DNA of 64,000 nt from Candidatus Poribacteria bacterium. GTDB taxonomy: Bacteria > Poribacteria > WGA-4E > WGA-3G. The notes under the pieces were generated by a model. That model saw only the letters and a program-made list of their open reading frames with translations. It was not told the origin of the DNA and searched no databases. Position numbers and translations under genes: made by a program. Location of the stretch: assembly GCA_965198235.1 (NCBI GenBank), contig OZ240248.1:3488001-3552000 (forward strand). The letters run 5' to 3'. Shown here one piece after another: positions 1 to 64,000 of the stretch (within the stretch, counting starts at the first letter, position 1; the number at the start of each line of letters is the position of its first letter).

Positions 1-206
1 TGGCACAACAACTCGCCTTCTTTGAAGGGATCGCTGGCGATTGGCGTTATGTGCTACAATGGCGTGAAAACATATATAAAGTTACGCCAGAGGACATCAT
101 GAGAGTCGCAAAAACCTATTTCACAAAAAGCAACCGCACCGTCGGCACACTCATTAAGAAAGAGGCAGTAGCACCCGCCGGTGAAGATACGGAGGGCAGC
201 GAATAA
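1..206 (+). CDS. C-terminal fragment of an M16 (pitrilysin-family) peptidase, cut by the window start
   Basis: Frame from nt 3 reads AQQLAFFEGIAGDWRY...KVTPEDIMRVAKTYFTKSNRTVGTL*, a typical M16 C-terminus. Its TAA overlaps the ATG of the next M16 gene (TAATG). Confidence 0.75.
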   Translation, partial: AQQLAFFEGIAGDWRYVLQWRENIYKVTPEDIMRVAKTYFTKSNRTVGTLIKKEAVAPAGEDTEGSE

Positions 207-2353
207 TGAAGAAACGAACCTTTACCGGGCTGGTCGTCGCGACACTGGTCGCCTGTCTCATTGTAGGGGGTATCCCATCTACATTTGCCAGATCACACGA
301 AGAACTTACCTTTGAACCGATTGAGTTTAAACCTCCCGTGCCAGAGAAGCGAATGCTCTCAAATGGGGTGACGCTCTACCTTCTTGAGGACCATGAGTTA
401 CCACTGTTTAACATCAACGGGTTGATTAAAACTGGGAACATCTACGATCCAGCGGATAAGGTAGGTTTATCATCAATATTCGCTACTGTTATGCGAACCG
501 GCGGTACGGTGTCGCGTGAACCGGACATGTTGAACGAGGAGCTGGAATCTATGGCGGCTTCCGTTGAAGTCGGCATGTCGCGTGAATACGGGACAATTAA
601 CCTCTCAACACTTGCAGAAGACATCGAAAAAGGATTGGAAATCTTTGCGGATGTACTCAGGAACCCAGCCTTTCGCGAAGATAAATTGGAACTCCGTAAG
701 CAGCAGGCGGTTGAAGGCATCCGTCGGCGAAACGATAATCCTATCCAACTTGCGTGGCGCAATTTCTCTGCGCTGCTCTACGGAACCGACCATCCATTCG
801 GGTGGTATTCTGAAATTGAAGGCATAGAGAGTATCACTGCTGACGATCTCAAAGCGTTTCATGCGAAATATTACCATCCCGACAACATGAGGCTCGCGAT
901 TACCGGCGACTTTGAAACGGAAACTTTGATTGCACAACTGGAAAAGGTCTTTGAAGGATGGGAGTCGGCGGATATTTCCTTTCCCGACGTTCCAACCGTA
1001 GATCCGACTCCGAAACCGTCCGTTAATTATATCTTCAAGGATCTCCCGCAGTCAGTGATGTTAATCGGACATTTCGGTATCAAACGCACACCCGATTTCC
1101 CCGATTTCTTCGCGCTCCGTGTCATGAACGATATTCTCGGTGAAAGTGGTTTCACGTCTCGTCTCATGAGGGAAGTGCGTGAGAAACACGGGCTCGCCTA
1201 TATGGTGGGTAGCATAATGCAGACCACTTATTACACGAATCCAGGGGAATGGTTCGCTTATTCGCAGACCCGTACTGAGAAAACGGCGGAGGCGATTTCA
1301 CTCATTATTGATGTCGTCAAAGGTCTCCGAGATACACCTGTACCGGAAGCAGAGTTGCAGCGCACCAAAGATTCGCTCATCAATTCGTTTGTCTTTGGGT
1401 TTGAGAGCAGCGCGCAAATCGCCTTCCAGCAGATGATGCTCGCTTATCGAGATTATGCACCAGACTTCCTTGAAACCTATACCGATAATATTGCCAAGGT
1501 CACGGCGGCGGATGTGCAGGCAGTCGCACAAAAGTATCTCCATCCGGACGCACTTACGATTGTCACTGTCGGCAATAAAGCCAATTTTGACCGATCTCTT
1601 GATGAGTTCGGTGAGGTTAACGAGATTGAAATAAAGCAACCGGAACCCCCGCCTGCGGAACCGATGCCTGAAGCGAGTGAAGGAGACATGGCGAAAGCCA
1701 AGGGGATTATCGCGGCGGCAGTCGATGCCTATGGTGGACTTGAAAAGCTGCAAGCCGTCAAAAACATTGTTGTGGAAGGTCGCGCTACAGCCAATTCACC
1801 GATGGGACAGATGAACTTGGATGTTAAGGGATATCAAGTCTATCCGGACAAACTGCGGCAGGACATCAAGATGCCTCAGGGCGAAATGAGTTACGCCTTC
1901 GATGGCACCTCTGGATTTGCGATGACCCCTATGGGACCGCAACCTTTACCTCCTGAAATGACGGCTTCCATGAAAGATGGCATTTTCAGAGAACCGATTT
2001 GGTTGCTCGCGAGTCTTATGCAAGACGATAGTTCGATCCAATACGCTGGCACAGAAGAGGTAATGGGAAAATCCGCTGCGATTGTGCTTGTTCCGCAGCC
2101 TTCAGGTGAAATACTCAGAGTTTTCATCAGTGAAGAGACACACTATATCGTGAAAATGGGATTCCGTGAGACAGAACAGGGCGTTGTTGTCAATAAAGAA
2201 ACGCTCTTGGACGATTATCGCGATGTGGATGGTGTCAAAGTGCCGCATCATATTCAGCAAAATGTAGAGGGTGAACTCTTCACCGAAACTCGTTTAAGCA
2301 GCGTCATGTTGAACGCAGAACTCGACGATTCGCTGTTTCAGGAGCCAAAGTGA
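206..2353 (+). CDS. Secreted M16 peptidase-like subunit (no HXXEH) with an extra C-terminal LolA/outer-membrane-lipoprotein-sorting-like domain
   Basis: Signal peptide, LSNGVTLYLLEDHELP, and SRLMREVREKHGLAY (R/Y pair). A Pro-rich linker is followed by AYGGLEKL...DYRDVDGVKVPH. Confidence 0.85.
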   Translation: MKKRTFTGLVVATLVACLIVGGIPSTFARSHEELTFEPIEFKPPVPEKRMLSNGVTLYLLEDHELPLFNINGLIKTGNIYDPADKVGLSSIFATVMRTGGTVSREPDMLNEELESMAASVEVGMSREYGTINLSTLAEDIEKGLEIFADVLRNPAFREDKLELRKQQAVEGIRRRNDNPIQLAWRNFSALLYGTDHPFGWYSEIEGIESITADDLKAFHAKYYHPDNMRLAITGDFETETLIAQLEKVFEGWESADISFPDVPTVDPTPKPSVNYIFKDLPQSVMLIGHFGIKRTPDFPDFFALRVMNDILGESGFTSRLMREVREKHGLAYMVGSIMQTTYYTNPGEWFAYSQTRTEKTAEAISLIIDVVKGLRDTPVPEAELQRTKDSLINSFVFGFESSAQIAFQQMMLAYRDYAPDFLETYTDNIAKVTAADVQAVAQKYLHPDALTIVTVGNKANFDRSLDEFGEVNEIEIKQPEPPPAEPMPEASEGDMAKAKGIIAAAVDAYGGLEKLQAVKNIVVEGRATANSPMGQMNLDVKGYQVYPDKLRQDIKMPQGEMSYAFDGTSGFAMTPMGPQPLPPEMTASMKDGIFREPIWLLASLMQDDSSIQYAGTEEVMGKSAAIVLVPQPSGEILRVFISEETHYIVKMGFRETEQGVVVNKETLLDDYRDVDGVKVPHHIQQNVEGELFTETRLSSVMLNAELDDSLFQEPK

Positions 2354-3129
2354 AAATGCTAAATTTACGCGTCCGCTATTTTCAAGACAGCACCCCGGTA
2401 GATGTACCGTGCCGTGAAACTGCTTTCATTCGGCGTGAGTTTGAAATGCCATTACCAGTTGAGGAGACCGCTTTGGTACTCGTTGATCTGTGGAACGTTC
2501 ATTTCATCGAAAGTTGGATAGAACGTGCAGCACAGGTAACGAAGGAATGTGTCGTCCCTGTGCTGAATGCTGCGCGGGAAGCGGGATTAACGATTGTGCA
2601 TGCCCCCTCTCCGTCGGTAGCAGAGCAGTATCCGCAACTCAAGCGGCACAAGCCGCCTGAACCGTCTATCCCTTCAGCATGGCCTCCCTCCAATTTCCGA
2701 AGTCGCGAGGGGGACTACGCCGTTTATCGCGGTCCTCGGAGTCAACCTCCCAGTATCGATATCCATTGGAACAAACTCGCATCGCAACTCTCTGTCTCCC
2801 CTGCGATTGACGTGAAACCGGAAGAATTTGTTATCGCGACGGGACAGCAGTTACATGAGCTGTTAGAGGAGCGGGGGATCTTACATCTGCTCTTCGCTGG
2901 CTTTGCAACAAACTGGTGTGTATTAGGCAGGGATTATGGGATTCGCTCTATGGCACGGTATGGCTATAATATCATCTTGTTCCGTGATGCCACAACCGGT
3001 GTGGAGTTTCCTGATACCTACGATAACCTGTTCACAACAGAGATCGCCATTCGGGAGGTGGAACAACAGTACGGCTTTAGTGCATCAAACGCCGATTTCT
3101 TTGAGGCAGTTGAGAAACTTCCAGCATAG
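2350..3129 (+). CDS. Isochorismatase-family cysteine hydrolase
   Basis: ALVLVDLWN and GFATNWCV motifs; GTGA overlap with the upstream gene. Confidence 0.8.
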   Translation: MKMLNLRVRYFQDSTPVDVPCRETAFIRREFEMPLPVEETALVLVDLWNVHFIESWIERAAQVTKECVVPVLNAAREAGLTIVHAPSPSVAEQYPQLKRHKPPEPSIPSAWPPSNFRSREGDYAVYRGPRSQPPSIDIHWNKLASQLSVSPAIDVKPEEFVIATGQQLHELLEERGILHLLFAGFATNWCVLGRDYGIRSMARYGYNIILFRDATTGVEFPDTYDNLFTTEIAIREVEQQYGFSASNADFFEAVEKLPA

Positions 3130-3242
3130 AGTTCTACCGATGGACTCCTATGTTTTACTGTTAGGCGAGGTCTCCGTGCCTCGCCTCTTTTCGTACGGAC
3201 TACCAACGGACTATGGATGTAACGCACGAGGAATGATTCCAC

Positions 3243-3494
3243 ATGAAAGCCAAAAATCTACAAGAATCCCAAAAATTATTGGACTCCGTGAGGGAATATT
3301 TCAATCGAGACGATGAGCTTGATAGCCGCAGAGAAAAGACAGAATACGGTTTGGGAAAGAGCGAGCAGGCGTTTGTTGAGAAGTTTCCGGCGGGCAGCTG
3401 CCTATTAGACATCGGTTGTGCGTCAGGTCGGTTATGCCTTGCACTCGCGCAGCTGAGATACGTTGTCACCGACATTGATGTTGCAGAGAATTAG
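3243..3494 (+). pseudogene. Truncated class I SAM-dependent methyltransferase
   Basis: SAM motif I LLDIGCASGR and VTDID are present, but the ORF stops at 83 aa. Confidence 0.65.
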
Positions 3495-3519
3495 AATGAG
3501 AAGGGACGCTTATAGGAAT

Positions 3520-3912
3520 TTATAGAGATTCATTGAACCGTTTGAAGAGTTTATCTCCGTCTTTCGGTGAAATAATTGTAGATTCCTCATTTTTTAAAAA
3601 AACAGATTCAAACTCTTCCGCTGCTAATAAATTGTCAATTGTTTTACAGATAGTTTCTTCAGTAAGCTCTTGGACAATCATCATATCAGATGCCCAGAAG
3701 TACAAGCCGTTGGCGCATTCTCCAGTCTTTTTGTAGTGTTTCATCAAGGTGTCAATATTTTGAAGGGTAAAAAAGACTGCGGAGAAACTCTCACCATTCG
3801 GGAAGGTGACTTGAACGTTGACATTATCGTTGTCGGGGTCCAGAGGGGCGATTCCGCGATAGATTGTTAATTGATAGTCGTTGCGTTGAACAGTTATGTA
3901 AGGTTTATCCAC
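3520..3912 (-). CDS. Hypothetical protein (130 aa)
   Basis: AT-rich ORF with protein-like composition (DNVNVQVTFPNGESFSAVFFT...GLYFWASDMMIV). Function not assigned. Confidence 0.65.
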   Translation of the reverse strand: MDKPYITVQRNDYQLTIYRGIAPLDPDNDNVNVQVTFPNGESFSAVFFTLQNIDTLMKHYKKTGECANGLYFWASDMMIVQELTEETICKTIDNLLAAEEFESVFLKNEESTIISPKDGDKLFKRFNESL

Positions 3913-3941
3913 TTTTATTTACCCAAAAATCAAGAATCGTT

Positions 3942-4661
3942 TTAAGAAGCCGAGGTGAATGCCCTTTTGAACTTTCGGAGCAACCGCGTAAAGAGTGCCA
4001 CAGCCCCAGGGTCTTGGCGTTTCGGTGAAAATTGGTAAGTTCCTTTGCCTTCCTCATCATATGATAGTGTATAGACACCTCGTGCATGCCGTCCGATTGC
4101 CATAAGCCCAAAAGCCTGTCCACCGTGGTATCTTTCAGATATATTTTTGGATCCGGTAGCGATAGCAATGACCCCATAGACGTGTGAATACCCGATTGTA
4201 ATCACACCAACAGAAGATATGCCCCCTATAGAGATCACACCACAAGAGCCAAGCCCGCCGATTGCAATCACACCAAAAGAAAAGTTGATGCCAATCGAGA
4301 TAATCCCGACAGAAAAGTTGCCAGCTGAAATGATTCCTGATGAAAATATGCCGTAACTTATGTGAGGAAACCCCAAATCCAACAGCAGATCCCTACTGGC
4401 GTGCCAGATGTCTAAAAAACCGGTGATGTCAACTTTTGTCATCTCTAAATACAATGCGATCATGTATGCCACGAAGGGCGAGCAAGCCACAATCACTAAG
4501 ATTATGAAAGTGGTGTGGAATTTCCGAACGTATCCGTTGAACGTGTTTCGGAAGATTTCCGTGTCAAAGGGATAGTTGTGAAGTTCTTCAGTTTTCGTCT
4601 GCTTTTCTGAAATTTCTGACATCTCTTTTCCCACTGCTAAATGCTGAAAACAATGTCTCAT
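3942..4661 (-). CDS. Hypothetical membrane protein with Gly-rich G(I/V)I(S/A/T)(I/A)G repeats (start may be 4622)
   Basis: One TM segment followed by repeated GIISAG/GIISIG/GVIAIG/GVISIG units. Confidence 0.7.
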   Translation of the reverse strand: MRHCFQHLAVGKEMSEISEKQTKTEELHNYPFDTEIFRNTFNGYVRKFHTTFIILVIVACSPFVAYMIALYLEMTKVDITGFLDIWHASRDLLLDLGFPHISYGIFSSGIISAGNFSVGIISIGINFSFGVIAIGGLGSCGVISIGGISSVGVITIGYSHVYGVIAIATGSKNISERYHGGQAFGLMAIGRHARGVYTLSYDEEGKGTYQFSPKRQDPGAVALFTRLLRKFKRAFTSAS

Positions 4662-4693
4662 TTTGATTTATGTAGAATGCAAAGGAGCGGGCT

Positions 4694-4846
4694 TTACTTC
4701 TCCAACTCAATAATTACTGTTGCGCGCTTTTCTGGGGCGAATATACTTGTCGCCAAAAGTTGGATGTCTGCATCCGTTACGCGCTGAACCGCATCATTGA
4801 GTGCTTTACTATCTATCTGCAATTGATACTGCCGACCAATTCCCAT
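4694..4846 (-). pseudogene. 50-aa ORF resembling an M16 peptidase C-terminal fragment
   Basis: Manual translation: MGIGRQYQLQIDSKALNDAVQRVTDADIQLLATSIFAPEKRATVIIELEK*, similar to the 'VTxxDIxxxAxxYxxPExxxxxIV' end of M16 proteins. Confidence 0.35.
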
Positions 4847-4882
4847 TTGTTTTTAGATCTTCGTTAGGAGCAATAACAGTGT

Positions 4883-5401
4883 TTATGTAGTTTCTCGATC
4901 GATTTCAGTCAGCGTCTCTTGGATAGATAAATTTAACTGGACTAACTCTTGTTGTAAATCGTATATTTGTTGGCGCAGTATCTTGATTTCATTATGCCGT
5001 TTTTGATCTGTATGTTTACGACGGCGGTACTCAATAAGTTGAGGACGATTCAAACGTAATCGTTGAATATAAAATGTGCTTTCAGGAGTTTCGCCAATGA
5101 GCTCACTGTTCTGTTGTTCGCGAAGATGCAAAGTGAGGTCGTCTTCAAGTGGATGAAGTAAGCGAATGTGTGGGATTTGGATTTCGTGCCAATATGTACC
5201 TTTGTGCTCGTTACATCGGTGGCAACAATAAACAAGGTTCTCATCATCGTTTGTGCCTCCGTGCACTGTTGGGCGATGGTGATCCACCGTCAATGTTGCT
5301 CCAACATCCGATTCATGAACCTCACAATATCCGCAACTGTATACATAACGTTGGCGGATCTTCTCTCGCTGCGATGCATTCATTCTGTCACTTGGTTTCA
5401 A
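4883..5401 (-). CDS. HNH endonuclease
   Basis: CGYC...TVDHHRPTVHGGTNDDENLVYCCHRCNEHKG, plus a coiled-coil tail. Confidence 0.9.
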   Translation of the reverse strand: MKPSDRMNASQREKIRQRYVYSCGYCEVHESDVGATLTVDHHRPTVHGGTNDDENLVYCCHRCNEHKGTYWHEIQIPHIRLLHPLEDDLTLHLREQQNSELIGETPESTFYIQRLRLNRPQLIEYRRRKHTDQKRHNEIKILRQQIYDLQQELVQLNLSIQETLTEIDRETT

Positions 5402-5741
5402 TGTATCCTTTTAAGAGGTTTTGACCAGTGAGGCAATAATACTTATCGGCAAGTCGTGCGCGTTTTGATTGGAGTTGCGTCAGATATGCGCGAGCATCGG
5501 TTAGCAGTTGCTTGTGCTCAATAACAATATCTTGCAATTGCGAGACAGTTTCCTCAAGCTCTGCTTTCTCTTCCAGCAGCTGTCGACTCTTTTCCTTTGC
5601 TGGTTTTAACGCTTCTGCTTCCTCAGCATCTAACTCAGCAAAGATGGCTAAAAGTTCTGCTTGCTCTTGTGTTGTCAAAGTTCCTTCTGCTTCGCGGAGT
5701 CGCAACTGTTCTAATCTATATTGTCTGTTTGTGCGTTTCAT
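5388..5741 (-). CDS. Small coiled-coil protein coupled to the HNH gene (putative antitoxin or partner)
   Basis: RLEQL...GTLTTQEQAEL motif; RBS GGAG; overlaps the HNH start. Confidence 0.65.
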   Translation of the reverse strand: MKRTNRQYRLEQLRLREAEGTLTTQEQAELLAIFAELDAEEAEALKPAKEKSRQLLEEKAELEETVSQLQDIVIEHKQLLTDARAYLTQLQSKRARLADKYYCLTGQNLLKGYIETK

Positions 5742-5810
5742 GATTATACTCTCCTACGGTTTGGCGATCTAACCCTGTATTAGGTATTCAACGTTTTATA
5801 TTTTTACTTC

Positions 5811-7703
5811 TCAATCAGTAGCAAAACTTTCCAGCGGCGGAAGTTCCGGATAGTTCCCGCGGGCCTGTCGCCATGCGAGGATGCCCTCAATGATCATCCA
5901 GATCTGTAAGGCTTCAACAACGATGCCGAATCCGAAGAGCAAATATTTGCCAGTGAAAAGCCAACCGGTCTCAGGGTTGAACATCTGGTGTAGCATCGCC
6001 CATGCAGGCATGATAAGCATGACTATCATTGGAAGGAGGGCGAACCAAATCGGTTTGTTACGGCGGAGGAGATAGAAAACGATCACCATAAAGGCTAATC
6101 CGGCTAAGAGCTGATTCGTTGCACCAAAGAGGGGCCAGAGCGTCAAACCGCCACTGCCGGGACCACTGGGTCCCTGTAGCAGAGCGACAGCCGTAGCAAG
6201 TACTAACGCAAACGCAGTCGCAATGTAACGGTTCGTCAAAGGCTTAAAGTTAACCGTTTGCGCCAGTTCGTGGATAACATACCGCTGGAGTCGCGTCGCT
6301 GTGTCCAACGTTGTAGCGGCGAAACTCGCAACGAGTACCGCCATAATCGCAATGCTCATTTTGAGCGGAATACCGAGGGACGCGAGGAAATTTCCACCGC
6401 CATCAACAAACGCACTCACCTTTGCCTTGAGTCCGTGGCTTGCCCAACCGCTGACGACCTTGGTAGTCCCATCAGCATTTGTTTCCGTCTTAATAGCATA
6501 GCGCGTTTTCCACGCGTCCTGATTCGTAACAGGGGTTGTGCTTTCTGCTTTGACAATAGGTTGGAATGTGTAGTTTGCACCGGTGCCGGTCCGGTTGAAA
6601 ATCCCCATACCGATGCCAGCGCAGCAGGCAAGAATAACGATAACGGCAAGTCCACCTTCAAGTAGCATCGCGCCGTATCCTACGTATTGCGCGTCGCCTT
6701 CGGATGCAACCTGTTTACTGGAAGTTCCGGAACTCACCATACAGTGAAAACCGCTGACTGCCCCGCACGCAATCGTAATAAATAGGAAGGGCCAAATCGG
6801 TGGGGCATCCGGTGGGATATCTGAGGCAATAGCAGGCGCGGAGGCTGTCAGATCCGCGCTGCCTGTCAAGCCTGCGATGGCAAGTCCAAGCACTAATAAG
6901 AGCAGTGCCAATACCAATTCATGGCTGTTAATGAAATCACGCGGTTGCAGAAGCGTCCAGACAGGCAACACTGAGGCGATAAAGCAGTAGACAAAGAGCA
7001 CCAACGTCCAAATCACCACGACGTTCAGGTAAGTTTTTCCGAGCAGCGGGATACCGAACCATTGTGCCAAGTCAATCGGTAGAACGTACGCACCGAGTGC
7101 CATCCCAATGTACATGATACCGAGCGCGATAATGGAAGGGATGAGAATATTGCCACCCCTACGGTAAATCCAGATACCAATGGCGACTGCGAGCGGAATT
7201 TCCACCCAAACAGACAGGACAGATTCAGGATAGTAGGAGAAAATCAGGGCGATGACCAAGCCGAAGATGGCAAGGACAATCGTCAGCCCCATAAAGAGGA
7301 CAAAAAGGAAGAGAAATTTAGCGCGCGGACCGATCATTCTGCCCGCAACTTCGCCGACGCTTTGTCCACGATTGCGGAGGGATACAACAAGCGCACCAAA
7401 GTCATGGACAGCACCGATGAAAACCGATCCGAGTACAACCCAAAGCAACGCCGGTAGCCATCCCCAAAAAACAGCAATGGCAGGTCCAACGATGGGACCT
7501 GTACCAGCGATGCTCGTGAAATGGTGCCCAAAGATGATCTCTTTTTTCGTTGGAACGTAATCGACATCATCTCGCAATTCTTGACTCGGTACCGTGGCTT
7601 GGGAATCTAATCCGAAAATCTTTCTCGCTAACCATTTACCATACGTATGATAGGCAACGATGAAACCGATAAAGCTCAAAATCGCAATAATAAGCGTGTT
7701 CAT
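5811..7703 (-). CDS. cstA: Carbon starvation protein A (peptide/pyruvate transporter family)
   Basis: FGHHFTSIAGTGPIVGP, LLQPRDFIN, ACGAVSGFH, TTLDTATRLQRY and LWPLFGATNQLL motifs. Confidence 0.95.
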   Translation of the reverse strand: MNTLIIAILSFIGFIVAYHTYGKWLARKIFGLDSQATVPSQELRDDVDYVPTKKEIIFGHHFTSIAGTGPIVGPAIAVFWGWLPALLWVVLGSVFIGAVHDFGALVVSLRNRGQSVGEVAGRMIGPRAKFLFLFVLFMGLTIVLAIFGLVIALIFSYYPESVLSVWVEIPLAVAIGIWIYRRGGNILIPSIIALGIMYIGMALGAYVLPIDLAQWFGIPLLGKTYLNVVVIWTLVLFVYCFIASVLPVWTLLQPRDFINSHELVLALLLLVLGLAIAGLTGSADLTASAPAIASDIPPDAPPIWPFLFITIACGAVSGFHCMVSSGTSSKQVASEGDAQYVGYGAMLLEGGLAVIVILACCAGIGMGIFNRTGTGANYTFQPIVKAESTTPVTNQDAWKTRYAIKTETNADGTTKVVSGWASHGLKAKVSAFVDGGGNFLASLGIPLKMSIAIMAVLVASFAATTLDTATRLQRYVIHELAQTVNFKPLTNRYIATAFALVLATAVALLQGPSGPGSGGLTLWPLFGATNQLLAGLAFMVIVFYLLRRNKPIWFALLPMIVMLIMPAWAMLHQMFNPETGWLFTGKYLLFGFGIVVEALQIWMIIEGILAWRQARGNYPELPPLESFATD

Positions 7704-7750
7704 AAGCGGAGTTCCAACTTTTCAAAATGGTACTGAGGGAAAGTGTGGGT

Positions 7751-8920
7751 TTACCTGATTCCCATTAAAACCTCGAATGTGAGCTGATCCAGTTTCTCGT
7801 ATCCGAGTCCCTTTTGGGCAAGGGTGTCCGGTTCAAAATCTATCTTTCTCAGTTTTCCGACGCTCTCGGCACTGTAATTTGCCATGAGTGATTCGAGTTC
7901 AGGATCGCGTGCTTGTATTTCAGCGAGCATCCCTTGAATTTCCGCATCTTCATTGAAACGGCGTGCTTTCTCTTTCAGAATCAGATAACTCCGCATGCAC
8001 CCTGCAGCAAAATCCCAGACGCCTTGTTCATCTTCAGTTCGGTAGGCGTGTGCATCGAAGTGGCGAGATCCATCCCAGCTCACATCTTCAAGGAACTTGA
8101 CGAGGAAAAACGCGCTTTTGATATTTTCAGAACCGAAGCGCAAGTCTTGATCGAAACGACTCATCTTCTGGTCGTTGAGGTCAATGTGGAAGAGTTTGCC
8201 TGATTCGTATGCTTGTGCGACACCGTGAATAAAACTCAAACCTGCCATCGTTTCATGGGCAAATTCGGGGTTAACACCGACCATTTCTGGGTAGTCAAGC
8301 GTCTCAATAAAATGGAGCATATGTCCTGTTGTGGGAAGATAGATGTCGCCGCGAGGTTCATTCGGCTTTGCTTCAAGCGCGAAACGGAGGTCGTACCCTT
8401 GGTCTTTGACGTAGTGCGTGAAGTAGTTCATCGCCTCGCGGTTCCACTTGACGGTATCGGGTCCGTTTTTAGAGGCATCTACTTCTGACCCTTCGCGGCC
8501 ACCCCAAAATACATAAATGGTCGCGCCAAGTTCAACACCGAGATCAATGGCATTCAAAGTTTTCTGGATGGCAAATGCTCGCACCTTGGGATCGTTAGAG
8601 GTAAACGCGCCGTCTTTAAAGATGGGATGATAGAAGAGGTTTGTTGTTGCCATCGGCACCTTCATACCGTGATCGGCGAGTGCCTTCTTAAATTCGCTGA
8701 CAATTTTATCGCGTTCAACAGCTGAGGCGTCAAAGGGTACCAAGTCATTATCGTGTAAATTGACACCGTATGCGCCCAGTTCGCTTAATTTTTGGACAGT
8801 GTATGTGGGTTTCAAGGGGGGCCTGACAACATCACCAAATGGATCGCGACCCGGATTACCGACCGTCCATAATCCAAAGGTGAACTTATGCTCAGGCTTA
8901 GGCTGATACTGTTCTGACAT
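7751..8920 (-). CDS. xylA: Xylose isomerase (short Streptomyces/Thermus-type)
   Basis: [35 protein letters not shown] and FHIDLNDQ motifs. Confidence 0.97.
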
Positions 8921-9154
8921 TCATTTACTCCTATTGCTTGTTAATTTTGGCGAAGTTTATAAGCCAACATTTAGATTATACTATATTTTGTGGATTTGTT
9001 GCAAGTTCTTAACCGTTGTCTGCTTCTGTTATTGCGTCCATGTAGGAGGTTCCTTATGAGACGCATCGTATCTTGATGAATAGAACTATCGTTCTGAAGG
9101 AGGTCGTTTCTATAGTTAACTACTGAAGTTGAGGGTGTTCGTGTAAGTGGTGTG

Positions 9155-10483
9155 TTATGCGTCAAGGTGCGTGGAAATCTGTTTCAGGACCTTTTCATAG
9201 TCTGCTTCCAATTCCAGCGGTTCATTGAGATAGCGAGGCGGTGGTTCCCCAGGTGTAATATCGTGATACGCCACCTTGAAATCAGGGAATTTGAGCCCAT
9301 TCGCTGTAGAGATAACGATAACCCGATCATCTGGACGAATCTGTTTACGTTCGACCATTTTTATCAGTACAGCGAGTGCTACACCGGTATGCGGACAATT
9401 GAACAACCCTGTCCTATCCGCTCTCGCAGCAGCATCCGCCAATTCTGCTTCCGTAGCTTGGTCAACGATGCCATCGAACCGTCGTAACGTTCGGATAGCA
9501 CGGTGGATAGAGACCGGATTGCCAATCTGAATCGCCGTGGCTTGTGTGGCTTGTGCCGTGATGGCATGGAACTCTGTGAACCCTGTTTGGTAGCTTCGAT
9601 AGAGTGGGTTTGCGCGTTCAGCTTGGGCACAAGCGATGCGCGGAAGTTTGTCAATGATACCGAGTTCCAGCATCATTAAAAAGCCGAGTCCAAGTGCTGA
9701 AACATTGCCGAGGTTACCCCCGGGAATAATTATCCAATCCGGTACTTCCCAATTGAATTGCTGCACGATCTCGATACTAATCGTTTTCTGCCCTTCAATT
9801 CGGAGAGAATTGATGGAATTGGCGAGATAGAAATCTTTCCGAGCAGAGAGTTTTTGGACGATTGCCATGCACCCATCGAAATCGGTCTCAAGTGAAAGCG
9901 TCAACGCCCCATTGGCAATCGGTTGAATAAGTTGCTCACGTGTAACTTTCGCTTTTGGTAACAGGATTACCGCCGGGATGCCCGCTGCAGATGCATACGC
10001 TGCCAAAGCGGCGGAGGTGTCGCCGGTTGAAGCACACATGACAGCACGGAGATCTCCGGACTCCGACATAATCTGATTGACCATTGAGACCAAGACGGTC
10101 ATCCCGAGATCTTTAAAAGAACCCGTATGACTGTTGCCGCACTGCTTAATCCACAAATCGCCCAAGCCGAGTTGATCGCCGAAACGTTCTGCCCAGAACA
10201 GATTGGTGCCACCCTCATACATAGAAATGATGTTATTATCATCAATGTTCGGACATACGAGTTCCTTTTTCCCCCAGACGCCGCTGCCATACGGATATTG
10301 CGTGCGCATGTAGCGTTGTTCAAAGAGAGTTTTCCATTCAGCCGCGCGGCGCTGTCTCAGCATGTCCATATCGTGCTGGACCTCTAACAACCCATGGCAG
10401 TTTTTGCACCGATAGATGACTTCTGTAAGCGGATAGGTCTCATCACATCCTTCGCTGCACTGGAACCATGCATCGTAGTTCAT
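9155..10483 (-). CDS. thrC: Threonine synthase (plant-like subtype)
   Basis: PLP lysine motif HTGSFKDLGM; CASTGDTSAALAAY; PGGNLGN; N-terminal YPYGSGVWGKKE. Confidence 0.95.
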   Translation of the reverse strand: MNYDAWFQCSEGCDETYPLTEVIYRCKNCHGLLEVQHDMDMLRQRRAAEWKTLFEQRYMRTQYPYGSGVWGKKELVCPNIDDNNIISMYEGGTNLFWAERFGDQLGLGDLWIKQCGNSHTGSFKDLGMTVLVSMVNQIMSESGDLRAVMCASTGDTSAALAAYASAAGIPAVILLPKAKVTREQLIQPIANGALTLSLETDFDGCMAIVQKLSARKDFYLANSINSLRIEGQKTISIEIVQQFNWEVPDWIIIPGGNLGNVSALGLGFLMMLELGIIDKLPRIACAQAERANPLYRSYQTGFTEFHAITAQATQATAIQIGNPVSIHRAIRTLRRFDGIVDQATEAELADAAARADRTGLFNCPHTGVALAVLIKMVERKQIRPDDRVIVISTANGLKFPDFKVAYHDITPGEPPPRYLNEPLELEADYEKVLKQISTHLDA

Positions 10484-11121
10484 TGCTCTGCGTTCTCCTC
10501 CATAGCGGCTGGAAGGGTGCTTTGGGTAGACTCGTTTCCGTTTGATGTGTTAAGGAGTTCGTCAATTTCTTCAAGCGAAGGCAATTCAGAAGCATCTTTC
10601 AAGCCGAATTGTTGGAGGAACTCGTCTGTGGTTGAGAAAAGCAGCGAGCGTCCATTTTTTCTGCCTGCGATACGGACCAGCCCTTTCTCTACCAGTGAAT
10701 TGAGTACACTGTCACTGTTCACACCGCGAAGCGCAGCGACATCGCTCCGCGTTATCGGTTGCTTGTAAGCAACAATTGCGAGGGTCTCAAGTGCTGACGG
10801 GGTCAGTTTGACACGAACCTGTCGCGTATAAAACTTCTGAATCCACTCCGAATATTGTGGATTTGTGCAAATTTGATAGCCATTCGCTATTTCAACAAGA
10901 CGAAAACTGCGTCTCATTTCTTGATAGTCTTGGCGCAGTTCGTCGAGTTCCGTCCGGATAGCGCGTTTGTCTAACTCCGGCAGCACTGCTTGAAACTGTT
11001 CCACTGAAATGGGTTCGCTCGCGGCGAACAGAATCGCTTCCAAAATTGATTTGGGTTTTTGCGCTGATATCGGGTCCGGTTCCTCTATCGGATTGACAGC
11101 GGTAACATATTCAGAATCCAT
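10480..11121 (-). CDS. scpB: SMC-Scp complex subunit ScpB
   Basis: LEAILFAA, ALETLAIVAYKQPITR and TTDEFLQQFGL motifs. Confidence 0.96.
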   Translation of the reverse strand: MDSEYVTAVNPIEEPDPISAQKPKSILEAILFAASEPISVEQFQAVLPELDKRAIRTELDELRQDYQEMRRSFRLVEIANGYQICTNPQYSEWIQKFYTRQVRVKLTPSALETLAIVAYKQPITRSDVAALRGVNSDSVLNSLVEKGLVRIAGRKNGRSLLFSTTDEFLQQFGLKDASELPSLEEIDELLNTSNGNESTQSTLPAAMEENAEQ

Positions 11122-11132
11122 AAACCAAATTC

Positions 11133-11963
11133 CTAATTGTTTCGTTCTTCTGAACGAGTGTTTTCAATGGTCGGAGGTGGTAGTATCTCTTGATCAGACC
11201 CCTCGTACTCCTGTTTAACGATATAGATACTCTCAAAATGGTCGGTTTGAACGGTAACGATTTTTCCTATCCGAATGAGTTCTAAAATGGCGAGGAATGT
11301 TACAATTCGATCTGTCTTGGTTGAAGATAACGGGAACAGATCGTCGAATAGCAATTGGTCTGAACTCTCCAACTGCAGGTCAATAAAAGCGATTTTGTCT
11401 TCAACGGTTATTGTTTCCTCCTCAACCGTTTCGTATACCTCTTCGGTGTCTATCTCCGCAACCCGGTCGTTCACACCCTTAAAAGCGGTAAGAAGATCGA
11501 ACAGCGTCGCCCTGATTTCAAACGCACGCGCACCATCTAAATCTTCGTGCGTCTTAGGGCTTCTGCTATAGATGAGTGTCTGACGTTCGGCATAAACATC
11601 CAGAACTTGGGCAGCCTCTTTGAACTGTTTGTACTCCAAGAGTTGTCTGACGAGTTGCTCTTGATCACCGATTGTGTATTCAGTATCTGGTGTGAGTTGT
11701 GGGAGGATACTTTGCGATTTGATGTGCAGAAGTGTTGCCGCCATCACCAAAAATTCGGATGCCACATCTAAATCTAACTGCTCCATTAGATTCACATATT
11801 CCAGGTACCGGTCGGTGATTTGCGAAATCTGAATATCATAAATATCCATCTCCTCTCTCTGAATCAGATGGAGGAGCAGATCGAGCGGTCCCTCGAAACC
11901 CTCTAACTTCACGGAGTAGATTGGGGCTGTAGAGGCAAGAGTTGGAGTTGTTTCAGTTAGCAT
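11133..11963 (-). CDS. scpA: Segregation/condensation protein ScpA (kleisin)
   Basis: FEGPLDLLLHLI, EFLVMAATLLHIKS and TFLAILEL motifs. Confidence 0.96.
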   Translation of the reverse strand: MLTETTPTLASTAPIYSVKLEGFEGPLDLLLHLIQREEMDIYDIQISQITDRYLEYVNLMEQLDLDVASEFLVMAATLLHIKSQSILPQLTPDTEYTIGDQEQLVRQLLEYKQFKEAAQVLDVYAERQTLIYSRSPKTHEDLDGARAFEIRATLFDLLTAFKGVNDRVAEIDTEEVYETVEEETITVEDKIAFIDLQLESSDQLLFDDLFPLSSTKTDRIVTFLAILELIRIGKIVTVQTDHFESIYIVKQEYEGSDQEILPPPTIENTRSEERNN

Positions 11964-12088
11964 TTTTTATTATCTTTAGTCAGCGCAGTTTTTGTCGTAT
12001 TTTGGATATGTGTTTCCAGAGTTCAGCCCATGATGGCAGATACGTGTATTATTGACTGAAAGCTCATCGGGTAAAAGGGTAGTACTGC

Positions 12089-12814
12089 CTATCGTATACC
12101 TACGATTTTCGCAATCAGATTTAGGATTTCAAAACTAATATTGCTCAAGAATCCGAACACATAGTTCGGTATACCAAAGAGACCCGGTAAAAAAATAAGG
12201 CACATCAGAATCGGCATCCCATACGGACTCAGTTTCTCGAATTGGTGCGCTGTACCTGCGGGAAGCAAGCCTCTCACAACACTGAAACCGTCTAACGGAA
12301 AAAGTGGGAGCATGTTAAACGCCGCGAGAAACACACTTATCAATGCTGTCCGAATTAATTGCCTATTAATCTCAGCGTGAAGTGCAGATTCAGCCGGATT
12401 GAAGGTCGAAAATTCTAATAACAGCTTAATCGCGCCCAAAATCACGAAAGTGAGGACGATATTCATAAAGGGACCCGCAGCAGCGATAAGCATCAGGTCT
12501 CTTCTCGGATTTTTCAGATTGAACGGGTTAACCGGCACCGGCTTTGCCCAGCCGAAGAAACCACCCCCAAAAAGTGTACCGAGCAGTGGGAGTATCAATG
12601 TGCCGATAATGTCAATGTGTACACCCGGATTCAATGACATCCGTCCCAGATCGCGAGCTGTTGGGTCCCCTAACATGTTCGCTGATTTAGCGTGTCCCCA
12701 TTCATGAAAGGTTAACAGAATGATGAACTGTGTAACCACAAGGATTGCTTCATAAGGATCGAAATTAGGCATTATGTGTTTGGCACCGCTTGCAAGCCAA
12801 ATCTTGCTATACAA
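12089..12814 (-). CDS. Site-2 protease (M50 family)
   Basis: HEWGH, GWAKPVPVN, AAGP and FNMLPLFPLDG motifs. Confidence 0.93.
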   Translation of the reverse strand: MYSKIWLASGAKHIMPNFDPYEAILVVTQFIILLTFHEWGHAKSANMLGDPTARDLGRMSLNPGVHIDIIGTLILPLLGTLFGGGFFGWAKPVPVNPFNLKNPRRDLMLIAAAGPFMNIVLTFVILGAIKLLLEFSTFNPAESALHAEINRQLIRTALISVFLAAFNMLPLFPLDGFSVVRGLLPAGTAHQFEKLSPYGMPILMCLIFLPGLFGIPNYVFGFLSNISFEILNLIAKIVGIR

Positions 12815-14246
12815 AGGTCCGCAATCGGGAATATGCCTCCTCTTTTTTGGTAATTTCCCCGTCTAATTGTGCCGCAAACAATTTCCAAAGTCGGATTTCA
12901 AAAGTCTTGCTCGGTTTTTCTCCAAACGCTATCAAGTCTTTTCCTGTGATAAAAGGTTCTATCTTCCGCAGCACAAAAAGGTAATCTATTATTTTTTCCC
13001 GTTTCCACTTTGACAGTGTCGCGTCTACGTAACCGAGTGCCAATGCCTCAATCGGATAAGGCTTTAGCAATTGATAAATCTCACTCGGTTTCGCTGTCTC
13101 CTGCAACGTTGCAAGTGTTTGTTCCAACTGTTTGTAAGCAGTGAGCGGTGTTTCTATCCGATAAAGATTTCCGTCTCCGCATACGTAAGTTGCCATGTTC
13201 TTTGGGTCAACAATGCACCATTTCCCGCTCTGTTGGTCAACGGAAGCATCATCGGATAATGAGATTCCGAGTTTCGCAAAGGCATCCTGTGTCACCTTTT
13301 CGAGTGAAACCTGCCGTTTCAACGCTTGGGCACGGCTTATCAATCGTTGAAGTTGATGTTCCAATACCAATCTGAGACTGAGTGCTTCGATCTGATATAT
13401 CGGTGTGTCGGTTCCAAAAAATGCCATCCAGCGCACCAGTTCAGGCTGAAGTTCTTCGTCTGTAAGATGCGTTGATGTCCAGGTTATTGCCTGTTCTGCC
13501 TTCTTAAAATCGCAGGCAAACGTAGTCGATATATTCCACCCTTGAAAGATAGTTTTCCATACGCCGAGTCGTGTAAGGTGTGCTACGATCTCCGGTGCAT
13601 TCTTCTCAATAAGTATTCTATCAATCTCATTCCGTATCCGTTCACCACTGAGTTGCACTAATACTGGGAGTGCTTCCCGCATCAGAGTCGTGTCGGTTTC
13701 AGGAATACAAAACCCGTAGCGTCCGGCATATCGAAAAGCGCGGAAAATGCGCGTCGGATCATCCGTGAAACTGTGCTTATGTAGTACCCGAATAGTCCGG
13801 GTCTTGAGATCTTCCAAACCACCTGTCTTATCAACGATCTCACCAAAAGTGCTTATATCTAAGCGCATTGCCAAGGCATTAATCGAAAAGTCCCGTCTTC
13901 GCAGATCCTCTGTGATCGTCCCACGTGCTACTGTAGGTAACGTCCCGGCACCTTGATAAGTTTCACGACGGGCGGTAACGAAATCCACTTTGGGAAGGTT
14001 AACGTCGGCGGGCGTGACGGTTGCAGTGCCAAATTGCGGATGTGCGTCCAGTCTCCCGTTCCAACGTTCACACATCGCGTTTGCAATTCGGATTGCATCT
14101 CCTTCTACAACGATGTCGATATCGAGACTCGGTCGTTTGAGCAGGAGGTCCCGGACAAATCCACCGACAAGGTAAGTTCCCTTTCCACCTACCTCACCAA
14201 TTTCATGTAACAGATCCAAGATCGGTTCAGGAATGTTGGGTATCAT
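12807..14246 (-). CDS. cca: tRNA nucleotidyltransferase (CCA- or A-adding class II enzyme)
   Basis: YLVGGFVRDLLL, DIDIVV, RRDFSINA and DDPTRIFRAFRY motifs. Confidence 0.88.
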   Translation of the reverse strand: MIPNIPEPILDLLHEIGEVGGKGTYLVGGFVRDLLLKRPSLDIDIVVEGDAIRIANAMCERWNGRLDAHPQFGTATVTPADVNLPKVDFVTARRETYQGAGTLPTVARGTITEDLRRRDFSINALAMRLDISTFGEIVDKTGGLEDLKTRTIRVLHKHSFTDDPTRIFRAFRYAGRYGFCIPETDTTLMREALPVLVQLSGERIRNEIDRILIEKNAPEIVAHLTRLGVWKTIFQGWNISTTFACDFKKAEQAITWTSTHLTDEELQPELVRWMAFFGTDTPIYQIEALSLRLVLEHQLQRLISRAQALKRQVSLEKVTQDAFAKLGISLSDDASVDQQSGKWCIVDPKNMATYVCGDGNLYRIETPLTAYKQLEQTLATLQETAKPSEIYQLLKPYPIEALALGYVDATLSKWKREKIIDYLFVLRKIEPFITGKDLIAFGEKPSKTFEIRLWKLFAAQLDGEITKKEEAYSRLRTFV

Positions 14247-14483
14247 TTTTTCTGTTTTTTTAACTATTAGAATCTGGGCATCGCTCCACTTCGTTTCGCG
14301 ATGGTATCTGGTACCTCCCTCGCTTGCGGGTGGGATACAGGGGGATTATGAAGGGACCTTAGTTGTCCTGAACCGCGTATGAATTCATCGAAAACCTACC
14401 CGTAATGAAATTATGCCTTAAATGGCATAATTTGTCTTTGCTTTACATTTGGAGGGTAGTCCAGGAGCACATAGTTAGAAAGC

Positions 14484-15164
14484 CTATACGAAGGCGAAGA
14501 CTCGCGTCGGTGCTCCAGAACTGTGTGCCAACTTTAGCGGGGCAAGTACCACATAGAAATGCGTCGGCAATTGGCTTAAATTGCACAGATCTTCAACATG
14601 TGGAATACCAGCGCCAAGAAAAACGAGATGCGCAGGCGGTAAACCATCGTGCAAGGGTGGATGTCCTGCCACTGAGTCGATGCTACATGCATCTGTCCCA
14701 ATAACCTTTATGCCTATTTTGACGAGTCGTTCAGCAGCATCCTCACTAAAGCCGATCCACTCCCGGTTGAAGTTGTCCTGATAGACGAATCTGTCCATTC
14801 CTGTCCGCATAAAGACGATGCTGCCTTCTGGAATCTCGCCATTTTCGGCTATCCATGCTTCAATATCTTCTGCAGTCACAGCGTCGTTCGGTTTCTTGAT
14901 CGCGGAAAAATCCATCAACACGGCATGTCCGGTCAGTTTCTCTTTTGGGATTTCGGCGATAGTTGCGCCACCGGGGTACATTAAACAGGGGGCATCCATG
15001 TGCGTAGAGTAGTGTCCGGACGTGTCAATACGGCTTTCAAAGTAGCCATCTTTTTCCAACGTTGCTTGGTCATAAATTTTGGCAGGATCAATCGGCAGCT
15101 CGCATGGACTCTTTTCATCAACCACATAAGACAGATCCAGCACGTTTTGAAAGTCAAGGTGCAT
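14484..15164 (-). CDS. Cyclase family protein (kynurenine formamidase-like metal hydrolase)
   Basis: HYSTHMDAP, GTDACSID and SSGAPTRVFA motifs. Confidence 0.9.
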   Translation of the reverse strand: MHLDFQNVLDLSYVVDEKSPCELPIDPAKIYDQATLEKDGYFESRIDTSGHYSTHMDAPCLMYPGGATIAEIPKEKLTGHAVLMDFSAIKKPNDAVTAEDIEAWIAENGEIPEGSIVFMRTGMDRFVYQDNFNREWIGFSEDAAERLVKIGIKVIGTDACSIDSVAGHPPLHDGLPPAHLVFLGAGIPHVEDLCNLSQLPTHFYVVLAPLKLAHSSGAPTRVFAFV

Positions 15165-15220
15165 TTTATATTGTTTCTCCTTCCTACAAACATGTCACCC
15201 TTACAAGGCTTATATGTAGT

Positions 15221-15541
15221 GTGATAGACCCCGCCCTAAAGGGCGAGGCTTCCGCGATTTCTGCGGAAGCTTTCATGCGATCAACGACCGCTGCTTTCTC
15301 TGAAAGACTTATGCAGCCTACTGCAACAGACGCTACCCCGACTGCGACACAAAAGTGTCCTTACGAAAAGTTTGTAATGCGTCATGTCTCGCAACAATCG
15401 TGTTGGGCCTTGAGTCCGCTATCCACGAAAAACGCATGTCGAGCTGCGATTTATTGATAGATGACCGTTTTCAGAGCTTTACACTATAGGAACGCTATCA
15501 AGAGCTTCGCAACTACAGCCTCTATAGCAACCTTACACTCT
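15221..15541 (-). ncRNA. Putative structured ~320-nt RNA ending in a TnpB omega/reRNA-like scaffold
   Basis: Lies downstream of the perfect promoter with no credible ORF. Inverted repeats at 15469-15476/15538-15545, 15248-15270 (GCTTCCGC/GCGGAAGC) and GACAC-AAAA-GTGTC. Confidence 0.5.
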
Positions 15542-15547
15542 GAAATT

Positions 15548-15576
15548 ATTATAGCAGATTCAACAACTTGTGTCAA
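15548..15576 (-). promoter_or_regulatory. Perfect sigma70 promoter inside the IS200/IS605-like element
   Basis: Minus strand TTGACA-caagttgttgaatctgc (17 nt)-TATAAT. Confidence 0.85.
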
Positions 15577-15725
15577 GAAAAAACAGCGTCTACATCTCCA
15601 AGCTAAAGCATGGAGTTTTGACGCTGAAAAGGTTGATAACACATCTCCTTGAAATATTCAAGTAACTTGTATTGTCAAACCAGGGCTATTTAGTTTTAAG
15701 GTTTTTGTCCGATTTACGCGAAGAG

Positions 15726-15870
15726 TCGCGAGCTGGGGGAAATCCGAAGAAATGCCCTATCAATCGCAGAAATCCGCAGAAATGCCCTATCAATACGCAG
15801 AAATACCCTATCAAAAACCCCAAGCAAAAACCCCAAGCAAAAACCCCAAGCAAAACACTCGCTCCTACAG
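15726..15870. repeat. REP palindrome interrupted by a 121-nt modular A/C-rich insert
   Basis: TCGCGAGCTGG[15737-15857]CTCGCTCCTACAG. The intact form is the reverse complement of 59655-59680. Confidence 0.8.
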
Positions 15871-15936
15871 GGGATCCGCTCACAAAATTATTAAACGACT
15901 ACAGATAGGTTGCGCGGGTTTATCGAGCATCTGCGA

Positions 15937-16707
15937 TCAGGCATCATAGAAATAGTTCAATACAGTGTTATGCAGGACTCCATTTGTCGCTATTAATGAA
16001 GCGGTATCTTTCGTAATGGCTTCTCCTTGTATATCCGTTACCTTCCCACCGGCTTCCCTCACGATAACGCTGATGGCGGCGATGTCCCAGACGCTAATCG
16101 CCGCTTCAATGACAGCATCCACCCTTCCAGAAGCCACGAGGTGATACATGTAGAAATCGCCAAAGCCTCTCGTGCGTGCAGCGTCGGTGATAAGGTTATA
16201 GATGCCGGGAAAGGTGCCCTTCTCTACGAACCACTTCAGTCCACCGTGGCATACCATTGCATCTTTGGGTTGCGTCACGCTGGAAACGGTTATCGGTTCG
16301 CCATTCAGGAAAGCACCGCTGCCTGCTTCCGCATAGAGGAGTTCGTTCAAAAGTGGTGCGTTGGAAACGCCGAGGATAAGTTCTTCACCTTTCATCAAAG
16401 CAATCTGTGTGCCGAAGATCGGAATTTTTCGGATGTAATTCTTTGTAGCATCAATCGGATCAATAATCCAGACATAAGGGGAATCCCCTTCTTCGATGCC
16501 GTACTCTTCACCTAATAAACCGTGGTCGGGAAATGCCTGTTTGATGGTTTCTCGGATAATTTTTTCCGCCCCTCTATCGGCAAGGGTTACCGGCGTTTCG
16601 TCGGCTTTCAGTTCTACTTTCATGGTGTCGCCGGTGTAGTAAGCGGTGATGATTTTTTCAGCGTTTTTCGCCGCTTCCAACGCGACGGTTAAAAATTGAC
16701 TGGGCAT
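15937..16707 (-). CDS. hisN: Inositol monophosphatase family, probable histidinol-phosphatase
   Basis: WIIDPIDATKNY, RTRGFGDFYMY and WDIAA motifs match the HisN-type IMPase subfamily. Confidence 0.75.
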   Translation of the reverse strand: MPSQFLTVALEAAKNAEKIITAYYTGDTMKVELKADETPVTLADRGAEKIIRETIKQAFPDHGLLGEEYGIEEGDSPYVWIIDPIDATKNYIRKIPIFGTQIALMKGEELILGVSNAPLLNELLYAEAGSGAFLNGEPITVSSVTQPKDAMVCHGGLKWFVEKGTFPGIYNLITDAARTRGFGDFYMYHLVASGRVDAVIEAAISVWDIAAISVIVREAGGKVTDIQGEAITKDTASLIATNGVLHNTVLNYFYDA

Positions 16708-16766
16708 AGATTCTCCTATTTAATTCGTCAAATCAAACGGCACATCGGTGTGTGCTGATTCTTTTT

Positions 16767-18581
16767 CTATCGAAGTGAAATCGCAGGACAATAAATTCCT
16801 TTCCATTCGCGGGACCACCATGTTCCTTCTGAACGTTTTGTAGTGTGGTCGGTGAAGCTATAATCGTAAAGAGTTGCGCGGACATAACGTGGTGGTGTGT
16901 CTGGGAACGGATTTTCTGCCAACAATTGTAGCACCTCAGACCTGCCTTGTAGCAGTCCTCCCATAAAATTGAGAAACCACGGTGTCCTTTGATAACTGCC
17001 TTGTAGGGCAGCAAACCACATCTGCCAATCGAGGCGTGGTTGATGCGGAGCAACCCATTTTGGCGCAACAGTCAGATTTCCCGGTTTCCATCGAAATTGG
17101 TAAGTTTCCCATGTTATCCGATCGTTGCTACCTTCAACGATAATTTCCGGGCGTGATTCCGTCATATCTGCAAAGAGTCCGTAGGTATTCACACTCCGAA
17201 ACGGCGCGATCCAAGCGACATCTGGAAACCTTATCTCTCTGAAAAGTTGTCCACCGAATCGGATGCCGCTCAACAGAAAGAGGAGCGTTGCCACTACCGC
17301 TACGCCGATGCGTCTATATCGGTGAAGGGGTTGTTCGCCGAAGCGGATAGGGGGCATGAACCGTTTTGGGAGCAACCCTTTCCACGTCACATCGTCAATC
17401 AGAAGGAGACATAGCGCAATCGTCAGCAAGTTGAAAAAGCAGTAATTCCCTGTTAGGATGATTAGCAGTTGCAGAGTGACTAACCCGATACATCCCACAG
17501 TCCGTAAACGTCGCGGTGCGAAAATCAGGAACGGGACGACCAATTCAGCCGCGAACATACCGATGATTGAGGCTTTCTGGAACCATTCCGGCAACTGGTG
17601 GGCATACCATCCGAACCCTGTCGGCAACGGCTGTGTTTCATAATGGTAGTTGAGAGCGGTGAGGTTTCGCCACACCTCGTCACTGGCGAGTTTAACAAAC
17701 CCGGAGGCAAACATCAGACGGAACAGGAGCCAACGTAAAAGCCACAGAAACGCAGCGGAGGGTTGGGATGCACGTGTGAATGTATCACGTAGTTGCAGCG
17801 GCGCGAAGAAGATTGCCAGAAAGCCCACCTCTAAGAGCAGGACATCCCACTGGAAGCTTAGAAAAACTTGTCCTGCTGTCACAAGCGACAGATAAAACAC
17901 CCACAAACCGACTAAGGTAAATGAAGGGACAAACCCTGCGATTAAGACGAAGGACAGAAGCACACCACTGGCGCACAATAAATTGAGAGAAGCATCCGAT
18001 GCGTTCAGCCAGAACAGCGTCGGAACGAGGTAATAGCCTTCTGTCTCGATTTGCTGACGGATAGCCTCTAAATACTGTTCTGCTGGTAAAATCCCGTTGC
18101 TCCCAATGAGTCCGTGAATCTGCACCCACAAGGACAAAAAGGCGATGAGGTAGATACAACCGAGTCCGCGCAGGAACAGCCATCTCGAAAAGCAAAACGA
18201 TGTTCTCTCCGTATGTGTCCCCCACAACCATCGCGTCACAGCAGAGAAAAACGGGCGCTGCTGTGCAATGAAACCGTAAATTCCTTCGGACACGCTCGCG
18301 AAACCCGGCAAATGGTAGTAGCACCAGAGAAACCGACCGTTGTTCAAGGCACGCAGGACAGCCTCTGCCCCGCTCAAAACCGTCCCATTCTGAAGAATCA
18401 ACTGAACCGAATTCTCAAACGCTGAAAGCGGTATCTCTGGGAATTGTGCAGCCACCTCTTGGGACGGTGCGTAATCAACACGGTCACCGGTGATGTGCTG
18501 CCATTGAGCAATCCAATATCGGCAAAAGTCGCAGGCGTTATCGTAAACAAGGAGCGGTTTGCTGCTTTGTGATTGCATCAA
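16767..18581 (-). CDS. Lipase maturation factor family protein with an N-terminal DCC (DUF393) thiol-disulfide domain
   Basis: N-terminal YDNACDFC; LMF motifs FQWDVLLLEVG, HYETQPLPT and PHQPRLDWQMWFAAL. Confidence 0.92.
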   Translation of the reverse strand: MMQSQSSKPLLVYDNACDFCRYWIAQWQHITGDRVDYAPSQEVAAQFPEIPLSAFENSVQLILQNGTVLSGAEAVLRALNNGRFLWCYYHLPGFASVSEGIYGFIAQQRPFFSAVTRWLWGTHTERTSFCFSRWLFLRGLGCIYLIAFLSLWVQIHGLIGSNGILPAEQYLEAIRQQIETEGYYLVPTLFWLNASDASLNLLCASGVLLSFVLIAGFVPSFTLVGLWVFYLSLVTAGQVFLSFQWDVLLLEVGFLAIFFAPLQLRDTFTRASQPSAAFLWLLRWLLFRLMFASGFVKLASDEVWRNLTALNYHYETQPLPTGFGWYAHQLPEWFQKASIIGMFAAELVVPFLIFAPRRLRTVGCIGLVTLQLLIILTGNYCFFNLLTIALCLLLIDDVTWKGLLPKRFMPPIRFGEQPLHRYRRIGVAVVATLLFLLSGIRFGGQLFREIRFPDVAWIAPFRSVNTYGLFADMTESRPEIIVEGSNDRITWETYQFRWKPGNLTVAPKWVAPHQPRLDWQMWFAALQGSYQRTPWFLNFMGGLLQGRSEVLQLLAENPFPDTPPRYVRATLYDYSFTDHTTKRSEGTWWSREWKGIYCPAISLR

Positions 18582-18632
18582 AGTTCCCGACGAAGTTTGC
18601 GTAATCCATCGGACATTAACACTGGGAAGAGA

Positions 18633-19862
18633 TTAACGCCATGCCTGATGAATTTTGGCGATAGCTTCCACAATCTGATCCATATCCGTTGCTGAACTGA
18701 GGAAGAGATTTTGGAAAAGCCATACACTCTGCTCGCAGACTGATGCTGCGTTTGGGCACGGCAGCGACCGGATGAGGTGCGGATATTTCTCCGCGACGTA
18801 TGCCATTCCCGGTTCCTGTGAAAGCGGGGAACGGTAACCGATAGAACACGGAATACCTTCGGCAGAGAGCGCGTCTACAAATTCCTGTCGCGATTTACCG
18901 TCAAATCCTTGGGGGTCATACTTCAAGCAGTAGAGATGATACCCGTGTTTGGTAACCCACGGGGCGAGTTTCGGTGGTGTGATACCCTCAATCGCTTTCA
19001 AAGCGTTGGAGAGATAGGTGGCGTTTCGGTTGCGGAGATCGGTTTGTCCCTCTAACAGTTCCAGCCGTACCAACAATATTGCAGCGAGATACTCTGAGGG
19101 ACGGTAGTTCCATCCGAGTCGCGGATATTCCCATCTCGCCCCACCGGGCGCACGTCCCACATTCATAAAGGCGCAGACCCGGTCGTGAATATCCTTATCG
19201 TTTGTGGTAACCATACCGCCTTCACCGGAAGTCAGATTCTTTGACGCTTGGAAACTAAACGCACCGACATCGCTGAGAGATCCAACTTTCTTCGTCTGGT
19301 ATTCGGCGCCGTGTGCTTGTGCGGAGTCCTCAATAATCGCAAGTTGATGACGTTGTGCGATCTCTCGCAATGCCCCCATATCTGCTGGATGACCACCGAG
19401 ATGGACGGGTAGGATCGCGCGAGTTTCAGGACGAATTGCTGCTTCCACTGCCTCTGGATCGATCGTAAACGTCTCCGGTGAAATGTCTACAAACGCTACA
19501 GTACATCGACGTTCCAATACGGCACTCGCCGTCGCTACGAACGTGTAGTTCGGCACAATAACCTCGCCACCATCACTAAATCCGTCGAGATCCAGCGCAG
19601 CAGCTAAGGCGGCACTGATTGAATCGGTGCCGTGCGGCATGAAGAGGGCGTAGTTTGTCCCGGAATACTGGGCATATTGTTCACCCAAACGCTCAATCAT
19701 CGAGCCACCGGAGCCTTCATTCGCGCTCAGGTACACTTCACGGAGCAGCGGTTCAACTTTTGACTCCCACTCTTCAGTCGTGGTAAGTGGCCATGAGGAC
19801 CACGGATCGCTTTCTGTGTTTCGTACAGGTGTGCCGCCTGAAATCGCTAATTGGTTGGGCAT
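18633..19862 (-). CDS. DegT/DnrJ/EryC1/StrS PLP aminotransferase
   Basis: YTFVATASA, IEDSAQAHGA and FSFQASKNLTSGEGG motifs. Confidence 0.93.
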   Translation of the reverse strand: MPNQLAISGGTPVRNTESDPWSSWPLTTTEEWESKVEPLLREVYLSANEGSGGSMIERLGEQYAQYSGTNYALFMPHGTDSISAALAAALDLDGFSDGGEVIVPNYTFVATASAVLERRCTVAFVDISPETFTIDPEAVEAAIRPETRAILPVHLGGHPADMGALREIAQRHQLAIIEDSAQAHGAEYQTKKVGSLSDVGAFSFQASKNLTSGEGGMVTTNDKDIHDRVCAFMNVGRAPGGARWEYPRLGWNYRPSEYLAAILLVRLELLEGQTDLRNRNATYLSNALKAIEGITPPKLAPWVTKHGYHLYCLKYDPQGFDGKSRQEFVDALSAEGIPCSIGYRSPLSQEPGMAYVAEKYPHLIRSLPCPNAASVCEQSVWLFQNLFLSSATDMDQIVEAIAKIHQAWR

Positions 19863-20080
19863 GCAAATCTCCGATCTTCTCTGTTATTTTGCACTTTGCG
19901 TGAAGTCGAACTCCTTACGGCTATTATGGTGAATTATCAAGATATACAGACATTTCAGTGAACAATGGATGACAAAACACTTTCCATCGCTGGCGAGGTT
20001 TCCGGGTTTGTAGTAGGGAAACCATTCATGGTCTCCCGTCAAATGGTAGAGGTACCCTTTGTGAGTGTCTGCTATCTGTT

Positions 20081-20800
20081 TTAGCGGATAGGATTTCCAT
20101 TTTCATCTACATACACGACTTCCCAGCCCGCTGGTTGCACACCGGTATTCAAGAGGTGAAGCCTCTGTTTCTCAGAAGGTTCGGGACCCTTAACCGAGCT
20201 ATGCTCTCCGTTCTCCGATTTCGTTATAGCGCGTGTCGTGTGCCAAATATTAGCCGTTGATTCCGTTTTTTGTACGTAGATTCTTCCGGGAATTTGCGGT
20301 AACGCGTTTTCACCTATTACAATCCACTCTTCCATTTCTGGGTTGTCTTGATTCGCTTCAGTGATGAGTTGATGTTCATGTTGATACTTTTGGATCAGGG
20401 TGTCAATATAACTCGATTTAACGATCTCCCAGTCATTTTCGGTGTACAATTCTTCCAAAATTAGATCCGAGCGTCCATCGAGGTATTCACTATAGGTTTT
20501 GAAATTCTCTATCATGATACCTTTATTGAGGAGCATCTGAAGCCATTCTTCACGTGGATATTTGGTATCCATATCTGCCAACGTGAACTCAATATGTCGT
20601 TTTTTGCCATAAAGTGTCTCCGAAACAGTGGTCCTCTCATGGGAACTGTATCTGGCATCGAACGCCTCCATAAGTGCCTCAACGGTTTGAGGTCCAGTAT
20701 ATTGCTCTGTTTTTGCCTTGGAATCTAACTTCAAGTAACACCCAACAAAGATAATTCCGAGGATGATCAAAAATAGAAAAATTCGCACGGTATATCTCAT
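20081..20800 (-). CDS. Hypothetical exported or membrane-anchored protein
   Basis: N-terminal hydrophobic segment, RBS GGAAAGGA and a clean 239-aa ORF. Confidence 0.7.
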   Translation of the reverse strand: MRYTVRIFLFLIILGIIFVGCYLKLDSKAKTEQYTGPQTVEALMEAFDARYSSHERTTVSETLYGKKRHIEFTLADMDTKYPREEWLQMLLNKGIMIENFKTYSEYLDGRSDLILEELYTENDWEIVKSSYIDTLIQKYQHEHQLITEANQDNPEMEEWIVIGENALPQIPGRIYVQKTESTANIWHTTRAITKSENGEHSSVKGPEPSEKQRLHLLNTGVQPAGWEVVYVDENGNPIR

Positions 20801-21055
20801 GATTTTTTTCCTTTCCTATAGCATTTGCCAACTTTCTACAGAATATACTCTATTCGCGGAAAAAACACAAGAAAAAATAGTATATTTGACAATCGGGTGA
20901 TGAATGTGTAGCAAGACATGGTTAACAAAAATGGCGAGGTCCGAGACCCTCGCCATATATTTGCAACTTTAACGCACTAATGATCGGTTAACGGACGCTG
21001 AAACTGTTTTCTAATTCGTTTTTCAGCCTTCTTCATTTCTGATTTACATTTCGGA

Positions 21056-22120
21056 TTAGCGGTCCCCCACTAATTGACGGATTGCCTCCACCGCTGTCTC
21101 TGTATCTTGGAGCGGTTTGTTCGACACATCGGAAGTGAGAACATTGGCGATATACGTTTCTAAGCCGTCGAGTCTGCACCGACTCACAATGGAATGTTCT
21201 TCCATATACCGATAGACTTCATATCGCTTCGGCAGTCTGGCACTTTCTTGTGACAACGTTAGAACGACAACGCTACGTCCACTGCTCGCTGCCTCACACA
21301 CCATTGAAAAACTGTCCGCGGTGACAATGAGCAGATCGCTTGAGGCGAGAATGGCTTGGTAGGGATCTTCAAGTTCTGAAGGAGTGTCAGGGGTAATAAA
21401 CAATGGGCACCAGTCAGTATGTTTTATGGTCGATACCAAATGTCCCGTCACATCTGGTGGCGTTCGGCGAGAGGTCGTTACGAATACCTGCGCGTTCATC
21501 CTTTCTGCGGTTGCTTTGCAAATCTTACTGAGCCGTTCGGCATCCTCTATCGTGATAGTTTCATGCCGATCTGTCCCACCGAGTAGAATGCCAATGTTCG
21601 GACAATCCGATAGGTTCAGTTCATCCTTCAATTGTTTCCGTTTGACATCCAGCATGTCTGGTGAAATAGGGTTTGGCACGCCGATTGTTCGGCAAATATT
21701 GTCTTTACGCGATGCGTGGTGCCAAGAGATCATTGGAAGGATTGCGAGGTCGAAATATCGGGTGCCTACCGGTGAGGGTCTACGACACGTGACTGTCATG
21801 GCACCGAGAATTCTCCCAAGGAGTAGGTTAACCGCCGCCACAGATGAGCCTGTTGAGAGGATAATATCAGCGGTTTGGCGTTGTACCAGTGCGTTGTAAG
21901 ACTCAGGGGTGAGGCTCCACCGCAGAAGTGTGTGGATAAGGGACATGGAAAGCGGCACACCTCCAAAAATACACGCAAAAACCCGCAGGAGGTTGTCACG
22001 CCATTTGCGCCGAAATTGTATCTCAAGCCATGCCGTTTGGCATTCAGGCATTTTTTCGACTATGCCTAAGGATTGCTTGTAATGCCCCGGTTTCTTGTCG
22101 CTTAAGATAACAACTTTCAT
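21056..22120 (-). CDS. ELM1/GtrOC1-like putative nucleoside-diphosphate sugar-binding protein
   Basis: LSDKKPGHYKQSLG, VTTSRRTP and VTADSFSMVCEA motifs. Confidence 0.88.
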   Translation of the reverse strand: MKVVILSDKKPGHYKQSLGIVEKMPECQTAWLEIQFRRKWRDNLLRVFACIFGGVPLSMSLIHTLLRWSLTPESYNALVQRQTADIILSTGSSVAAVNLLLGRILGAMTVTCRRPSPVGTRYFDLAILPMISWHHASRKDNICRTIGVPNPISPDMLDVKRKQLKDELNLSDCPNIGILLGGTDRHETITIEDAERLSKICKATAERMNAQVFVTTSRRTPPDVTGHLVSTIKHTDWCPLFITPDTPSELEDPYQAILASSDLLIVTADSFSMVCEAASSGRSVVVLTLSQESARLPKRYEVYRYMEEHSIVSRCRLDGLETYIANVLTSDVSNKPLQDTETAVEAIRQLVGDR

Positions 22121-22192
22121 TTTTTAATTTATGACCTCTGGGCCGCTGCGTCCGTTGTCCTTGCGGGTCTCTGCTTAATTCCCGACTGGTTT

Positions 22193-22239
22193 CTGTAGGC
22201 GCGGGGAAACACCCTATCAAAAACACTCCGATTCCCAAC
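22193..22239 (+). repeat. REP interrupted by a 22-nt insert GGGAAACACCCTATCAAAAACA
   Basis: CTGTAGGCGCG[22204-22225]CTCCGATTCCCAAC. Compare the intact TGTAGGAGGGAGCTCCGATTCCCGAC at 42401. Confidence 0.75.
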
Positions 22240-22335
22240 TTCTGCACCAAAAACGTAGCCTGCAACAACGGCGCAGGCGATTCTTTGGTGAAAACCGTCA
22301 AAACACAAACCCCGCCATTTCTCCGCAAGGTATAA

Positions 22336-22733
22336 TTAAAAAAAGGAATACTCAATCAGTTCCGTTGTCCCGTATTCGTCTTCGACTTTGACAATACCGA
22401 CATGCGGGGCAAACCATAGCGTCTGCTTCTGTTGAATTGTCTCATCTCCCGAAAAAAGAGTCTGCGTGATTTCAGTCTGGTATTCTATCCGATATGTTTT
22501 CTCAAAGTTACCAGTTGCGGTGTATCCTTGAAGATCCGATAGTGCTTTCCGTTAATATCTGTCTCGCCACTAACTTCTCGTGTCCATTGGGACCCATCAG
22601 AATTTCTGTAAATCCATTGGCTTCCAATGGCATCAGGAAAGTAGTTTGGCATCTGTTCTATCGGTGGTGTTTCATCCGAACCACATCCGAATAGAATAAA
22701 AATAACACACAGAATCAGAGAAATCGGTCGCAT
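22336..22733 (-). pseudogene. Lipoprotein gene with an apparent internal deletion and frameshift
   Basis: The N-part has a lipobox (LFGC) and NYFP...W.Y. A second frame continues TGNFEKTYRIEYQ...TLWFAPHVGIVKVEDEYGTTELIEYSFF* to 22336. Confidence 0.7.
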
Positions 22734-22734
22734 T

Positions 22735-24033
22735 TCATTCCTTCAGTGCGTCTGCTACCAGTTCTTTTAACGCTCTGCCTCTCGCGTGGTGCGAGATCAA
22801 AGTGCCGTCTCTGGCAATGAGCCACGGTGCAGGTATTGCGCGAATGCCATACTGTCGTGAAACTGGGCTCTGCCATCCTTTCCCGCTAAACACCTGTCGC
22901 CAAGGAATGTCATTCTCTTTCAGATAGTTTCGCAGCCTATCTTCATCAGTGTCAAGGCTGATCCCAATAATGTCAAATCCTTCGTCCTTATAGGTATCGT
23001 AGACCTTTATGACGTTCGGGATTTCGGAGATGCACGGAGCGCACCAGACTGCCCAAAAATCGAGTAGGACGACTTTTCCATGGTATTGCTCAAGCGAAAT
23101 CGGATTACCCTCAAGATCCATGGCAGAAAAGTCGGGCACAGTCTTACCAATTAACGCCAGTGCAGGATCCGCCTTTATGCGGTATTCATTTGCCAGTTCG
23201 GCGTTGCCTAATCTTTCATGAATCTCGGCAAGTTTTCTGAAGACACTACGGTTTTCTGGGGACTGCTCCTCAAGTTTCGTAAAAAGCTGCAGCATCTCTT
23301 CATCTCGATTCATTATCTCAAACATATCACCGAGGACAAAGTGATCTCGAATGTTCTCAGGTTTTAGGATCTCCTTGAAACGAGTGATAAGTTTCTCGGC
23401 ATCTTTTTCTCGTTCAACCTTCATGTAGAGGCTAACAAGTACTAAATATACATCACTAAGATGTGCATTGTCCGGATGCTGCTGGATTCCGGCATCCAAG
23501 GTAGCAATGGCTTCTTCAATGCTCTCGTATATCTCTTCAGGTTTGTATTCCCATATATTGGATGATCTGTAAACTCTTGACGAAAAACTCAAGTTTAGAA
23601 CCGCAAAGTCTTCGTTTGCATGATGGCGACAACGCACGAGAGGCATGGCATCGCCATATACCTTGCGTTGCTCAGTTTTCCATTCTCTATACCCAGGGTT
23701 AAGCTCGTAACTATAACTCACGGACATTTCCGGATCTGCGTTCTGAGAATAAATCGGTTTGCCACCTGCTTCATCTGCCGGACAGATGAGCGCATTACCA
23801 TCTGTCAAGTGTTTTGGATGGATATCTGAAAGCCACACCGGAAAATCACCGTGTTCTTTCTGGTAAACTTGGATTGACTTGCCGATTGCGATTAAATTTT
23901 GTGTGCAAATCTCAATGTTTTTCTGCTCCTGTTCCGCATCGGAGACTTCGATCTCTCTTTGCGCCGTTACTTCCAGGTTCGCAGAGGTCATCAGTAGCCC
24001 CAACACGATTCCTACGGTCAGAATTGCTTTCAT
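22735..24033 (-). CDS. TlpA-type thiol-disulfide redoxin with TPR-like repeats and an N-terminal extension
   Basis: C-terminal PDFSAMDLEG...VLLDFWAVWCAPC; signal peptide; helical repeat middle region. Confidence 0.88.
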   Translation of the reverse strand: MKAILTVGIVLGLLMTSANLEVTAQREIEVSDAEQEQKNIEICTQNLIAIGKSIQVYQKEHGDFPVWLSDIHPKHLTDGNALICPADEAGGKPIYSQNADPEMSVSYSYELNPGYREWKTEQRKVYGDAMPLVRCRHHANEDFAVLNLSFSSRVYRSSNIWEYKPEEIYESIEEAIATLDAGIQQHPDNAHLSDVYLVLVSLYMKVEREKDAEKLITRFKEILKPENIRDHFVLGDMFEIMNRDEEMLQLFTKLEEQSPENRSVFRKLAEIHERLGNAELANEYRIKADPALALIGKTVPDFSAMDLEGNPISLEQYHGKVVLLDFWAVWCAPCISEIPNVIKVYDTYKDEGFDIIGISLDTDEDRLRNYLKENDIPWRQVFSGKGWQSPVSRQYGIRAIPAPWLIARDGTLISHHARGRALKELVADALKE

Positions 24034-24171
24034 TTTGATCGTCCTCGTCTCTTTTTTAGTGTTAGTTGAGCAATAATATTAAATGTTCTCTCATCTATCG
24101 GAGTTCACGTAAGCCTAAAAGATAGTATAACACATTGCTATGGAAAGTCTACTGTTTTTCTGCTTTATCAT

Positions 24172-24204
24172 CGTAGGTTGGGTTGAAACGAGGTTGAAAC
24201 CCAA
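24172..24204 (+). repeat. Compact REP CGTAGGTTGGGTTGAAACGAGGTTGAAACCCAAC
   Basis: GTAG tetranucleotide plus a GTTGGGTT/AACCCAAC palindrome; same arms as the 25.4-kb and 41.6-kb elements. Confidence 0.75.
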
Positions 24205-24335
24205 CTTCATACTGACAGTTTACCAATCGCCCCTTTGGGGCTTTTCGTCTATGTTCAGCATAATGACATTATCCAGATGAAAATAGCACCTTCTATTTCA
24301 AGATAGCAGCTTAGGTTATCATAACAAATTTAGCC

Positions 24336-24366
24336 GAGCCATAGTTTAAAACTATGGCTCTTTTTT
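24336..24366 (+). terminator. Intrinsic terminator-like hairpin
   Basis: GAGCCATAGTTT-A-AAACTATGGCTC followed by a T6 tract. Confidence 0.7.
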
Positions 24367-24380
24367 ATGTAGGAGCAAGT

Positions 24381-24409
24381 TTGGCAGATTCGCTCAAATA
24401 TGATATAAT
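24381..24409 (+). promoter_or_regulatory. Sigma70 promoter of the ADP-ribosylglycohydrolase gene
   Basis: TTGGCA-17 nt-TATAAT with an extended TG. Confidence 0.6.
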
Positions 24410-24445
24410 CGCGGTGAGAATTCCGTTAGGATTAAAGGAGAAAAC

Positions 24446-25225
24446 ATGCTCGGTGCAATTATAGGTGACATCGCCGGTTCCATCTACGAGGCGAGTCCCA
24501 TCAAAACCAAGGATTTCTCTTTCTTTGGGGGTTACTGCTGTTTCACAGATGATTCGGTCTGTACTGTCGCTGTCGCTGATATTCTGCTACACGACCTACC
24601 ACCAGCAGAGACGATGCAGGCATGGTGTCGCCGTCACCCATATCGCGGTTACGGTGGGAACTTTGGTATGTGGATATATGCCGATCCACCTGAACCCTAC
24701 GGCAGTTACGGAAACGGCGCAGCAATGCGTGTCTCTCCAGCGGCGTTCCTGAACCGCGAAGATCTCCGTGCCGCACTTTCTGCCTCCGACAAGGTGACCG
24801 AGATTACCCATAACCACCCAGAAGGCATAAAAGGCGCACGCGCAACAACACACGCCATCTGGCTCGCCTTTCAAGACGAGAGTCCTGATAACATCCGACA
24901 AGTTATCGCTTCCGAATACAGCTACGACTTGACCCAGACGGTGGACGCAATTCGTCCCTCCTACTTTTTCGACGTAACCTGCCAAGGTTCCGTCCCACAG
25001 GCGATAACGTGCGCGCTGGAATCGGTGAGTTATGAAGACGCGGTGCGTAACGCCATCTCTCTCGGTGGGGATTCCGATACATTAGCCGCCATCGCCGGTC
25101 CGATTGCCGAGGCACTGCACGGCATTCCTGACGAACTCAAAGAACGTACAGAAAGCATCTACCTTATTGATGCCCCAGACATGCTTGAAGTGATCCGGGA
25201 AATGTATCAATCCCCCAATAGGTGA
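24446..25225 (+). CDS. ADP-ribosylglycohydrolase family protein
   Basis: MLGAIIGDIAGS, FTDDS, SYGNGAAMR and GGDSDT motifs. Confidence 0.95.
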   Translation: MLGAIIGDIAGSIYEASPIKTKDFSFFGGYCCFTDDSVCTVAVADILLHDLPPAETMQAWCRRHPYRGYGGNFGMWIYADPPEPYGSYGNGAAMRVSPAAFLNREDLRAALSASDKVTEITHNHPEGIKGARATTHAIWLAFQDESPDNIRQVIASEYSYDLTQTVDAIRPSYFFDVTCQGSVPQAITCALESVSYEDAVRNAISLGGDSDTLAAIAGPIAEALHGIPDELKERTESIYLIDAPDMLEVIREMYQSPNR

Positions 25226-25324
25226 TGTTTTTCAGACGTACCATAAGTGTCAATTTAAGAAAAAACTGCCTGCAGCATCGTAGGGAATCAACGCTGAATG
25301 CGCGTGTAGCCTCGCAGTGGGAGT

Positions 25325-25568
25325 CAGCGGGATTGAACGGACTCCATCAAAACAGTAAAAAGTCATAGGAAATGAACCCTTTTCCGTGCATGACACATCA
25401 AACAAAAACCGAATGAAACCCAACGCTTTTGTTTTCAAGTTCCCGATACTATGACGGTGTAAAGTTGGGTTTCACTATGCTCTTGGGTGTATATGACGAC
25501 ACGTTGGAGGTGAGGGATATTTGGAACCCGCATATCCGGCTTCTCAGTTGTGTTCAACCCAACCTACG
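25325..25568 (-). repeat. REPIN-like element with expanded ~72-nt loops (one outer arm degenerate)
   Basis: GAATGAAACCCAAC (25411-25424), GTTGGGTTTCACTA (25464-25477) and GTTCAACCCAACCTACG (25552-25568). Inverted homologue of 41497-41740. Confidence 0.75.
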
Positions 25569-25713
25569 GTACTCTAAATGTCCCTTGGGCATCACATGAA
25601 ATCTATTGACAGATAGATTGAATATGTTATGCTATTAACACATTATTGAAGTTATTGTGACATGGAAAAGTTTTGAAAAGAAATTTGAATGAATATCGGA
25701 GATTTTAGGGAAA

Positions 25714-26583
25714 ATGCGTATACTCTCTGCTGATGAAATGGTTCTACCTGTTCTTCAGTATATTGCTGATGGTCAGGAATATCGTCGTCTACACATTATT
25801 GATATGCTTACCGAACATTTTTCGCTAACTAAGGATGAAAGGTTGAAATTAGGTAAAAGTGGTAAAATGGAAGTATCTTTGATGAACAGAGGACTCATAG
25901 AACGATCTAAAGAAAAGCATTATCGAATAACCGATCACGGTCTTGAATTCTTGAATCAAAATCCAGAAGGAGTTCCTGCACTTGATAGAGGGACTGAAAC
26001 TGAAATAGAATCGCCTGCCCCTAGCTCCCACCAAAGGATTGAAGAAAATAACCAGTATCCCGAAGAATCTATTGAAGAAAATTATCAAAAAATCCGAGAA
26101 AGATTGGCAAAAGGGCTACTACAGCAAATCAAGAACAACACGCCTGCTTTTTTCGAGGAATTAGTTATTGATCTACTCGTTGCAATGGGATATGGTGGTT
26201 CACAAGAAGACGCTGGTAAAGCCGTTGGACGCAGTGGGGACGGTGGGATTGACGGTATCATTAAAGCGGATCCGCTGGGTCTTAATGTCGTTTACATTCA
26301 AGCAAAACGATGGGAAGGAAATGTTGGAGCACCACCGGTTCGAGACTTTGTCGGAGCATTAGATGGGGAGGGAGTCCAGGACGGAATTTTCATTACCACC
26401 TCAGATTTTAATCCAGCGGCTAAAGAGTTTGCAGAAAGAAGTTCCAAGAGGGTTATCCTTATCAATGGCAGCCAACTCGCTCGGTATATGATAGATCACA
26501 ACGTCGGCGTTTCCACAACAAAAACTTACGAAATCAAACGCGTAGATTCCGATTATTTTGCTGAAAACACCAAAGATCCGTAA
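25714..26583 (+). CDS. mrr: Mrr-family (type IV) restriction endonuclease
   Basis: N-terminal wHTH region; FFEELVIDLLVAMGY, GDGGIDG, YIQAKRW and GIFITTSDF motifs. Confidence 0.92.
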   Translation: MRILSADEMVLPVLQYIADGQEYRRLHIIDMLTEHFSLTKDERLKLGKSGKMEVSLMNRGLIERSKEKHYRITDHGLEFLNQNPEGVPALDRGTETEIESPAPSSHQRIEENNQYPEESIEENYQKIRERLAKGLLQQIKNNTPAFFEELVIDLLVAMGYGGSQEDAGKAVGRSGDGGIDGIIKADPLGLNVVYIQAKRWEGNVGAPPVRDFVGALDGEGVQDGIFITTSDFNPAAKEFAERSSKRVILINGSQLARYMIDHNVGVSTTKTYEIKRVDSDYFAENTKDP

Positions 26584-26599
26584 CGATGTTAGCAATAAC

Positions 26600-26730
26600 A
26601 GGACTTACGCAAATTGAGTAAAAGAGCAATATATTTCACCAAAAGATGCCTCGCAGTGAGAGTATTTCAGTCATTTAACCCCCTAAATCCCCCTTATCAG
26701 GGGGACTTTAAGAGGAAATGCGTAAGTCCT
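26600..26730. mobile_element. 131-bp MITE-like element with 12-bp terminal inverted repeats
   Basis: AGGACTTACGCA ... TGCGTAAGTCCT, containing a CCCCCTTATCAGGGGG palindrome. A solo copy of the left end sits at 62843-62866. Confidence 0.6.
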
Positions 26731-26747
26731 AAACAAGAGAGAAGAAA

Positions 26748-28349
26748 ATGAGAACGTTCGGAACCCAAGGTCCCGTAACTCCTGAAGTAAACTACGTTGT
26801 GAGTCGCGACGAGGAGCTTGCGGATTTTATCGACAGAGTGAAAAGGGGCAAGTACATCGTCCTCTTTGCGCCTCGACAGACGGGCAAGACGACCTTTTTC
26901 CGTGCTGCTATAGATGCCCTCATAACCGAAGCATATTTCCCAATTCAACTAAATTTCGAGGCGTATGTTGACTTAACGCCTGCCGCTTTTTACGGCTATC
27001 TTCTCAGGGATGTTTGCAGGGCAATTGAGTCCGTTTTCCAGAGACGAGGCAGCGTCCCCCCTGAGACTTTGGAACAATTTTTGACGGACGTTGAAATAAC
27101 AGACCATGTTTCGATGCGAAATTTCTTCCAACAACTCGCTGGTTTTCTGGTACACCCTGATAGCGAGCAGAAGGTTGTCCTTATCATTGATGAATTTGAT
27201 GCTATTCCTCCAGAAGCCGTGCGTGGTTTTCTACATTCACTCCGCTCCATTTACCTCGACAATTCGGGTTTCCGATGTCCTTATAGCGTCGGCATTGTCG
27301 GGGTCAAGAACATCACACAACTCAACTATGACCGGTCAATCTCCCCGTTCAATATTCAAGATGAGTTCCACTTGCCCAATTTCACACCCTTGCAGGTCCA
27401 TGAGCTGCTTGAGCAGTATAGCAACGAAGTAGGTCAAGACTTCGCACCTGAAGTTATCACTTCTATTCACAAGCAGACGGCTGGGCAACCGTTCCTCGTC
27501 AATCGGTGCGCGCAGATTGTTACTGAAGCAATAGGCGTTCCTAAAAATGAAACGATTACGATGGCGCACTTTTCAAGGGCGCATACGCAGCTCCTTGAGG
27601 AAGGGAACGCCAATATTAGTCATCTGCTTACCAATATCCGCAGGGACCGCCGTTTTGAAAGCGTCCTCATGAGAATCGCTTCTTATGAGAGAGGTTTGCG
27701 TTTCAATCCAGACGATGAAATCATAGCCGAACTCGCTATGTATGGGGTAATTGCGAAAAGTACTGACGGAATGTGTGAAATCATGAATCCGATCTATCAA
27801 CATCGCATTCTACAAGCGTTCAAACCGCTATTTAATGGGCTGGAAAATGAGTATTTCTCCGAAGAAAATGGGGATGATTTCATTGATTACCTTACCGTTG
27901 ATGAAGTGATCGAGATGGGCCCGCTCCTTGATAACTTTCAGGCGTTCATTGCGCGAGCCGGTTTTCGTATCCTGCAAGTACCAGATACGCCACAAGAGTA
28001 TGTCGGCCAACATCTACTTTATGCCTATCTGGACCATTTTGTCGGTATCATTGGTGCTAATATGTTTCTTGAAGTCCAAACCGGACGCGGGAGGATAGAC
28101 CTCCTTATCGTCCACAATCAACGAAAATACATTGTTGAGACAAAAATCTGGGAAGGCGACAGGTACTATCAGGCGGGCAAGAAGCAACTCGCTACGTATC
28201 TCAAATTGGAGAACGCGCAGGAAGGATATTATGTTGTATTTGATCATCGGAACAACCCTACGGCACGCGTCGAGACGGAGACGGTGAACGGTTTGACAAT
28301 CCGAAGTTACGTTATTCCTGTGATACAAGAACAACCCTCATCAACTTAG
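26748..28349 (+). CDS. AAA-type ATPase with a C-terminal PD-(D/E)XK-like nuclease domain
   Basis: Walker A APRQTGKTT, Walker B LIIDEFD and C-terminal GRIDLL...IVETK. Confidence 0.85.
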   Translation: MRTFGTQGPVTPEVNYVVSRDEELADFIDRVKRGKYIVLFAPRQTGKTTFFRAAIDALITEAYFPIQLNFEAYVDLTPAAFYGYLLRDVCRAIESVFQRRGSVPPETLEQFLTDVEITDHVSMRNFFQQLAGFLVHPDSEQKVVLIIDEFDAIPPEAVRGFLHSLRSIYLDNSGFRCPYSVGIVGVKNITQLNYDRSISPFNIQDEFHLPNFTPLQVHELLEQYSNEVGQDFAPEVITSIHKQTAGQPFLVNRCAQIVTEAIGVPKNETITMAHFSRAHTQLLEEGNANISHLLTNIRRDRRFESVLMRIASYERGLRFNPDDEIIAELAMYGVIAKSTDGMCEIMNPIYQHRILQAFKPLFNGLENEYFSEENGDDFIDYLTVDEVIEMGPLLDNFQAFIARAGFRILQVPDTPQEYVGQHLLYAYLDHFVGIIGANMFLEVQTGRGRIDLLIVHNQRKYIVETKIWEGDRYYQAGKKQLATYLKLENAQEGYYVVFDHRNNPTARVETETVNGLTIRSYVIPVIQEQPSST

Positions 28350-28387
28350 AGTAGGTGTCCCCTGATTTGCTACCTGCCTATCAACCA

Positions 28388-29569
28388 TCAAACCACTTCC
28401 ATCCAAACCCCCGGCACGAACCCCGGATACTCTCCCTCACTGAACGCTGGATAATAGACATCCTCGCCACTGAAATCGTGAACCGTTTCTCCACCGCTGC
28501 TGTTCGGAATATGCACCCTACAGGTATATTCGCTCTCTCTGAAAAGTTGCTGCGGTGTCGGTGTAGACGCATCAACGCTATACGTTGACAGTGCCATCTC
28601 ATCCACCGTAATCCCCAACCCTGGCGAATTCGAAACCTGAATCGTCCCATCAACGACAGGGAGTCGCGTCTCAAGCAGATCCGATTCCCATAACTCATGA
28701 CACGTAATCGCTGGCAATTCCGCTTGCGATAACACCGCACCGAGATGCACCGAGTATGCCGTTGTGATACCCGTGCCGACCATCTGGAGCCAGTAAGGTT
28801 GCGCAAACGAAGCACAGAGCGCGTTCGTCCGCAGGAGCGAGTTCACACCACCGCCGACAACGAACCCACCGCAACAGCGCGCATGCAAACACGATTCGTT
28901 GAAATGCTCGACGATCCGATTCTGAACAGCCGCTTGCAATCGCGCCGCACCCTCTACGTCCGTGCCGAGATAGTACGGACTCTCGTATATGGCGACGTTC
29001 GGATGTTCATCTAATTGTTGCAACACGGGGATCGCGTTATCCGCAGTCCGTAGAAACCCGTTGAAATCAATATCGAGCCGATAGTTTGCTGGTACGGCAT
29101 CCCCGACGACGTTCACCTGCGCGAAGATGTCCCGCCACGGACGCGCTTTCAGTTTCGCAGACGTGTAACCCCGTTTGACCGATTCTTGGACTTCCGCGAC
29201 CCAGTCTTCTGGCGGCATATCGATGTCCCACCACGAAATAGGACACCTCTCACGAACCTTAGCTCCGATGAGTTGATAGGCTGGCACATCTACGGATTTG
29301 CCGACTGCGTCGAAAAGCGACATCTGGATACCGAACCCGATGCTGTCGTCGTTCATACATGCGAACGCGTTCTGTCCGATGACTTGTTCAATATTCGCCG
29401 ATTCATCTGCTAAATTTTCGCCGTATCCGACTACGCCGTTACTAAGTTCGACTCGGTAAACGTGAACCCGTTCACCGTGTGTCAAAGCACGGTGCATGTG
29501 TCGGCTGACCCGTTCATGATAGAATGGCACGTTCAACGGAATCGCTTCGAGATGTTTGATGCTGAGCAT
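28388..29569 (-). CDS. Mandelate racemase/muconate lactonizing (enolase superfamily) enzyme
   Basis: DAVGKSVDVPAYQLIG, KLK, DIDFN and YESP motifs. Confidence 0.85.
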   Translation of the reverse strand: MLSIKHLEAIPLNVPFYHERVSRHMHRALTHGERVHVYRVELSNGVVGYGENLADESANIEQVIGQNAFACMNDDSIGFGIQMSLFDAVGKSVDVPAYQLIGAKVRERCPISWWDIDMPPEDWVAEVQESVKRGYTSAKLKARPWRDIFAQVNVVGDAVPANYRLDIDFNGFLRTADNAIPVLQQLDEHPNVAIYESPYYLGTDVEGAARLQAAVQNRIVEHFNESCLHARCCGGFVVGGGVNSLLRTNALCASFAQPYWLQMVGTGITTAYSVHLGAVLSQAELPAITCHELWESDLLETRLPVVDGTIQVSNSPGLGITVDEMALSTYSVDASTPTPQQLFRESEYTCRVHIPNSSGGETVHDFSGEDVYYPAFSEGEYPGFVPGVWMEVV

Positions 29570-29855
29570 AAACTCCTCCCCAAATTGATACTGTCGCTAA
29601 TCAGGGTTTCAACCTCGTGTTTCGCTTATATTCCTCCAAATTGTAGCACACTTCCAAAATTGTGGGTAAAAATATTGCCAGGGCGGACTCCCTGTAGGAG
29701 GGATCCCCGAATCCCGACTTCTCCGCATATATTTCCTTGAAGAAAACCGACGTGATTTGCAACGAAAAGTGAAAATAGGCAATCGTGAGTTCTATTGAGC
29801 ACTGACAATCCAAAACTGAACACTGACGACTGAGAACTGATAACTAACAACGCAG

Positions 29856-29884
29856 TTGACACGTCCGCCTTTTGTTGGTATAAT
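29856..29884 (+). promoter_or_regulatory. Perfect sigma70 promoter of the phyH-like operon
   Basis: TTGACA-17 nt-TATAAT. Confidence 0.8.
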
Positions 29885-29940
29885 ATCTTTAACATTTCCG
29901 ACATTAAAACACCGTGACGTTCACAAGCAAGGAGCGAATT

Positions 29941-30810
29941 ATGGCAAGAATCGAACCCTTTTCTGTTTCAAATGACCTCTTAGATCAACCTGAAAAACTC
30001 AGAGAACGCGCACAGCAGGACGGTTATCTCTTCTTTCGGGACTTGATTGATGCCGATTCTATCTACAACCTGCGCCGAGATTTCTTGGGGATCTGTCATC
30101 GACACGGATGGGCACAGGGTGGCGCGGCATTGATGGACGGTGTCCGCACCGGCGGTCCCTTCATGGAAGGCGATGACGGTTATTGGCCCGTGTTAGACGA
30201 ATTCCAAAGTTTGGAATCCTTCCACGCCTTCGCACATCATCCAGCGATTTTAGATGTCTGTGACAAAATCTTCGGTGAGAAGACACTCGTGCATCCGCGG
30301 AATATTGGAAGAATTATGTTCCCGGAGAACACAAAATACACGACACCTGCACATCAAGATTTCATCCATATCCGGGGAACGGAAGAGACCTATACCGGAT
30401 GGATACCGCTTGGGGATTGTCCAGAAAAGTTGGGTGGGTTGTCCGTGTTATCTGGATCGCATCAAAGAGGTATATATCCAGTCAAACCGGCGTTCGGCGC
30501 GGGAGGAGTCGGTGTTGATACAGCACCCTTAGAAGCAGATGGATTCTACTGGGTTGGTGGTGATTACGGTATCGGCGATGCGCTTTTCTTTCACAGTCAC
30601 GTCGTTCACAAGGGACTCCCGAATCAGACCTCGGATCGGATACGTCTCTCGGTGGATTATCGCTATCAAGGCGGCTCCAAGCCAGTAACAGACGGATCGC
30701 TTTTACCGCATTTCAACCGGATGGTGTGGGACGAAATCTACAAGGACTGGGCTTCCACGAAATATCAGTATTATTGGAATGCGTTTGATTTGAACAGAGT
30801 TGAACGGTGA
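29941..30810 (+). CDS. Phytanoyl-CoA dioxygenase (PhyH) family Fe(II)/2OG enzyme
   Basis: TPAHQD, WIPLGD, GDALFFHSHVVH and RLSVDYRY motifs; AAGGAG RBS before the ATG at 29941. Confidence 0.92.
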   Translation: MARIEPFSVSNDLLDQPEKLRERAQQDGYLFFRDLIDADSIYNLRRDFLGICHRHGWAQGGAALMDGVRTGGPFMEGDDGYWPVLDEFQSLESFHAFAHHPAILDVCDKIFGEKTLVHPRNIGRIMFPENTKYTTPAHQDFIHIRGTEETYTGWIPLGDCPEKLGGLSVLSGSHQRGIYPVKPAFGAGGVGVDTAPLEADGFYWVGGDYGIGDALFFHSHVVHKGLPNQTSDRIRLSVDYRYQGGSKPVTDGSLLPHFNRMVWDEIYKDWASTKYQYYWNAFDLNRVER

Positions 30811-31595
30811 AAAGTATTCTGCGGATCCTATTCTATGGCACTTTCTGCTTTATAGTGAGCCTATCTGTGCAGGCACCCGATATGGTTCTCATTCCAGCGG
30901 GCGGGTTCCAGATGGGGAGCGACGATGGAGAACGCGACGAAAAACCGGTGCATACCGTTTACCTTGATGCGTTCTATATCGACCCATACGAAGTAACAGT
31001 TGGGGAATACAAACGGTTCCTTGAAGACACAAACCATCGACCCTTACCGAACTCGGTTTCTCGGACCTCACCAACCGATCAGCATCCTGCCGTAGAGGTA
31101 AGTTGGCACGATGCGATGGCGTATGCCCAATGGGCAGGGAAGCGATTACCTACCGAAGCCGAATGGGAAAAAGCTGCACGAGGTGGTTTAATCGGACAGG
31201 ACTATCCATGGGAAGGTCCGATTGATGCGAACAAAGCAAATTACGGCAAGAAAACGAAATCCGGCACGCATGAGGAACGCACGACACCTGTAGGGACATA
31301 TCCTGCCAATGGCTACGGTTTATACGATATGTCTGGAAACGTCGCGGAGTGGTGCCTTGATACATATCAACGAAAGTTTTATGCGAATGGGCAGCAGCGC
31401 AATCCTATTGCTGGTGCTGAAAACGTTCAACAGATTATCGCAGATGCTGATGCTAATAGAGAACGGCGTGTTGTCCGTGGCGGGTCTTGGAGTTTCAATG
31501 CAAAAAGCGTGCGCGTCGCAAATCGTCTCGCTGAAAAACCGCCTCTGTTGAGTAGTGATGTTGGGTTTCGTTGCGCGCGCGACGTGAAACCTTAA
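30807..31595 (+). CDS. Formylglycine-generating enzyme (SUMF1/FGE-sulfatase) domain protein
   Basis: RLPTEAEWEKAARGG, NGYGLYDMSGNVAEW, RGGSW and GFRC motifs. Confidence 0.93.
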   Translation: MKSILRILFYGTFCFIVSLSVQAPDMVLIPAGGFQMGSDDGERDEKPVHTVYLDAFYIDPYEVTVGEYKRFLEDTNHRPLPNSVSRTSPTDQHPAVEVSWHDAMAYAQWAGKRLPTEAEWEKAARGGLIGQDYPWEGPIDANKANYGKKTKSGTHEERTTPVGTYPANGYGLYDMSGNVAEWCLDTYQRKFYANGQQRNPIAGAENVQQIIADADANRERRVVRGGSWSFNAKSVRVANRLAEKPPLLSSDVGFRCARDVKP

Positions 31596-31650
31596 AAGTA
31601 GTAGGCACACGCCGTGTGCCGTCATAATAGTTCCAAGGAAAAAGAAGCCA

Positions 31651-32748
31651 TTGATCAAATTGCAACAACGAAAACCTAATACAGCAGATATTATCTACTT
31701 TGTAGTGGTGTTAATCGGATGGATAGGAATCGCTGTTTTACCTGTCGCCGCTGAAAACTACACCGGTGATTTTTTGACGAACGGGGTTGGCGGTAGAGCC
31801 CTCGGATTGGGCGGTGCCTACGTAAGCATCGCTGACGATGCAACCGCTACCTATTGGAACCCCGCCGGCATCGCGGGTATCCCCGATAATTATCAATTCT
31901 GTCTGATGCACGCCGCACGGCGTTCCGGATTAGGCGCGTTCAACTATATCAGTGGCACAACACAAGTCCTGTCGAAACTCAACCTCGGATTGTCGTGGCT
32001 CCGCGCAGGGGTAGACGATATTCCTATCTATCCACTCGTTCCTGCGTTCGATCCCAACATTAGTGCAGAGGCACGGCGAAACATCGCGAAAAACCGACCC
32101 AGAGAATCCGATTTCGTTCCAGCGGGTTACCTAAACGACAGCGAAAACGCCTATATTTTGACACTTGCCACGCGTTGGGTCGTGAGTCAGTCGTGGTGGG
32201 ATAATTTCGGGAAGGATTCATTGCCACCGGAGTTTATGTGTGGTATAAACACCAAACTGATTACGCAGCGCCTGAACGGCGGGGATCTTGATACCTATAA
32301 TTATGGGAGTTGGGGATACGGGTTTGATGCCGGATTCCTCGTCCGTTTGCCCGATTTTAATGCCCTTTTCGCTTTGGAGGACTTCGGCAGTCTCGCCTTT
32401 GGTGTCAATCTTCAGGACATCTCAAAAACGACTTTAACTTGGAATACCTTGTCTGCACCTAAGGAATCTATTCCGGCGAATTGGAATATCGGAGTAGCGT
32501 ATACGAACAATCACGTTTTCAACCGAGAGATGATTCTTTCCTATCAGTGGCAACAGCGTTACAGCGGGCAAACGCATATCGGTATAGAATATCGTATCAG
32601 TGAACCGTTGGCACTCCGTGTTGGTTACCGGGATGCCCGCATTACAAGTGGAATCGGCATCCAGGTCCGCCAATTTCGACTTGATTACGCACTCCTCCTC
32701 GGCGACCTAATTAGCACACACTTTCTGAGTCTGTTATGGCATTTTTAA
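31651..32748 (+). CDS. PorV/PorQ (UPF0164)-like outer-membrane beta-barrel
   Basis: FLTNGVGGRALGLGGAYVSIADDATATYWNPAG; C-terminal DYA...H..SL..F. Confidence 0.82.
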   Translation: MIKLQQRKPNTADIIYFVVVLIGWIGIAVLPVAAENYTGDFLTNGVGGRALGLGGAYVSIADDATATYWNPAGIAGIPDNYQFCLMHAARRSGLGAFNYISGTTQVLSKLNLGLSWLRAGVDDIPIYPLVPAFDPNISAEARRNIAKNRPRESDFVPAGYLNDSENAYILTLATRWVVSQSWWDNFGKDSLPPEFMCGINTKLITQRLNGGDLDTYNYGSWGYGFDAGFLVRLPDFNALFALEDFGSLAFGVNLQDISKTTLTWNTLSAPKESIPANWNIGVAYTNNHVFNREMILSYQWQQRYSGQTHIGIEYRISEPLALRVGYRDARITSGIGIQVRQFRLDYALLLGDLISTHFLSLLWHF

Positions 32749-32785
32749 TTTGAAGCCCTGCAAGGATAGACAACGAAGGATACTT

Positions 32786-34015
32786 CTAAACGTTCGGTCT
32801 CGACAAGTTCGGTTGATCGCGTAGCAAAATCAGGAGCGGTGCCAATACCACCGGAATCATCACTAACCCATCGAGCATGATAGGCAAACCGTATTGATCT
32901 CCCAGAACACCTACGATTTTATTCAGTAATCCGCCGACACCCCACGCCGCACCCATCATAAAACTCGACGCAATGTTTTCATGCCCGCGTAAGATCATCT
33001 GTGCTAAGATGATGTTAACCGTAATTGAACTTGAGAGAATCACATTCCCTAAAAAGAGGAGCACAAGGAAACTCGGACCATCAGAGTGCAGCGAGGCATA
33101 GAGAAGCGGCGGCGATCCGAGGAGTGAGACTAACAACAGAACGTAGGTGTTGACTCGGCTGATAAGCCAACCACTCGACATGATACCCATGGAACCTGCG
33201 AAGATGAAGAGTGCAATCACAAGTGAACGCGTTTGGTCCGGATAATTTTGGTCATCCAGATAGATAGATAGGAAGTTTTCCAACCCGACTGCTGTGACGG
33301 TTCGGAACGCCGCAATAATAAATAGCACACTGAGGGGTAGAAGGTGTGGGCGGGCGACAGTCCAAAAAGGTTCTTGCGCTCTCGGTTCCTCGTCTAACCT
33401 TCCGCGCGGCGTAGCGGTGAGATCCAGAGACTTCTCGAATTTCAGCACTTTCGGCACCAACAACGCTAAAAGTACCCCAGGTATCATTTCCCAAACCAAG
33501 TATTGTAAGCCGAAATTGTAGGGAATGAACATCAGCACCAACGGACCGAGTGCCCGACCGATGTTACCGCCTGTGAGAAAAATAGATGTCCCCATACCTC
33601 TACCTTCTGAGGCGAGCGCGCCGGCATACGTCGTCGCTTGTGGATGGAATGAGGCAATGCCGATGCCGCCTATAGCTAATAACAGATATACGACACGAGG
33701 CGAAGGAGCGACCCATAGAAGGCTTAAACCGATCGCAGTGAGGCCGACACCAAACGTCAGGAAGTGCACCGTCCGTACCCGATCCGACAGCCACCCGAAG
33801 AATATTTGTCCGAGTGAGCTAAAGACGCTATAAATCGAGATGAAGTTGCCGGCTAAACTGTTTCGTGTTGCCGCTGAGGTTGCTAACTTTGTCAGCAGGA
33901 GGGGTTGCAGATGCGACAGTAGCGTTGCGTAGGAGTCAAGGACGGTGTGCGATAACGTCAGAAAATAGAACTGTTTCCGAGAAGACGCTTTAGAAAGGTT
34001 TTGAGGGTTTTCCAT
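32786..34015 (-). CDS. MFS transporter (Fsr-like)
   Basis: FGWLSDR, FHPQA and SIFLTGGNIG motifs; about 12 TM segments. Confidence 0.9.
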   Translation of the reverse strand: MENPQNLSKASSRKQFYFLTLSHTVLDSYATLLSHLQPLLLTKLATSAATRNSLAGNFISIYSVFSSLGQIFFGWLSDRVRTVHFLTFGVGLTAIGLSLLWVAPSPRVVYLLLAIGGIGIASFHPQATTYAGALASEGRGMGTSIFLTGGNIGRALGPLVLMFIPYNFGLQYLVWEMIPGVLLALLVPKVLKFEKSLDLTATPRGRLDEEPRAQEPFWTVARPHLLPLSVLFIIAAFRTVTAVGLENFLSIYLDDQNYPDQTRSLVIALFIFAGSMGIMSSGWLISRVNTYVLLLVSLLGSPPLLYASLHSDGPSFLVLLFLGNVILSSSITVNIILAQMILRGHENIASSFMMGAAWGVGGLLNKIVGVLGDQYGLPIMLDGLVMIPVVLAPLLILLRDQPNLSRPNV

Positions 34016-34127
34016 GAGGCGAAATAGATACCGCTTTTCTATGAAGATTTAGATAGTGTGTATTGTAGAATACATCCATCTAAAAAGCAAATCTTTTTTC
34101 CCGTAAACGCTATCGCCGCTATTTTTC

Positions 34128-34190
34128 TCTAAGAGGGGGAAATCCGCAGAAATCCGCAGAAATCCGCAGGGAAACACCCTATGCTCGCGA
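34128..34190 (+). repeat. Degenerate REP interrupted by (AAATCCGCAG)x3-GGAAACACC
   Basis: TCTAAGAGG[GGGAAATCCGCAG AAATCCGCAG AAATCCGCAG GGAAACACC]CTATGCTCGCGA. Compare the intact TGTAGGAGCGAGCTGTGCTCGCGA at 59859. Confidence 0.65.
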
Positions 34191-34312
34191 CTCTTACTGA
34201 CTGCTGATGGCTGACTGCCGATTGCTATTTCTTCTTGACAATTAAAGCCTTCACATATACCATGATACGAATCCCTTAACTATAAAACATCCATAATATT
34301 CACACAGCGAGC

Positions 34313-35305
34313 GTGCCTTTGGACAAGAAGCAACTTCAACGGGTTACTAAAATCGGCTTACCGACGGTCTTAGCAGTCGTCATAGCGTACTTCCTTTTAA
34401 AAGAGATCGACATTCAACAGATACCAAAAACCTTGAGCCGATTGTCAATAAAGGCACTCTTAATCGGGTTCGGATGCTATTGCTTGTTAGTTTTAGCGAA
34501 AGCCCTCCGATTTCGGGCACTGCTCAACCTCGATAGTGGTGTCTATCAGGTCTTCCCGATCTTGGCGATGCATACCTTTTGGGGCAATATCCTTCCGATG
34601 CGGACAGGCGATGTCTCTTATGTCTATCTGATGCAACGCCGTCAGAAGGTGGATGCAACGCAAGGAATCGCTTCGCTGCTGGTCGCAAGCCTGATTGATT
34701 TAGTACTACTAATGGGCTTGGTGGTCGCCACCGCGTGGCTACTGCGCACTGCGCTTCGAGACACATTCTCTGGCACGGTTCTCTATCTCACGCCTCTTCT
34801 GATGGGCGGCGGCTTGGTCGCCGTGGTCGTTTTCGTCTACGCTGCCCCGCGAGCCTGTATGAGATTCGCAGAACGGTGTGCCGGTCCTCTATTGGCACTT
34901 GAAAAGCGACCCGTTTCGTGGACAGTTGATAAAGTCTTGGCAGTGCTTCGGGAACTAATGACCTTCCGATCGAATCGGCGATTCTTGGAGGTCTGGTTAT
35001 ATTCCGTCCTGTGTCTCGTTATCCGTTTCGGGTTTCAATGCTACCTCGTCACCGAGATGGGAGTTGAAATTCCGATGACCGAGGTGCTGTTCGCGCTCGC
35101 ATTTACCAACGTCTTTAACCTGTTGCCCGTTCAAACCGTCGGTAACTTCGGGACAACAGAATTCCCTTTCGTCTGGTTGCTAAACCATTTCGGCACATCT
35201 ATAGAGACGGCGACTGTTACTGGATTTAGTTTGCACATTCTAATTCTACTTTACTGTTTACCCTTAGGCGCGTCCGGGTTCTTGATGAAACCGAAGGAGC
35301 AATAA
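34313..35305 (+). CDS. Lysylphosphatidylglycerol synthase TM / flippase-like (UPF0104) membrane protein
   Basis: KALRFRALL, NILPMRTGD and LPVQTVGNFGTTE motifs; TTGACA promoter at 34235. Confidence 0.85.
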   Translation: MPLDKKQLQRVTKIGLPTVLAVVIAYFLLKEIDIQQIPKTLSRLSIKALLIGFGCYCLLVLAKALRFRALLNLDSGVYQVFPILAMHTFWGNILPMRTGDVSYVYLMQRRQKVDATQGIASLLVASLIDLVLLMGLVVATAWLLRTALRDTFSGTVLYLTPLLMGGGLVAVVVFVYAAPRACMRFAERCAGPLLALEKRPVSWTVDKVLAVLRELMTFRSNRRFLEVWLYSVLCLVIRFGFQCYLVTEMGVEIPMTEVLFALAFTNVFNLLPVQTVGNFGTTEFPFVWLLNHFGTSIETATVTGFSLHILILLYCLPLGASGFLMKPKEQ

Positions 35306-35306
35306 T

Positions 35307-36125
35307 ATGAGAATTATCGATCCGCATGTTCACGTTTGGAAAAACGATCCGCAGTTCCCATGGGCACCGGAGACAGCAAGTCCTCCCACGGAGGATGCAA
35401 CAGCAGACATGCTACTGGAATTGATGGCGACGAACGATGTAGAAAAAACCGTTCTCGTTCAAGTCATCCATTACCGCTGGGATAATAGGTATGCCGCTGA
35501 TGCAATGAAAAGGTATCCTGATAAATTCATGGGTGTCTGCCGAATCAACCCCGAAGATCCGGATGCCCCCGATCACCTCAGCCGTTGGACAGAGGAGGAC
35601 GGTTTCCACGGTGTACGGCTCAGCCCTTCTGTTGGTGATGCAGGCGATTGGTTTGCCGGACCGTTGATGCCGCCTATCTTCCGTCGTGCGGAAACCCTCG
35701 GTGTCCCGATGCTTATTCTCACAGGAGCCGAGCGGTTGGTGGATCTCGTGCCACTCTTGGAACAGCACCCGGACCTTGATGTTGTCATAGATCACATGGC
35801 AGGCTGCTCGCCGGACGCACCTGAGAAGCTTGAATTGCTACTGAATCTCGCGCGATTCCCTCGCGTCTACGTCAAAATTAGCCATACATGGTCGATATCG
35901 AAAACGGGGTACCCGTGGGCGGATACGTATGAACAGGTTAAGAAGGTGTATCAGGCTTTCGGGGGTTCACGGCTGATGTGGGGAACCGATTGGCCCGTCT
36001 GCCTCAGTCGAGCCAGTTATTCAGAGACACTGTCTGTCGTCCGAGATGAGATGGACTTCTTTACACCGGAAGACCGGGAGTGGGTGTTAGGAAAAACCGC
36101 ACTCCGCCTCTGGCAATTCTGCTGA
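35307..36125 (+). CDS. Amidohydrolase_2 family protein
   Basis: IIDPHVHVW, VVIDHMA and LMWGTDWP motifs. Confidence 0.92.
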   Translation: MRIIDPHVHVWKNDPQFPWAPETASPPTEDATADMLLELMATNDVEKTVLVQVIHYRWDNRYAADAMKRYPDKFMGVCRINPEDPDAPDHLSRWTEEDGFHGVRLSPSVGDAGDWFAGPLMPPIFRRAETLGVPMLILTGAERLVDLVPLLEQHPDLDVVIDHMAGCSPDAPEKLELLLNLARFPRVYVKISHTWSISKTGYPWADTYEQVKKVYQAFGGSRLMWGTDWPVCLSRASYSETLSVVRDEMDFFTPEDREWVLGKTALRLWQFC

Positions 36126-36145
36126 AAACCGAAAACTATTTCCCC

Positions 36146-36174
36146 TTGACAAATTTTCGCGCGTATGTTATCAT
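36146..36174 (+). promoter_or_regulatory. Sigma70 promoter
   Basis: TTGACA-17 nt-TATCAT with an extended TG. Confidence 0.65.
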
Positions 36175-36326
36175 AAAAGAATTAAGTTGAATGTAATAAT
36201 AGCGTATCCCCGTTCCCAACCCTCTGCAAAAAAACAGCACCGTGGCAAGGCACCACGCTTTATGAACCCTTATACGCTTTTGCGGGTCAGGTTTCAGCCT
36301 CGCCCCATCCACCGGGAGGAAAAACG

Positions 36327-36674
36327 ATGCCATTCTGTCCACAATGCAATGCTGAATATAAGCCAGAAGTATCAATGTGTTTGGATTGTCACGTAACGCT
36401 CGTACCTCAACCAATACAGACCGAGGTTACGGAATATGGGGACTGGTACACGCTTGAATCTGTACCAAATGAATTAGCGGGAAATATCCTCCAAAGCGTC
36501 TTGGAGGAGGACGGCATCCCCGCTTGCCTACGCTGCCATGAAGCCCCCAATTATGGTGGAGTGAAAGGCAATATCTGGCAATCCGAATGGGGCGATGTTC
36601 TTGTGCCAGCTAATCTACTTCCGCAAGCACGAGAGTGCCTTAAAGTCTATTTCGATTCACTACAGGACCGTTAA
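36327..36674 (+). CDS. Zinc-ribbon plus DUF2007-like protein
   Basis: MPFCPQC...CLDC and ILQSVLEEDGIP; GGAGG RBS. Confidence 0.8.
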   Translation: MPFCPQCNAEYKPEVSMCLDCHVTLVPQPIQTEVTEYGDWYTLESVPNELAGNILQSVLEEDGIPACLRCHEAPNYGGVKGNIWQSEWGDVLVPANLLPQARECLKVYFDSLQDR

Positions 36675-36693
36675 AATCCGCAGGCAGGTTGCC

Positions 36694-36915
36694 ATGAAGG
36701 CCGATCAACTCTACCTTTTTAAGGAAGCAAAATCTCACAAATCTCACAGTCGCCTGGAGGGAAAGGTTCATGTAAGAGGGCACCGTAGGCGCAACGGTAG
36801 TTACGTCAGAGAGCATTGGCGGAGTCGACCTAACCGAAGGTTTGGCATTTCCAGACGGCTTAATACAACAGAGGAGCAGCTCTCCTTCGTTGTAGACAGT
36901 AAAGCCTCAGATTAA
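36694..36915 (+). CDS. Small basic hypothetical protein
   Basis: Carries a VHVRGHRRRNGSYVREHWRSRP motif (VxGYxRxDGTYVxxHxR-like). Confidence 0.55.
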   Translation: MKADQLYLFKEAKSHKSHSRLEGKVHVRGHRRRNGSYVREHWRSRPNRRFGISRRLNTTEEQLSFVVDSKASD

Positions 36916-36999
36916 CACACGTCGAAAGGTTTATGTGAGAAGATACCGGCAAATGGCACGTATTACGCTATCCAAACCTCATCTTCTCGGAAAAACGCT

Positions 37000-38169
37000 A
37001 TGATCTACTTTTTGCGAAGCTTGCAAGTGTCCCGTTTTACTTTCCAATACTTGCAAGCTCATATAATTTTACTGTTTCTCATTTCAACGACCGCACTCTT
37101 CAGCGATGTTTACCGTATCAAAAAAGGGGATACTCTCCTAATTGCGGTGATTGGACAACCAGAGTTTACACACTCCGCACAGGTCCGTGAAGACGGCAGA
37201 ATAAGTTACTTCGGTGGCGATCTTGAGGTTGCCGAACAGACAGTGGAAATGGTGAACCAGCAGATTCGCGAGTTCCTCGTCTCAGAGAGTCTTGTTCGGA
37301 ATCCTGTCGTCATGGTATCGCCGGTGCTACAAGAGAACGGCGTTTTCGTTGGTGGTGCAGTCAAACTTCCCGGACGATATCCCATTTCGCCAGAAATTGA
37401 CATCGGTTTATACCGTGCCATCGCACTTGCAGGTGGTATGGCTGAGAACGCCGATCACCAACAAGTGCAATTAATTCGTACCGACCTGCCACAGAAGGTT
37501 GAAATCTACGATCTCTCACCAACCCACCCTTACCGCGATATCCGCGTCAACGTCAACGATCTCGTGTTCGTCATGCCCCTCAACTCCGTCGAAGTCCAAG
37601 GACAGGTCCAGACACCCGGCAAACTTTTTATTCGGGGACAGATTAGCATTGAGGAGGCACTCGCACGCGCAGGCGGTCTTACCCAAGAAGCAGACCTGAC
37701 CGCACTGGTGAAAGTCGAGAAGAACGGGAATCTATCCGAATTCAACCTCTCTGAGCAGTTTTGGAAATCATCACCGAACGGTGTGCCTTCTCCTGCTCTA
37801 TCAAACGGCGATGTGTTGTTTGTCCCCAATGTCTTCAAAGTCGAGCCTATCTACGTGACCGGCTACGTTCGTAACCCTGGTGTGCAACGGGTTCGCGGAC
37901 CGTTGAATCTCTCGCAAGCCGTCGCTCTCAGTGGCGGGTTTGAAGCATCGGCGAACCGTGAGGAAATCCTCATCCACCGTCGTGACGGCACAACGCTGGA
38001 AGTCCCTTTCATGTCCGATCCTGCTAATGGCGCGACGCAACAGATTTTACTCTATCCGGGCGATGTTTTAGAGGTGAAAAAGAAGTTTCAGGTGAATTGG
38101 AGTCTCGTCAGCACGTTAGGTTACATCATTATTAGCGGTATAACCCTTATACTGAACTTAGCGAATTAA
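37000..38169 (+). CDS. Polysaccharide export protein (Wza-like, Poly_export plus SLBB repeats)
   Basis: YRIKKGDTL...VREDGRIS; three V.G.V..PG / ALA.AGG repeats. Confidence 0.88.
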   Translation: MIYFLRSLQVSRFTFQYLQAHIILLFLISTTALFSDVYRIKKGDTLLIAVIGQPEFTHSAQVREDGRISYFGGDLEVAEQTVEMVNQQIREFLVSESLVRNPVVMVSPVLQENGVFVGGAVKLPGRYPISPEIDIGLYRAIALAGGMAENADHQQVQLIRTDLPQKVEIYDLSPTHPYRDIRVNVNDLVFVMPLNSVEVQGQVQTPGKLFIRGQISIEEALARAGGLTQEADLTALVKVEKNGNLSEFNLSEQFWKSSPNGVPSPALSNGDVLFVPNVFKVEPIYVTGYVRNPGVQRVRGPLNLSQAVALSGGFEASANREEILIHRRDGTTLEVPFMSDPANGATQQILLYPGDVLEVKKKFQVNWSLVSTLGYIIISGITLILNLAN

Positions 38170-38364
38170 GTTGTCCGAATCCAATCCCAATTATATGCTG
38201 CTGGCGAGGTTTCCTAACCTCGCCTGTATTCCAACCGATTTTCGTCCAAACCAACGGACATAATGAACCAATTTCTTATATCGAACTCACGTTCTAAAGG
38301 AAAGTCGTTAATCAAGAAGTGTCTCTAATCCTGTAAATCCTGATTCAGACAACCAAAAACACGC

Positions 38365-41300
38365 ATGCCAAACCTCAACATCAAACCCACACACAAATCC
38401 ATCAAAACTTACTACGCCGAACTCAAAGAATACGAACGACTCGGCGCACAGAACGAAGGCACCGTCCGTGCCGCATTCCAAGGTCTGCTCCAGCGCTACT
38501 GCCACCAATCCAATCTCACACTCCTCTGCGAAAAGACGCGTACTTTCCCCCCTGATAAGGGGGGTCAGGGGGGTTTGATGAATAGACGAATCCGACCCGA
38601 CGGCGAAGTCGTTGATACCTTCAATTTGCCGTACGGCTACTGGGAAGCGAAGGATACGCAGGACGACCTCTACACCGAAGCCTCCAAGAAATTTGCCGCA
38701 GGCTACCCATCAAAAAACATCGTTATCCAATCCCCGACGCATGCACTTCTCTATCAGCACGGGCAACTGCAGCTGGACTTAGACATCACCGAACCGAGAA
38801 ACCTCGTCCGTGTCCTTCAGGGCTTTTTCGCATATCAGGAAGAGAACATCTCCGCATGGCATATCGCCGTCGCCGAATTCAGAGACACGGTGCCAGAACT
38901 CGGCGAGGAGTTGGCAATGCTCATCGAAACGGAACGCCAAAACAACCCACACTTTCAAGAAGCCTTCACCAGTTTCCACGAGCAGTGCCAAGCTTCGATT
39001 AATCCGAACCTCTCCATTTCCGCTGTAGAGGAGATGCTCATCCAGCACCTACTCACAGAACGTATCTTCCGTACCGTGTTCGATAATCCCGACTTTACGC
39101 GACGAAACATTATCGCCCGTGAAATTGAAACTGTTATTGATGTGCTAACTGAGCGCACGCTGAATCGTTCGGAATTTCTGCGTCTCTTGGAACCGTTCTA
39201 CACTGCAATCGAGCAGACCGCCAGCACGATTACGGACTTCTCGCAAAAACAGGGATTCCTCAACACCGTCTATGAGCAATTTTTTCAAGGCTTCTCCGTC
39301 AAGGTTGCAGACACGCACGGCATCGTCTACACACCGCAGCCGATCGTCGATTTCATGGTGAAAAGCGTTGAGTATATCCTCAATACCGAGTTCAACCGCT
39401 CCCTTTCCGATACCGGTGTCAATATCATCGACCCGTTCGTCGGCACCGGCAACTTCATCGTCCGCATCATGCAGGAACTCGACCCTATCTCACTGGAGCG
39501 GAAATACACCGCCGACCCGCCGGAACTCCAGTGCAACGAGGTAATGCTCCTGCCTTACTACATCGCCAATCTGAATATTGAGCATGAGTTCTACACGGCG
39601 ACGAATCGGTATGTCCCCTACGAAGGGTTATGCCTCGTGGATACCTTTGGGGTGGCAGAAGACAGGGAGCAGTTATATCTCTTCACGCCTGATAATACTG
39701 CCCGCGTTGAGAAGCAGAAAGAAACGCCAATGTTCGTCGTTATCGGCAATCCACCCTACAATGTGGGACAGGTCAACGAGAACGACAACAACAAAAATCG
39801 GAAGTATAAGTCGATGGATAAGTCGATTGAGGACACGTATGCAAAAGATTCCAAAGCAACACTCAGAAGCCAGCTTTACGATCCGTATGTCAAGGCAATT
39901 CGATGGTCGTTGGACAGGATTGGCGAGGAAGGCGTTGTCGCCTTCATAACAAACAACAGTTTTGTTGAAGGCTTGGCGTTTGACGGCATGCGGAAACACC
40001 TCGCCGCCGATTGTGATGCCATCTATATTCTTGATTTAGATGGAAATGCGAGAAAGGGATTGAAGGTCTCCGATGCAAATGTATTCGGAATTCGTGTCGG
40101 CGTGAGTATTAACCTATTTGTAAAGAAAAAGCAGAAGTCATCAGAACCAGCACGTATCTTTTACTATCGCACCGATGAATTGTGGAACAGGAAACAGAAA
40201 TTCGACTTTCTGAATGAGCGTGGACACGCAGGCGGTATTGCGTGGCAATCCATTCACCCATATGCGCGGCATACGTGGCTCACCGAAGGTCTCCACGCCG
40301 AGTTTGATACCTTTATCCCGATGGGAACTAAGGAAGCGAAGGCAGAAAAAGGCGAGGCGGTAGATGTAATTTTCAAAACCTATAGCAACGGTGTAAAAAC
40401 GAATCGTGATGCATGGGTTTACAATTTCAACCGAGACGCTCTCGTTGAAAACATGAATAGGATGATTGAGATTTACAATACGGAAGTGGTTCGGTGGGGG
40501 CAACAGATAGGTCGGGATGATGAGCTTGATGATTTTCTGGAGTCCGATGACACGAAAATCAAGTGGAGTCGCGATTTAAAAGCAAAATTGGGGCGTGGGC
40601 GAATAACTGAATATGCTGATGATAAGGTCAGGAAATCATTCTATCGTCCTTTTACGATGTCTAACCTCTACTTTGACAAAACAATGAACGATGTGGTATC
40701 CGTGTTTTCCTTCATTTTTCCCACAACTAATACGGAAATAGAAAATCGGGTGATTTGTGTTGCTGGTATTGGTGATAGAAAAGGCTTTGGATGCCTTGCT
40801 ACAAATAAGATTACCGCTTTTGATTTGGCGTTTGAAAAGAATCAATGCTTCCCCTTCTACACCTACGACGAGGACGGCACGAACCGCCGAGAAAACATCA
40901 CCGATTGGGCGTTGGCGCATTTCCGAACCCACTACCAAGACGACACCATCACCAAGTGGGACATCTTCCACTACAATTACGGACTCTTACATCACCCCGA
41001 TTATCGAGAGAAATACGAGGCGAACCTCAAACGCGATTTGCCGCATATCCCACTTGTCAAAGACTTCTGGGGATTTGCAGAGGCTGGGGCGCGACTCGCA
41101 GATCTCCACGTCAACTACGAATCTCAACCCGAATACCAATTGAAGTTTATCCAAAACCCGGACGCACAACTCAATTGGCGTGTGGAGAAGATGAAACTCT
41201 CCAGAGACAAAACCTCGCTCATCTGCAACGATTTCCTAACGCTATCGGGGATTCCGCCGAACGCTCATGATTACCGACTCGGCACCCGCTCCGCATTGGG

Positions 41301-41463
41301 GTGGGTGGTAGATCAGTATCGTGTGAAAACCGACAAACGGAGCGGCATCGTCAACGACCCAAACCGTGCCGAGGATCCGCAGTATATTGTCAAGTTAATC
41401 GGTCAAGTAATCACCGTCAGTTTAGAGACAGTAGACATCGTTGAAAACTTGCCACCCTTGTAG
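38365..41463 (+). CDS. Type ISP/IIG-like restriction-modification enzyme (N6-adenine MTase plus C-terminal specificity domain, no helicase)
   Basis: N-terminal RPDG...WEAKD nuclease-like motif; GIVYTP, IIDPFVGTGNF and GNPPY; LlaBIII-type C-terminus. Confidence 0.88.
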   Translation: MPNLNIKPTHKSIKTYYAELKEYERLGAQNEGTVRAAFQGLLQRYCHQSNLTLLCEKTRTFPPDKGGQGGLMNRRIRPDGEVVDTFNLPYGYWEAKDTQDDLYTEASKKFAAGYPSKNIVIQSPTHALLYQHGQLQLDLDITEPRNLVRVLQGFFAYQEENISAWHIAVAEFRDTVPELGEELAMLIETERQNNPHFQEAFTSFHEQCQASINPNLSISAVEEMLIQHLLTERIFRTVFDNPDFTRRNIIAREIETVIDVLTERTLNRSEFLRLLEPFYTAIEQTASTITDFSQKQGFLNTVYEQFFQGFSVKVADTHGIVYTPQPIVDFMVKSVEYILNTEFNRSLSDTGVNIIDPFVGTGNFIVRIMQELDPISLERKYTADPPELQCNEVMLLPYYIANLNIEHEFYTATNRYVPYEGLCLVDTFGVAEDREQLYLFTPDNTARVEKQKETPMFVVIGNPPYNVGQVNENDNNKNRKYKSMDKSIEDTYAKDSKATLRSQLYDPYVKAIRWSLDRIGEEGVVAFITNNSFVEGLAFDGMRKHLAADCDAIYILDLDGNARKGLKVSDANVFGIRVGVSINLFVKKKQKSSEPARIFYYRTDELWNRKQKFDFLNERGHAGGIAWQSIHPYARHTWLTEGLHAEFDTFIPMGTKEAKAEKGEAVDVIFKTYSNGVKTNRDAWVYNFNRDALVENMNRMIEIYNTEVVRWGQQIGRDDELDDFLESDDTKIKWSRDLKAKLGRGRITEYADDKVRKSFYRPFTMSNLYFDKTMNDVVSVFSFIFPTTNTEIENRVICVAGIGDRKGFGCLATNKITAFDLAFEKNQCFPFYTYDEDGTNRRENITDWALAHFRTHYQDDTITKWDIFHYNYGLLHHPDYREKYEANLKRDLPHIPLVKDFWGFAEAGARLADLHVNYESQPEYQLKFIQNPDAQLNWRVEKMKLSRDKTSLICNDFLTLSGIPPNAHDYRLGTRSALGWVVDQYRVKTDKRSGIVNDPNRAEDPQYIVKLIGQVITVSLETVDIVENLPPL
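38546..38576 (+). repeat. CCCCCTGATAAGGGGG repeat inserted in frame in the R-M gene
   Basis: Encodes PPDKGGQGG; close to the reverse complement of 26677-26708. Confidence 0.7.
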
Positions 41464-41496
41464 GATCACGCTCCGATTCCCGATGCCGCTTTTACT

Positions 41497-41740
41497 CGTA
41501 GGTTGGGTTGAACGATACTGAAAAGTGTAATGCCAACACCCCAAACACGCTTCAAATAGGATGACCGTTGTCCGTCATCAAGAACGGAGTGAAACCCAAC
41601 TTTATACCTACATTTCAAGAACCGGCACAGGAAAAGTGTTGGGTTTCACTCGGTATCTTTGCGATGAGGTCGTCCGCCTCAGGCATCGGTGGTCTTTAAT
41701 CCGTTAACCTTTCGATCTTGCCCGTTCAACCCAACCTACG
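41497..41740 (+). repeat. REPIN-like element with expanded loops
   Basis: CGTAGGTTGGGTTGAACG-72 nt-GAGTGAAACCCAAC-37 nt-GTTGGGTTTCACTC-71 nt-CGTTCAACCCAACCTACG; perfect 18-bp terminal inverted repeat. Confidence 0.85.
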
Positions 41741-41806
41741 ACTGAAATAAACACTTTTTTCCTGATTGTGCTATACTATCTCAGAACTACTTTTGCAGGA
41801 GACTAC

Positions 41807-42259
41807 ATGAAACTCTTTATATTTACCGTTTTTTGCGTCGGTATCACGGTATTCATCGGCTGCATGGCAACGATGCCCATCCATACCGAGCAAGACGTTC
41901 AACAACTTGAGGAAGCAAAAGAACTGTTCAAACGCCAGTTCGAAAATGATATGCATCCGATAATTTGGGCGTATCTGGACGAAGTTCTGCACGATCCCAG
42001 TTCTTTTCGCTTGCAACGTTTCGAATACACCCTCGCGAATTATCCTGCGATAGTACCCTATAAAAAACGCACTATCCTGCCGAGTAAATCCACCAAAACG
42101 CTCTACAAGCAAGTTTTAATCCCAGCCTATCATGTTAATATGCATTTTTGGAATAAAGTCCCCGCAAGCGGTTCGCAGATAGGAGAAATGCGTTTTTATC
42201 TCTTAAAGGACAACCAATTAATCCTGCCAAACAACCTTGCTGTCTCTCTAATTGAATAA
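41807..42259 (+). CDS. Hypothetical lipoprotein
   Basis: AGGAG RBS; MKLFIF...FIGC lipobox. Confidence 0.65.
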   Translation: MKLFIFTVFCVGITVFIGCMATMPIHTEQDVQQLEEAKELFKRQFENDMHPIIWAYLDEVLHDPSSFRLQRFEYTLANYPAIVPYKKRTILPSKSTKTLYKQVLIPAYHVNMHFWNKVPASGSQIGEMRFYLLKDNQLILPNNLAVSLIE

Positions 42260-42697
42260 TTTTCCTGCTGTGTACCACAAACTATATGAAGTTTCAATAA
42301 GTATTTCGGTAATTTGATATGTTCCGCGGACCCGGTAGGTGTGGTTTCTAACCGCACCGGTTTTGCTCGCTGATTCCCTAATTCATCAGACGACTCTCTT
42401 TGTAGGAGGGAGCTCCGATTCCCGACTCTTATCTTTATTTTTCGATGGTTCTTAGAGGCTTAATTTCATAGTTTTCATAGTAAACTCCAAAATTGATATA
42501 TTTCAGGATAGGTCGTAAGCCCATATCATGACTGGGTTTTCCCGAATTTTCACCGAACGATTTTTTCATAGTACTATGAAATTTCATATCTGTACTGTGC
42601 AGAGATTGAGTTGAACTGAACGTGACGTACAACCCAGTTCTTGACTTCCACATACCGATGTGATATACTAAATTGAACTTCATTGACAGGAAAAAAA

Positions 42698-43672
42698 ATG
42701 AGACAGTTTAAAAGCCAGAACCGTTTGTGTGCGGCGAACTATCGTACTTTTACATATACCTTCATCGTAGTTCTCATCCTCGTGTGCATGCCCGCCGCCG
42801 CAGCGGATAATACGGACATCCATGAAAACGCCGGCACCCGCGCCATGACCTTCCTCAAAATCGGCGTTGGGGCAGAGGCGATGAGCATGGGCGAATCCCA
42901 AGTCGCTGCGACCGATGATCTTTACGCATCGTACTGGAACCCCGCGGGTCTCGCAAGACTCCAAAAGCCGCAACTCGCACTCATGCATAACGAATGGTTC
43001 GCCGATATTAATCACGAATTCGTTGGGTTCGCACTTCCGCTTAAGGGCGTAGGCACGCTCGGCGCAAGCGCGAGTTTTTTGTCTTTCGGAGAATTGCAGG
43101 GGCGTGATCGAGAGGGGAATGAAACGACGATTTTCCGTCCTTATGATCTGGCACTGATTCTCTCGTATGCCCGAGGCTTCGGCAGTTCACTCGCTTTCGG
43201 TGCGAACGCAAAATTCCTGCGCGAGCAGATCGCTGACGAGAGCGGAACCGGCATCGCCTTTGATCTCGGTGGGCTGTACAACTTTCCTGAGACACCTCTC
43301 TCACTGGGCTTCAACGCACAGCACGTCGGTCCGCGAGTGAAGTTCATAGAGGAGGCTTTCGGGTTACCCTTTACGCTCAGACTTGGGGCGGCTTACAGAC
43401 TCTGGAATGACGCACTTATCCTAACGACAGACATCATTCGTCCCTCTGACAACGATATCGCCATCGGGATCGGCGCGGGCTACACGATAGGCAATATCTT
43501 ACAACTCCGCACCGGCTATAAATACAAGATCGGCGGTAACGATTTAGGCGCGATTTCTGGACTCGCAGGCGGTTTTGGGTTGACGTTCCTCCGCTTCCAA
43601 ATCGACTATGCGCTCATCCCGTTCGGCGTTCTCGGATTAACCCACCGCGTCTCCTTAGTCGCTAATTTTTAG
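42698..43672 (+). CDS. PorV/PorQ family outer-membrane protein
   Basis: FLKIGVGAEAMSMGE...YWNPAGLA; C-terminal DYALIPFGVLGLTHRVSL..F. Confidence 0.85.
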   Translation: MRQFKSQNRLCAANYRTFTYTFIVVLILVCMPAAAADNTDIHENAGTRAMTFLKIGVGAEAMSMGESQVAATDDLYASYWNPAGLARLQKPQLALMHNEWFADINHEFVGFALPLKGVGTLGASASFLSFGELQGRDREGNETTIFRPYDLALILSYARGFGSSLAFGANAKFLREQIADESGTGIAFDLGGLYNFPETPLSLGFNAQHVGPRVKFIEEAFGLPFTLRLGAAYRLWNDALILTTDIIRPSDNDIAIGIGAGYTIGNILQLRTGYKYKIGGNDLGAISGLAGGFGLTFLRFQIDYALIPFGVLGLTHRVSLVANF

Positions 43673-44389
43673 CAGTCGCCCCATTTTTGAACACTGGTAT
43701 TTAGATGCCTTCTTAATAAACGCTTCAAATAATTTGCGTCTGTGTTCCTGAAAATCAACGGTTTCGATCATCCGCTCTGGATGATACTGCACCCCAAGCA
43801 CAAACCGCTTTGATCGGTTTTCCATCGCCTCGATAATCCCTTCTTTTGTGCGTGCTGTCACCTCAAATCCTTCACCCTTCTCTCTCACAGCTTGATGATG
43901 GGCGGAATTGACTTTGTCTGTGCCTTTACCTGTGATTCGGTTTAGTCGACTGTCCGCGACAATCTCAATTGTGTGCCGAGCATCCACACCTTTTACCTGT
44001 GCTTGACGTGATGCCTTTTTGGGGAATTCCGATGGTATATCTTGGTATAGACTGCCACCCATTGCAACGCTCATAATCTGAACACCGCGGCAGATACCAA
44101 AAACGGGAATGTCGGCTGCTATTGCTTCTTGACAGAGCGGTATTTCCAAGGCATCGCGGTCTTCGTTGACATATTTTAGCGTTGGGTGCCACTCGGCATC
44201 AAAATTGTCTGGATGGATATCGCCACCACCTGTTAGCAAAAGGGCATCAATATCGGCGTAAGCATCTTCTGATACGCCGGGGTACAGCGTGCGAGGTATA
44301 CCACCGAACTCTTTAATGGCGTTTATGTAGTTATTAGAAGGGTCGTCCTCAATATTTTCGCTGAATGTGATTCCGATAATGGGGCGCAT
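43655..44389 (-). CDS. Gamma-glutamyl-gamma-aminobutyrate hydrolase family (peptidase C26, class I GATase)
   Basis: MRPIIGIT, LTGGGDI, GICRG, VNSAHHQA and GVQYHPE motifs. Confidence 0.92.
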   Translation of the reverse strand: MRPIIGITFSENIEDDPSNNYINAIKEFGGIPRTLYPGVSEDAYADIDALLLTGGGDIHPDNFDAEWHPTLKYVNEDRDALEIPLCQEAIAADIPVFGICRGVQIMSVAMGGSLYQDIPSEFPKKASRQAQVKGVDARHTIEIVADSRLNRITGKGTDKVNSAHHQAVREKGEGFEVTARTKEGIIEAMENRSKRFVLGVQYHPERMIETVDFQEHRRKLFEAFIKKASKYQCSKMGRLLKISD

Positions 44390-44716
44390 ATAAGAAGGTC
44401 TCCTTGTGAATCGTTTTTCTTTACATAAATTATACCCCATTTTAGAGCCAGATAACAAGCCAATCAGCGGTATTGAGTAGATGTGGCGTTCCGACACTGC
44501 AGGCAGACTCGTTTGTAGTAGGGAGACCATTTATTGCCCGTTATCACAGCGTTAGGACGTGCGATAAATCACACTACTACGAACATCGTGCCTACGAATG
44601 GCTGACGGTCGATTGCTGATGATTTCCAGCCACTGATAACCGATAATCGACAACTATAAACCAAATCGCATTTGCATTATCTGAAGATACGTGGTATAAT
44701 TTCCATAAAAGAATCT

Positions 44717-45481
44717 ATGATACACGAAATTAACAAAAACGAATTATCCATTACAAAAGACAGCGCACCGATACTCACTTACTGTTATGGCGATCCCGAA
44801 AGTCCGCCCTATTTTCATCCGCTCTATGCACCGGATGGACAGGTGGTAACCGAGGGGGCGTACACCCGAGGACGGTATCCGCCAGGGATCTGTTTCACAC
44901 TGGGAACCGTCAACGGCGAGCAGCTTGACCGGAACACACTGACCCGCGAAAGAGGACCGTCGAACGGGGAGGCTTCGAAAGAATTCACAATCGTCACGAC
45001 GTGGAACGCATCGGGACCGCTGCTCATGGAAACTTGCACCACGGATGTCCATTCGCCTCAGACTGAAGTTCAAGTGCTGGACATCGCTATCTCGTTGTAC
45101 GCGCCTACGACTTCACTTGAATTTGCGGGTGACATCGGGCTTGGATGTCATACCGTTGAAATGGAGTACCGCAAAGCCGCGAATGCAAACGGACGGATCG
45201 GCGAGTCGGAAGTGAATGGAAATAGGTCGGCGTGGGGAACGCTTTCCGGTATCACGACTGCGGAACAGCGTGCTGTTGGTGTTGCTATCTTTCCGCATCC
45301 AACAAACGGTGAAACAACGTTTCTCGCCGAGGACGCATCGTTCGGATACCTTTTTGCACAGGCTGTTCCGTTCAAAGTTAACGTCGGTGTGACGCGCACG
45401 CTAAAATACCGTGTCCTCGCATACGTCGGTGATTTCTTTATGGTCGATGTCTGGAAATACCATCAAGATTACATTGGGTGA
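44717..45481 (+). CDS. DUF6807/PmoA-like family protein
   Basis: PYFHPLYAPDGQVVTE and GVAIFPHPTN motifs. Confidence 0.6.
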   Translation: MIHEINKNELSITKDSAPILTYCYGDPESPPYFHPLYAPDGQVVTEGAYTRGRYPPGICFTLGTVNGEQLDRNTLTRERGPSNGEASKEFTIVTTWNASGPLLMETCTTDVHSPQTEVQVLDIAISLYAPTTSLEFAGDIGLGCHTVEMEYRKAANANGRIGESEVNGNRSAWGTLSGITTAEQRAVGVAIFPHPTNGETTFLAEDASFGYLFAQAVPFKVNVGVTRTLKYRVLAYVGDFFMVDVWKYHQDYIG

Positions 45482-45627
45482 GTCGGTATGATATGGTGAG
45501 TTCGATATAAAAAGGATAGAAATTTGGAGCATTTTGCGAACTCATACATCTACGCGACGTAGATTGGGTTGATAATCGTCTCTGTCCTCAGGAAATTCAC
45601 AGAGACGTTTTTGAAGGAGATAGCACG

Positions 45628-46314
45628 ATGCGAGAAAAAATAGGCTTTGCCCCTACACTCGTCTATCCCGAATCAGACGGCGAACCGATGGCAGAAACTG
45701 AAAAACATCGAAAGGTCATGGTAGACCTCATAGATATCCTGGAGCAGTATTTCCAGCACGCCCCGGATGTGCACGTGTCCGGGAACCTACTGCTCTATTA
45801 TGAAGAAGGCAATCCTCGGAAAAGCGTGTCCCCCGACGTGTTCATGGTCCGGGGTTTGTCGAAAAAAGAGCTCAGGGTCTATAAAACGTGGGAACAGCCC
45901 CCGACCCTTGATTTTGTATTGGAACTTGTGAGCCCGAGCACTTTTCGTCGGGATTTTACGGAGAAGAAGGAGATTTATGAGAAGATCCTGCGTGTTAAAG
46001 AGTACTATATCTATGATCCCTACGGTGAGATTGAGCCGGATTTCATTGGGTTCAGGCTTGTTGATGGGGTCTATGGAGCGATAGAGTTTATAGAGGGACG
46101 GCTCTTGAGTGAGACCTTGGGTTTAGAGTTAGAGGCACTCGAGGGTATGCTGGGATTGTATAATCCTGTGCTGGGGGCGTGGTTAGAAACGTCTCGGGAT
46201 CGTGTGGATAAAGCGGAGACGCGTGCGACAGCAGAAGCCCGCGCCCGACAAGAAGCGGAAACTGAACTCGCAAAAGCGCGCGCAGCACTCAAACGCCTAC
46301 AAACTTCTGAATAG
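45628..46314 (+). CDS. Uma2 family endonuclease
   Basis: YPESDGEPMAE, VSPDVF, LELVSPST and EYYIYDP motifs; coiled-coil tail. Confidence 0.92.
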   Translation: MREKIGFAPTLVYPESDGEPMAETEKHRKVMVDLIDILEQYFQHAPDVHVSGNLLLYYEEGNPRKSVSPDVFMVRGLSKKELRVYKTWEQPPTLDFVLELVSPSTFRRDFTEKKEIYEKILRVKEYYIYDPYGEIEPDFIGFRLVDGVYGAIEFIEGRLLSETLGLELEALEGMLGLYNPVLGAWLETSRDRVDKAETRATAEARARQEAETELAKARAALKRLQTSE

Positions 46315-46343
46315 GAATAGACTGGACGCATACGTAACGATTT

Positions 46344-47780
46344 ATGAAAAACGATACGCTTTTCCCGCTCTATAAGAAAAATGAAGGCGCATCCGCACCG
46401 CATCCGCCGCCACACGTGTCGCAAGACGGAAGTGTAACACCGGCGCACGCCCGTCGTGTTTACATCGAAACCTACGGATGCCAGATGAACGTCAGCGACA
46501 GTGAACTGATGGCAGGCATTTTGACGCAGAGTGGACACCAGACTGTCCCGCACCTCGACGATGCGGATGTTGTTCTCGTCAATACCTGCGCAATTCGGGA
46601 AAACGCCGAAACGAAAGTGATTAATCGACTGAAGCATCTGAATCACCGGAAACGCCGCCATCCAGAACTCATTATCGGGGTCTGCGGTTGTATGGCACAA
46701 CACCTCCGCGACCGACTCTTGGATGCCGCACCTTATGTGGATCTCGTCATGGGACCGGACGCGTATCGAAATCTGCCTGTGGCTTTAGATTCTTTGGTCC
46801 GTGATGTCGAATCGCATGTGTCCCTGACCGATCGCGACCCGTTTGTCGGGTTACGGTTGGACAAAAACGAAGACTACGCCGACATCGCTCCCATCCGAAA
46901 AGAGGGGATTCGGGCGTGGCTTACCATTCAACGTGGGTGCGATAAGATGTGCACCTTCTGCATCGTCCCTTTCGTTCGTGGCAGAGAACGCAGCCTCCCG
47001 CTAAAACTCCTTGTTGAAGATGTCGAAAAACTCGTTGATCAGGGGTTCAAAGAGGTTGTGCTTCTTGGGCAGACCGTTAACTCCTATCACGATGACGGTG
47101 CCGATTTTGGAGATCTCCTCTACGCTGTCGGCGAAGTAAACGGATTGGAACGCGTGCGATTTACCTCTCCACACCCCGCAGACGCGACGGACAGCATGAT
47201 CGATGCAATGGCGAATTCACCAGCCGTCTGTAAGCATCTGCACCTCCCCCTACAGTCGGGTTCAACGGAAGTCCTTGAGCGGATGCGCCGCACCTATACA
47301 GCGGATGCGTACCGCACACTCGTCTCAAAGCTCCGCGAACGCGTCCCCAATATTTCCCTGACAACCGATATTATCGTCGGCTTCTGTGGTGAAACCGATG
47401 AGGAGTTCACGGAAACGTATCAAATGATGGCAGATATCCGATACGATTCGGCGTTCATGTTCAAGTATTCCGAACGTGAGGGGACCCTTGCACACAAAGC
47501 CTTACCCGATGATGTGCCTGAGACAGTAAAGGGAGAACGCCTCAAACAGATTATTGGACTTCAGGAAAACATTTCCGCGGACATTAACACTGCTGTAGTC
47601 GGTGACACCGTTGCAGTGCTCGTAGAAGGCGAATCCCGGCGCGATGCAGATAGATACCACGGAAAAACGGACGGTTTCAAGACGACTGTATTCCCCAAGA
47701 CGGGCAGCCAAATCGGCGAAATTGTCAACGTTCGCGTTCACAGCACAACAGCACATACCTTAATTGGGCAGAAAATCTGA
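46344..47780 (+). CDS. miaB: tRNA-2-methylthio-N6-dimethylallyladenosine synthase
   Basis: TYGCQMNVSDSE, NTCAIRENAE, radical-SAM GCDKMCTFC and a TRAM domain. Confidence 0.96.
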   Translation: MKNDTLFPLYKKNEGASAPHPPPHVSQDGSVTPAHARRVYIETYGCQMNVSDSELMAGILTQSGHQTVPHLDDADVVLVNTCAIRENAETKVINRLKHLNHRKRRHPELIIGVCGCMAQHLRDRLLDAAPYVDLVMGPDAYRNLPVALDSLVRDVESHVSLTDRDPFVGLRLDKNEDYADIAPIRKEGIRAWLTIQRGCDKMCTFCIVPFVRGRERSLPLKLLVEDVEKLVDQGFKEVVLLGQTVNSYHDDGADFGDLLYAVGEVNGLERVRFTSPHPADATDSMIDAMANSPAVCKHLHLPLQSGSTEVLERMRRTYTADAYRTLVSKLRERVPNISLTTDIIVGFCGETDEEFTETYQMMADIRYDSAFMFKYSEREGTLAHKALPDDVPETVKGERLKQIIGLQENISADINTAVVGDTVAVLVEGESRRDADRYHGKTDGFKTTVFPKTGSQIGEIVNVRVHSTTAHTLIGQKI

Positions 47781-48565
47781 TGGACAAGCTTAGAATCAAA
47801 AATAAGGTCGAAATTGAGAAGATGAAGCGAAGTGGCAAGGCAGCCGCGACGGTGCTAAAGCACATCGGAGAGGCAATTGCACCAGGGGTATCGACTGCCG
47901 AATTAGAACGCATCTCGCGTGATACAATTGCCGAAGTCGATGCCACATCTTCCTTCTTAGGCTACCAGCTCCCAGAGCATGAGCCTTATCCCGCCACGAT
48001 ATGTACCTCGATTAACGATATCGTCATCCACGGGATTCCAGAGGAAAGTGAAGTGCTGCAAGAGGGCGACATCATCGGGATCGATACGGCTGTCAGCATT
48101 GATGGCTACCACGGTGATAACGCATATACCTTCCCCGTTGGAGACATCTCACCGTCAGCCGAAAGGCTGCTTAAAGCAACACGAAGTTCTCTCTACGACG
48201 CGATTGCGGAAGCGAAACCGGGAAACCGTATCGGCGACATCTCTTCTAAGTTACAAGATGGCGCAGAGTCCGAAGGGTTCTCTGTCCTCCAGAATTTTGC
48301 CGGACACGGCATCGGGCGGAGTCTCCATGAAGCACCAGAGGTCCCCTGCATGGGGGTCGCGGGACGCGGTTTACGTTTGAGACCGGGTATGGTCCTCGCG
48401 ATTGAAACGATGGTGAACGTTGGGCTTCCCGATGTCCAAATACTGGCAGACGGCTGGAGCGTTGCAACGCTTGATGGCACCTTATCCGCGCTCTTTGAGC
48501 ATACCGTGGCGATCCTCTCGGACGGACCCGAAATTCTAACGGGGAGTTCATTGTGGGAAATCTAA
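47780..48565 (+). CDS. map: Methionine aminopeptidase type I
   Basis: CTSINDIVIHGIP, GHGIG..LHE, AIETM and FEHTV motifs. Confidence 0.96.
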   Translation: MDKLRIKNKVEIEKMKRSGKAAATVLKHIGEAIAPGVSTAELERISRDTIAEVDATSSFLGYQLPEHEPYPATICTSINDIVIHGIPEESEVLQEGDIIGIDTAVSIDGYHGDNAYTFPVGDISPSAERLLKATRSSLYDAIAEAKPGNRIGDISSKLQDGAESEGFSVLQNFAGHGIGRSLHEAPEVPCMGVAGRGLRLRPGMVLAIETMVNVGLPDVQILADGWSVATLDGTLSALFEHTVAILSDGPEILTGSSLWEI

Positions 48566-49230
48566 GCACTAAAATTGTAGGCACTCTCACGGCAATCCTC
48601 GTCTTTATCTCACTCTATCTCATCTTTGGATACGCGCGCATTGAAGGCACAATGCTCGAAGTCCAAAAAATCTTCTACTATCACGTCTCTGCCGCACTCA
48701 CCGTTTTTGTAGCCTTCGGTGTTAACTGCGTATTTAGCATCAAGTACCTCATCCAGCGGAAACCCAACGACGATCTCCTCGCAGTCGCTGCGGCGGAACT
48801 GGGTCTCGTCTTTTGCACGATCGCGCTGCTGTCGGGTCCAATCTGGGCGCGATACGCGTGGAATACATGGTGGAATTGGGAGCCCCGTCTCACGAGTACA
48901 CTCGTCCTCTGGCTCATGTACGTCGGTTATTTTATTCTCCGTTCCGCTCTGGAAGGCGACAAACGTAGACTTTATTCTGCCGTCCTCGGTATTATCGCCT
49001 ATCTTGACGTACCGATCGTCTATTATTCCGTGGACATCTGGCAGGGAGGCTTGCATCCGGACCGCGGAACCAAATGGAGCCTTGAAACGACAATGCGGCA
49101 GACATGGATGGTGGCACTGCTTGCACTCATTATGCTGTTTACACTGTTGCTAATCGTGCGGTATCGGATGAAGAAGGCGGAAACACGCTATGAAATCGTC
49201 CGACAGAAATACTTAGGGGAGGCATCCTAA
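48553..49230 (+). CDS. ccmC: Heme exporter protein C (cytochrome c biogenesis)
   Basis: IFYYHV and the Trp-rich GPIWARYAWNTWWNWEPRLT motif; LHP. Confidence 0.88.
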   Translation: MGNLSTKIVGTLTAILVFISLYLIFGYARIEGTMLEVQKIFYYHVSAALTVFVAFGVNCVFSIKYLIQRKPNDDLLAVAAAELGLVFCTIALLSGPIWARYAWNTWWNWEPRLTSTLVLWLMYVGYFILRSALEGDKRRLYSAVLGIIAYLDVPIVYYSVDIWQGGLHPDRGTKWSLETTMRQTWMVALLALIMLFTLLLIVRYRMKKAETRYEIVRQKYLGEAS

Positions 49231-49577
49231 TGAAAATAGCGGTTCTTGTGAGTTTTTTGGTGGTTTTGGGGGTCTTCATCTTTGCAACCCAAGTCCCGAT
49301 CACCTTGACGGAAGATGAAGTCGCGAAGGCTATTGCAGAGGTAAGTTCGGAATCCGAATCTCCTGTGGATGAAGACCTCTTAGCACCGGCAGTGCAACTG
49401 TTCGTTGCAAAACTGGAAAAGGCACAAAGCACACGCCTCAAATATCTTGTCTCCGCCTATTTGGTCATCTGGTTAGTCTTTATTCTATATGTCCTACACT
49501 TGGAGCGGAAGCAGCAGGAACTCGACAAACGCCTTGCACAATTAGAACAGGAATCCGATGAAAACGTTCCTTTTTAA
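49230..49577 (+). CDS. CcmD-like membrane protein with an N-terminal extension
   Basis: C-terminal YLVSAYLVIWLVFILYVLHL followed by a coiled coil; directly after ccmC. Confidence 0.65.
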   Translation: MKIAVLVSFLVVLGVFIFATQVPITLTEDEVAKAIAEVSSESESPVDEDLLAPAVQLFVAKLEKAQSTRLKYLVSAYLVIWLVFILYVLHLERKQQELDKRLAQLEQESDENVPF

Positions 49578-50007
49578 ATCACAACGAATGGTTGACCAGC
49601 CATTGACAAAAGTTTTTGAATTTTTCTCCAATGCACATAACCTCGCTTTGATTACACCACCATCGCTACACTTAGAAATCTTAACCCCCGCCCCGATTGA
49701 AATATTTGCCGGAACGCGTATCGATTATCAGTTGAAACTGCATGGCATCCCGATCCGCTGGCAGACCGAGATTACGGAGTGGAATCCGCCTCACGGCTTT
49801 TTAGATGAACAACGGCACGGTCCATATCGACTCTGGCGACATGCACATACCTTTGATGAAACAGAGGACGGTGTTGTCGTGAACGATTCAATCGAATACG
49901 CTGTTTGGGGAGGTGGGCTTATTGAGAAATTATTTGTCCGCCCCGATTTGGAAAGAATCTTTGCTTACCGTTCCGAGCAGTTAGATGAAATTTTCCATCG
50001 GACTTGA
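49558..50007 (+). CDS. SRPBCC family protein
   Basis: VFEFFSNAHNLALITPP, W.TEITEW and DEQRHGPY..W.H.H motifs. Confidence 0.9.
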   Translation: MKTFLFKSQRMVDQPLTKVFEFFSNAHNLALITPPSLHLEILTPAPIEIFAGTRIDYQLKLHGIPIRWQTEITEWNPPHGFLDEQRHGPYRLWRHAHTFDETEDGVVVNDSIEYAVWGGGLIEKLFVRPDLERIFAYRSEQLDEIFHRT

Positions 50008-50011
50008 ATCT

Positions 50012-50683
50012 TCAGAGGAAAAACAGCAATCCCTCATAGAAACGGATACGTGCGTAGTAGCGCATCACTCGTTCTACGTGCGCCAATGTCTCGTTAGCCC
50101 CTTCAAAATAACCGTGGGGCGGTTTGCCGCTTTCCCAGACCTCGCGATGCATAGAGGCATGTTGCTTCGTCAACTGGCTGAGTGTAATGCTCACGGGTTC
50201 CCAGAGAAGCGGGTTTCCCGCGTTATGGTAACGGACGAGTGCTTGTGCATCGCGCACCCGTCCGAGACCCCCGTTGTAACTTGCTAATACTAAACGATGC
50301 CGATGTTCGTGTGGGCTTTCAGGGAAAGCGTTGTATAACGTCCGTAGATGACGCGTTGCACCTGCAATGTTCTGATTCGCATCAAACGGATCTCGCACGC
50401 CGAGTTCCTTTGCCGTGGTTGGCATCAATTGTGTCAACCCCAGCGCACCCACCGCGCTTTCTGCCTTTTCGTCAAACCCAGATTCCTGTACAATCAACGC
50501 GCAAATCAGTCGAGCGTCCAACGCTTCTTTAGCCGCGTGTTGCTGAATCAACCCTCTATACTTGAGCATCTTCGGGGTCAGCACAAGCAATCGTAGATCC
50601 AACGGGATGTTGCTGACCAAACTTAGGACGAGGATTAAAGCAAGTGTCGCGAGAATAAGAATGAGTGTCCGTTTGCGCCGCAT
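50012..50683 (-). CDS. Lytic transglycosylase (SLT domain)
   Basis: QESGF, GALGLTQLMP and ASYNGG motifs. Confidence 0.92.
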   Translation of the reverse strand: MRRKRTLILILATLALILVLSLVSNIPLDLRLLVLTPKMLKYRGLIQQHAAKEALDARLICALIVQESGFDEKAESAVGALGLTQLMPTTAKELGVRDPFDANQNIAGATRHLRTLYNAFPESPHEHRHRLVLASYNGGLGRVRDAQALVRYHNAGNPLLWEPVSITLSQLTKQHASMHREVWESGKPPHGYFEGANETLAHVERVMRYYARIRFYEGLLFFL

Positions 50684-50697
50684 TTCTGTTTACCTTC

Positions 50698-52281
50698 TTA
50701 AAACAGATAACCCATCTGAATCGCGAGTCGGTGCGCTTGGTTTGTTGCCCCTTTACGATGTTCAGTATTTTGCGTGTAGTGCCATACGTATAAGAACGAG
50801 GCATTCCATCCATTCAATGGACGGTAGGAGAATTGCCCACCGATTTCTGTCGTCCGTGCAACAACACCCGTCGGAAACGGGAGCGTCCTGAAGTCTTCTC
50901 CGTAAAACCGATCTGCGATTGTGCCTTCACCCTGTCGGGTGAGCACGCCGCGAATCTCCGCTTCGGTGGAGACAGTCAATTGATAGGTGGCTGAAAATCG
51001 AACTGTATCCGAATCGGTGCTGATTGGATGTCCGATTGCGTATCCGAAGTGTGTGAACTGATTATCAGGCACCAGATGCGTGTAAGCCCATCGGTTGACG
51101 CGTGCGTATTCGCTGTGAATTCCGAGATGACGACCAAGGTGTTGTGGATACCATGTCGCTCCTAAGAGCCACGCCACTGCATGGGGATCGTTCGCACCAG
51201 GAACGTATTGGATATCGTCGATGACCCATTCACCATACAGCCGGACCCCATCAATAGGACGGATAGCGGCATCAAAGGCGAACATGACGTTATCGTCGGC
51301 TTTGGCGTTGTATTGTAGCGCGTAATAGAAAGTGATCGGGTTTGCGTATTTCCATTCAAGCGTCTGGGCATCGCCACCGTAAAGTACCCATTCCGCGACA
51401 CCGATTTCCACGCGATCGTTGAATTGGTAGTCGAGTCGGTGTCCGCTGATATAACGTTTCGCGAGATAGCGTTTTTCACCGTCATCGTACCAAGTTGAAT
51501 CGAGTTGCGCTGTCCAAGCCGTCGCCTTGAGTCGTTTTCCGAGTCTACTACTGAGTCGGACCTGGTCAAACGGCGGCGAGTTATCAGAGATACCAACCGT
51601 TTTGTATGGACTCGCGCCCCAGAAGAGCCAATCTCTACCGACAAGCAGATCAAGGTGTGCGCTATTGACTTGCAAGTAACCTCTCTTGAAGTCGCCAGTG
51701 TAGTCCCTGCGCCAGCGTTCAAGGCGTTGTCCGGCTGTCTTCCCATCCAGCGGTGGGCTCTCAAAGTTATGTGCCTCAAATTCAGAATACAGAGTGAGGC
51801 GCGGGACGTTTCGCTGTTCGAGTTTCCCAAGTGTATAGTGAAGTGCCCATTCAAACGCCGGAGCCACTTTTTCTTCTGTCGTCCGGAGTTGTGGCAGGAA
51901 TCGCATCCTCCGTCCACCGTGGTGCCTGAGTTCTTTCGCGAATTCCCGTTTCAATTTTTCTAAGAGTTTCCTATCTATCGCTAATGGGACAACAACGCCT
52001 GTGCGAATGCGCGATTCAGCCTGCCGTATCGTTTCTGCTGCATCTGCTCTTGAAAGCGGTGCTGTGTGTCGATGGAATCCGCCTGTGATACCATCGGTTT
52101 CCAACTTCGCGAGTGCTTCAGTAACCCAACCATCGAAATTCAAGGGGACATCGGGCGCACCAAACGCCGTGCTCAGAATGAACATAGATGCCAGGAAGAT
52201 GTATAAGATATTCAATCGTGGAGAAGTGGGTGTGTCAGCATCAACGATCCTTTCTATGTTTGAATAGACGGGAAAATTCAC
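50698..52281 (-). CDS. Capsule assembly Wzi family outer-membrane protein
   Basis: GRDWLFWG...ISDNSPPFD, GHRLD, YGEWVIDD and GHPI motifs; terminal Phe. Confidence 0.8.
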   Translation of the reverse strand: MNFPVYSNIERIVDADTPTSPRLNILYIFLASMFILSTAFGAPDVPLNFDGWVTEALAKLETDGITGGFHRHTAPLSRADAAETIRQAESRIRTGVVVPLAIDRKLLEKLKREFAKELRHHGGRRMRFLPQLRTTEEKVAPAFEWALHYTLGKLEQRNVPRLTLYSEFEAHNFESPPLDGKTAGQRLERWRRDYTGDFKRGYLQVNSAHLDLLVGRDWLFWGASPYKTVGISDNSPPFDQVRLSSRLGKRLKATAWTAQLDSTWYDDGEKRYLAKRYISGHRLDYQFNDRVEIGVAEWVLYGGDAQTLEWKYANPITFYYALQYNAKADDNVMFAFDAAIRPIDGVRLYGEWVIDDIQYVPGANDPHAVAWLLGATWYPQHLGRHLGIHSEYARVNRWAYTHLVPDNQFTHFGYAIGHPISTDSDTVRFSATYQLTVSTEAEIRGVLTRQGEGTIADRFYGEDFRTLPFPTGVVARTTEIGGQFSYRPLNGWNASFLYVWHYTQNTEHRKGATNQAHRLAIQMGYLF

Positions 52282-54374
52282 TATGACTCCGCCTCCAATT
52301 CCTTAACATAAGCATCAATGCGTCTGAACTGCCACGCCCATTGTACGTTGTAGAGGAACTGCCGTAGGTCGAAGCGATTGTCGTCTGGCGAATAAGATTC
52401 AGCATGATAGGAAGGCGTTAGCGTTGTCATTTTGTGTCGATTGATGGAGTAGTACCGAAAGAACCGTTTGACCTTCTCGGCAACCTCATGGGGTGGCAGA
52501 TGGTCCCACTCTTGTACCAATTTTTCAAACATACTGACAGGACCGCACTGCTCCATTTTTCGGAGTTGCCCGAAACGACTCAATTCGGCGTAAGTCATCC
52601 CCATATCGTCTTCATCGGTTTGCGTATAGGTTTCGGTTATCGGTTCCAGCTCTGCTGTCGGTGGCGCGTCAACAATTTCCGAGAGAGCCGTATAACCGAG
52701 ATTGTGGTTAGCCCAATTCAGGAATCGACGTAAGTCGTGTTTGCTAATCCCACCGATCGGGTTGATGTCCCCGCTACTACAATCATATTTTGTGAGGTAG
52801 CCCCGCAACGCCTCGTCAACGTTTCCTGTGCCCAATACGAGGAGAGTGCCTTCCCGGTTCCGCACCCACGGAATCATTTGAGCAAACAGATAACTCAGCA
52901 CCATTCGCAACCTTGCTTGTATGTTCTGAAGTGCCTGATTCTCTCTGTAAGTGCCACCTTCAACCTTAAATCGGGGTGTCTTCTGCGTAATGCGGGTAAA
53001 GAGCGTCTGCAGCGCACTGACAAGTCCGTCCATATTGATGTTGAGATGGTCGGCACCGATCTGCTCGGCGAGCTGTTTCGCGCGTTTTTGGGTGTCGCGA
53101 GAACTATTCTCTGTGCCGATGTAGCACGTATACAGTAGACGATTAGCAAGTACACACGGATCCGTGAAAATGTCGGGAGTTTCACCGTCGTCCAGCCACC
53201 GCTCTACATCGCGAAGAACCGAAGCCTCTTTGTCGCGTATCGCTTTCGCTACCAATTGACACATTGAACCGACAAGCGTTGCAACGGCACCGCTGTCAGC
53301 ACCACCAGAAAGCGGGATGAAATACCCCGCCGCCCCAGATCGGCGTAGATAATCCCAGAGCCAGCAAGCCGGACCCAAAGCGATCTCTTCCTCCGGTTCA
53401 TGCGTGGACAGTTCGATTTTTCTGCTCACGTTCAGGACGCTATTCCCGTGTGCAGGTTCAAAATCAAAGTCAATATCTATCTGGGGCAACGGCTCCATTT
53501 TACTTGCCTGTACAGCCCGACTCGCCTTCGCGCCGCGATACGCACGCACGTCGTGAAGGTTCACTGTCGCGGTGACGACCTCTACATCTTTAAGCGAGAA
53601 TTGGGAACCTTGCGCTAAAATCTCGCCGTTTTGGGCGATCAACGCACAGCCGTCGAAATAGAGTCTACCGCCATCACATCCCTGCTGGTTGGCATAGAGA
53701 TAGACACCACCATTTTTCGCACTTGCGTTCCGAATGAGCGCGATGCGTGTATCCAATTTCCGTAACTCGTGATGAGAACCTGACCCGTTCGCTATGATTT
53801 CAACGCCGGCATTGCCGAAGTGTATATGTGGACTCATCGGCACAAAGAGTTCCTCACAGGTCTCCGATGCCAAGAGTGTATCGGCGGTGGCAATCGCCGC
53901 GATGCCGATAGGCACCGTCCGTTGTCCGGTCAGTTCGGCAATCTCGCGAGGAAGTGTATACGGTTCGGTGCTCCAACCCCGTTCCCATGCTGTAAACCAG
54001 CGATGTTCCCGATAATTACCGTCGCTCGCCATGACCATCTTGGGACGAATTAACAGCAGCTTGCCGTCTAATACGAAAACCCGACAGTTATACCGAACGT
54101 TTTGATGCATAACAGGCATCCCAATGTCACACAGAATGCCATCTGTCCGTCCGCCTTTGAGGATACATGCCAGCGATTCCCAACTGTGTAGAAGCGTGTC
54201 CAATTCCAGAAAATGGTCTTCGCAGGAATACCCCGTAATCTCCAATTCCGGTCCCAACCGATACCGAGCCCCGCGTTCTTTCGCAATCTCTATGGATTCA
54301 ATGATGCGCGCAGCGTTCCCTTCAAAATCGAGACTCCATTGATTCAGGTTGCACGTTGCGAGGACTGCTTTCAT
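52281..54374 (-). CDS. nadE: Glutamine-dependent NAD+ synthetase, eukaryote-type (NADSYN1/Qns1-like)
   Basis: Nitrilase domain GPELE / K / ETCEELF; PP-loop LSGGADS; C-terminal RHKMTTLTPSYHAESYSPDDNRFDLRQFLYN. Confidence 0.95.
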   Translation of the reverse strand: MKAVLATCNLNQWSLDFEGNAARIIESIEIAKERGARYRLGPELEITGYSCEDHFLELDTLLHSWESLACILKGGRTDGILCDIGMPVMHQNVRYNCRVFVLDGKLLLIRPKMVMASDGNYREHRWFTAWERGWSTEPYTLPREIAELTGQRTVPIGIAAIATADTLLASETCEELFVPMSPHIHFGNAGVEIIANGSGSHHELRKLDTRIALIRNASAKNGGVYLYANQQGCDGGRLYFDGCALIAQNGEILAQGSQFSLKDVEVVTATVNLHDVRAYRGAKASRAVQASKMEPLPQIDIDFDFEPAHGNSVLNVSRKIELSTHEPEEEIALGPACWLWDYLRRSGAAGYFIPLSGGADSGAVATLVGSMCQLVAKAIRDKEASVLRDVERWLDDGETPDIFTDPCVLANRLLYTCYIGTENSSRDTQKRAKQLAEQIGADHLNINMDGLVSALQTLFTRITQKTPRFKVEGGTYRENQALQNIQARLRMVLSYLFAQMIPWVRNREGTLLVLGTGNVDEALRGYLTKYDCSSGDINPIGGISKHDLRRFLNWANHNLGYTALSEIVDAPPTAELEPITETYTQTDEDDMGMTYAELSRFGQLRKMEQCGPVSMFEKLVQEWDHLPPHEVAEKVKRFFRYYSINRHKMTTLTPSYHAESYSPDDNRFDLRQFLYNVQWAWQFRRIDAYVKELEAES

Positions 54375-54385
54375 CGAAAATACCC

Positions 54386-55387
54386 CTAATCTCGGACTTT
54401 CACGCGTCCCCAGACCGTTGTCAACAGATGCGGTTGGGGTGAGACCGGCAGTGCAAACGCTGGATCAAACCAATCCGCACCATAATTCTCGCCTCTGTCC
54501 GTGAGTTGTTCGGATATACCCCCGGCTAAGGCAACTTTGAAGAGTTGCCTTCCGTTACGGGTTTCCTTGTGGTAGACGAGAGCATTGCCCTGGGGTGCCA
54601 AAGCCGGATACGATCCCGTACCATCCACTTTAACCTTACGCGGTTTCCCGTTCCCCTTGCGATTTACAATATAGAGTCTCATTGCATGCACCGGTACAAG
54701 ATCATCCACGCTTATACCGGAAAAGACGAATTTGGTGCCATCAGGTGTCCATGTAGGATGAAACATCAAAGGAAATCCGTCTGGCGAGATTTGCTCTTTT
54801 GCATTGGTTTGCACGTTAACAATCTCAATTCTGGGTTTGGCTATCTGTATGCCCTCAAACCCGTCATTGATAGGTATGAGCGTCTCGGCAGAGATGAAAG
54901 CGATTTCAGAACCATCTGATGCCCACGCAGGATGCATACCGATTGCTATCCTTTTCTCAGCCCCATCATTAATTGAGGCTGTGTAGATAGCCACCTCACC
55001 CCTATCGACCCGATAGTAGGCGATCTGTTCGCCATCGGGCGACCATGTCGGATGATTCCGCATCATTTTTTTGCCAAAAACGCGTCGAACACTCTCACCA
55101 TCCGCGTCCATCACGTAGAGGTCTGAAATATTTCCGGCGCGATCGGAGGCAAACAGAATCTGTTTGCCTGTCGGTGACCAGACTGGGGAGTAATCGTTCC
55201 CGCGATGATGGGTTAAATTCATCTGTCCACTGCCATCGGGATTCATAATGTAAATTTCAGAATTGCCGTCCCGGTTCGATACAAACGCAATTTTATCTGT
55301 TGCGGGCACCTGTGCGGAAACCAGTATAACAGGCTCAAAAACGAACAGACCGAGCCCACAAACAAGAACAAAACAGATAAATTTCAT
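54386..55387 (-). CDS. TolB-like PD40 beta-propeller protein with a C-terminal VSP...LTTVWGRVK tail
   Basis: [14 protein letters not shown] and repeated P.WSP.G motifs; AAGGAG RBS. Confidence 0.88.
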
Positions 55388-55427
55388 TGTAAACTCCTTA
55401 TGTTTTATCCTCACAGAGCGTTGAAAG

Positions 55428-56744
55428 TTATGTTTTCTGTGGTTTCTTTCGCGCCGCTGGAAACAGTATATTGTTCAGTATCAATCTATAACCGGGAGAA
55501 TGTTTATGCAAATCGAGGTTCGTCGGGATCTTTCCTTCGCCGACAAGATGACGGTAATCCTCCGGATCGTGTCCGCCGAGGAACGTAAAGGTTCCCTTCC
55601 CTAACTTGCCGTGGATGTATTTTGCGTAATTGCTACCTTCTACCTGCCCTAAAATTGTGACAGAACCGCGAATCTTGTCCATATTAAACGATGTCGTCTG
55701 TCCGAGATACCCCGGTACAACGCTTACATGATTCTGCGTGAGCATCGTCGGAATCGGGTCGTGCTTTGCGGCGAATTCAAAGAGTTTGAAATTCTCAACC
55801 CCGCTCTGTGCGTCCCGATCGGGATTCGGGTTGTCTATGTCTGAGAATTCGTATCGGTATGGGTTCGTGTGAAGGCTAAAATTTTCAAATGCCAAAGTGC
55901 GCTGAAAGTCGAGTCGCGTCTCGGCATCCGAATCAATCGGTGTCCCATCCAATTCAGGAGCGACGATATCGACTGCACCACCGCGTGCCGCCAAAGCAAT
56001 GTCGAGGGTTTCTGGGGCAGAACACATTGCGAAGATAAATCCACCATTGACGATATAGTCTGCGATCATCCGTGCAGTCTGACCTTTATGCTGCGCAACC
56101 CGCCGAAATCCTGCGTCTGTGGCGGCTTTTTCAAATATCAGCATCCGCTGTTGATACCAGACCTGAGCGGAAAATGCGGCGTGGAATTTGCCGTGCTGAC
56201 CTGTAAAGTCTTCGTGGTGGAGGTGTAGCCAGTCGTAGCCCTCAATCTCTAACACGCCACTTTGGACCTCTTTGTCCCAGATTTCGTCGTAGGGGATTTG
56301 TGCGTAATCCAAGGCGATTTTGACTGCGTCGTCCCAAGGGTCTCGGTAGGGTGATGCCTCTGATGGCGCATACACAGCGATTTTGGGAGCTTTTTCCAAT
56401 AGAATCTCGTCCATGTTACTACCGTCAAGGACGGATTCCTTTATGCTGAGGTAATCGGCGTGGTTCATCGGTTTGAAGCGCACACCCATCAATGCCGCAC
56501 GCATCCGCACGTCTTGCGAGTCCGGCAAGACGAACGCGCCACCGCGATAGTTCAGCCACCAGTAGCATTGGTACTCACGCGGCACCTCTAATGCCCAGTA
56601 CGTCAAACCGTAAGCCTTCAGATGATTGGTTTGTGCCCCGATCTCCATCGGTATCAGAAGCCATTCCGCCGCAGCTATGTTTACTGTAATAACGGACAGT
56701 ATTAATATAAAAACTGAGATTTTCAAACTATTCAATCTGGTCAC
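55428..56744 (-). CDS. Conserved secreted protein (family often labelled 'asparagine synthetase B' in Bacteroidota); start uncertain, ORF open to 56891
   Basis: [36 protein letters not shown] and [16 protein letters not shown] motifs. Confidence 0.8.
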
Positions 56745-56760
56745 CGTTTTTCCCGAGAAA

Positions 56761-56847
56761 ATCGGGGTTCCAAACCCCTTCCACAAAAGAATCTGTCCTG
56801 CCTGAAAACATCGGGGTTCCAAACCCCTCCCACAAAAGAATCTGTCC
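56761..56847. repeat. Two 38-bp direct repeats (period 49), REP-like on the minus strand
   Basis: ATCGGGGTTCCAAACCCCT(T/C)CCACAAAAGAATCTGTCC at 56761 and 56810. Confidence 0.8.
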
Positions 56848-56903
56848 AGTCTTGGCGAGAACCTGCCTGAAACGAAGTGGAAGGCAGTCAAGAATCGAAT
56901 TAT

Positions 56904-59543
56904 TTAAAAACCTAAAACTGCGGGTTCGTGCCCAAACACGACCTGACCGTTGGACATCAACGGTGCCTCGGTCGTTTCAGGATTTTCCGTATCAATCTGC
57001 CAGAGTTGCCCGTTATTCTCATACAGGACCCAGCGTCCCTCCGGCGGTATCCATACCGGATGCGAGCCACCTTTTTGCGTTAACTGCCGCTCCGTCGGCA
57101 TACCCTCATCTGAGTAGGTGGTGAGCCAAATCTGTTGATAGGTGCCTTCTGTTCGCGTGAACGCCAACTGGTTCGGATTCGCGGGTGACCATGTCGGTTC
57201 CGCATCATCAGCAGGAGATACGACAATCGGTTCCACACTTGTTGTCACTTGGTCAAAAGCGTAAATGTTCCGGTTTTGTCCCGCGTCGTCCGGATTTTCG
57301 ATTGTTCCGGCTGTGACGTAAGCAAGCACTGTACCATCGCTGTTCCATGCAGGTGTGAAACTCTGTAGTGCCGTTGATGGCACAATAAACTCGGATTCGG
57401 TCGGAATATGTCGGACGACAACGCGACTCCGATTTCCATACTCAGGACGTGCATAGGCAACATATTCCGCATCGGGTGATATTGCCACATCTCTTGCCAT
57501 CTGTCGGCTGTCAAGTAACAGAGCACCGTTGAGTTGCTCACGACTCCGAACAATAACGTTTCCTTCCGTATCCTGAAAGATAAGTGTGCCATCGTTGGCG
57601 ACGGTTGGGTTATGCCCGACACCCAATGGCGCGTTGCTACCATCCGGGGTAAGTCCCCAGATTATATCGTCATAGGCAAAGTAGATATGCGCTGGTAATT
57701 GTTTTGGGGTAGGTGCCTCTTCTGAAATGATGCCTGCTTTCGGAGTAAAACGCTCTTCATTACCGAATTCCCAGCCTGCCCCGTTGGCTCGCCAGAGAAA
57801 ACCGATGCCCTTTGTCCAATATTTCCACTCTTCGTTCATGCGTCCATTACGGGTGAGCCTAAAGATATCTTCAGGTTCACCGTACTGTTTTTTGATTTCC
57901 CAACGTCCACCGTTCTCAATTTCTGCCATGTTCCCCTTTTCGTCGATGTAACTGGCAAGAATGTCGATATCAATATGTGCTGTTGTCTGTCCCGGAAACA
58001 CATTGACCGCAGTGGGTTCACCCCGCGCCGGACGACGCGTGCCGTATATTCCAACCCCATCGGTGATTCCCGTTGTTCCGTCATTGTTTGCGTCCATCAC
58101 CGCCATAACATAGTAGATACCCGGTAGGACGCTAACTTGATAACTACCGTCTCCCACCAGAGAAATTGGCATGGCGATCGGTGCGCTGAAATCAGGGCTA
58201 TAAGAGAGGATCAAAATTCCTTGTTGAACGGAATGTCCATCCCACATTATTCGTCCTGCGATCCTGCCTTGTTCGATGTGTGCTTCGATGCCGGGAGGGG
58301 CAGCGTGAAGATGTCCATTCGTGTCGTAACGCGCACTTATCACAAGTTCGATGTCGAGGTTCTCGCCTTCCCTAAGTACTATCGGAGCCGGCGGCTGTGT
58401 CGTGATGTCCACTGTCCCATAACCGCCCAAGCCGTCGCCATCACTGTATCTACCGTCTTTATTTGCATCGAAGTTAACGATAACGTAGTATTCTCCCGAT
58501 GGAAGCGCGATGCGGAATATACCGCCAGCCGCGGTTTCTCCGCTCGCAATCGGCGTGACCAAAGCCGATTCGGCGTATACTTCAACGCGTGCGGTTGCAT
58601 CTTCAGGAAGCGATACGTGCCCCGTCAGTATACTCGTATTTTCGGTCGATGTCTTTCTACGTGTCTGATAGGTCGCTGTAATCGCTATCTCAATATCTTC
58701 GGTGAACTTGTTCAGCGAGATTAGCACGGGCTCAGGAAATTCACCCCGCTTCCGCATATCTTCCACACCGTAGAACCCAAAGTCATCGCCTGTATCCAAT
58801 TTGTTCGTGTTGTTGTTGTCGACAATTGCCATCAGGTAGTACTTCCCGGGCAGTAGATTGAGTGTCCATGTCCCCGCGTCCGTCACTGGGGCGATACCGG
58901 CGCGATATTTCCACGATAGATCCGTATACGCGAGAATCAATGCTTTTCGGTTTCCAAGCGGAGCTTGAGGATTCACAGGACCTTGACCGACCCTGAGTGT
59001 GCCTTGGCACCCAGATGTCACGGTCCGCAAAGCCGTCTGGAATTGTTGTAATTGACTCGGTTCATATTGAGAAGTTGGAACGATTTTGAGGTTCCCGTTA
59101 ATGAATGTCGCGCGCGCCGTTATCGGAATCTCTAAACCCCGAATCTTCTGTCCGTTATCTACCTCGATTAACTCATACTTTTGCTCCTTGTCGTTCCAAT
59201 CGGAGATACCGAGGATACCCAAGCCGTCGCCCGCATCGAAGTTTCCCGATTTATCCACATCAACGTAGGCAACGATATAGTAGCGACCCGGTTCAACGCG
59301 GATCGTGAATTGTCCATCACCGAGTTGTGGTATCCCGCTGGTATACAACTCTTTGAGTTCCTCATCTCGGTAGACCGACACGCTCGTGTGGGATAGGTCC
59401 TGTCCTTCCCAAGTAACACTTCCTGATAGGGTCGCTGTCATCCTTCTGGTGGCGGCGTTTTCTTGGGCAGAAAGTTTCTGACAGAAAACCTCACCGATAA
59501 GCCCAATGCTGATGACGAGTAGTAACGGCATCAATCGTTTCAT
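56904..59543 (-). CDS. Large secreted protein: four beta-sandwich repeats with DxDxxG loops plus a TolB-like propeller
   Basis: Signal peptide; 4x (P/S)G.YY.....D.(D/N)......(G/T)D..G..G; C-terminal P.WS repeats. Confidence 0.8.
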   Translation of the reverse strand: MKRLMPLLLVISIGLIGEVFCQKLSAQENAATRRMTATLSGSVTWEGQDLSHTSVSVYRDEELKELYTSGIPQLGDGQFTIRVEPGRYYIVAYVDVDKSGNFDAGDGLGILGISDWNDKEQKYELIEVDNGQKIRGLEIPITARATFINGNLKIVPTSQYEPSQLQQFQTALRTVTSGCQGTLRVGQGPVNPQAPLGNRKALILAYTDLSWKYRAGIAPVTDAGTWTLNLLPGKYYLMAIVDNNNTNKLDTGDDFGFYGVEDMRKRGEFPEPVLISLNKFTEDIEIAITATYQTRRKTSTENTSILTGHVSLPEDATARVEVYAESALVTPIASGETAAGGIFRIALPSGEYYVIVNFDANKDGRYSDGDGLGGYGTVDITTQPPAPIVLREGENLDIELVISARYDTNGHLHAAPPGIEAHIEQGRIAGRIMWDGHSVQQGILILSYSPDFSAPIAMPISLVGDGSYQVSVLPGIYYVMAVMDANNDGTTGITDGVGIYGTRRPARGEPTAVNVFPGQTTAHIDIDILASYIDEKGNMAEIENGGRWEIKKQYGEPEDIFRLTRNGRMNEEWKYWTKGIGFLWRANGAGWEFGNEERFTPKAGIISEEAPTPKQLPAHIYFAYDDIIWGLTPDGSNAPLGVGHNPTVANDGTLIFQDTEGNVIVRSREQLNGALLLDSRQMARDVAISPDAEYVAYARPEYGNRSRVVVRHIPTESEFIVPSTALQSFTPAWNSDGTVLAYVTAGTIENPDDAGQNRNIYAFDQVTTSVEPIVVSPADDAEPTWSPANPNQLAFTRTEGTYQQIWLTTYSDEGMPTERQLTQKGGSHPVWIPPEGRWVLYENNGQLWQIDTENPETTEAPLMSNGQVVFGHEPAVLGF

Positions 59544-59654
59544 TTTTTATTCCTATACACCTGTTTCTTCTGTGTTGCTATTATAATGTTATTTTCAAAT
59601 TGTGGATAAAACGGTTTGGATTGCGGATCCCCTTGCTGACAGAAAGCCCTCTTC

Positions 59655-60200
59655 CTGTAGGAGCGAGCTCCAGCTCGCGATTATTCTTATCTTAGATGAT
59701 TATATGGTAACATACGCGGGCATAATTTGCAAGTGGCGAATATTTCCGTTGCAAAGCCGTTCAGTTCTTCCTTAATTTCGAGCTGCTGCTGGGCAAGTAC
59801 TTTGCTGTCAGAACACCTGTCAATCGCGACCGGTGGGACGGAACTCCAATTCCTGACTTGTAGGAGCGAGCTGTGCTCGCGATTCTCGCCGACTGCCGAC
59901 TGCGGACTGTTATTATAGGAGTGATCTCCGATTCCCGATTCTTACTGACGCTAATACAGTTTACCAAAAGTTTAGACGTTTGTAGTAGGATGATTGATCG
60001 CTCGTCAATTACAGGTAGTTGACGGTTTCCGATTGCTGATGGAGACGCTGCTGACAACTGATAACTCTCACTGTGAGGCAAACTAATAGCCTTAGGGCTA
60101 TTCAGTTTTCGGAAACCTTCTGTCGGTTCTGTGGCATAAATCGCGACCGGGAGGTCGCTCCTACAGCACGGTATCGGGATTTGGATATCCTTCCTACAGA
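59655..60200. repeat. Cluster of GTAG-REP palindromes and heptamer repeats
   Basis: CTGTAGGAGCGAGCTCCAGCTCGCGA (59655), TGTAGGAGCGAGCTGTGCTCGCGA (59859) and TCGCGACCGGGAGGTCGCTCCTACA (60141); CTGA/CCGA heptamers. Confidence 0.75.
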
Positions 60201-60370
60201 AAAACTAAATGGCTCTACTAACAACCAAAATAACATTTGCTTTTGCCCCAAATATATGTTATAATACTTTATAATTTACCTGTGCGGGTAGAAGCATAAT
60301 CTGTTTCCTGTTCTCAAGAGAATCTGCCCGTTTGAAACCTCAATTTGAATCTAAAGAGGAGCGATTGACC

Positions 60371-61138
60371 ATGAGAGTAAAAGTGTATTATATCTGTGCT
60401 GTCCTGCTGATGTTGAGCCTATCGACACCTGCAGTCTTCGCACAGGACGCGCAAGAAGAACATCTGGTTGGATGGTGGCTATTTGATAACCTCAAAGAGG
60501 AAACAGGCAACTGGGGAGATATTGAGCTCCAAGGTGCCAAAATTGAGAAGGGACAACTGGTTGTTGAAACCGGGAAATGGGCACATGCCCCTGAGTACGA
60601 AGGTCCCGATATCACGGAATTGACATTGGCGACCTGGGTCAGTTTGGACGACTACGCCAAGACGAATGGCTCTGCACTCACGCTGGATAAACTCAGCAAA
60701 GACCAGTTTCGCGCAATCGTCTGGGCTGAAAGGGTGGATAAACAATGGATGCCTGGGAGCAGCCATTTCCGACACACGAATGATTTCCCCGACGCAGTCA
60801 CTGAAAAGGAAACGGGCGAACTTGTTTTCCTTGTCATCACTTACAGGGATGCCAAAAACAATACCGAGATCACCGGCTACCGTAATGGCGTGAACCTTGG
60901 TAGTTTTGAAAAGGAACCCGTTGAAACCTGGCCGGCAGATGATGCTGAAGCAATTTGGGGGAAGCGGCACGTAAACGGACTTAATGGTCCCGGTGAACTT
61001 AATGCGCACATTGACGAATCCCGAATTTACAACGTCGCGTTGACAGAGGATGAAGTCCAAAGCCTGGAAGCAGGAACGCTTTCAGTCGAACCCCAGGGTA
61101 AACTCACTACTCAGTGGGCAAAGCTTAAAGTGAAATAA
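60371..61138 (+). CDS. Secreted LamG/concanavalin-like protein, paralog 1
   Basis: LVGWWLFD and IDESRIYNVALT motifs; tail VEPQGKLTTQWAKLK. Confidence 0.82.
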   Translation: MRVKVYYICAVLLMLSLSTPAVFAQDAQEEHLVGWWLFDNLKEETGNWGDIELQGAKIEKGQLVVETGKWAHAPEYEGPDITELTLATWVSLDDYAKTNGSALTLDKLSKDQFRAIVWAERVDKQWMPGSSHFRHTNDFPDAVTEKETGELVFLVITYRDAKNNTEITGYRNGVNLGSFEKEPVETWPADDAEAIWGKRHVNGLNGPGELNAHIDESRIYNVALTEDEVQSLEAGTLSVEPQGKLTTQWAKLKVK

Positions 61139-61144
61139 GTTTTG

Positions 61145-61196
61145 ATTATAGGGCGAAACCCAAGTGGATTCGCCCTATTTTAGATTAGGTTACCGG
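61145..61196 (+). terminator. Terminator hairpin, identical to 62031-62082
   Basis: ATAGGGCGAA-ACCCAAGTGGA-TTCGCCCTAT followed by TTT. Confidence 0.75.
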
Positions 61197-61255
61197 CCTT
61201 GAGGGAATCTGCCCGTTTGAAACCTCAACTTGAACCTAAAAAGGAGCAATTGACA

Positions 61256-62023
61256 ATGAGAGTAAAAGTGTATTATATCTGTGCTGTCCTGCTGATGTTG
61301 AGTCTATCAACACCCGCAGTCTTCGCACAAGACGCTCAAGCGGATAAGCTGCTTGGGTGGTGGTTATTTGATAGCGAAAAAGACGAGATCGGGAACTGGG
61401 ACGATATAGCTCTCCACGGTGCTGAACTCGAAGACGGTCAGCTGATTGTTGAGACCGGGAAATGGGCACACGCACTTGAATACAGCGGTCCCGATATCGA
61501 AGAGAAAACCCTGATGACATGGGTTGCTCTGGACAATCTCGCCGCAACGAAAGGCTCAGCACTCACGTTAGATAAAGCCACAGAGGACCAATTTAACGCG
61601 GTTGTCTATGCCGAACGCCAACCGAATCAATGGATGTCCGGAAGCAGTTGGTTCCATCGCACTGAGGATTTCCCAAAAGCGCACAACGAGAAGAAAGAGG
61701 GCGAAATGGTCTATTTAGCCTTCACTTACGAAGATAAGGGTGGAAGTTACAAGATAACTGGCTACCGAAACGGCAAGAGCCTTGGTAGTTATGAGAAGGG
61801 CGAAATTAAGACCTGGCCCACAGATGATGCCGAAGCAATTTGGGGAAAACGGCATACAAATGGGCTTGGTGGTCCCGGAGATCTCAACGCACACATTGAA
61901 GAATCCCGAATTTACTCCGTTGCGTTGACTGAAGCTGAAGTTAACGACATGGAAATCGGGACGCTTTCAGTTGACCCCAAAGGCAAACTCGCTACACAGT
62001 GGGCAAGGCTTAAAGCGAAATAA
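61256..62023 (+). CDS. Secreted LamG/concanavalin-like protein, paralog 2
   Basis: Same signal peptide as paralog 1; IEESRIYSVALT; tail VDPKGKLATQWARLK. Confidence 0.82.
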   Translation: MRVKVYYICAVLLMLSLSTPAVFAQDAQADKLLGWWLFDSEKDEIGNWDDIALHGAELEDGQLIVETGKWAHALEYSGPDIEEKTLMTWVALDNLAATKGSALTLDKATEDQFNAVVYAERQPNQWMSGSSWFHRTEDFPKAHNEKKEGEMVYLAFTYEDKGGSYKITGYRNGKSLGSYEKGEIKTWPTDDAEAIWGKRHTNGLGGPGDLNAHIEESRIYSVALTEAEVNDMEIGTLSVDPKGKLATQWARLKAK

Positions 62024-62030
62024 GTGCTTA

Positions 62031-62082
62031 ATTATAGGGCGAAACCCAAGTGGATTCGCCCTATTTTAGATTAGGTTACCGG
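62031..62082 (+). terminator. Terminator hairpin, duplicate copy
   Basis: 52 nt identical to 61145-61196. Confidence 0.75.
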
Positions 62083-62094
62083 TAGTTTCTGACC

Positions 62095-62781
62095 GTGATG
62101 GACGTTATGAAAAGCCGACTCACACTACTTCTGATGTGCATCAGTATCTATGCCGTTCCTCTTGCGACTGCTGAAGAGCACGTTTGGACATTTGACGACG
62201 ATGCGCACGATTGGATACCCGCGAACGGCAGCTGGGAAGTAGAAGAAGGCATCTATAAACAAACAATGCGCTGGGGTGAAGCACAGAAAGCATTAGTTAA
62301 CGGGGCAGTGTGGACAGACCACATGCTGGAAGCAAAGGTCCGTGTTGATGACGGACACTGGGGTGGTATCGTTTTCCGAGCACAAAATGAATTTGAGTAC
62401 TATGTGTACCTCATCTGCCCGAAAGAGAACAAGTCTGAATTGTGGCGACACCGGCGTAGTGCCGCCTTTAAAGACGGGTTTGAAGAGCGCGATGAAATCG
62501 AACACGACATTGAACCTATCGGGCTTACGATTACGCGCAACGAGTGGTTCACACTCCGCGTCGTCGTTGAAGGCAGTCGTATCGCAGTTGCTATTAACGA
62601 TATAGAACAGGGTGTCTTTTTTGATGACGCATATCTCTTTGGAAAAGTCGGTGTTTGGACGTGGGATACACAAGCCAGTTTTGATGATGTCACTGTGAAT
62701 GGCTCCACGACTGCCTCCCTTACGGCAATTGAACCCAGAGAGAAACTCGCGGTGTCGTGGGCAGCGTTAAAAAGAAAATAA
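62095..62781 (+). CDS. DUF1080 (3-keto-disaccharide hydrolase-like) secreted protein
   Basis: GSWEVEEG, GIVFRAQ, EWFTLRV and GKVGV...FDDV motifs; tail IEPREKLAVSWAALK. Confidence 0.8.
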   Translation: MMDVMKSRLTLLLMCISIYAVPLATAEEHVWTFDDDAHDWIPANGSWEVEEGIYKQTMRWGEAQKALVNGAVWTDHMLEAKVRVDDGHWGGIVFRAQNEFEYYVYLICPKENKSELWRHRRSAAFKDGFEERDEIEHDIEPIGLTITRNEWFTLRVVVEGSRIAVAINDIEQGVFFDDAYLFGKVGVWTWDTQASFDDVTVNGSTTASLTAIEPREKLAVSWAALKRK

Positions 62782-62910
62782 AGCACGCATCCCTAAAATC
62801 AAATGAACGTCCCTAACGTCAGTCCAATAACGTGAATTCAATAATAACAGGACTTACGCAAATTGAACAGAATCTCAACGCGTTTTTCAGGCGCACATAG
62901 GAGGAATTTC

Positions 62911-63378
62911 ATGGCAGATGTAGGAAGTGCTGCACCGGATTTCACGCTTACAGGTGCGGTTAACCAAGAAGATGTTGAAGTTTCATTGAGCGACTACACA
63001 GGTAAAAATGTAGTGGTTCTTTTCTATCCACTCGCTTTTTCCCCGGTCTGTGCTGAACAGGTGCCGGATTTCAACGAAAGTTTGTCAGCGATTCAAGCGA
63101 AAGATGCTGAAGTCATCGCAATCAATCGCGATTCAACGTTTGCCCATAAGGCATGGAGTGAGGTGCTGGGCGGTGTTGATTTCCCGCTCCTCGCAGATAT
63201 GAACCTTGCCGTTTCTAAGGAATTCGGTATGGCAATCGAAGAGGTCGGTATTACCACGCGTGGGGTCTTCATCATCGATAAGTCTGGAAACATCGCCTTC
63301 AAACACGTCGAAGCGGTGCCACCGGATAATACGCTGTCAGCTGAGCAAGTTCTGGACGAGCTGGACAAATTGCAATAG
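62911..63378 (+). CDS. Peroxiredoxin (AhpC/TSA, AhpE-like)
   Basis: APDFTL, FYPLAFSPVC and RGVFIIDK motifs; GGAGG RBS. Confidence 0.92.
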   Translation: MADVGSAAPDFTLTGAVNQEDVEVSLSDYTGKNVVVLFYPLAFSPVCAEQVPDFNESLSAIQAKDAEVIAINRDSTFAHKAWSEVLGGVDFPLLADMNLAVSKEFGMAIEEVGITTRGVFIIDKSGNIAFKHVEAVPPDNTLSAEQVLDELDKLQ

Positions 63379-63513
63379 GTATTCTGGAGTAACCGGGACC
63401 GTAAGCACGGTCCACGTGCCTCGACCATACGGAAAAGCGGGCATCTGGCGAAACTTGCAAACCGTGATTGTATACCATGCCAACGCCCGTTTTTCATTTT
63501 AATTTTGACAACA

Positions 63514-63542
63514 TTGACAATGCCAAACGGATATGGTATAAT
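63514..63542 (+). promoter_or_regulatory. Perfect sigma70 promoter of tRNA-Gly
   Basis: TTGACA-17 nt-TATAAT, 9 nt upstream of the tRNA. Confidence 0.85.
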
Positions 63543-63551
63543 ACCATTAAT

Positions 63552-63623
63552 GCGGGTGTAGCTCAGCGGTAGAGCGTCAGCTTCCCAAGCTGAGGGTCGC
63601 GGGTTCAATTCCCGTCACCCGCT
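63552..63623 (+). tRNA. tRNA-Gly(CCC), CCA not encoded
   Basis: Acceptor stem GCGGGTG/CACCCGC; anticodon arm TCAGC-TTCCCAA-GCTGA; T-loop GGTTCAATTCC. Confidence 0.97.
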
Positions 63624-63680
63624 TCAATATTTGCCCACTTGAAATATTTAACTGGAAATCGCCTGAAATTGAGGAAATCC

Positions 63681-64000
63681 ATGGCACGAGACCAACGATT
63701 AACGAAAGAAGAGATCCAAGAAGATAAATTTATTGAAGGACTTCTGAAAACCTACCAGTTCCTTAAAGAGAACCTGCGAACCATCGTCATTGTAGTGGGA
63801 GTAGTCCTTGTTGCTATCGCAGGCTATGCGGCATATTATCAGAATCAGGAGAGCCGCCGCACTGAAGCAACTATCGTACTGCGAGAAGCCACCGAAGCCT
63901 ATCGAACCGCCGAGCAGAGTCTTTTCGATGCAGATAAATTAGCGGAAAGTGAAGAATCTCTCACAACCTCACAGACGCAACTTCAACAGGTCTTTGAGAA
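63681..64000 (+). CDS. YfgM-like / TPR membrane protein, cut by the window end
   Basis: GAGG RBS; MARDQRLTKEEIQEDKF...single TM...AYYQNQESRRTEA, open to the window end. Confidence 0.7.
   Translation, partial: MARDQRLTKEEIQEDKFIEGLLKTYQFLKENLRTIVIVVGVVLVAIAGYAAYYQNQESRRTEATIVLREATEAYRTAEQSLFDADKLAESEESLTTSQTQLQQVFE

Follow-up and report, generated by a model that had tools for sequence, protein, structure and literature searches.

The window (64,000 nucleotides of the genome of a sponge symbiont, Candidatus Poribacteria, G000:C1:3488001-3552000; positions without a contig refer to it) carries on the minus strand, at 15221-15635, a gene-less IS200/IS605 element (PATE) of 415 bp. The element is inserted at TTAT without target duplication, exists in further copies, and bears a promoter next to its left end (LE), followed by the sequence of a structured RNA, about 320 nt long and reaching exactly to the right end (RE). 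We suggest, with a probability of about 0.75, that the element is non-autonomous and that its RNA would be a guide used by TnpB in trans. The RNA is composed of a 5′ domain, M1, and a 3′ domain, M2. The parts of the element are as follows, all on the minus strand:

15636..15639: TTAT target / transposon-adjacent motif, directly 5′ of the LE, as read in the sequence
15584..15635: LE with an imperfect subterminal hairpin (15626-15584), then a T-run
15548..15576: sigma-70-type promoter TTGACA-17-TATAAT with TG before the -10, 12/12 matches
15368..15541: M1, structured 5′ transcript domain of about 174 nt, doubly pseudoknotted (covariation and helix counts)
15221..15367: M2, TnpB omega-RNA (reRNA) scaffold of about 147 nt ending ..GGTCTATCAC (covariation and matches of its model, R1)
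15229..15248: RE subterminal hairpin CCTCGCCC-TTTA-GGGCGGGG, 4 of its 8 pairs changed on both sides among siblings
15221: last base of the RE, ...GAAGCCTCGCCCTTTAGGGCGGGGTCTATCAC
15201..15220: flank read as guide, ACTACATATAAGCCTTGTAA; its position is observed, and its putative role follows the TnpB mechanism in passages of PMC10055086

Ends, interior and copies of the element

The sequence-only reading had described a protein-free mobile element of IS200/IS605 type, with TTAT, a left-end hairpin, a promoter, an ORF-free interior and a right end in this order on the minus strand. Each of these parts is found where it had been placed. The LE hairpin is built of outer arms CAGCGTC/GACGCTG and inner arms CTCCA/TGGAG and is kept among siblings with compensatory changes. 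The hairpin of the RE appears to double as the DNA-level recognition hairpin of TnpA and as the last stem of the omega-RNA. The RE is followed by ACTACATATAAGCC... and, 57 nt on, by the ATG of the next gene. TTAT and the flank ACTACATATAAGCCTTGTAA together make up the empty donor joint.

Between TATAAT and the RE there are about 320 nt without a conserved ORF. ORFs of at least 35 aa vary in place and length among 18 siblings, none being conserved, and 4 of the 18 have no ORF of at least 40 aa. We class the element as a PATE on three grounds: no protein-coding gene lies between its ends; the subterminal hairpins at both its ends are similar to the ones in resident tnpA/tnpB elements; and it is inserted 3′ of a fixed tetranucleotide with no target duplication, no terminal inverted repeats and a scarless empty site. 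An IStron or group I intron was considered and rejected, as the intron families of Rfam are without a match both in 14900-16000 (cut-off E<=10) and in four related loci (cut-off E<=1).

The siblings sharing both ends that the sequence-only reading expected exist in this genome and in others. A second copy in the same genome (G000:C1:2116447-2116866) is identical in 419 of 420 bases, the sole difference being a G-U instead of a G-C pair in the terminal hairpin. A third copy (4641657-4642069) has 77% identity, and a remnant of the 3′ part, without the LE, lies at G000:C1:1567546-1567677. Some part of the element is matched at E<=1e-5 in 57 of 65 genomes of the genus, and 15 full-length siblings of 69-84% identity are spread over 11 of the 64 other genus genomes. 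Among the aligned full-length copies, TTAT precedes 18 of 18 and GGTCTATCAC terminates 17 of 18, and the flanks are unrelated.

The downstream flank of the window copy is found in 63 of 65 genomes, and the junction ..TAT|ACTAC.. is uninterrupted in all 11 relatives' loci inspected. The tetranucleotide there is TTAT in six, CTAT in three and GTAT in one; at the remaining locus the junction is intact and a different insertion of about 130 bp lies a few bases further on. Thus, the two flanks of the predicted empty site, GTGTTAT|ACTACATAT, are indeed contiguous in relatives. The element is more than a chance arrangement: other copies have exactly its boundaries, and the empty site that was predicted exists in relatives.

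The 3′ domain M2 and the resident TnpB proteins

The most conserved part of the element is the omega scaffold, M2, which ends exactly at the RE. Its fold comprises 44 pairs, derived from an alignment of 23 copies (A1). In this fold 97% of the pair cells are paired, versus 37-50% with slid partners. At 15 pairs both sides have changed, a number reached by 0 of 500 shuffles. Several invariant G-U pairs fit the minus strand only.

Covariation thus supports the fold. The covariance model of M2, R1, finds 28 matches at E<=1 in the genome. The three PATE copies score 164-170 bits and the remnant 96 bits. In 13 resident tnpB genes (403-409 aa) the 3′ end is matched over the full model length at 42-51 bits (E 4.5e-10 to 5.9e-5), the alignment being trustworthy for the last ~65 model positions only and mis-registered in its 5′ half. 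These 13 matches overlap the last ~90 nt of the tnpB frame and stop at GGTCTATCAC. Weaker matches fall on four other tnpB ends and seven tnpB-less places. An nhmmer profile likewise matches at positions 88-151 and places the M2-like part right at the gene end in 53 of the 80 foreign tnpB loci and in 11 of the 30 own ones. Farther 5′, a likeness of M2 to tnpB ends is seen by eye and is unscored (..GGGGTAGC.., ..AGG-TAAG-hairpin.., GTTGA..).

These model matches show M2 to be homologous, in sequence and predicted structure, to the putative omega-RNA region of the resident 403-409-aa tnpB genes. The guide-RNA scaffold that had been proposed to abut the RE is thus borne out by covariation and by matches to resident tnpB 3′ ends with the same GGTCTATCAC. 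M2 has the marks of an omega-RNA: its end coincides with the RE boundary at 15221, the same register as in every sibling and in the scaffolds borne by tnpB; it is homologous to the tnpB 3′ end; and its secondary structure is conserved. It derives from the last ~110 nt of the tnpB frame together with the RE. Compared with the tnpB-borne scaffold, one local hairpin is absent and 5′ stems are added. Since the scaffold differs in this way, its compatibility with the resident TnpB is assumed.

The genome has 35 PF07282 (TnpB) matches and 6 PF01797 (TnpA) matches, and all six TnpA frames are open. The 13 tnpB genes end with ...GCTTCTGC..GCAGAAGCC-hairpin-GGTCTATCAC and therefore share the RE of the element. 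Upstream they have TTAT, a similar LE and a similar TTGACx-17-TATAAT promoter, and they are without tnpA. One of them, P0001 (403 aa), matches the ISDra2 TnpB structures 8bf8/8ex9/8exa with E 2.6e-44 over residues 21-372. It contains PF07282 and PF01385, and its three RuvC motifs, GFDFG, FEDLN and DRDENAA, were read and aligned. Both TnpB and TnpA are thus present elsewhere in the genome in apparently intact form. An element with an open 138-aa TnpA and a 376-aa TnpB lies at about C1:118.6-120.4 kb; its LE is 89% like the window LE over 37 nt. Over the LEs adjoining tnpA/tnpB elements of this genome the likeness is 82-89%.

In the species collection, 65 loci from (Candidatus) Poribacteria contain the nearest TnpB relatives; the next ones are at most 34% identical and belong to other phyla. 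Full M1+M2 elements occur in 14 other genomes, and a close TnpB is also found in 12 of these 14, which is weak evidence, as most genomes have the TnpB family in any case and related genomes do not count as independent. The genome G057 has a copy, but its best TnpB match (E 1.9e-82, ~43% identity) is not a close one; in G008 a copy is accompanied by two TnpB fragments only.

Promoter and transcription

The promoter consists of TTGACA (15576-15571) and TATAAT (15553-15548) and was scored against the sigma-70 consensus, which is assumed to be valid for the host phylum. A scan of 14900-16000 gave five promoter-like sites (shuffles average 1.7), only one of them with 12/12 matches. The -10 is TATAAT at equal spacing in 16 of 18 siblings, and tnpB elements bear the same kind of LE-proximal promoter.

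Words of this stretch occur in eight RNA runs from two studies. Four of the runs were mapped; all are metatranscriptomes. In two sponge metatranscriptomes there are contigs with 0 differences over 15322-15497 (176 nt, depth 1011) and 15322-15532 (211 nt, depth 226). Further contigs begin at 15220, and the exact coverage altogether is 15220-15532. The contigs carry neither ends nor strand, and their depth, given below, is a sum over like copies and strains:

15206-15511, bins within the element and at its RE: depth 217-3131
14900-15205, flank gene: depth 53-127 in one run, 0 in the other
15546-15579, promoter bin: depth 0-4

Immediately 3′ of the promoter the depth is 140-3131. The coverage fits a start near 15541 and a high abundance, for contigs lacking ends and strand. 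Many contigs break at 15220/15221 and continue into differing sequences, as is expected if the same RE occupies many sites in the community. In the second study the coverage is limited to 15308-15375 (depth 188-676), and by sequence comparison the contigs run on into another M1 variant. The claim of the sequence-only reading that a long structured RNA is transcribed is consistent with the RNA contigs, which match exactly over 15220-15532 and are nearly absent from the promoter.

The 5′ domain M1

M1 begins with a stack of helices P1-P2-P3 (15541-15473). The loop of P3 (15513-15508) pairs with 15448-15443 (GUUGCG/CGCAGC), and this pairing covaries. A further helix, P4, crosses P1-P2, and the 3′ subdomain is formed by P5/P6. 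Part of the structure was given by RNAalifold on an alignment of 19 sequences (A2); helices were then added by eye and counted. There are 29 pairs in 7 helices, 97.6% paired versus 32-46% with slid partners, a control that is somewhat flattering since the structure is partly derived from the same sequences. At 14 pairs both sides have changed. The z-score of the single-sequence fold is -2.15, unremarkable on its own. The extra 5′ domain that had been noticed at 15469-15545 is therefore real and structured; it equals helices P1-P3, and M1 extends beyond it, to 15368. No Rfam family matches M1 in 14900-16000 or in four related loci. A tRNA-like or tmRNA identity was rejected, as ARAGORN calls none.

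The fold counts bear on whether the element is alive. It could be a decaying internal-deletion derivative of a tnpB element, mobile or recently so and transcribed, with an RNA that no TnpB uses. The origin of M2 from the last ~110 nt of the tnpB frame plus the RE would suit such a history, and so would the LE-less remnant at G000:C1:1567546-1567677, the copy-bearing genome without a close TnpB and the other with TnpB fragments only. However, siblings of 69-84% identity in 11 genomes keep 97% of the M2 and 97.6% of the M1 pair cells paired, with 15 and 14 pairs, respectively, changed on both sides; the promoter is kept in 16 of 18 copies, and the RNA depth in the metatranscriptome contigs is far above that of the flanks. 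Such conservation would not be expected in dead sequence, and we consider decay unlikely. Another candidate, an interior of decayed tnpB coding sequence, was rejected: when the element was compared by blastx with the genome's 35 TnpB frames, no match was better than E 1.6, and the M1 profile found only PATE copies; M2 does stem from the tnpB 3′ end.

We return to the reading of a working guide RNA and to where M1 occurs. In its own genome an nhmmer profile of M1 finds the three PATE copies only, the next match having E 0.11, and the model of M1, R2, finds the same three. R2 hits occur in 29 of 112 family genomes, in 3 of 6 genera. They are present in 24 of 99 own-family genomes (plus the window's genome), whereas the 51 genomes searched from eight further families of the phylum have none. 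In the species collection, 17 stretches contain an exact 20-mer of M1, and each of them is from Poribacteria.

With filters off, R2 matches at full length in the 5′ parts of gene-less elements with other interiors or REs: L054 with 56.5 bits, L153 with 41.7, L072 with 31.9 and L091 with 27.3 bits, and likewise the element at G000:C1:2520613-2520987, whose RE is ..GGGTGCTATGAC, with 30.6 bits. The tnpB element L020 gives no match (12.8 bits, partial). M1 is thus common to PATEs with three different RE types. M2 follows directly after M1 in 48 of 61 M1 hits, these tallies being locus hits, with some places counted repeatedly; the remaining 13 come from six places upstream of a DUF368 gene, each counted twice, and from one fragment. 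In tnpB loci M1 is found in 0 of 80 foreign and 0 of 30 own ones. By R2, M1 is confined to elements without tnpB and to fragments of these.

A tentative possibility is that M1 is an undescribed doubly pseudoknotted domain that marks trans-acting omega-RNAs, is carried on at least three TnpB/RE classes, and would give the cassettes what RNAs made in cis have. It might provide, for instance, stability, a processing signal, or a second contact by which the RNA would win TnpB from its own RNA. If this is true, M1-bearing elements would be RNA-level hyperparasites of TnpB.

The same distribution could be read in another way, with the M1+M2 RNA as a decoy or regulator that soaks up TnpB or acts on the expression of tnpB/tnpA. 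The exclusive presence of M1 on tnpB-less elements (0/80 and 0/30 tnpB loci), its sharing by PATEs with three RE types and the abundance of the RNA in metatranscriptome contigs are compatible with this. Against it, the exact flank junction needed by a guide is kept in every copy, and no complementarity to tnpB leaders is seen by eye. A decoy or regulator seems to us hardly probable at all, and a guide RNA remains our reading in what follows.

Proposed mechanism

The guide, the trans loading and the cutting of the joint are modeled on the mechanism of IS605 TnpB as given in passages of PMC10055086.

Step 1: The RNA is transcribed from the LE-proximal promoter. The transcript would run past the RE, so that the flank would supply a guide of 16-20 nt.

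Step 2: TnpB produced from other elements would load the RNA of the element in trans. We suggest that M1 acts as an accessory RNA module specific to tnpB-less guide cassettes. As for its role, we lean towards stabilising the RNA or helping it to compete for TnpB.

Step 3: TnpA made elsewhere would excise the element, which would rebuild the joint of TTAT and guide. TnpB would then cut this joint, and recombination with a sister copy would restore the element.

Comparison with known systems

The original haloarchaeal PATEs, of Haloquadratum, are reportedly short and non-coding and have palindromic ends of IS200/IS605 type.

The closest published relatives in kind are in Geobacillus stearothermophilus. 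According to passages of Meers et al. (PMC10055086), its PATE-like elements 'often encode omega-RNAs' that need TnpB in trans, and they are mobilised by TnpA in trans. In the same passages they contain no protein gene, and their two ends, as in our case, look like the LE and RE of IS605-family elements resident in the genome. Since PATEs with trans omega-RNAs are already in print there, the kind itself is known, and the sequence-only reading overstated the novelty of a guide-RNA cassette working in trans. The Poribacteria family differs in belonging to another phylum and in spanning many species; an internal promoter of their own and a large RNA domain on the 5′ side go unmentioned in the PMC10055086 passages.

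ISDra2 TnpB with its reRNA (8bf8, 8ex9, 8exa, 8h1j) provides the structural reference. The 403-aa TnpB of our genome is its homologue over the full length (E 2.6e-44). In both systems the scaffold ends at the RE, the flank gives the guide (putatively so in the window), and the TAM is the target motif of TnpA. Passages of PMC12558985, citing Nety et al., describe an RNA that overlaps the tnpB 3′ end and is cut out of the tnpB transcript. In contrast, the window element lacks tnpB, carries a promoter of its own, and its RNA is longer by 174 nt on the 5′ side.

Within Rfam, a match is obtained for the Halobacterium sotRNAs alone. RF02656 (sot0042) is matched weakly at 15228-15382, over the full model length and with the terminal hairpin in common, at 20.2 bits (E 0.0079) versus a gathering score of 88, so that M2 is not a member of RF02656. 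The sotRNAs (RF02656/RF02657) are equated with TnpB omega-RNAs in passages of PMC12558985; unlike M2, they lie inside archaeal tnpB genes. A PATE of C. difficile, reported in bioRxiv 10.1101/2023.11.20.567912, is likewise short and non-coding with palindromic ends. However, its ends are those of an IStron (group I intron), whereas the window element has no intron match. The term 'PATE' is absent from PMC9956272, bioRxiv 10.1101/2022.10.12.511977 and PMC12558985. Among the papers listed by a search for Poribacteria with TnpB, IS605 or IS200, none contains the name Poribacteria.

The new points are M1 and the split host promoter described below. TnpB is the ancestor of Cas12 and is among the commonest prokaryotic genes. 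The element addresses the evolutionary question of the separate encoding of guide RNA and nuclease, as in CRISPR. It represents a well-delimited natural guide-RNA cassette, as we read it, which has its own promoter, multiplies without a nuclease, has been kept in many species and reaches high abundance in situ. The cassette also bears M1, a putative accessory RNA domain seen on orphan guides of this kind alone. If M1 aids trans loading, it would show, by a natural example, how omega-RNAs expressed separately could be designed for TnpB editors.

Neighbouring host genes

The gene downstream of the element and the remains of its promoter are located on the minus strand as follows; the upstream neighbour gene encodes an inositol monophosphatase family protein.

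14484..15164: putative cyclase gene (PF04199), Pfam E 3.9e-34, 57 nt beyond the RE
15636..15661: displaced half of a promoter-like site of the cyclase gene, TTGAAT (15661-15656), spacer, TAT

The other half of the -10, ACT, is at 15220-15218. In a relative with the empty site the promoter-like sequence is whole, TTGAAT-17-TATACT with TG before the -10 (L097 1475-1503). The insertion between TAT and ACT has therefore displaced the native -35 and half of the -10 by 415 bp upstream. A scan of 14900-16000 found no terminator-like site. With the -10 split and no such site after the RE, transcription from the element probably replaces the native cyclase promoter via read-through, and as a side effect of the insertion the element would now drive this gene. 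The sole RNA contig crossing the RE, 15112-15249, has 29 letters inside the element, short of the 31-letter rule, and is not counted. The insertion in a host -10 box illustrates how such elements can rewire host promoters.

M1 also occurs alone, with 82-84% identity, upstream of a gene for a DUF368 membrane protein in six genomes. The gene is present in 65 of 65 genomes, and M1 is found in 6 of the 31 upstream regions inspected. M1 as a riboswitch or leader of the DUF368 gene was rejected, as it is present in just these 6 of 31 regions and sister species carry other sequence. From sequence comparison we read the DUF368-upstream M1 as an element fragment that probably became fixed in one small clade.

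These host genes bear on a further alternative, namely that the element is a mobile cassette of promoter and leader whose outward transcription drives or tunes the host gene beyond each insertion, with the omega-like fold incidental. The split predicted -10 of the cyclase gene, with no terminator after the RE, could be taken in its favour, together with the promoter+M1 fragments directly upstream of the DUF368 gene. Similar promoter-bearing fragments are seen upstream of other genes in L154 and L155, and in a relative, L064, the same LE and promoter drive a small ORF. However, the copies sit in unrelated contexts and their flanks share nothing, and the most conserved part is the omega scaffold, which ends precisely at the RE. 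We thus find a tuning cassette quite improbable and keep to the guide-RNA reading. The DUF368 case is derived, since in the closest sister species that place is taken by a native promoter and a truncated upstream gene.

Elements and fragments sharing modules with the gene-less element

In one related genome (G022) the left end (LE) and promoter are the same as those of the gene-less element of the window; downstream of them come a ribosome-binding site and a roughly 100-aa ORF. Both RNA modules, the structured 5′ domain (M1) and the TnpB omega-RNA-like scaffold (M2), are absent after this promoter, and the ORF stands in their place. The ORF is a small protein cargo carried by the LE/promoter chassis of the element.

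L064, about 1100-1615, minus strand (G022): small-ORF element

The window's own genome (G000) harbors additional gene-less elements at C1:2520613-2520987 and C1:400650-401300, each with a promoter-like site of its own and an omega-like scaffold terminating in ..GGGTGCTATGAC, which is the right end (RE) of the ~370-aa TnpB family. The former also has an M1-like domain.

Five M1+M2 copies (L148-L152) are found in G071, a genome of a different genus of the same family. The central stem of M2 is remodelled in these copies, their promoter-like site is weak (TTGATT-17-GACTAT, read by eye), and one of the five has a 25-nt insertion within M1.

Promoter and M1 also occur without LE, M2 or RE upstream of the gene of a DUF368 membrane protein in six genomes (L106, L107, L110-L113), in place of a truncated glycosyltransferase-like gene that sister species have there. 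The promoter-M1 segment is probably a fixed fragment of such an element that now serves as the 5′ region of the gene.

Leader of the resident tnpB elements

In the tnpB elements of G000 encoding 403-409 aa, a leader of ~100 nt separates the LE-proximal promoter from the tnpB ATG.

L020, about 2590-2790, minus strand (G000 tnpB locus): example of the tnpB leader

The leader comprises the helix GGCAGACA/TGTCTGCC and a GNRA hairpin, as well as a 7-nt segment, the complement of which sits just 3′ of the helix. This 7-mer varies in nearly every tnpB copy with the complementarity kept. An Rfam search with the leader matched no family.

Surroundings of the insertion site

The intergenic stretch at 15700-15870 of the window, upstream of the element, is a member of a family of short interspersed or tandem repeats, for which BLAST gives 230 matches in G000 (E<=1e-3). 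RNA contigs are heaped at 15784-15851, with the depth of up to 1940.

The locus of G008 orthologous to window 15220/15636 (L101) carries a different insertion of ~130 bp in the same intergenic site; the TTAT|ACTACAT junction is intact there, and the insertion lies a few bases downstream of it.

Follow-up and report, generated by a model that had tools for sequence, protein, structure and literature searches.

Three A/C-rich insertions in the window

The window analysed here is a 64,000-nt stretch of contig OZ240248.1 (positions 3,488,001 to 3,552,000, forward strand) from the Candidatus Poribacteria assembly GCA_965198235.1, the source genome, referred to as G000. It carries three A/C-rich inserts, which lie where a preliminary description of this DNA had placed them, and uninterrupted versions of these palindromes also occur (Table 1). 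The array at locus 1 reads head GGG, AAATCCGAAG, AAATGCCCTATC, AATCGCAG, AAATCCGCAG, AAATGCCCTATC, AATACGCAG, AAATACCCTATC, three copies of AAAAACCCCAAGC and the tail AAAACA. The intact counterpart of this locus, TCGCGAGCTGG-AG-CTCGCTCCTACAG, stands in reverse complement at 59655-59680, and intact GCGAGCTGG-AG-CTCGC occurs in 7-8 copies in G000. A paralogous host copy with the flanks of locus 1 (G000:C1:4229994-4230014) carries the minimal word only. The intergenic DNA orthologous to locus 2 is rearranged in relatives, beyond empty/filled scoring. Locus 3 has less clean boundaries, as had been noted earlier: the insert is cut short on the 3' side, where GCTCGCGA comes next, and its host is a decayed REP-like sequence.

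Table 1. Inserts, interrupted hosts and intact comparators in the window
Feature	Position	Strand	Description
REP left arm, locus 1	15726..15736	+	TCGCGAGCTGG; GTAG-type REP hairpin, interrupted
Insert, locus 1	15737..15857	+	121-nt A/C-rich modular array of the word family
REP right arm and tag, locus 1	15858..15870	+	CTCGCTCCTACAG; hairpin interrupted
Insert, locus 2	22204..22225	+	Minimal 22-nt element GGGAAACACCCTATCAAAAACA; REP-B-like host, CTGTAGGCGCG on the left and CTCCGATTCCC on the right
Insert, locus 3	34136..34182	+	47 nt; GGGG, (AAATCCGCAG)x3, GGAAACACCCTAT; tail absent
Intact REP-B-like unit	42401..42426	+	TGTAGGAGGGAGCTCCGATTCCCGAC; intact relative of locus 2; weak 4-bp stem only (DNA fold)
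Intact REP-A hairpin, empty-site comparator	59655..59680	-	CTGTAGGAGCGAGCTCCAGCTCGCGA; DNA fold with 6-bp stem, -6.7 kcal/mol
Intact REP-A hairpin, ACAG loop	59859..59882	-	DNA fold, -6.4 kcal/mol

The analysis supported the earlier claims that these are true insertions interrupting pre-existing palindromes, that they are modular and free of target duplication and terminal inverted repeats, and that their sequence was copied from a template. Their shared + strand orientation, which had also drawn attention, is chance at n=3, as 126 copies lie on the + strand and 161 on the - strand genome-wide. The inserts are not an assembly artefact, because 19 of the 20 other congeneric genomes contain the family and array-carrying contigs are found in public runs (one metatranscriptome and, from two studies, three of DNA type), these contigs being too short and repeat-collapsed to reveal population-level polymorphism at the window loci.

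Architecture and abundance of the word family

In G000, 342 k-mer runs of the family were found and 287 copies were curated. The smallest copies consist of a word of 21-23 nt, GRG-AAACACCCAAGC-AAAAAC, with the head consensus TTGRRG. This basic word is A/C-rich and consists of a head (TT)GRRG, a core AAAYRCCC continued by AAGC or TATC, and a tail AAAAAC(A). The end logos read TTGRRG|AAAY on the 5' side and AAAAAC|(A/C)C(C/T) on the 3' side, and the element begins with TG and finishes with CA. An 18-nt core was present in 124 of 251 parsed copies, 72 of which had exactly AAACACCCAAGCAAAAAC; minimal copies are made up of this core and 3-6 nt of head. Longer copies, of up to 200 nt, retain the head and the tail, between which modules of 9-15 nt are set in varying number. 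Core lengths among the parsed copies ranged from 18 to 194 nt, built from a small set of modules: AAATCCGCAG, AATACGCAG, AAAYRCCCTATC or its -AAGC form, and AAAAAC(AC)CCC ending in -TATC or -AAGC. A 49-nt hairpin was found as occasional cargo in 12 copies. Repetition of the insert sequences is far beyond chance: AAATCCGCAG occurred 77 times in forward and 79 times in reverse orientation on the chromosome, GAAATCCGCAGAAA occurred 56 and 52 times (reversed control, 0) and CCCAAGCAAAAAC 107 and 149 times (control, 0 and 1).

Terminal inverted repeats were not found in the word, the ends TTGRRGAAAC and GCAAAAACA not being complementary. The word has almost no complementary bases and showed no self-structure, and DNA folds of filled loci left the arrays essentially unpaired. 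An Rfam search of the word family gave no family match. When genes were called by a crude ORF heuristic, 221 of 284 chromosomal copies were outside ORF-genes, which span 84.5% of the chromosome. No bias was found in the orientation of copies towards neighbouring genes.

Phyletic range and apparent mobility

The family is restricted to one genus of Poribacteria, with 0 to ~290 copies per species. The tail 13-mer, which occurs 256 times in G000, was present in 19 of 20 congeneric genomes (range across the 20, 0-183), and 80 genomes from 16 further genera of the same order had 0-4 copies. A search for the 21-nt word that tolerated up to 2 mismatches gave 0, 6, 10, 220 and 249 copies in five complete relatives.

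Empty and filled forms of the same site were found in orthologous genes. A conserved 818-aa gene is empty in G014 and G036, where it reads ACGCG|ACTCTC, and filled by exactly 21 additional nt in G000, G018 and G050 and by 45 in G004. Among 14 tnpB paralogs, two hold the word at an identical site; the pair is ~80% identical and each member is nearer to an empty copy, so that these non-sister paralogs were hit independently at one position. Since the same host repeats occur in empty and filled states, the word moves independently of its hosts. Genus restriction, the orthologous empty and filled sites and the double hit in tnpB give the family the appearance of a mobile one, and the word of these sponge-dwelling Poribacteria would be among the smallest mobile-looking elements known outside cyanobacteria.

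Such mobility bears on the possibility that the word has a function in cis, for which selection would retain it, with host repeats as passive carriers; it might then be a protein-binding site, a set of DNA-bending phased A-tracts or an RNA motif. The modules do start with A3-A5 tracts, whose spacing of 10-15 nt makes them roughly helically phased; the metatranscriptome library includes array-bearing contigs, and old genic copies are kept across species. However, orientation or position bias relative to genes is absent, one complete genome of the genus has a copy number of 0, a tnpB gene is disrupted by copies and genic copies occur in all three reading frames. With the independence of word and host also speaking against it, we consider this explanation improbable.

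Insertion sites and host contexts

The intact host REP-A, CTGTAGGA-GCGAGC-loop-GCTCGC-GA, is present in 42 copies with 4-5 nt separating the arms, the ACAG-loop form being the commonest genome-wide (17 of 42). According to the preliminary description, the inserts replace the AG of an AGCT core. This holds for the REP subtype with a TGGAG loop (8 intact copies) but not for most hosts, and intact REP-B has GAA instead of GAG at the core position in 15 of 18 copies. Specificity for REP or AGCT sites was not borne out either. Strict patterns place only 14 REP-A and 10 REP-B insertions among the 287 elements, and the modules occur independently of such sites, in at least 46 flank contexts outside the two REP types, 30 of them unique. 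Further hosts are the arms of other hairpin repeats (H3 and H7 among them), the tnpB gene family and conserved protein genes, and heptamer repeats adjoin hosts.

Comparison of empty and filled pairs revealed no target duplication and the replacement of 0-9 target bases. The H7 hairpin repeat, for example, has 22 empty (CATC-AA-CTCG) and 13 filled copies, and the same pattern, without duplication and with small replacements, was repeated in many other host families. A pyrimidine-rich motif, (A)CYC, follows immediately after the insertion point. As REPs and other hairpin repeats commonly contain such motifs in their loops and arms, the inserts were initially perceived as interrupted palindromes. 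No tetranucleotide was common to the left flanks across ~20 independent targets. Microhomology at the left junction was weak and irregular, and at the tnpB junction a CG of unexplained origin lies between host GAAG and AAAC. Six or more loci carry nested insertions, always at the same point of the element in reverse complement, GCTT|G|GGTRTTTC.

These sites could be those of a non-autonomous nano-transposon. A trans-acting recombinase or transposase would recognise the head TTGRRGAAAY and the tail GCAAAAACA and insert the word, with any cargo, beside (A)CYC, and homogenisation of arrays would be a side effect. Conservation of the termini around cargo of 5 to ~180 nt (the 49-nt hairpin included), the TG...CA form of the element, the same site struck twice in diverged tnpB paralogs, nesting at a fixed position and the wide range of copy number between species are all in keeping with such an enzyme, as is the genome G016, with only 10 elements despite 23 intact REP-A targets. 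On the other hand, the lack of inverted repeats, target duplication and a conserved 5' tetranucleotide speaks against chemistry of the DDE or IS200/IS605 type. All five genomes tested had Y1_Tnp genes, even G048, which has no copies, and no candidate gene was found beside the elements. Moreover, the overwriting of old copies by whole arrays, described below, would be an abnormal outcome for a transposase. We regard a nano-transposon as rather unlikely.

Probable copying between copies

An identical 57-nt core was present at three unrelated loci, and five further pairs of identical arrays were found at unrelated hosts. At three old genic loci, relatives have minimal or diverged copies and G000 has the same pristine array. 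Identical arrays at unrelated sites and overwritten old copies argue that the arrays were copied from existing copies and not synthesised anew site by site. Nor does simple slippage in place suffice to account for them.

In the reading that we prefer, with a probability of about 0.6, the three inserts are genus-specific ultra-small dispersed repeats, inserted without duplication and spread by copy-to-copy overwriting. New copies would be inserted upstream of (A)CYC without target duplication, sometimes with replacement of 1-9 target bases, and, as the sequence outcomes show, arrays taken from elsewhere in the family repeatedly overwrite existing copies. Head and tail, both conserved, probably provide the short homologies that anchor this step, in the manner of gene conversion or template switching. 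The machinery would most likely be DNA-templated copying during replication or repair, reverse transcription and de novo telomerase-like addition not being favoured. Template switching normally gives rare and unique events as against families of hundreds, and conserved termini with variable cargo have the look of a transposase substrate; both points, and the weak and irregular microhomology at the left junctions, count against the copying model, and a dedicated protein acting in trans remains a serious rival to it.

The preliminary description had instead proposed a cut of the hairpin at the AGCT core, followed by iterative addition of modules from a short template by a reverse transcriptase-like, telomerase-like or primase-polymerase activity. 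The fixed order of modules, the arrays that finish in truncated modules, the replacement of target bases and the lack of both duplication and inverted repeats are consistent with that proposal. However, profile searches of G000, which were of limited sensitivity on a 96.3% complete genome, gave no match to RVT_1, Prim-Pol or Ku. RVT_1 was absent from all three high-copy complete genomes tested (G036 and G018 among them) and was present in the low-copy genomes G016 and G123. With reverse transcriptase missing from high-copy genomes and none of these enzymes matched in G000, a telomerase-like or RT-like mechanism is not supported. Moreover, AGCT-type REPs hold only ~24 of the 287 copies, roughly one copy in two consists of one invariant word rather than variable additions, and fresh stochastic synthesis would not predict identical complex arrays at unrelated loci. 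Iterative synthesis of this kind is largely refuted and, in our estimate, very improbable.

As to what drives the copying between copies that we favour, we tentatively suggest that the 21-nt word may be a self-propagating, 'conversion-driven' element with no protein or structure of its own. With terminal homologies of ~10 nt, the general enzymes of replication and repair would already be able to copy the word and any cargo into (A)CYC sites and over older copies. This is possible, though we lean against it. If true, biased gene conversion would be acting as a transposition mechanism, and the word would represent a new class of mobile DNA that might also explain the small dispersed repeats (SDR) of cyanobacteria.

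Comparison with known systems

The closest known elements to the Poribacteria word are the SDRs of Nostoc. SDR1-8 of Nostoc punctiforme and its relatives, which Elhai et al. reportedly described in 2008, are said to be dispersed words of 21-27 nt confined to one coherent clade. They reportedly lie inside palindromes (SDR5 in HIP1), heptamer tandem repeats and mini-transposons, nest within themselves and, in SDR4-6, share a predicted secondary structure with compensatory changes; RNA intermediates are said to have been proposed for them. The Poribacteria word, at 21-23 nt (21 nt in the orthologous insertion), with 287 dispersed copies and restriction to one genus, resembles the SDRs as far as a comparison by description goes. 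It is likewise embedded in hairpin repeats, among them REPs that adjoin heptamer repeats, shows nesting at one fixed point and, like the SDRs, has no known mobilising machinery. In contrast, it belongs to Poribacteria rather than cyanobacteria, lacks the predicted self-structure of SDR4-6, grows into modular arrays and has its old copies overwritten. RNA intermediates were reportedly proposed for SDRs, whereas RT genes are absent from G000 and its high-copy relatives. Among HIP1-rich cyanobacteria, SDR-like repeats were not found outside Nostocaceae, according to PMC5861425.

Conserved ends, a leader and a tail, that enclose varying numbers of internal tandem subunits are also known from intergenic, species- or genus-specific repeats. 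Pneumococcal BOX elements are modular repeats of leader, subunit and tail. They are classed as MITE-like in Table 1 of PMC3184786. The BrickBuilt MITE of Porphyromonas gingivalis has identical 23-nt bricks, small inverted-repeat ends and 19 copies (PMC4596501). The Poribacteria word differs in its heterogeneous 9-15 nt modules, in ends that are not inverted repeats, and in a minimal form of only 21 nt with hundreds of copies. The word was rejected as a MITE, having no terminal inverted repeats and no target-site duplication in empty/filled pairs. It was also rejected as an IS200/IS605-derived palindrome-associated element, as there is no hairpin in the element and no left-flank tetranucleotide shared by ~20 targets.

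Preference for REP hairpins as insertion targets is shared with IS1397 and the elements that Tobes and Pareja are said to have treated in 2006, reportedly full-size insertion sequences with transposase genes, inverted repeats and target duplications. The Poribacteria word has none of these three features and inserts outside REPs too. Its host hairpins are a different matter. In PMC3733652, GTAG-tagged REPs are defined by GTAG at one end, a 5-13 bp stem, a short loop and many copies, and REP-A, with its GTAG tag, 6-7 bp stem and 3-5 nt loop, agrees with that definition. REPs and REPINs bearing this tag are mobilised by RAYT transposases (PMC3733652; PMC3116915), whereas the A/C-rich word itself is non-palindromic and no RAYT association was found for it. 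In G016, a tandem cluster of REP-A flanks a Y1_Tnp match.

A genome-wide family of short A/C-rich elements

The preliminary description had placed three A/C-rich inserts within REP palindromes and had pointed to intact copies of such palindromes elsewhere in the window, and rereading of the window bore this out. The hosts are two types of palindromic hairpin repeat, REP-A (GTAG-tagged) and REP-B. When folded as DNA, intact REP-A units formed a 6-bp stem (-6.4 to -6.7 kcal/mol) and a REP-B-like unit formed a 4-bp stem only. Internal periods of 10, 13, 21 and 30 nt were detected in the inserts by Tandem Repeats Finder.

The window covers positions 3,488,001-3,552,000 of the chromosome (C1, 5.12 Mb) of the studied genome, G000, which also has a 44-kb contig. 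We scanned G000 with k-mers of the family and obtained 342 runs, 13 kb in total (median length 24 nt, longest run 200 nt). The core signature was present in 287 runs (126 on the + strand and 161 on the - strand), 3 of them on the small contig. Copies could be parsed from the first AAAY to the last AAAAAC in 251 cases, among which 119 distinct cores were found; 124 copies had a minimal 18-nt core, and 72 of these read exactly AAACACCCAAGCAAAAAC. The logo upstream of the core was T-T-G-R-R-G, and AAAAAC was followed by (A/C)-C-(C/T). In about 12 copies a 49-nt hairpin cargo, unrelated to the family, lay between head and tail. Since the head and tail logos hold while cores and cargo differ, the two ends are the conserved parts of the element and the interior is variable. 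We rejected the idea that arrays are recursively nested whole units, as removal of one inner unit leaves, on inspection, junctions seen nowhere else.

Features of the family in the window (read from its sequence) and in G000 (prefixed C1); replaced target bases stand between slashes
Feature	Position	Description
Locus 1 insert	15737-15857	121-nt A/C-rich array, flanks TCGCGAGCTGG and CTCGCTCCTACAG
Locus 2 insert	22204-22225	22-nt word GGGAAACACCCTATCAAAAACA, flanks CTGTAGGCGCG and CTCCGATTCCC
Locus 3 insert	34136-34182	47-nt copy without tail, then GCTCGCGA
Intact host palindromes	59655-59680, 59859-59882, 42401-42426	
53-nt hairpin repeat		CATC/A/ACTCG; 22 empty, 13 filled
Inserts in 53-nt hairpin repeat		23 nt (3 copies), 33 nt (1), 46 nt (6), 69 nt (2), 79 nt (1)
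REP-A junctions		GAGCA/CAG/CTCGC and GCTGG/AG/CTCGC
Hairpins with ACA or TCCT loops		GGATAC/AAT/CCTCGCC, GGTTAC/AA/ACCGCTCC, TTCCT/A/ACCGCACC
Further junctions		AAGTTC/AA/ACCCG, AAATC/CG/CCCTCC, CAGAT/ACCG/CCCCGC
Nested pairs		GCTT/G/GGTRTTTC, within reverse-complemented element copies; at least 6 loci
Filled tnpB copies	C1:1208222-1208242, 2576404-2576424	8 nt swapped for 21-nt word, net +13 nt, frame broken
49-nt cargo		Hairpin GGATTTAGTCT-GGGAA-TAGACTAAATCC, then ATTCCTTGTATTACATTGC; at times partly duplicated
49-nt cargo sites	C1:753152, 895390, 1052239, 1557112, 2070049, 2704984, 3727214, 4626995, others	
Genic arrays	C1:4768745, 1415071, 2775702, 5054471, 1098219	Sense orientation in long ORFs; five copies of essentially one array

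Junctions and genomic context

Paralogous host repeats provided pairs of empty and filled sites. In all pairs the filled allele read host-left, (T)(T)GRRG-AAAY...AAAAAC(A), host-right. Target duplication was found in none of the pairs, and 0-9 host bases were missing. When 19 independent targets were tabulated by hand, the right flank was pyrimidine-rich, (A)CYC, in about 15, and no left-flank motif was common to them. As judged from the junctions, this preference for a C/T-rich 3' flank resembles the continuation of the element itself (AAAAAC/ACCCC or CCCC).

Specificity for REP units and their AGCT core, as proposed earlier, was not upheld. By strict patterns G000 has 42 REP-A and 18 REP-B units in intact form, and only 14 and 10 of the 287 elements lie inside the two types, respectively; the remaining copies are scattered over many other repeats and unique DNA. 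Flanks of 250 copies formed at least 46 clusters, of which 30 were singletons, a count that is a lower bound on contexts, single linkage having joined 144 of the 250 in a single cluster. Perfect stems of at least 6 bp flanked 54/287 elements, an enrichment over 32/861 random genomic sites; among shuffled partners the figure was 95/1427. Flank complementarity was rejected as a universal trait on this count. Elements often lie in hairpins but need not do so.

With crude ORF calls, 221 of 284 chromosomal copies were outside genes, which cover 84.5% of the chromosome, and no preference of orientation was found relative to neighbouring genes or along the G000 chromosome. The cumulative GC skew of G000 is asymmetric (minimum at 0.37 Mb, maximum at 4.05 Mb), and, in a replichore test, the ratio of + to - copies was unchanged across either point. 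A strand bias, of which G000 has none, was noted in another genome of the genus, G018, where about 35 reverse and 6 forward matches to the 21-nt word (hand count of the exact and 1-mismatch matches listed) lie at about 0.8-2.4 Mb of C1; strands are balanced outside this region, and genome-wide there are 74 forward and 146 reverse matches.

Evidence of movement

Among 14 tnpB paralogs, two have the word at an identical site, where GTT(G/C)AGGT is changed to CGAAACACCCAAGCAAAAACA. The two filled paralogs, which were hit independently, are only about 80% identical to one another and each is nearer to an empty copy. A conserved 818-aa gene reads ACGCG/ACTCTC in two related genomes (G014, G036) and is longer by exactly 21 nt (GRGAAACAYCCAARCAAAAAC) in G000, G018 and G050, and by 45 nt in G004. 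The insertion is orthologous and clean, without duplication or loss. A second gene contains the element in G000, G018 and G014 and lacks it in G050, G036 and G004. In a third gene seven species have it, with differing lengths, and G004 looks empty. Since the species patterns differ between loci, several insertion events must have taken place in the history of the genus.

For loci 1 and 2, no clean empty orthologous site was found among the relatives compared. Intergenic DNA at locus 2 differs in arrangement from one species to the next, and G018 retains an element-like stretch with part of it deleted. The sequence to the left of locus 1 (window 15250-15640) is itself a repeat, with a 100% identical copy at C1:2116477-2116866, a further copy of 77% identity at C1:4641704-4642069, and copies of 70-89% identity in other genomes of the genus; synteny with relatives stops there.

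Evidence for copying of arrays between loci

Identical complex arrays were found at unrelated sites: a 57-nt core at three loci, and cores of 64, 53, 41, 39 and 30 nt each at two unrelated hosts. Derived module variants, e.g. AATACGCAG, are common to arrays at many loci, which argues for copying between loci. A 2232-aa protein has a copy within its signal-peptide region. In five relatives this copy is minimal and diverged by point changes, and in G000 it is a pristine array with the 57-nt core, identical to copies elsewhere in G000. At the other two genic loci, the identical array or a one-substitution variant likewise stands in place of minimal or diverged copies. Independent stepwise growth to an identical 57 nt is not credible; old copies have had their interior overwritten from other copies. 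Genic copies measure 62-65 nt, and all three frames are used in their translation (e.g. WGNPQRKHPIKNPKQKPQAKTP, GKSAEETPYQKPQAKTPSKNP), giving Lys/Pro/Gln-rich peptides. This fits selection that does no more than filter for lengths preserving the frame, on a strand free of stop codons.

Distribution within and outside the genus

Of 18 other genomes of the genus, 17 contain the sequence GAAATCCGCAGAAA; of 12 from other genera, one does, with a single copy. The tail 13-mer occurred 256 times in G000. Of 20 other genomes of the genus, 19 have it 3-183 times each and G048 has none, and it occurred 0-4 times in 80 genomes from 16 other genera of the same order. With up to 2 mismatches, the 21-nt word was found 0 times in G048, 6 in G123, 10 in G016, 220 in G018 and 249 in G036. 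The window inserts are the small visible part of a family that is genome-wide and genus-specific. G016 has 23 intact REP-A units but few elements, so targets alone are insufficient for copies.

The family was also present in contigs from runs of two further studies and one metatranscriptome, which excludes an artefact of the G000 assembly alone; these public-run contigs are short, and each array is matched by contigs from every copy, which hides any locus-specific length polymorphism, excision or transcript end. Detection in an RNA library is no proof of transcription. Relatives of a protein encoded in the window, 66-91% identical, were found only in Candidatus Poribacteria MAGs, and a cyanobacterial origin, to which the heptamer repeats had seemed to point, was rejected on this ground.

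Possible route of copying

Comparison of alleles establishes, as far as sequence can, insertion without duplication, small target replacements and transfer of whole arrays onto existing copies. Copying would be DNA-templated, with head and tail acting as short homology. It may involve template switching where forks stall, or short-patch conversion. The preference for hairpin repeats would then be explained by the single strands that they expose or by their stalling of replication. The earlier proposal of templated insertion into palindromes is right in part, as to templated copying and the interruption of palindromes, and unsupported as to REP/AGCT specificity. Synthesis of RT or telomerase type, also proposed, was not supported: profiles RVT_1, Prim-Pol and Ku had no matches in G000. 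RVT_1 was missing from the high-copy genomes G036 and G018 and found in the low-copy genomes G016 and G123.

A serious alternative to DNA-templated copying by short homology is that a dedicated enzyme, of unrecognised kind, moves the element, whose conserved ends with free cargo look like a transposase substrate. The evidence is against movement by IS200/IS605-type chemistry, as the element has neither hairpins nor a fixed 5' target, and Y1_Tnp was rejected as mobiliser, being found in all five genomes tested, zero-copy G048 included. Of the six Y1_Tnp loci of G000, three are IS200/IS605-type elements and the other three are RAYT-type genes, which accompany other REPs. In G016 (C3:203264-204475), at least 13 tandem REP-A units at about 45-nt spacing surround a Y1_Tnp match at 203816-204145; this REPtron-like cluster suggests that REP-A may have its own RAYT.

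Relation to known small repeats

The small dispersed repeats (SDRs) of Nostocaceae are reportedly words of 21-27 nt in HIP1 palindromes, heptamer repeats and mini-transposons, some of them nested. To our knowledge, mobile words of about 21 nt without inverted repeats, duplication or hairpin have so far been described only from Nostocaceae, and their mechanism has been unexplained since 2008. SDRs are the closest described phenomenon, and we classed the Poribacteria family as a variant of very small mobile repeats, a poorly understood kind. Its head-modules-tail architecture resembles that of BOX elements. A similar architecture is seen in BrickBuilt (PMC4596501), and the hairpins that serve as hosts agree with the GTAG-tagged REP super-family (PMC3733652), a likeness which concerns the hosts and not the insert. 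Among HIP1-rich cyanobacteria, PMC5861425 reports no SDR-like repeat outside Nostocaceae. By title, none of eight papers citing Elhai 2008 deals with such elements in other phyla, and full-text literature searches on REP or MITE in Poribacteria gave nothing relevant.

An SDR-like kind of element is now present in a phylum unrelated to Nostocaceae. The comparative material is unusually good, with dozens of species genomes, many of them complete, ranging from 0 to about 290 copies, with clean orthologous empty and filled sites in conserved genes and with old copies overwritten by contemporary arrays; association genetics and population data from long reads can therefore be brought to bear on the mechanism. 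The elements break palindromic REPs, disrupt a tnpB gene and add lysine- and proline-rich peptides to proteins in all three frames, and they will cause confusion when Poribacteria genomes are assembled and annotated.

Other features of the window

Rfam search of the window gave a tRNA as the sole match. An ORF at 12807-14246 has a poly(A) polymerase/CCA-adding head domain, and a 1032-aa ORF at 38365-41463 has Type ISP restriction-modification domains (coupler, N6 methylase and C-terminal specificity domain). Tandem arrays with a 7- or 14-nt period (CTGACTG-like, GCCGACT-like) adjoin REP units at 34197-34226 and 59888-59909 and resemble cyanobacterial heptamer repeats. In G014, a heptamer run lies immediately beside an element, within a gene.
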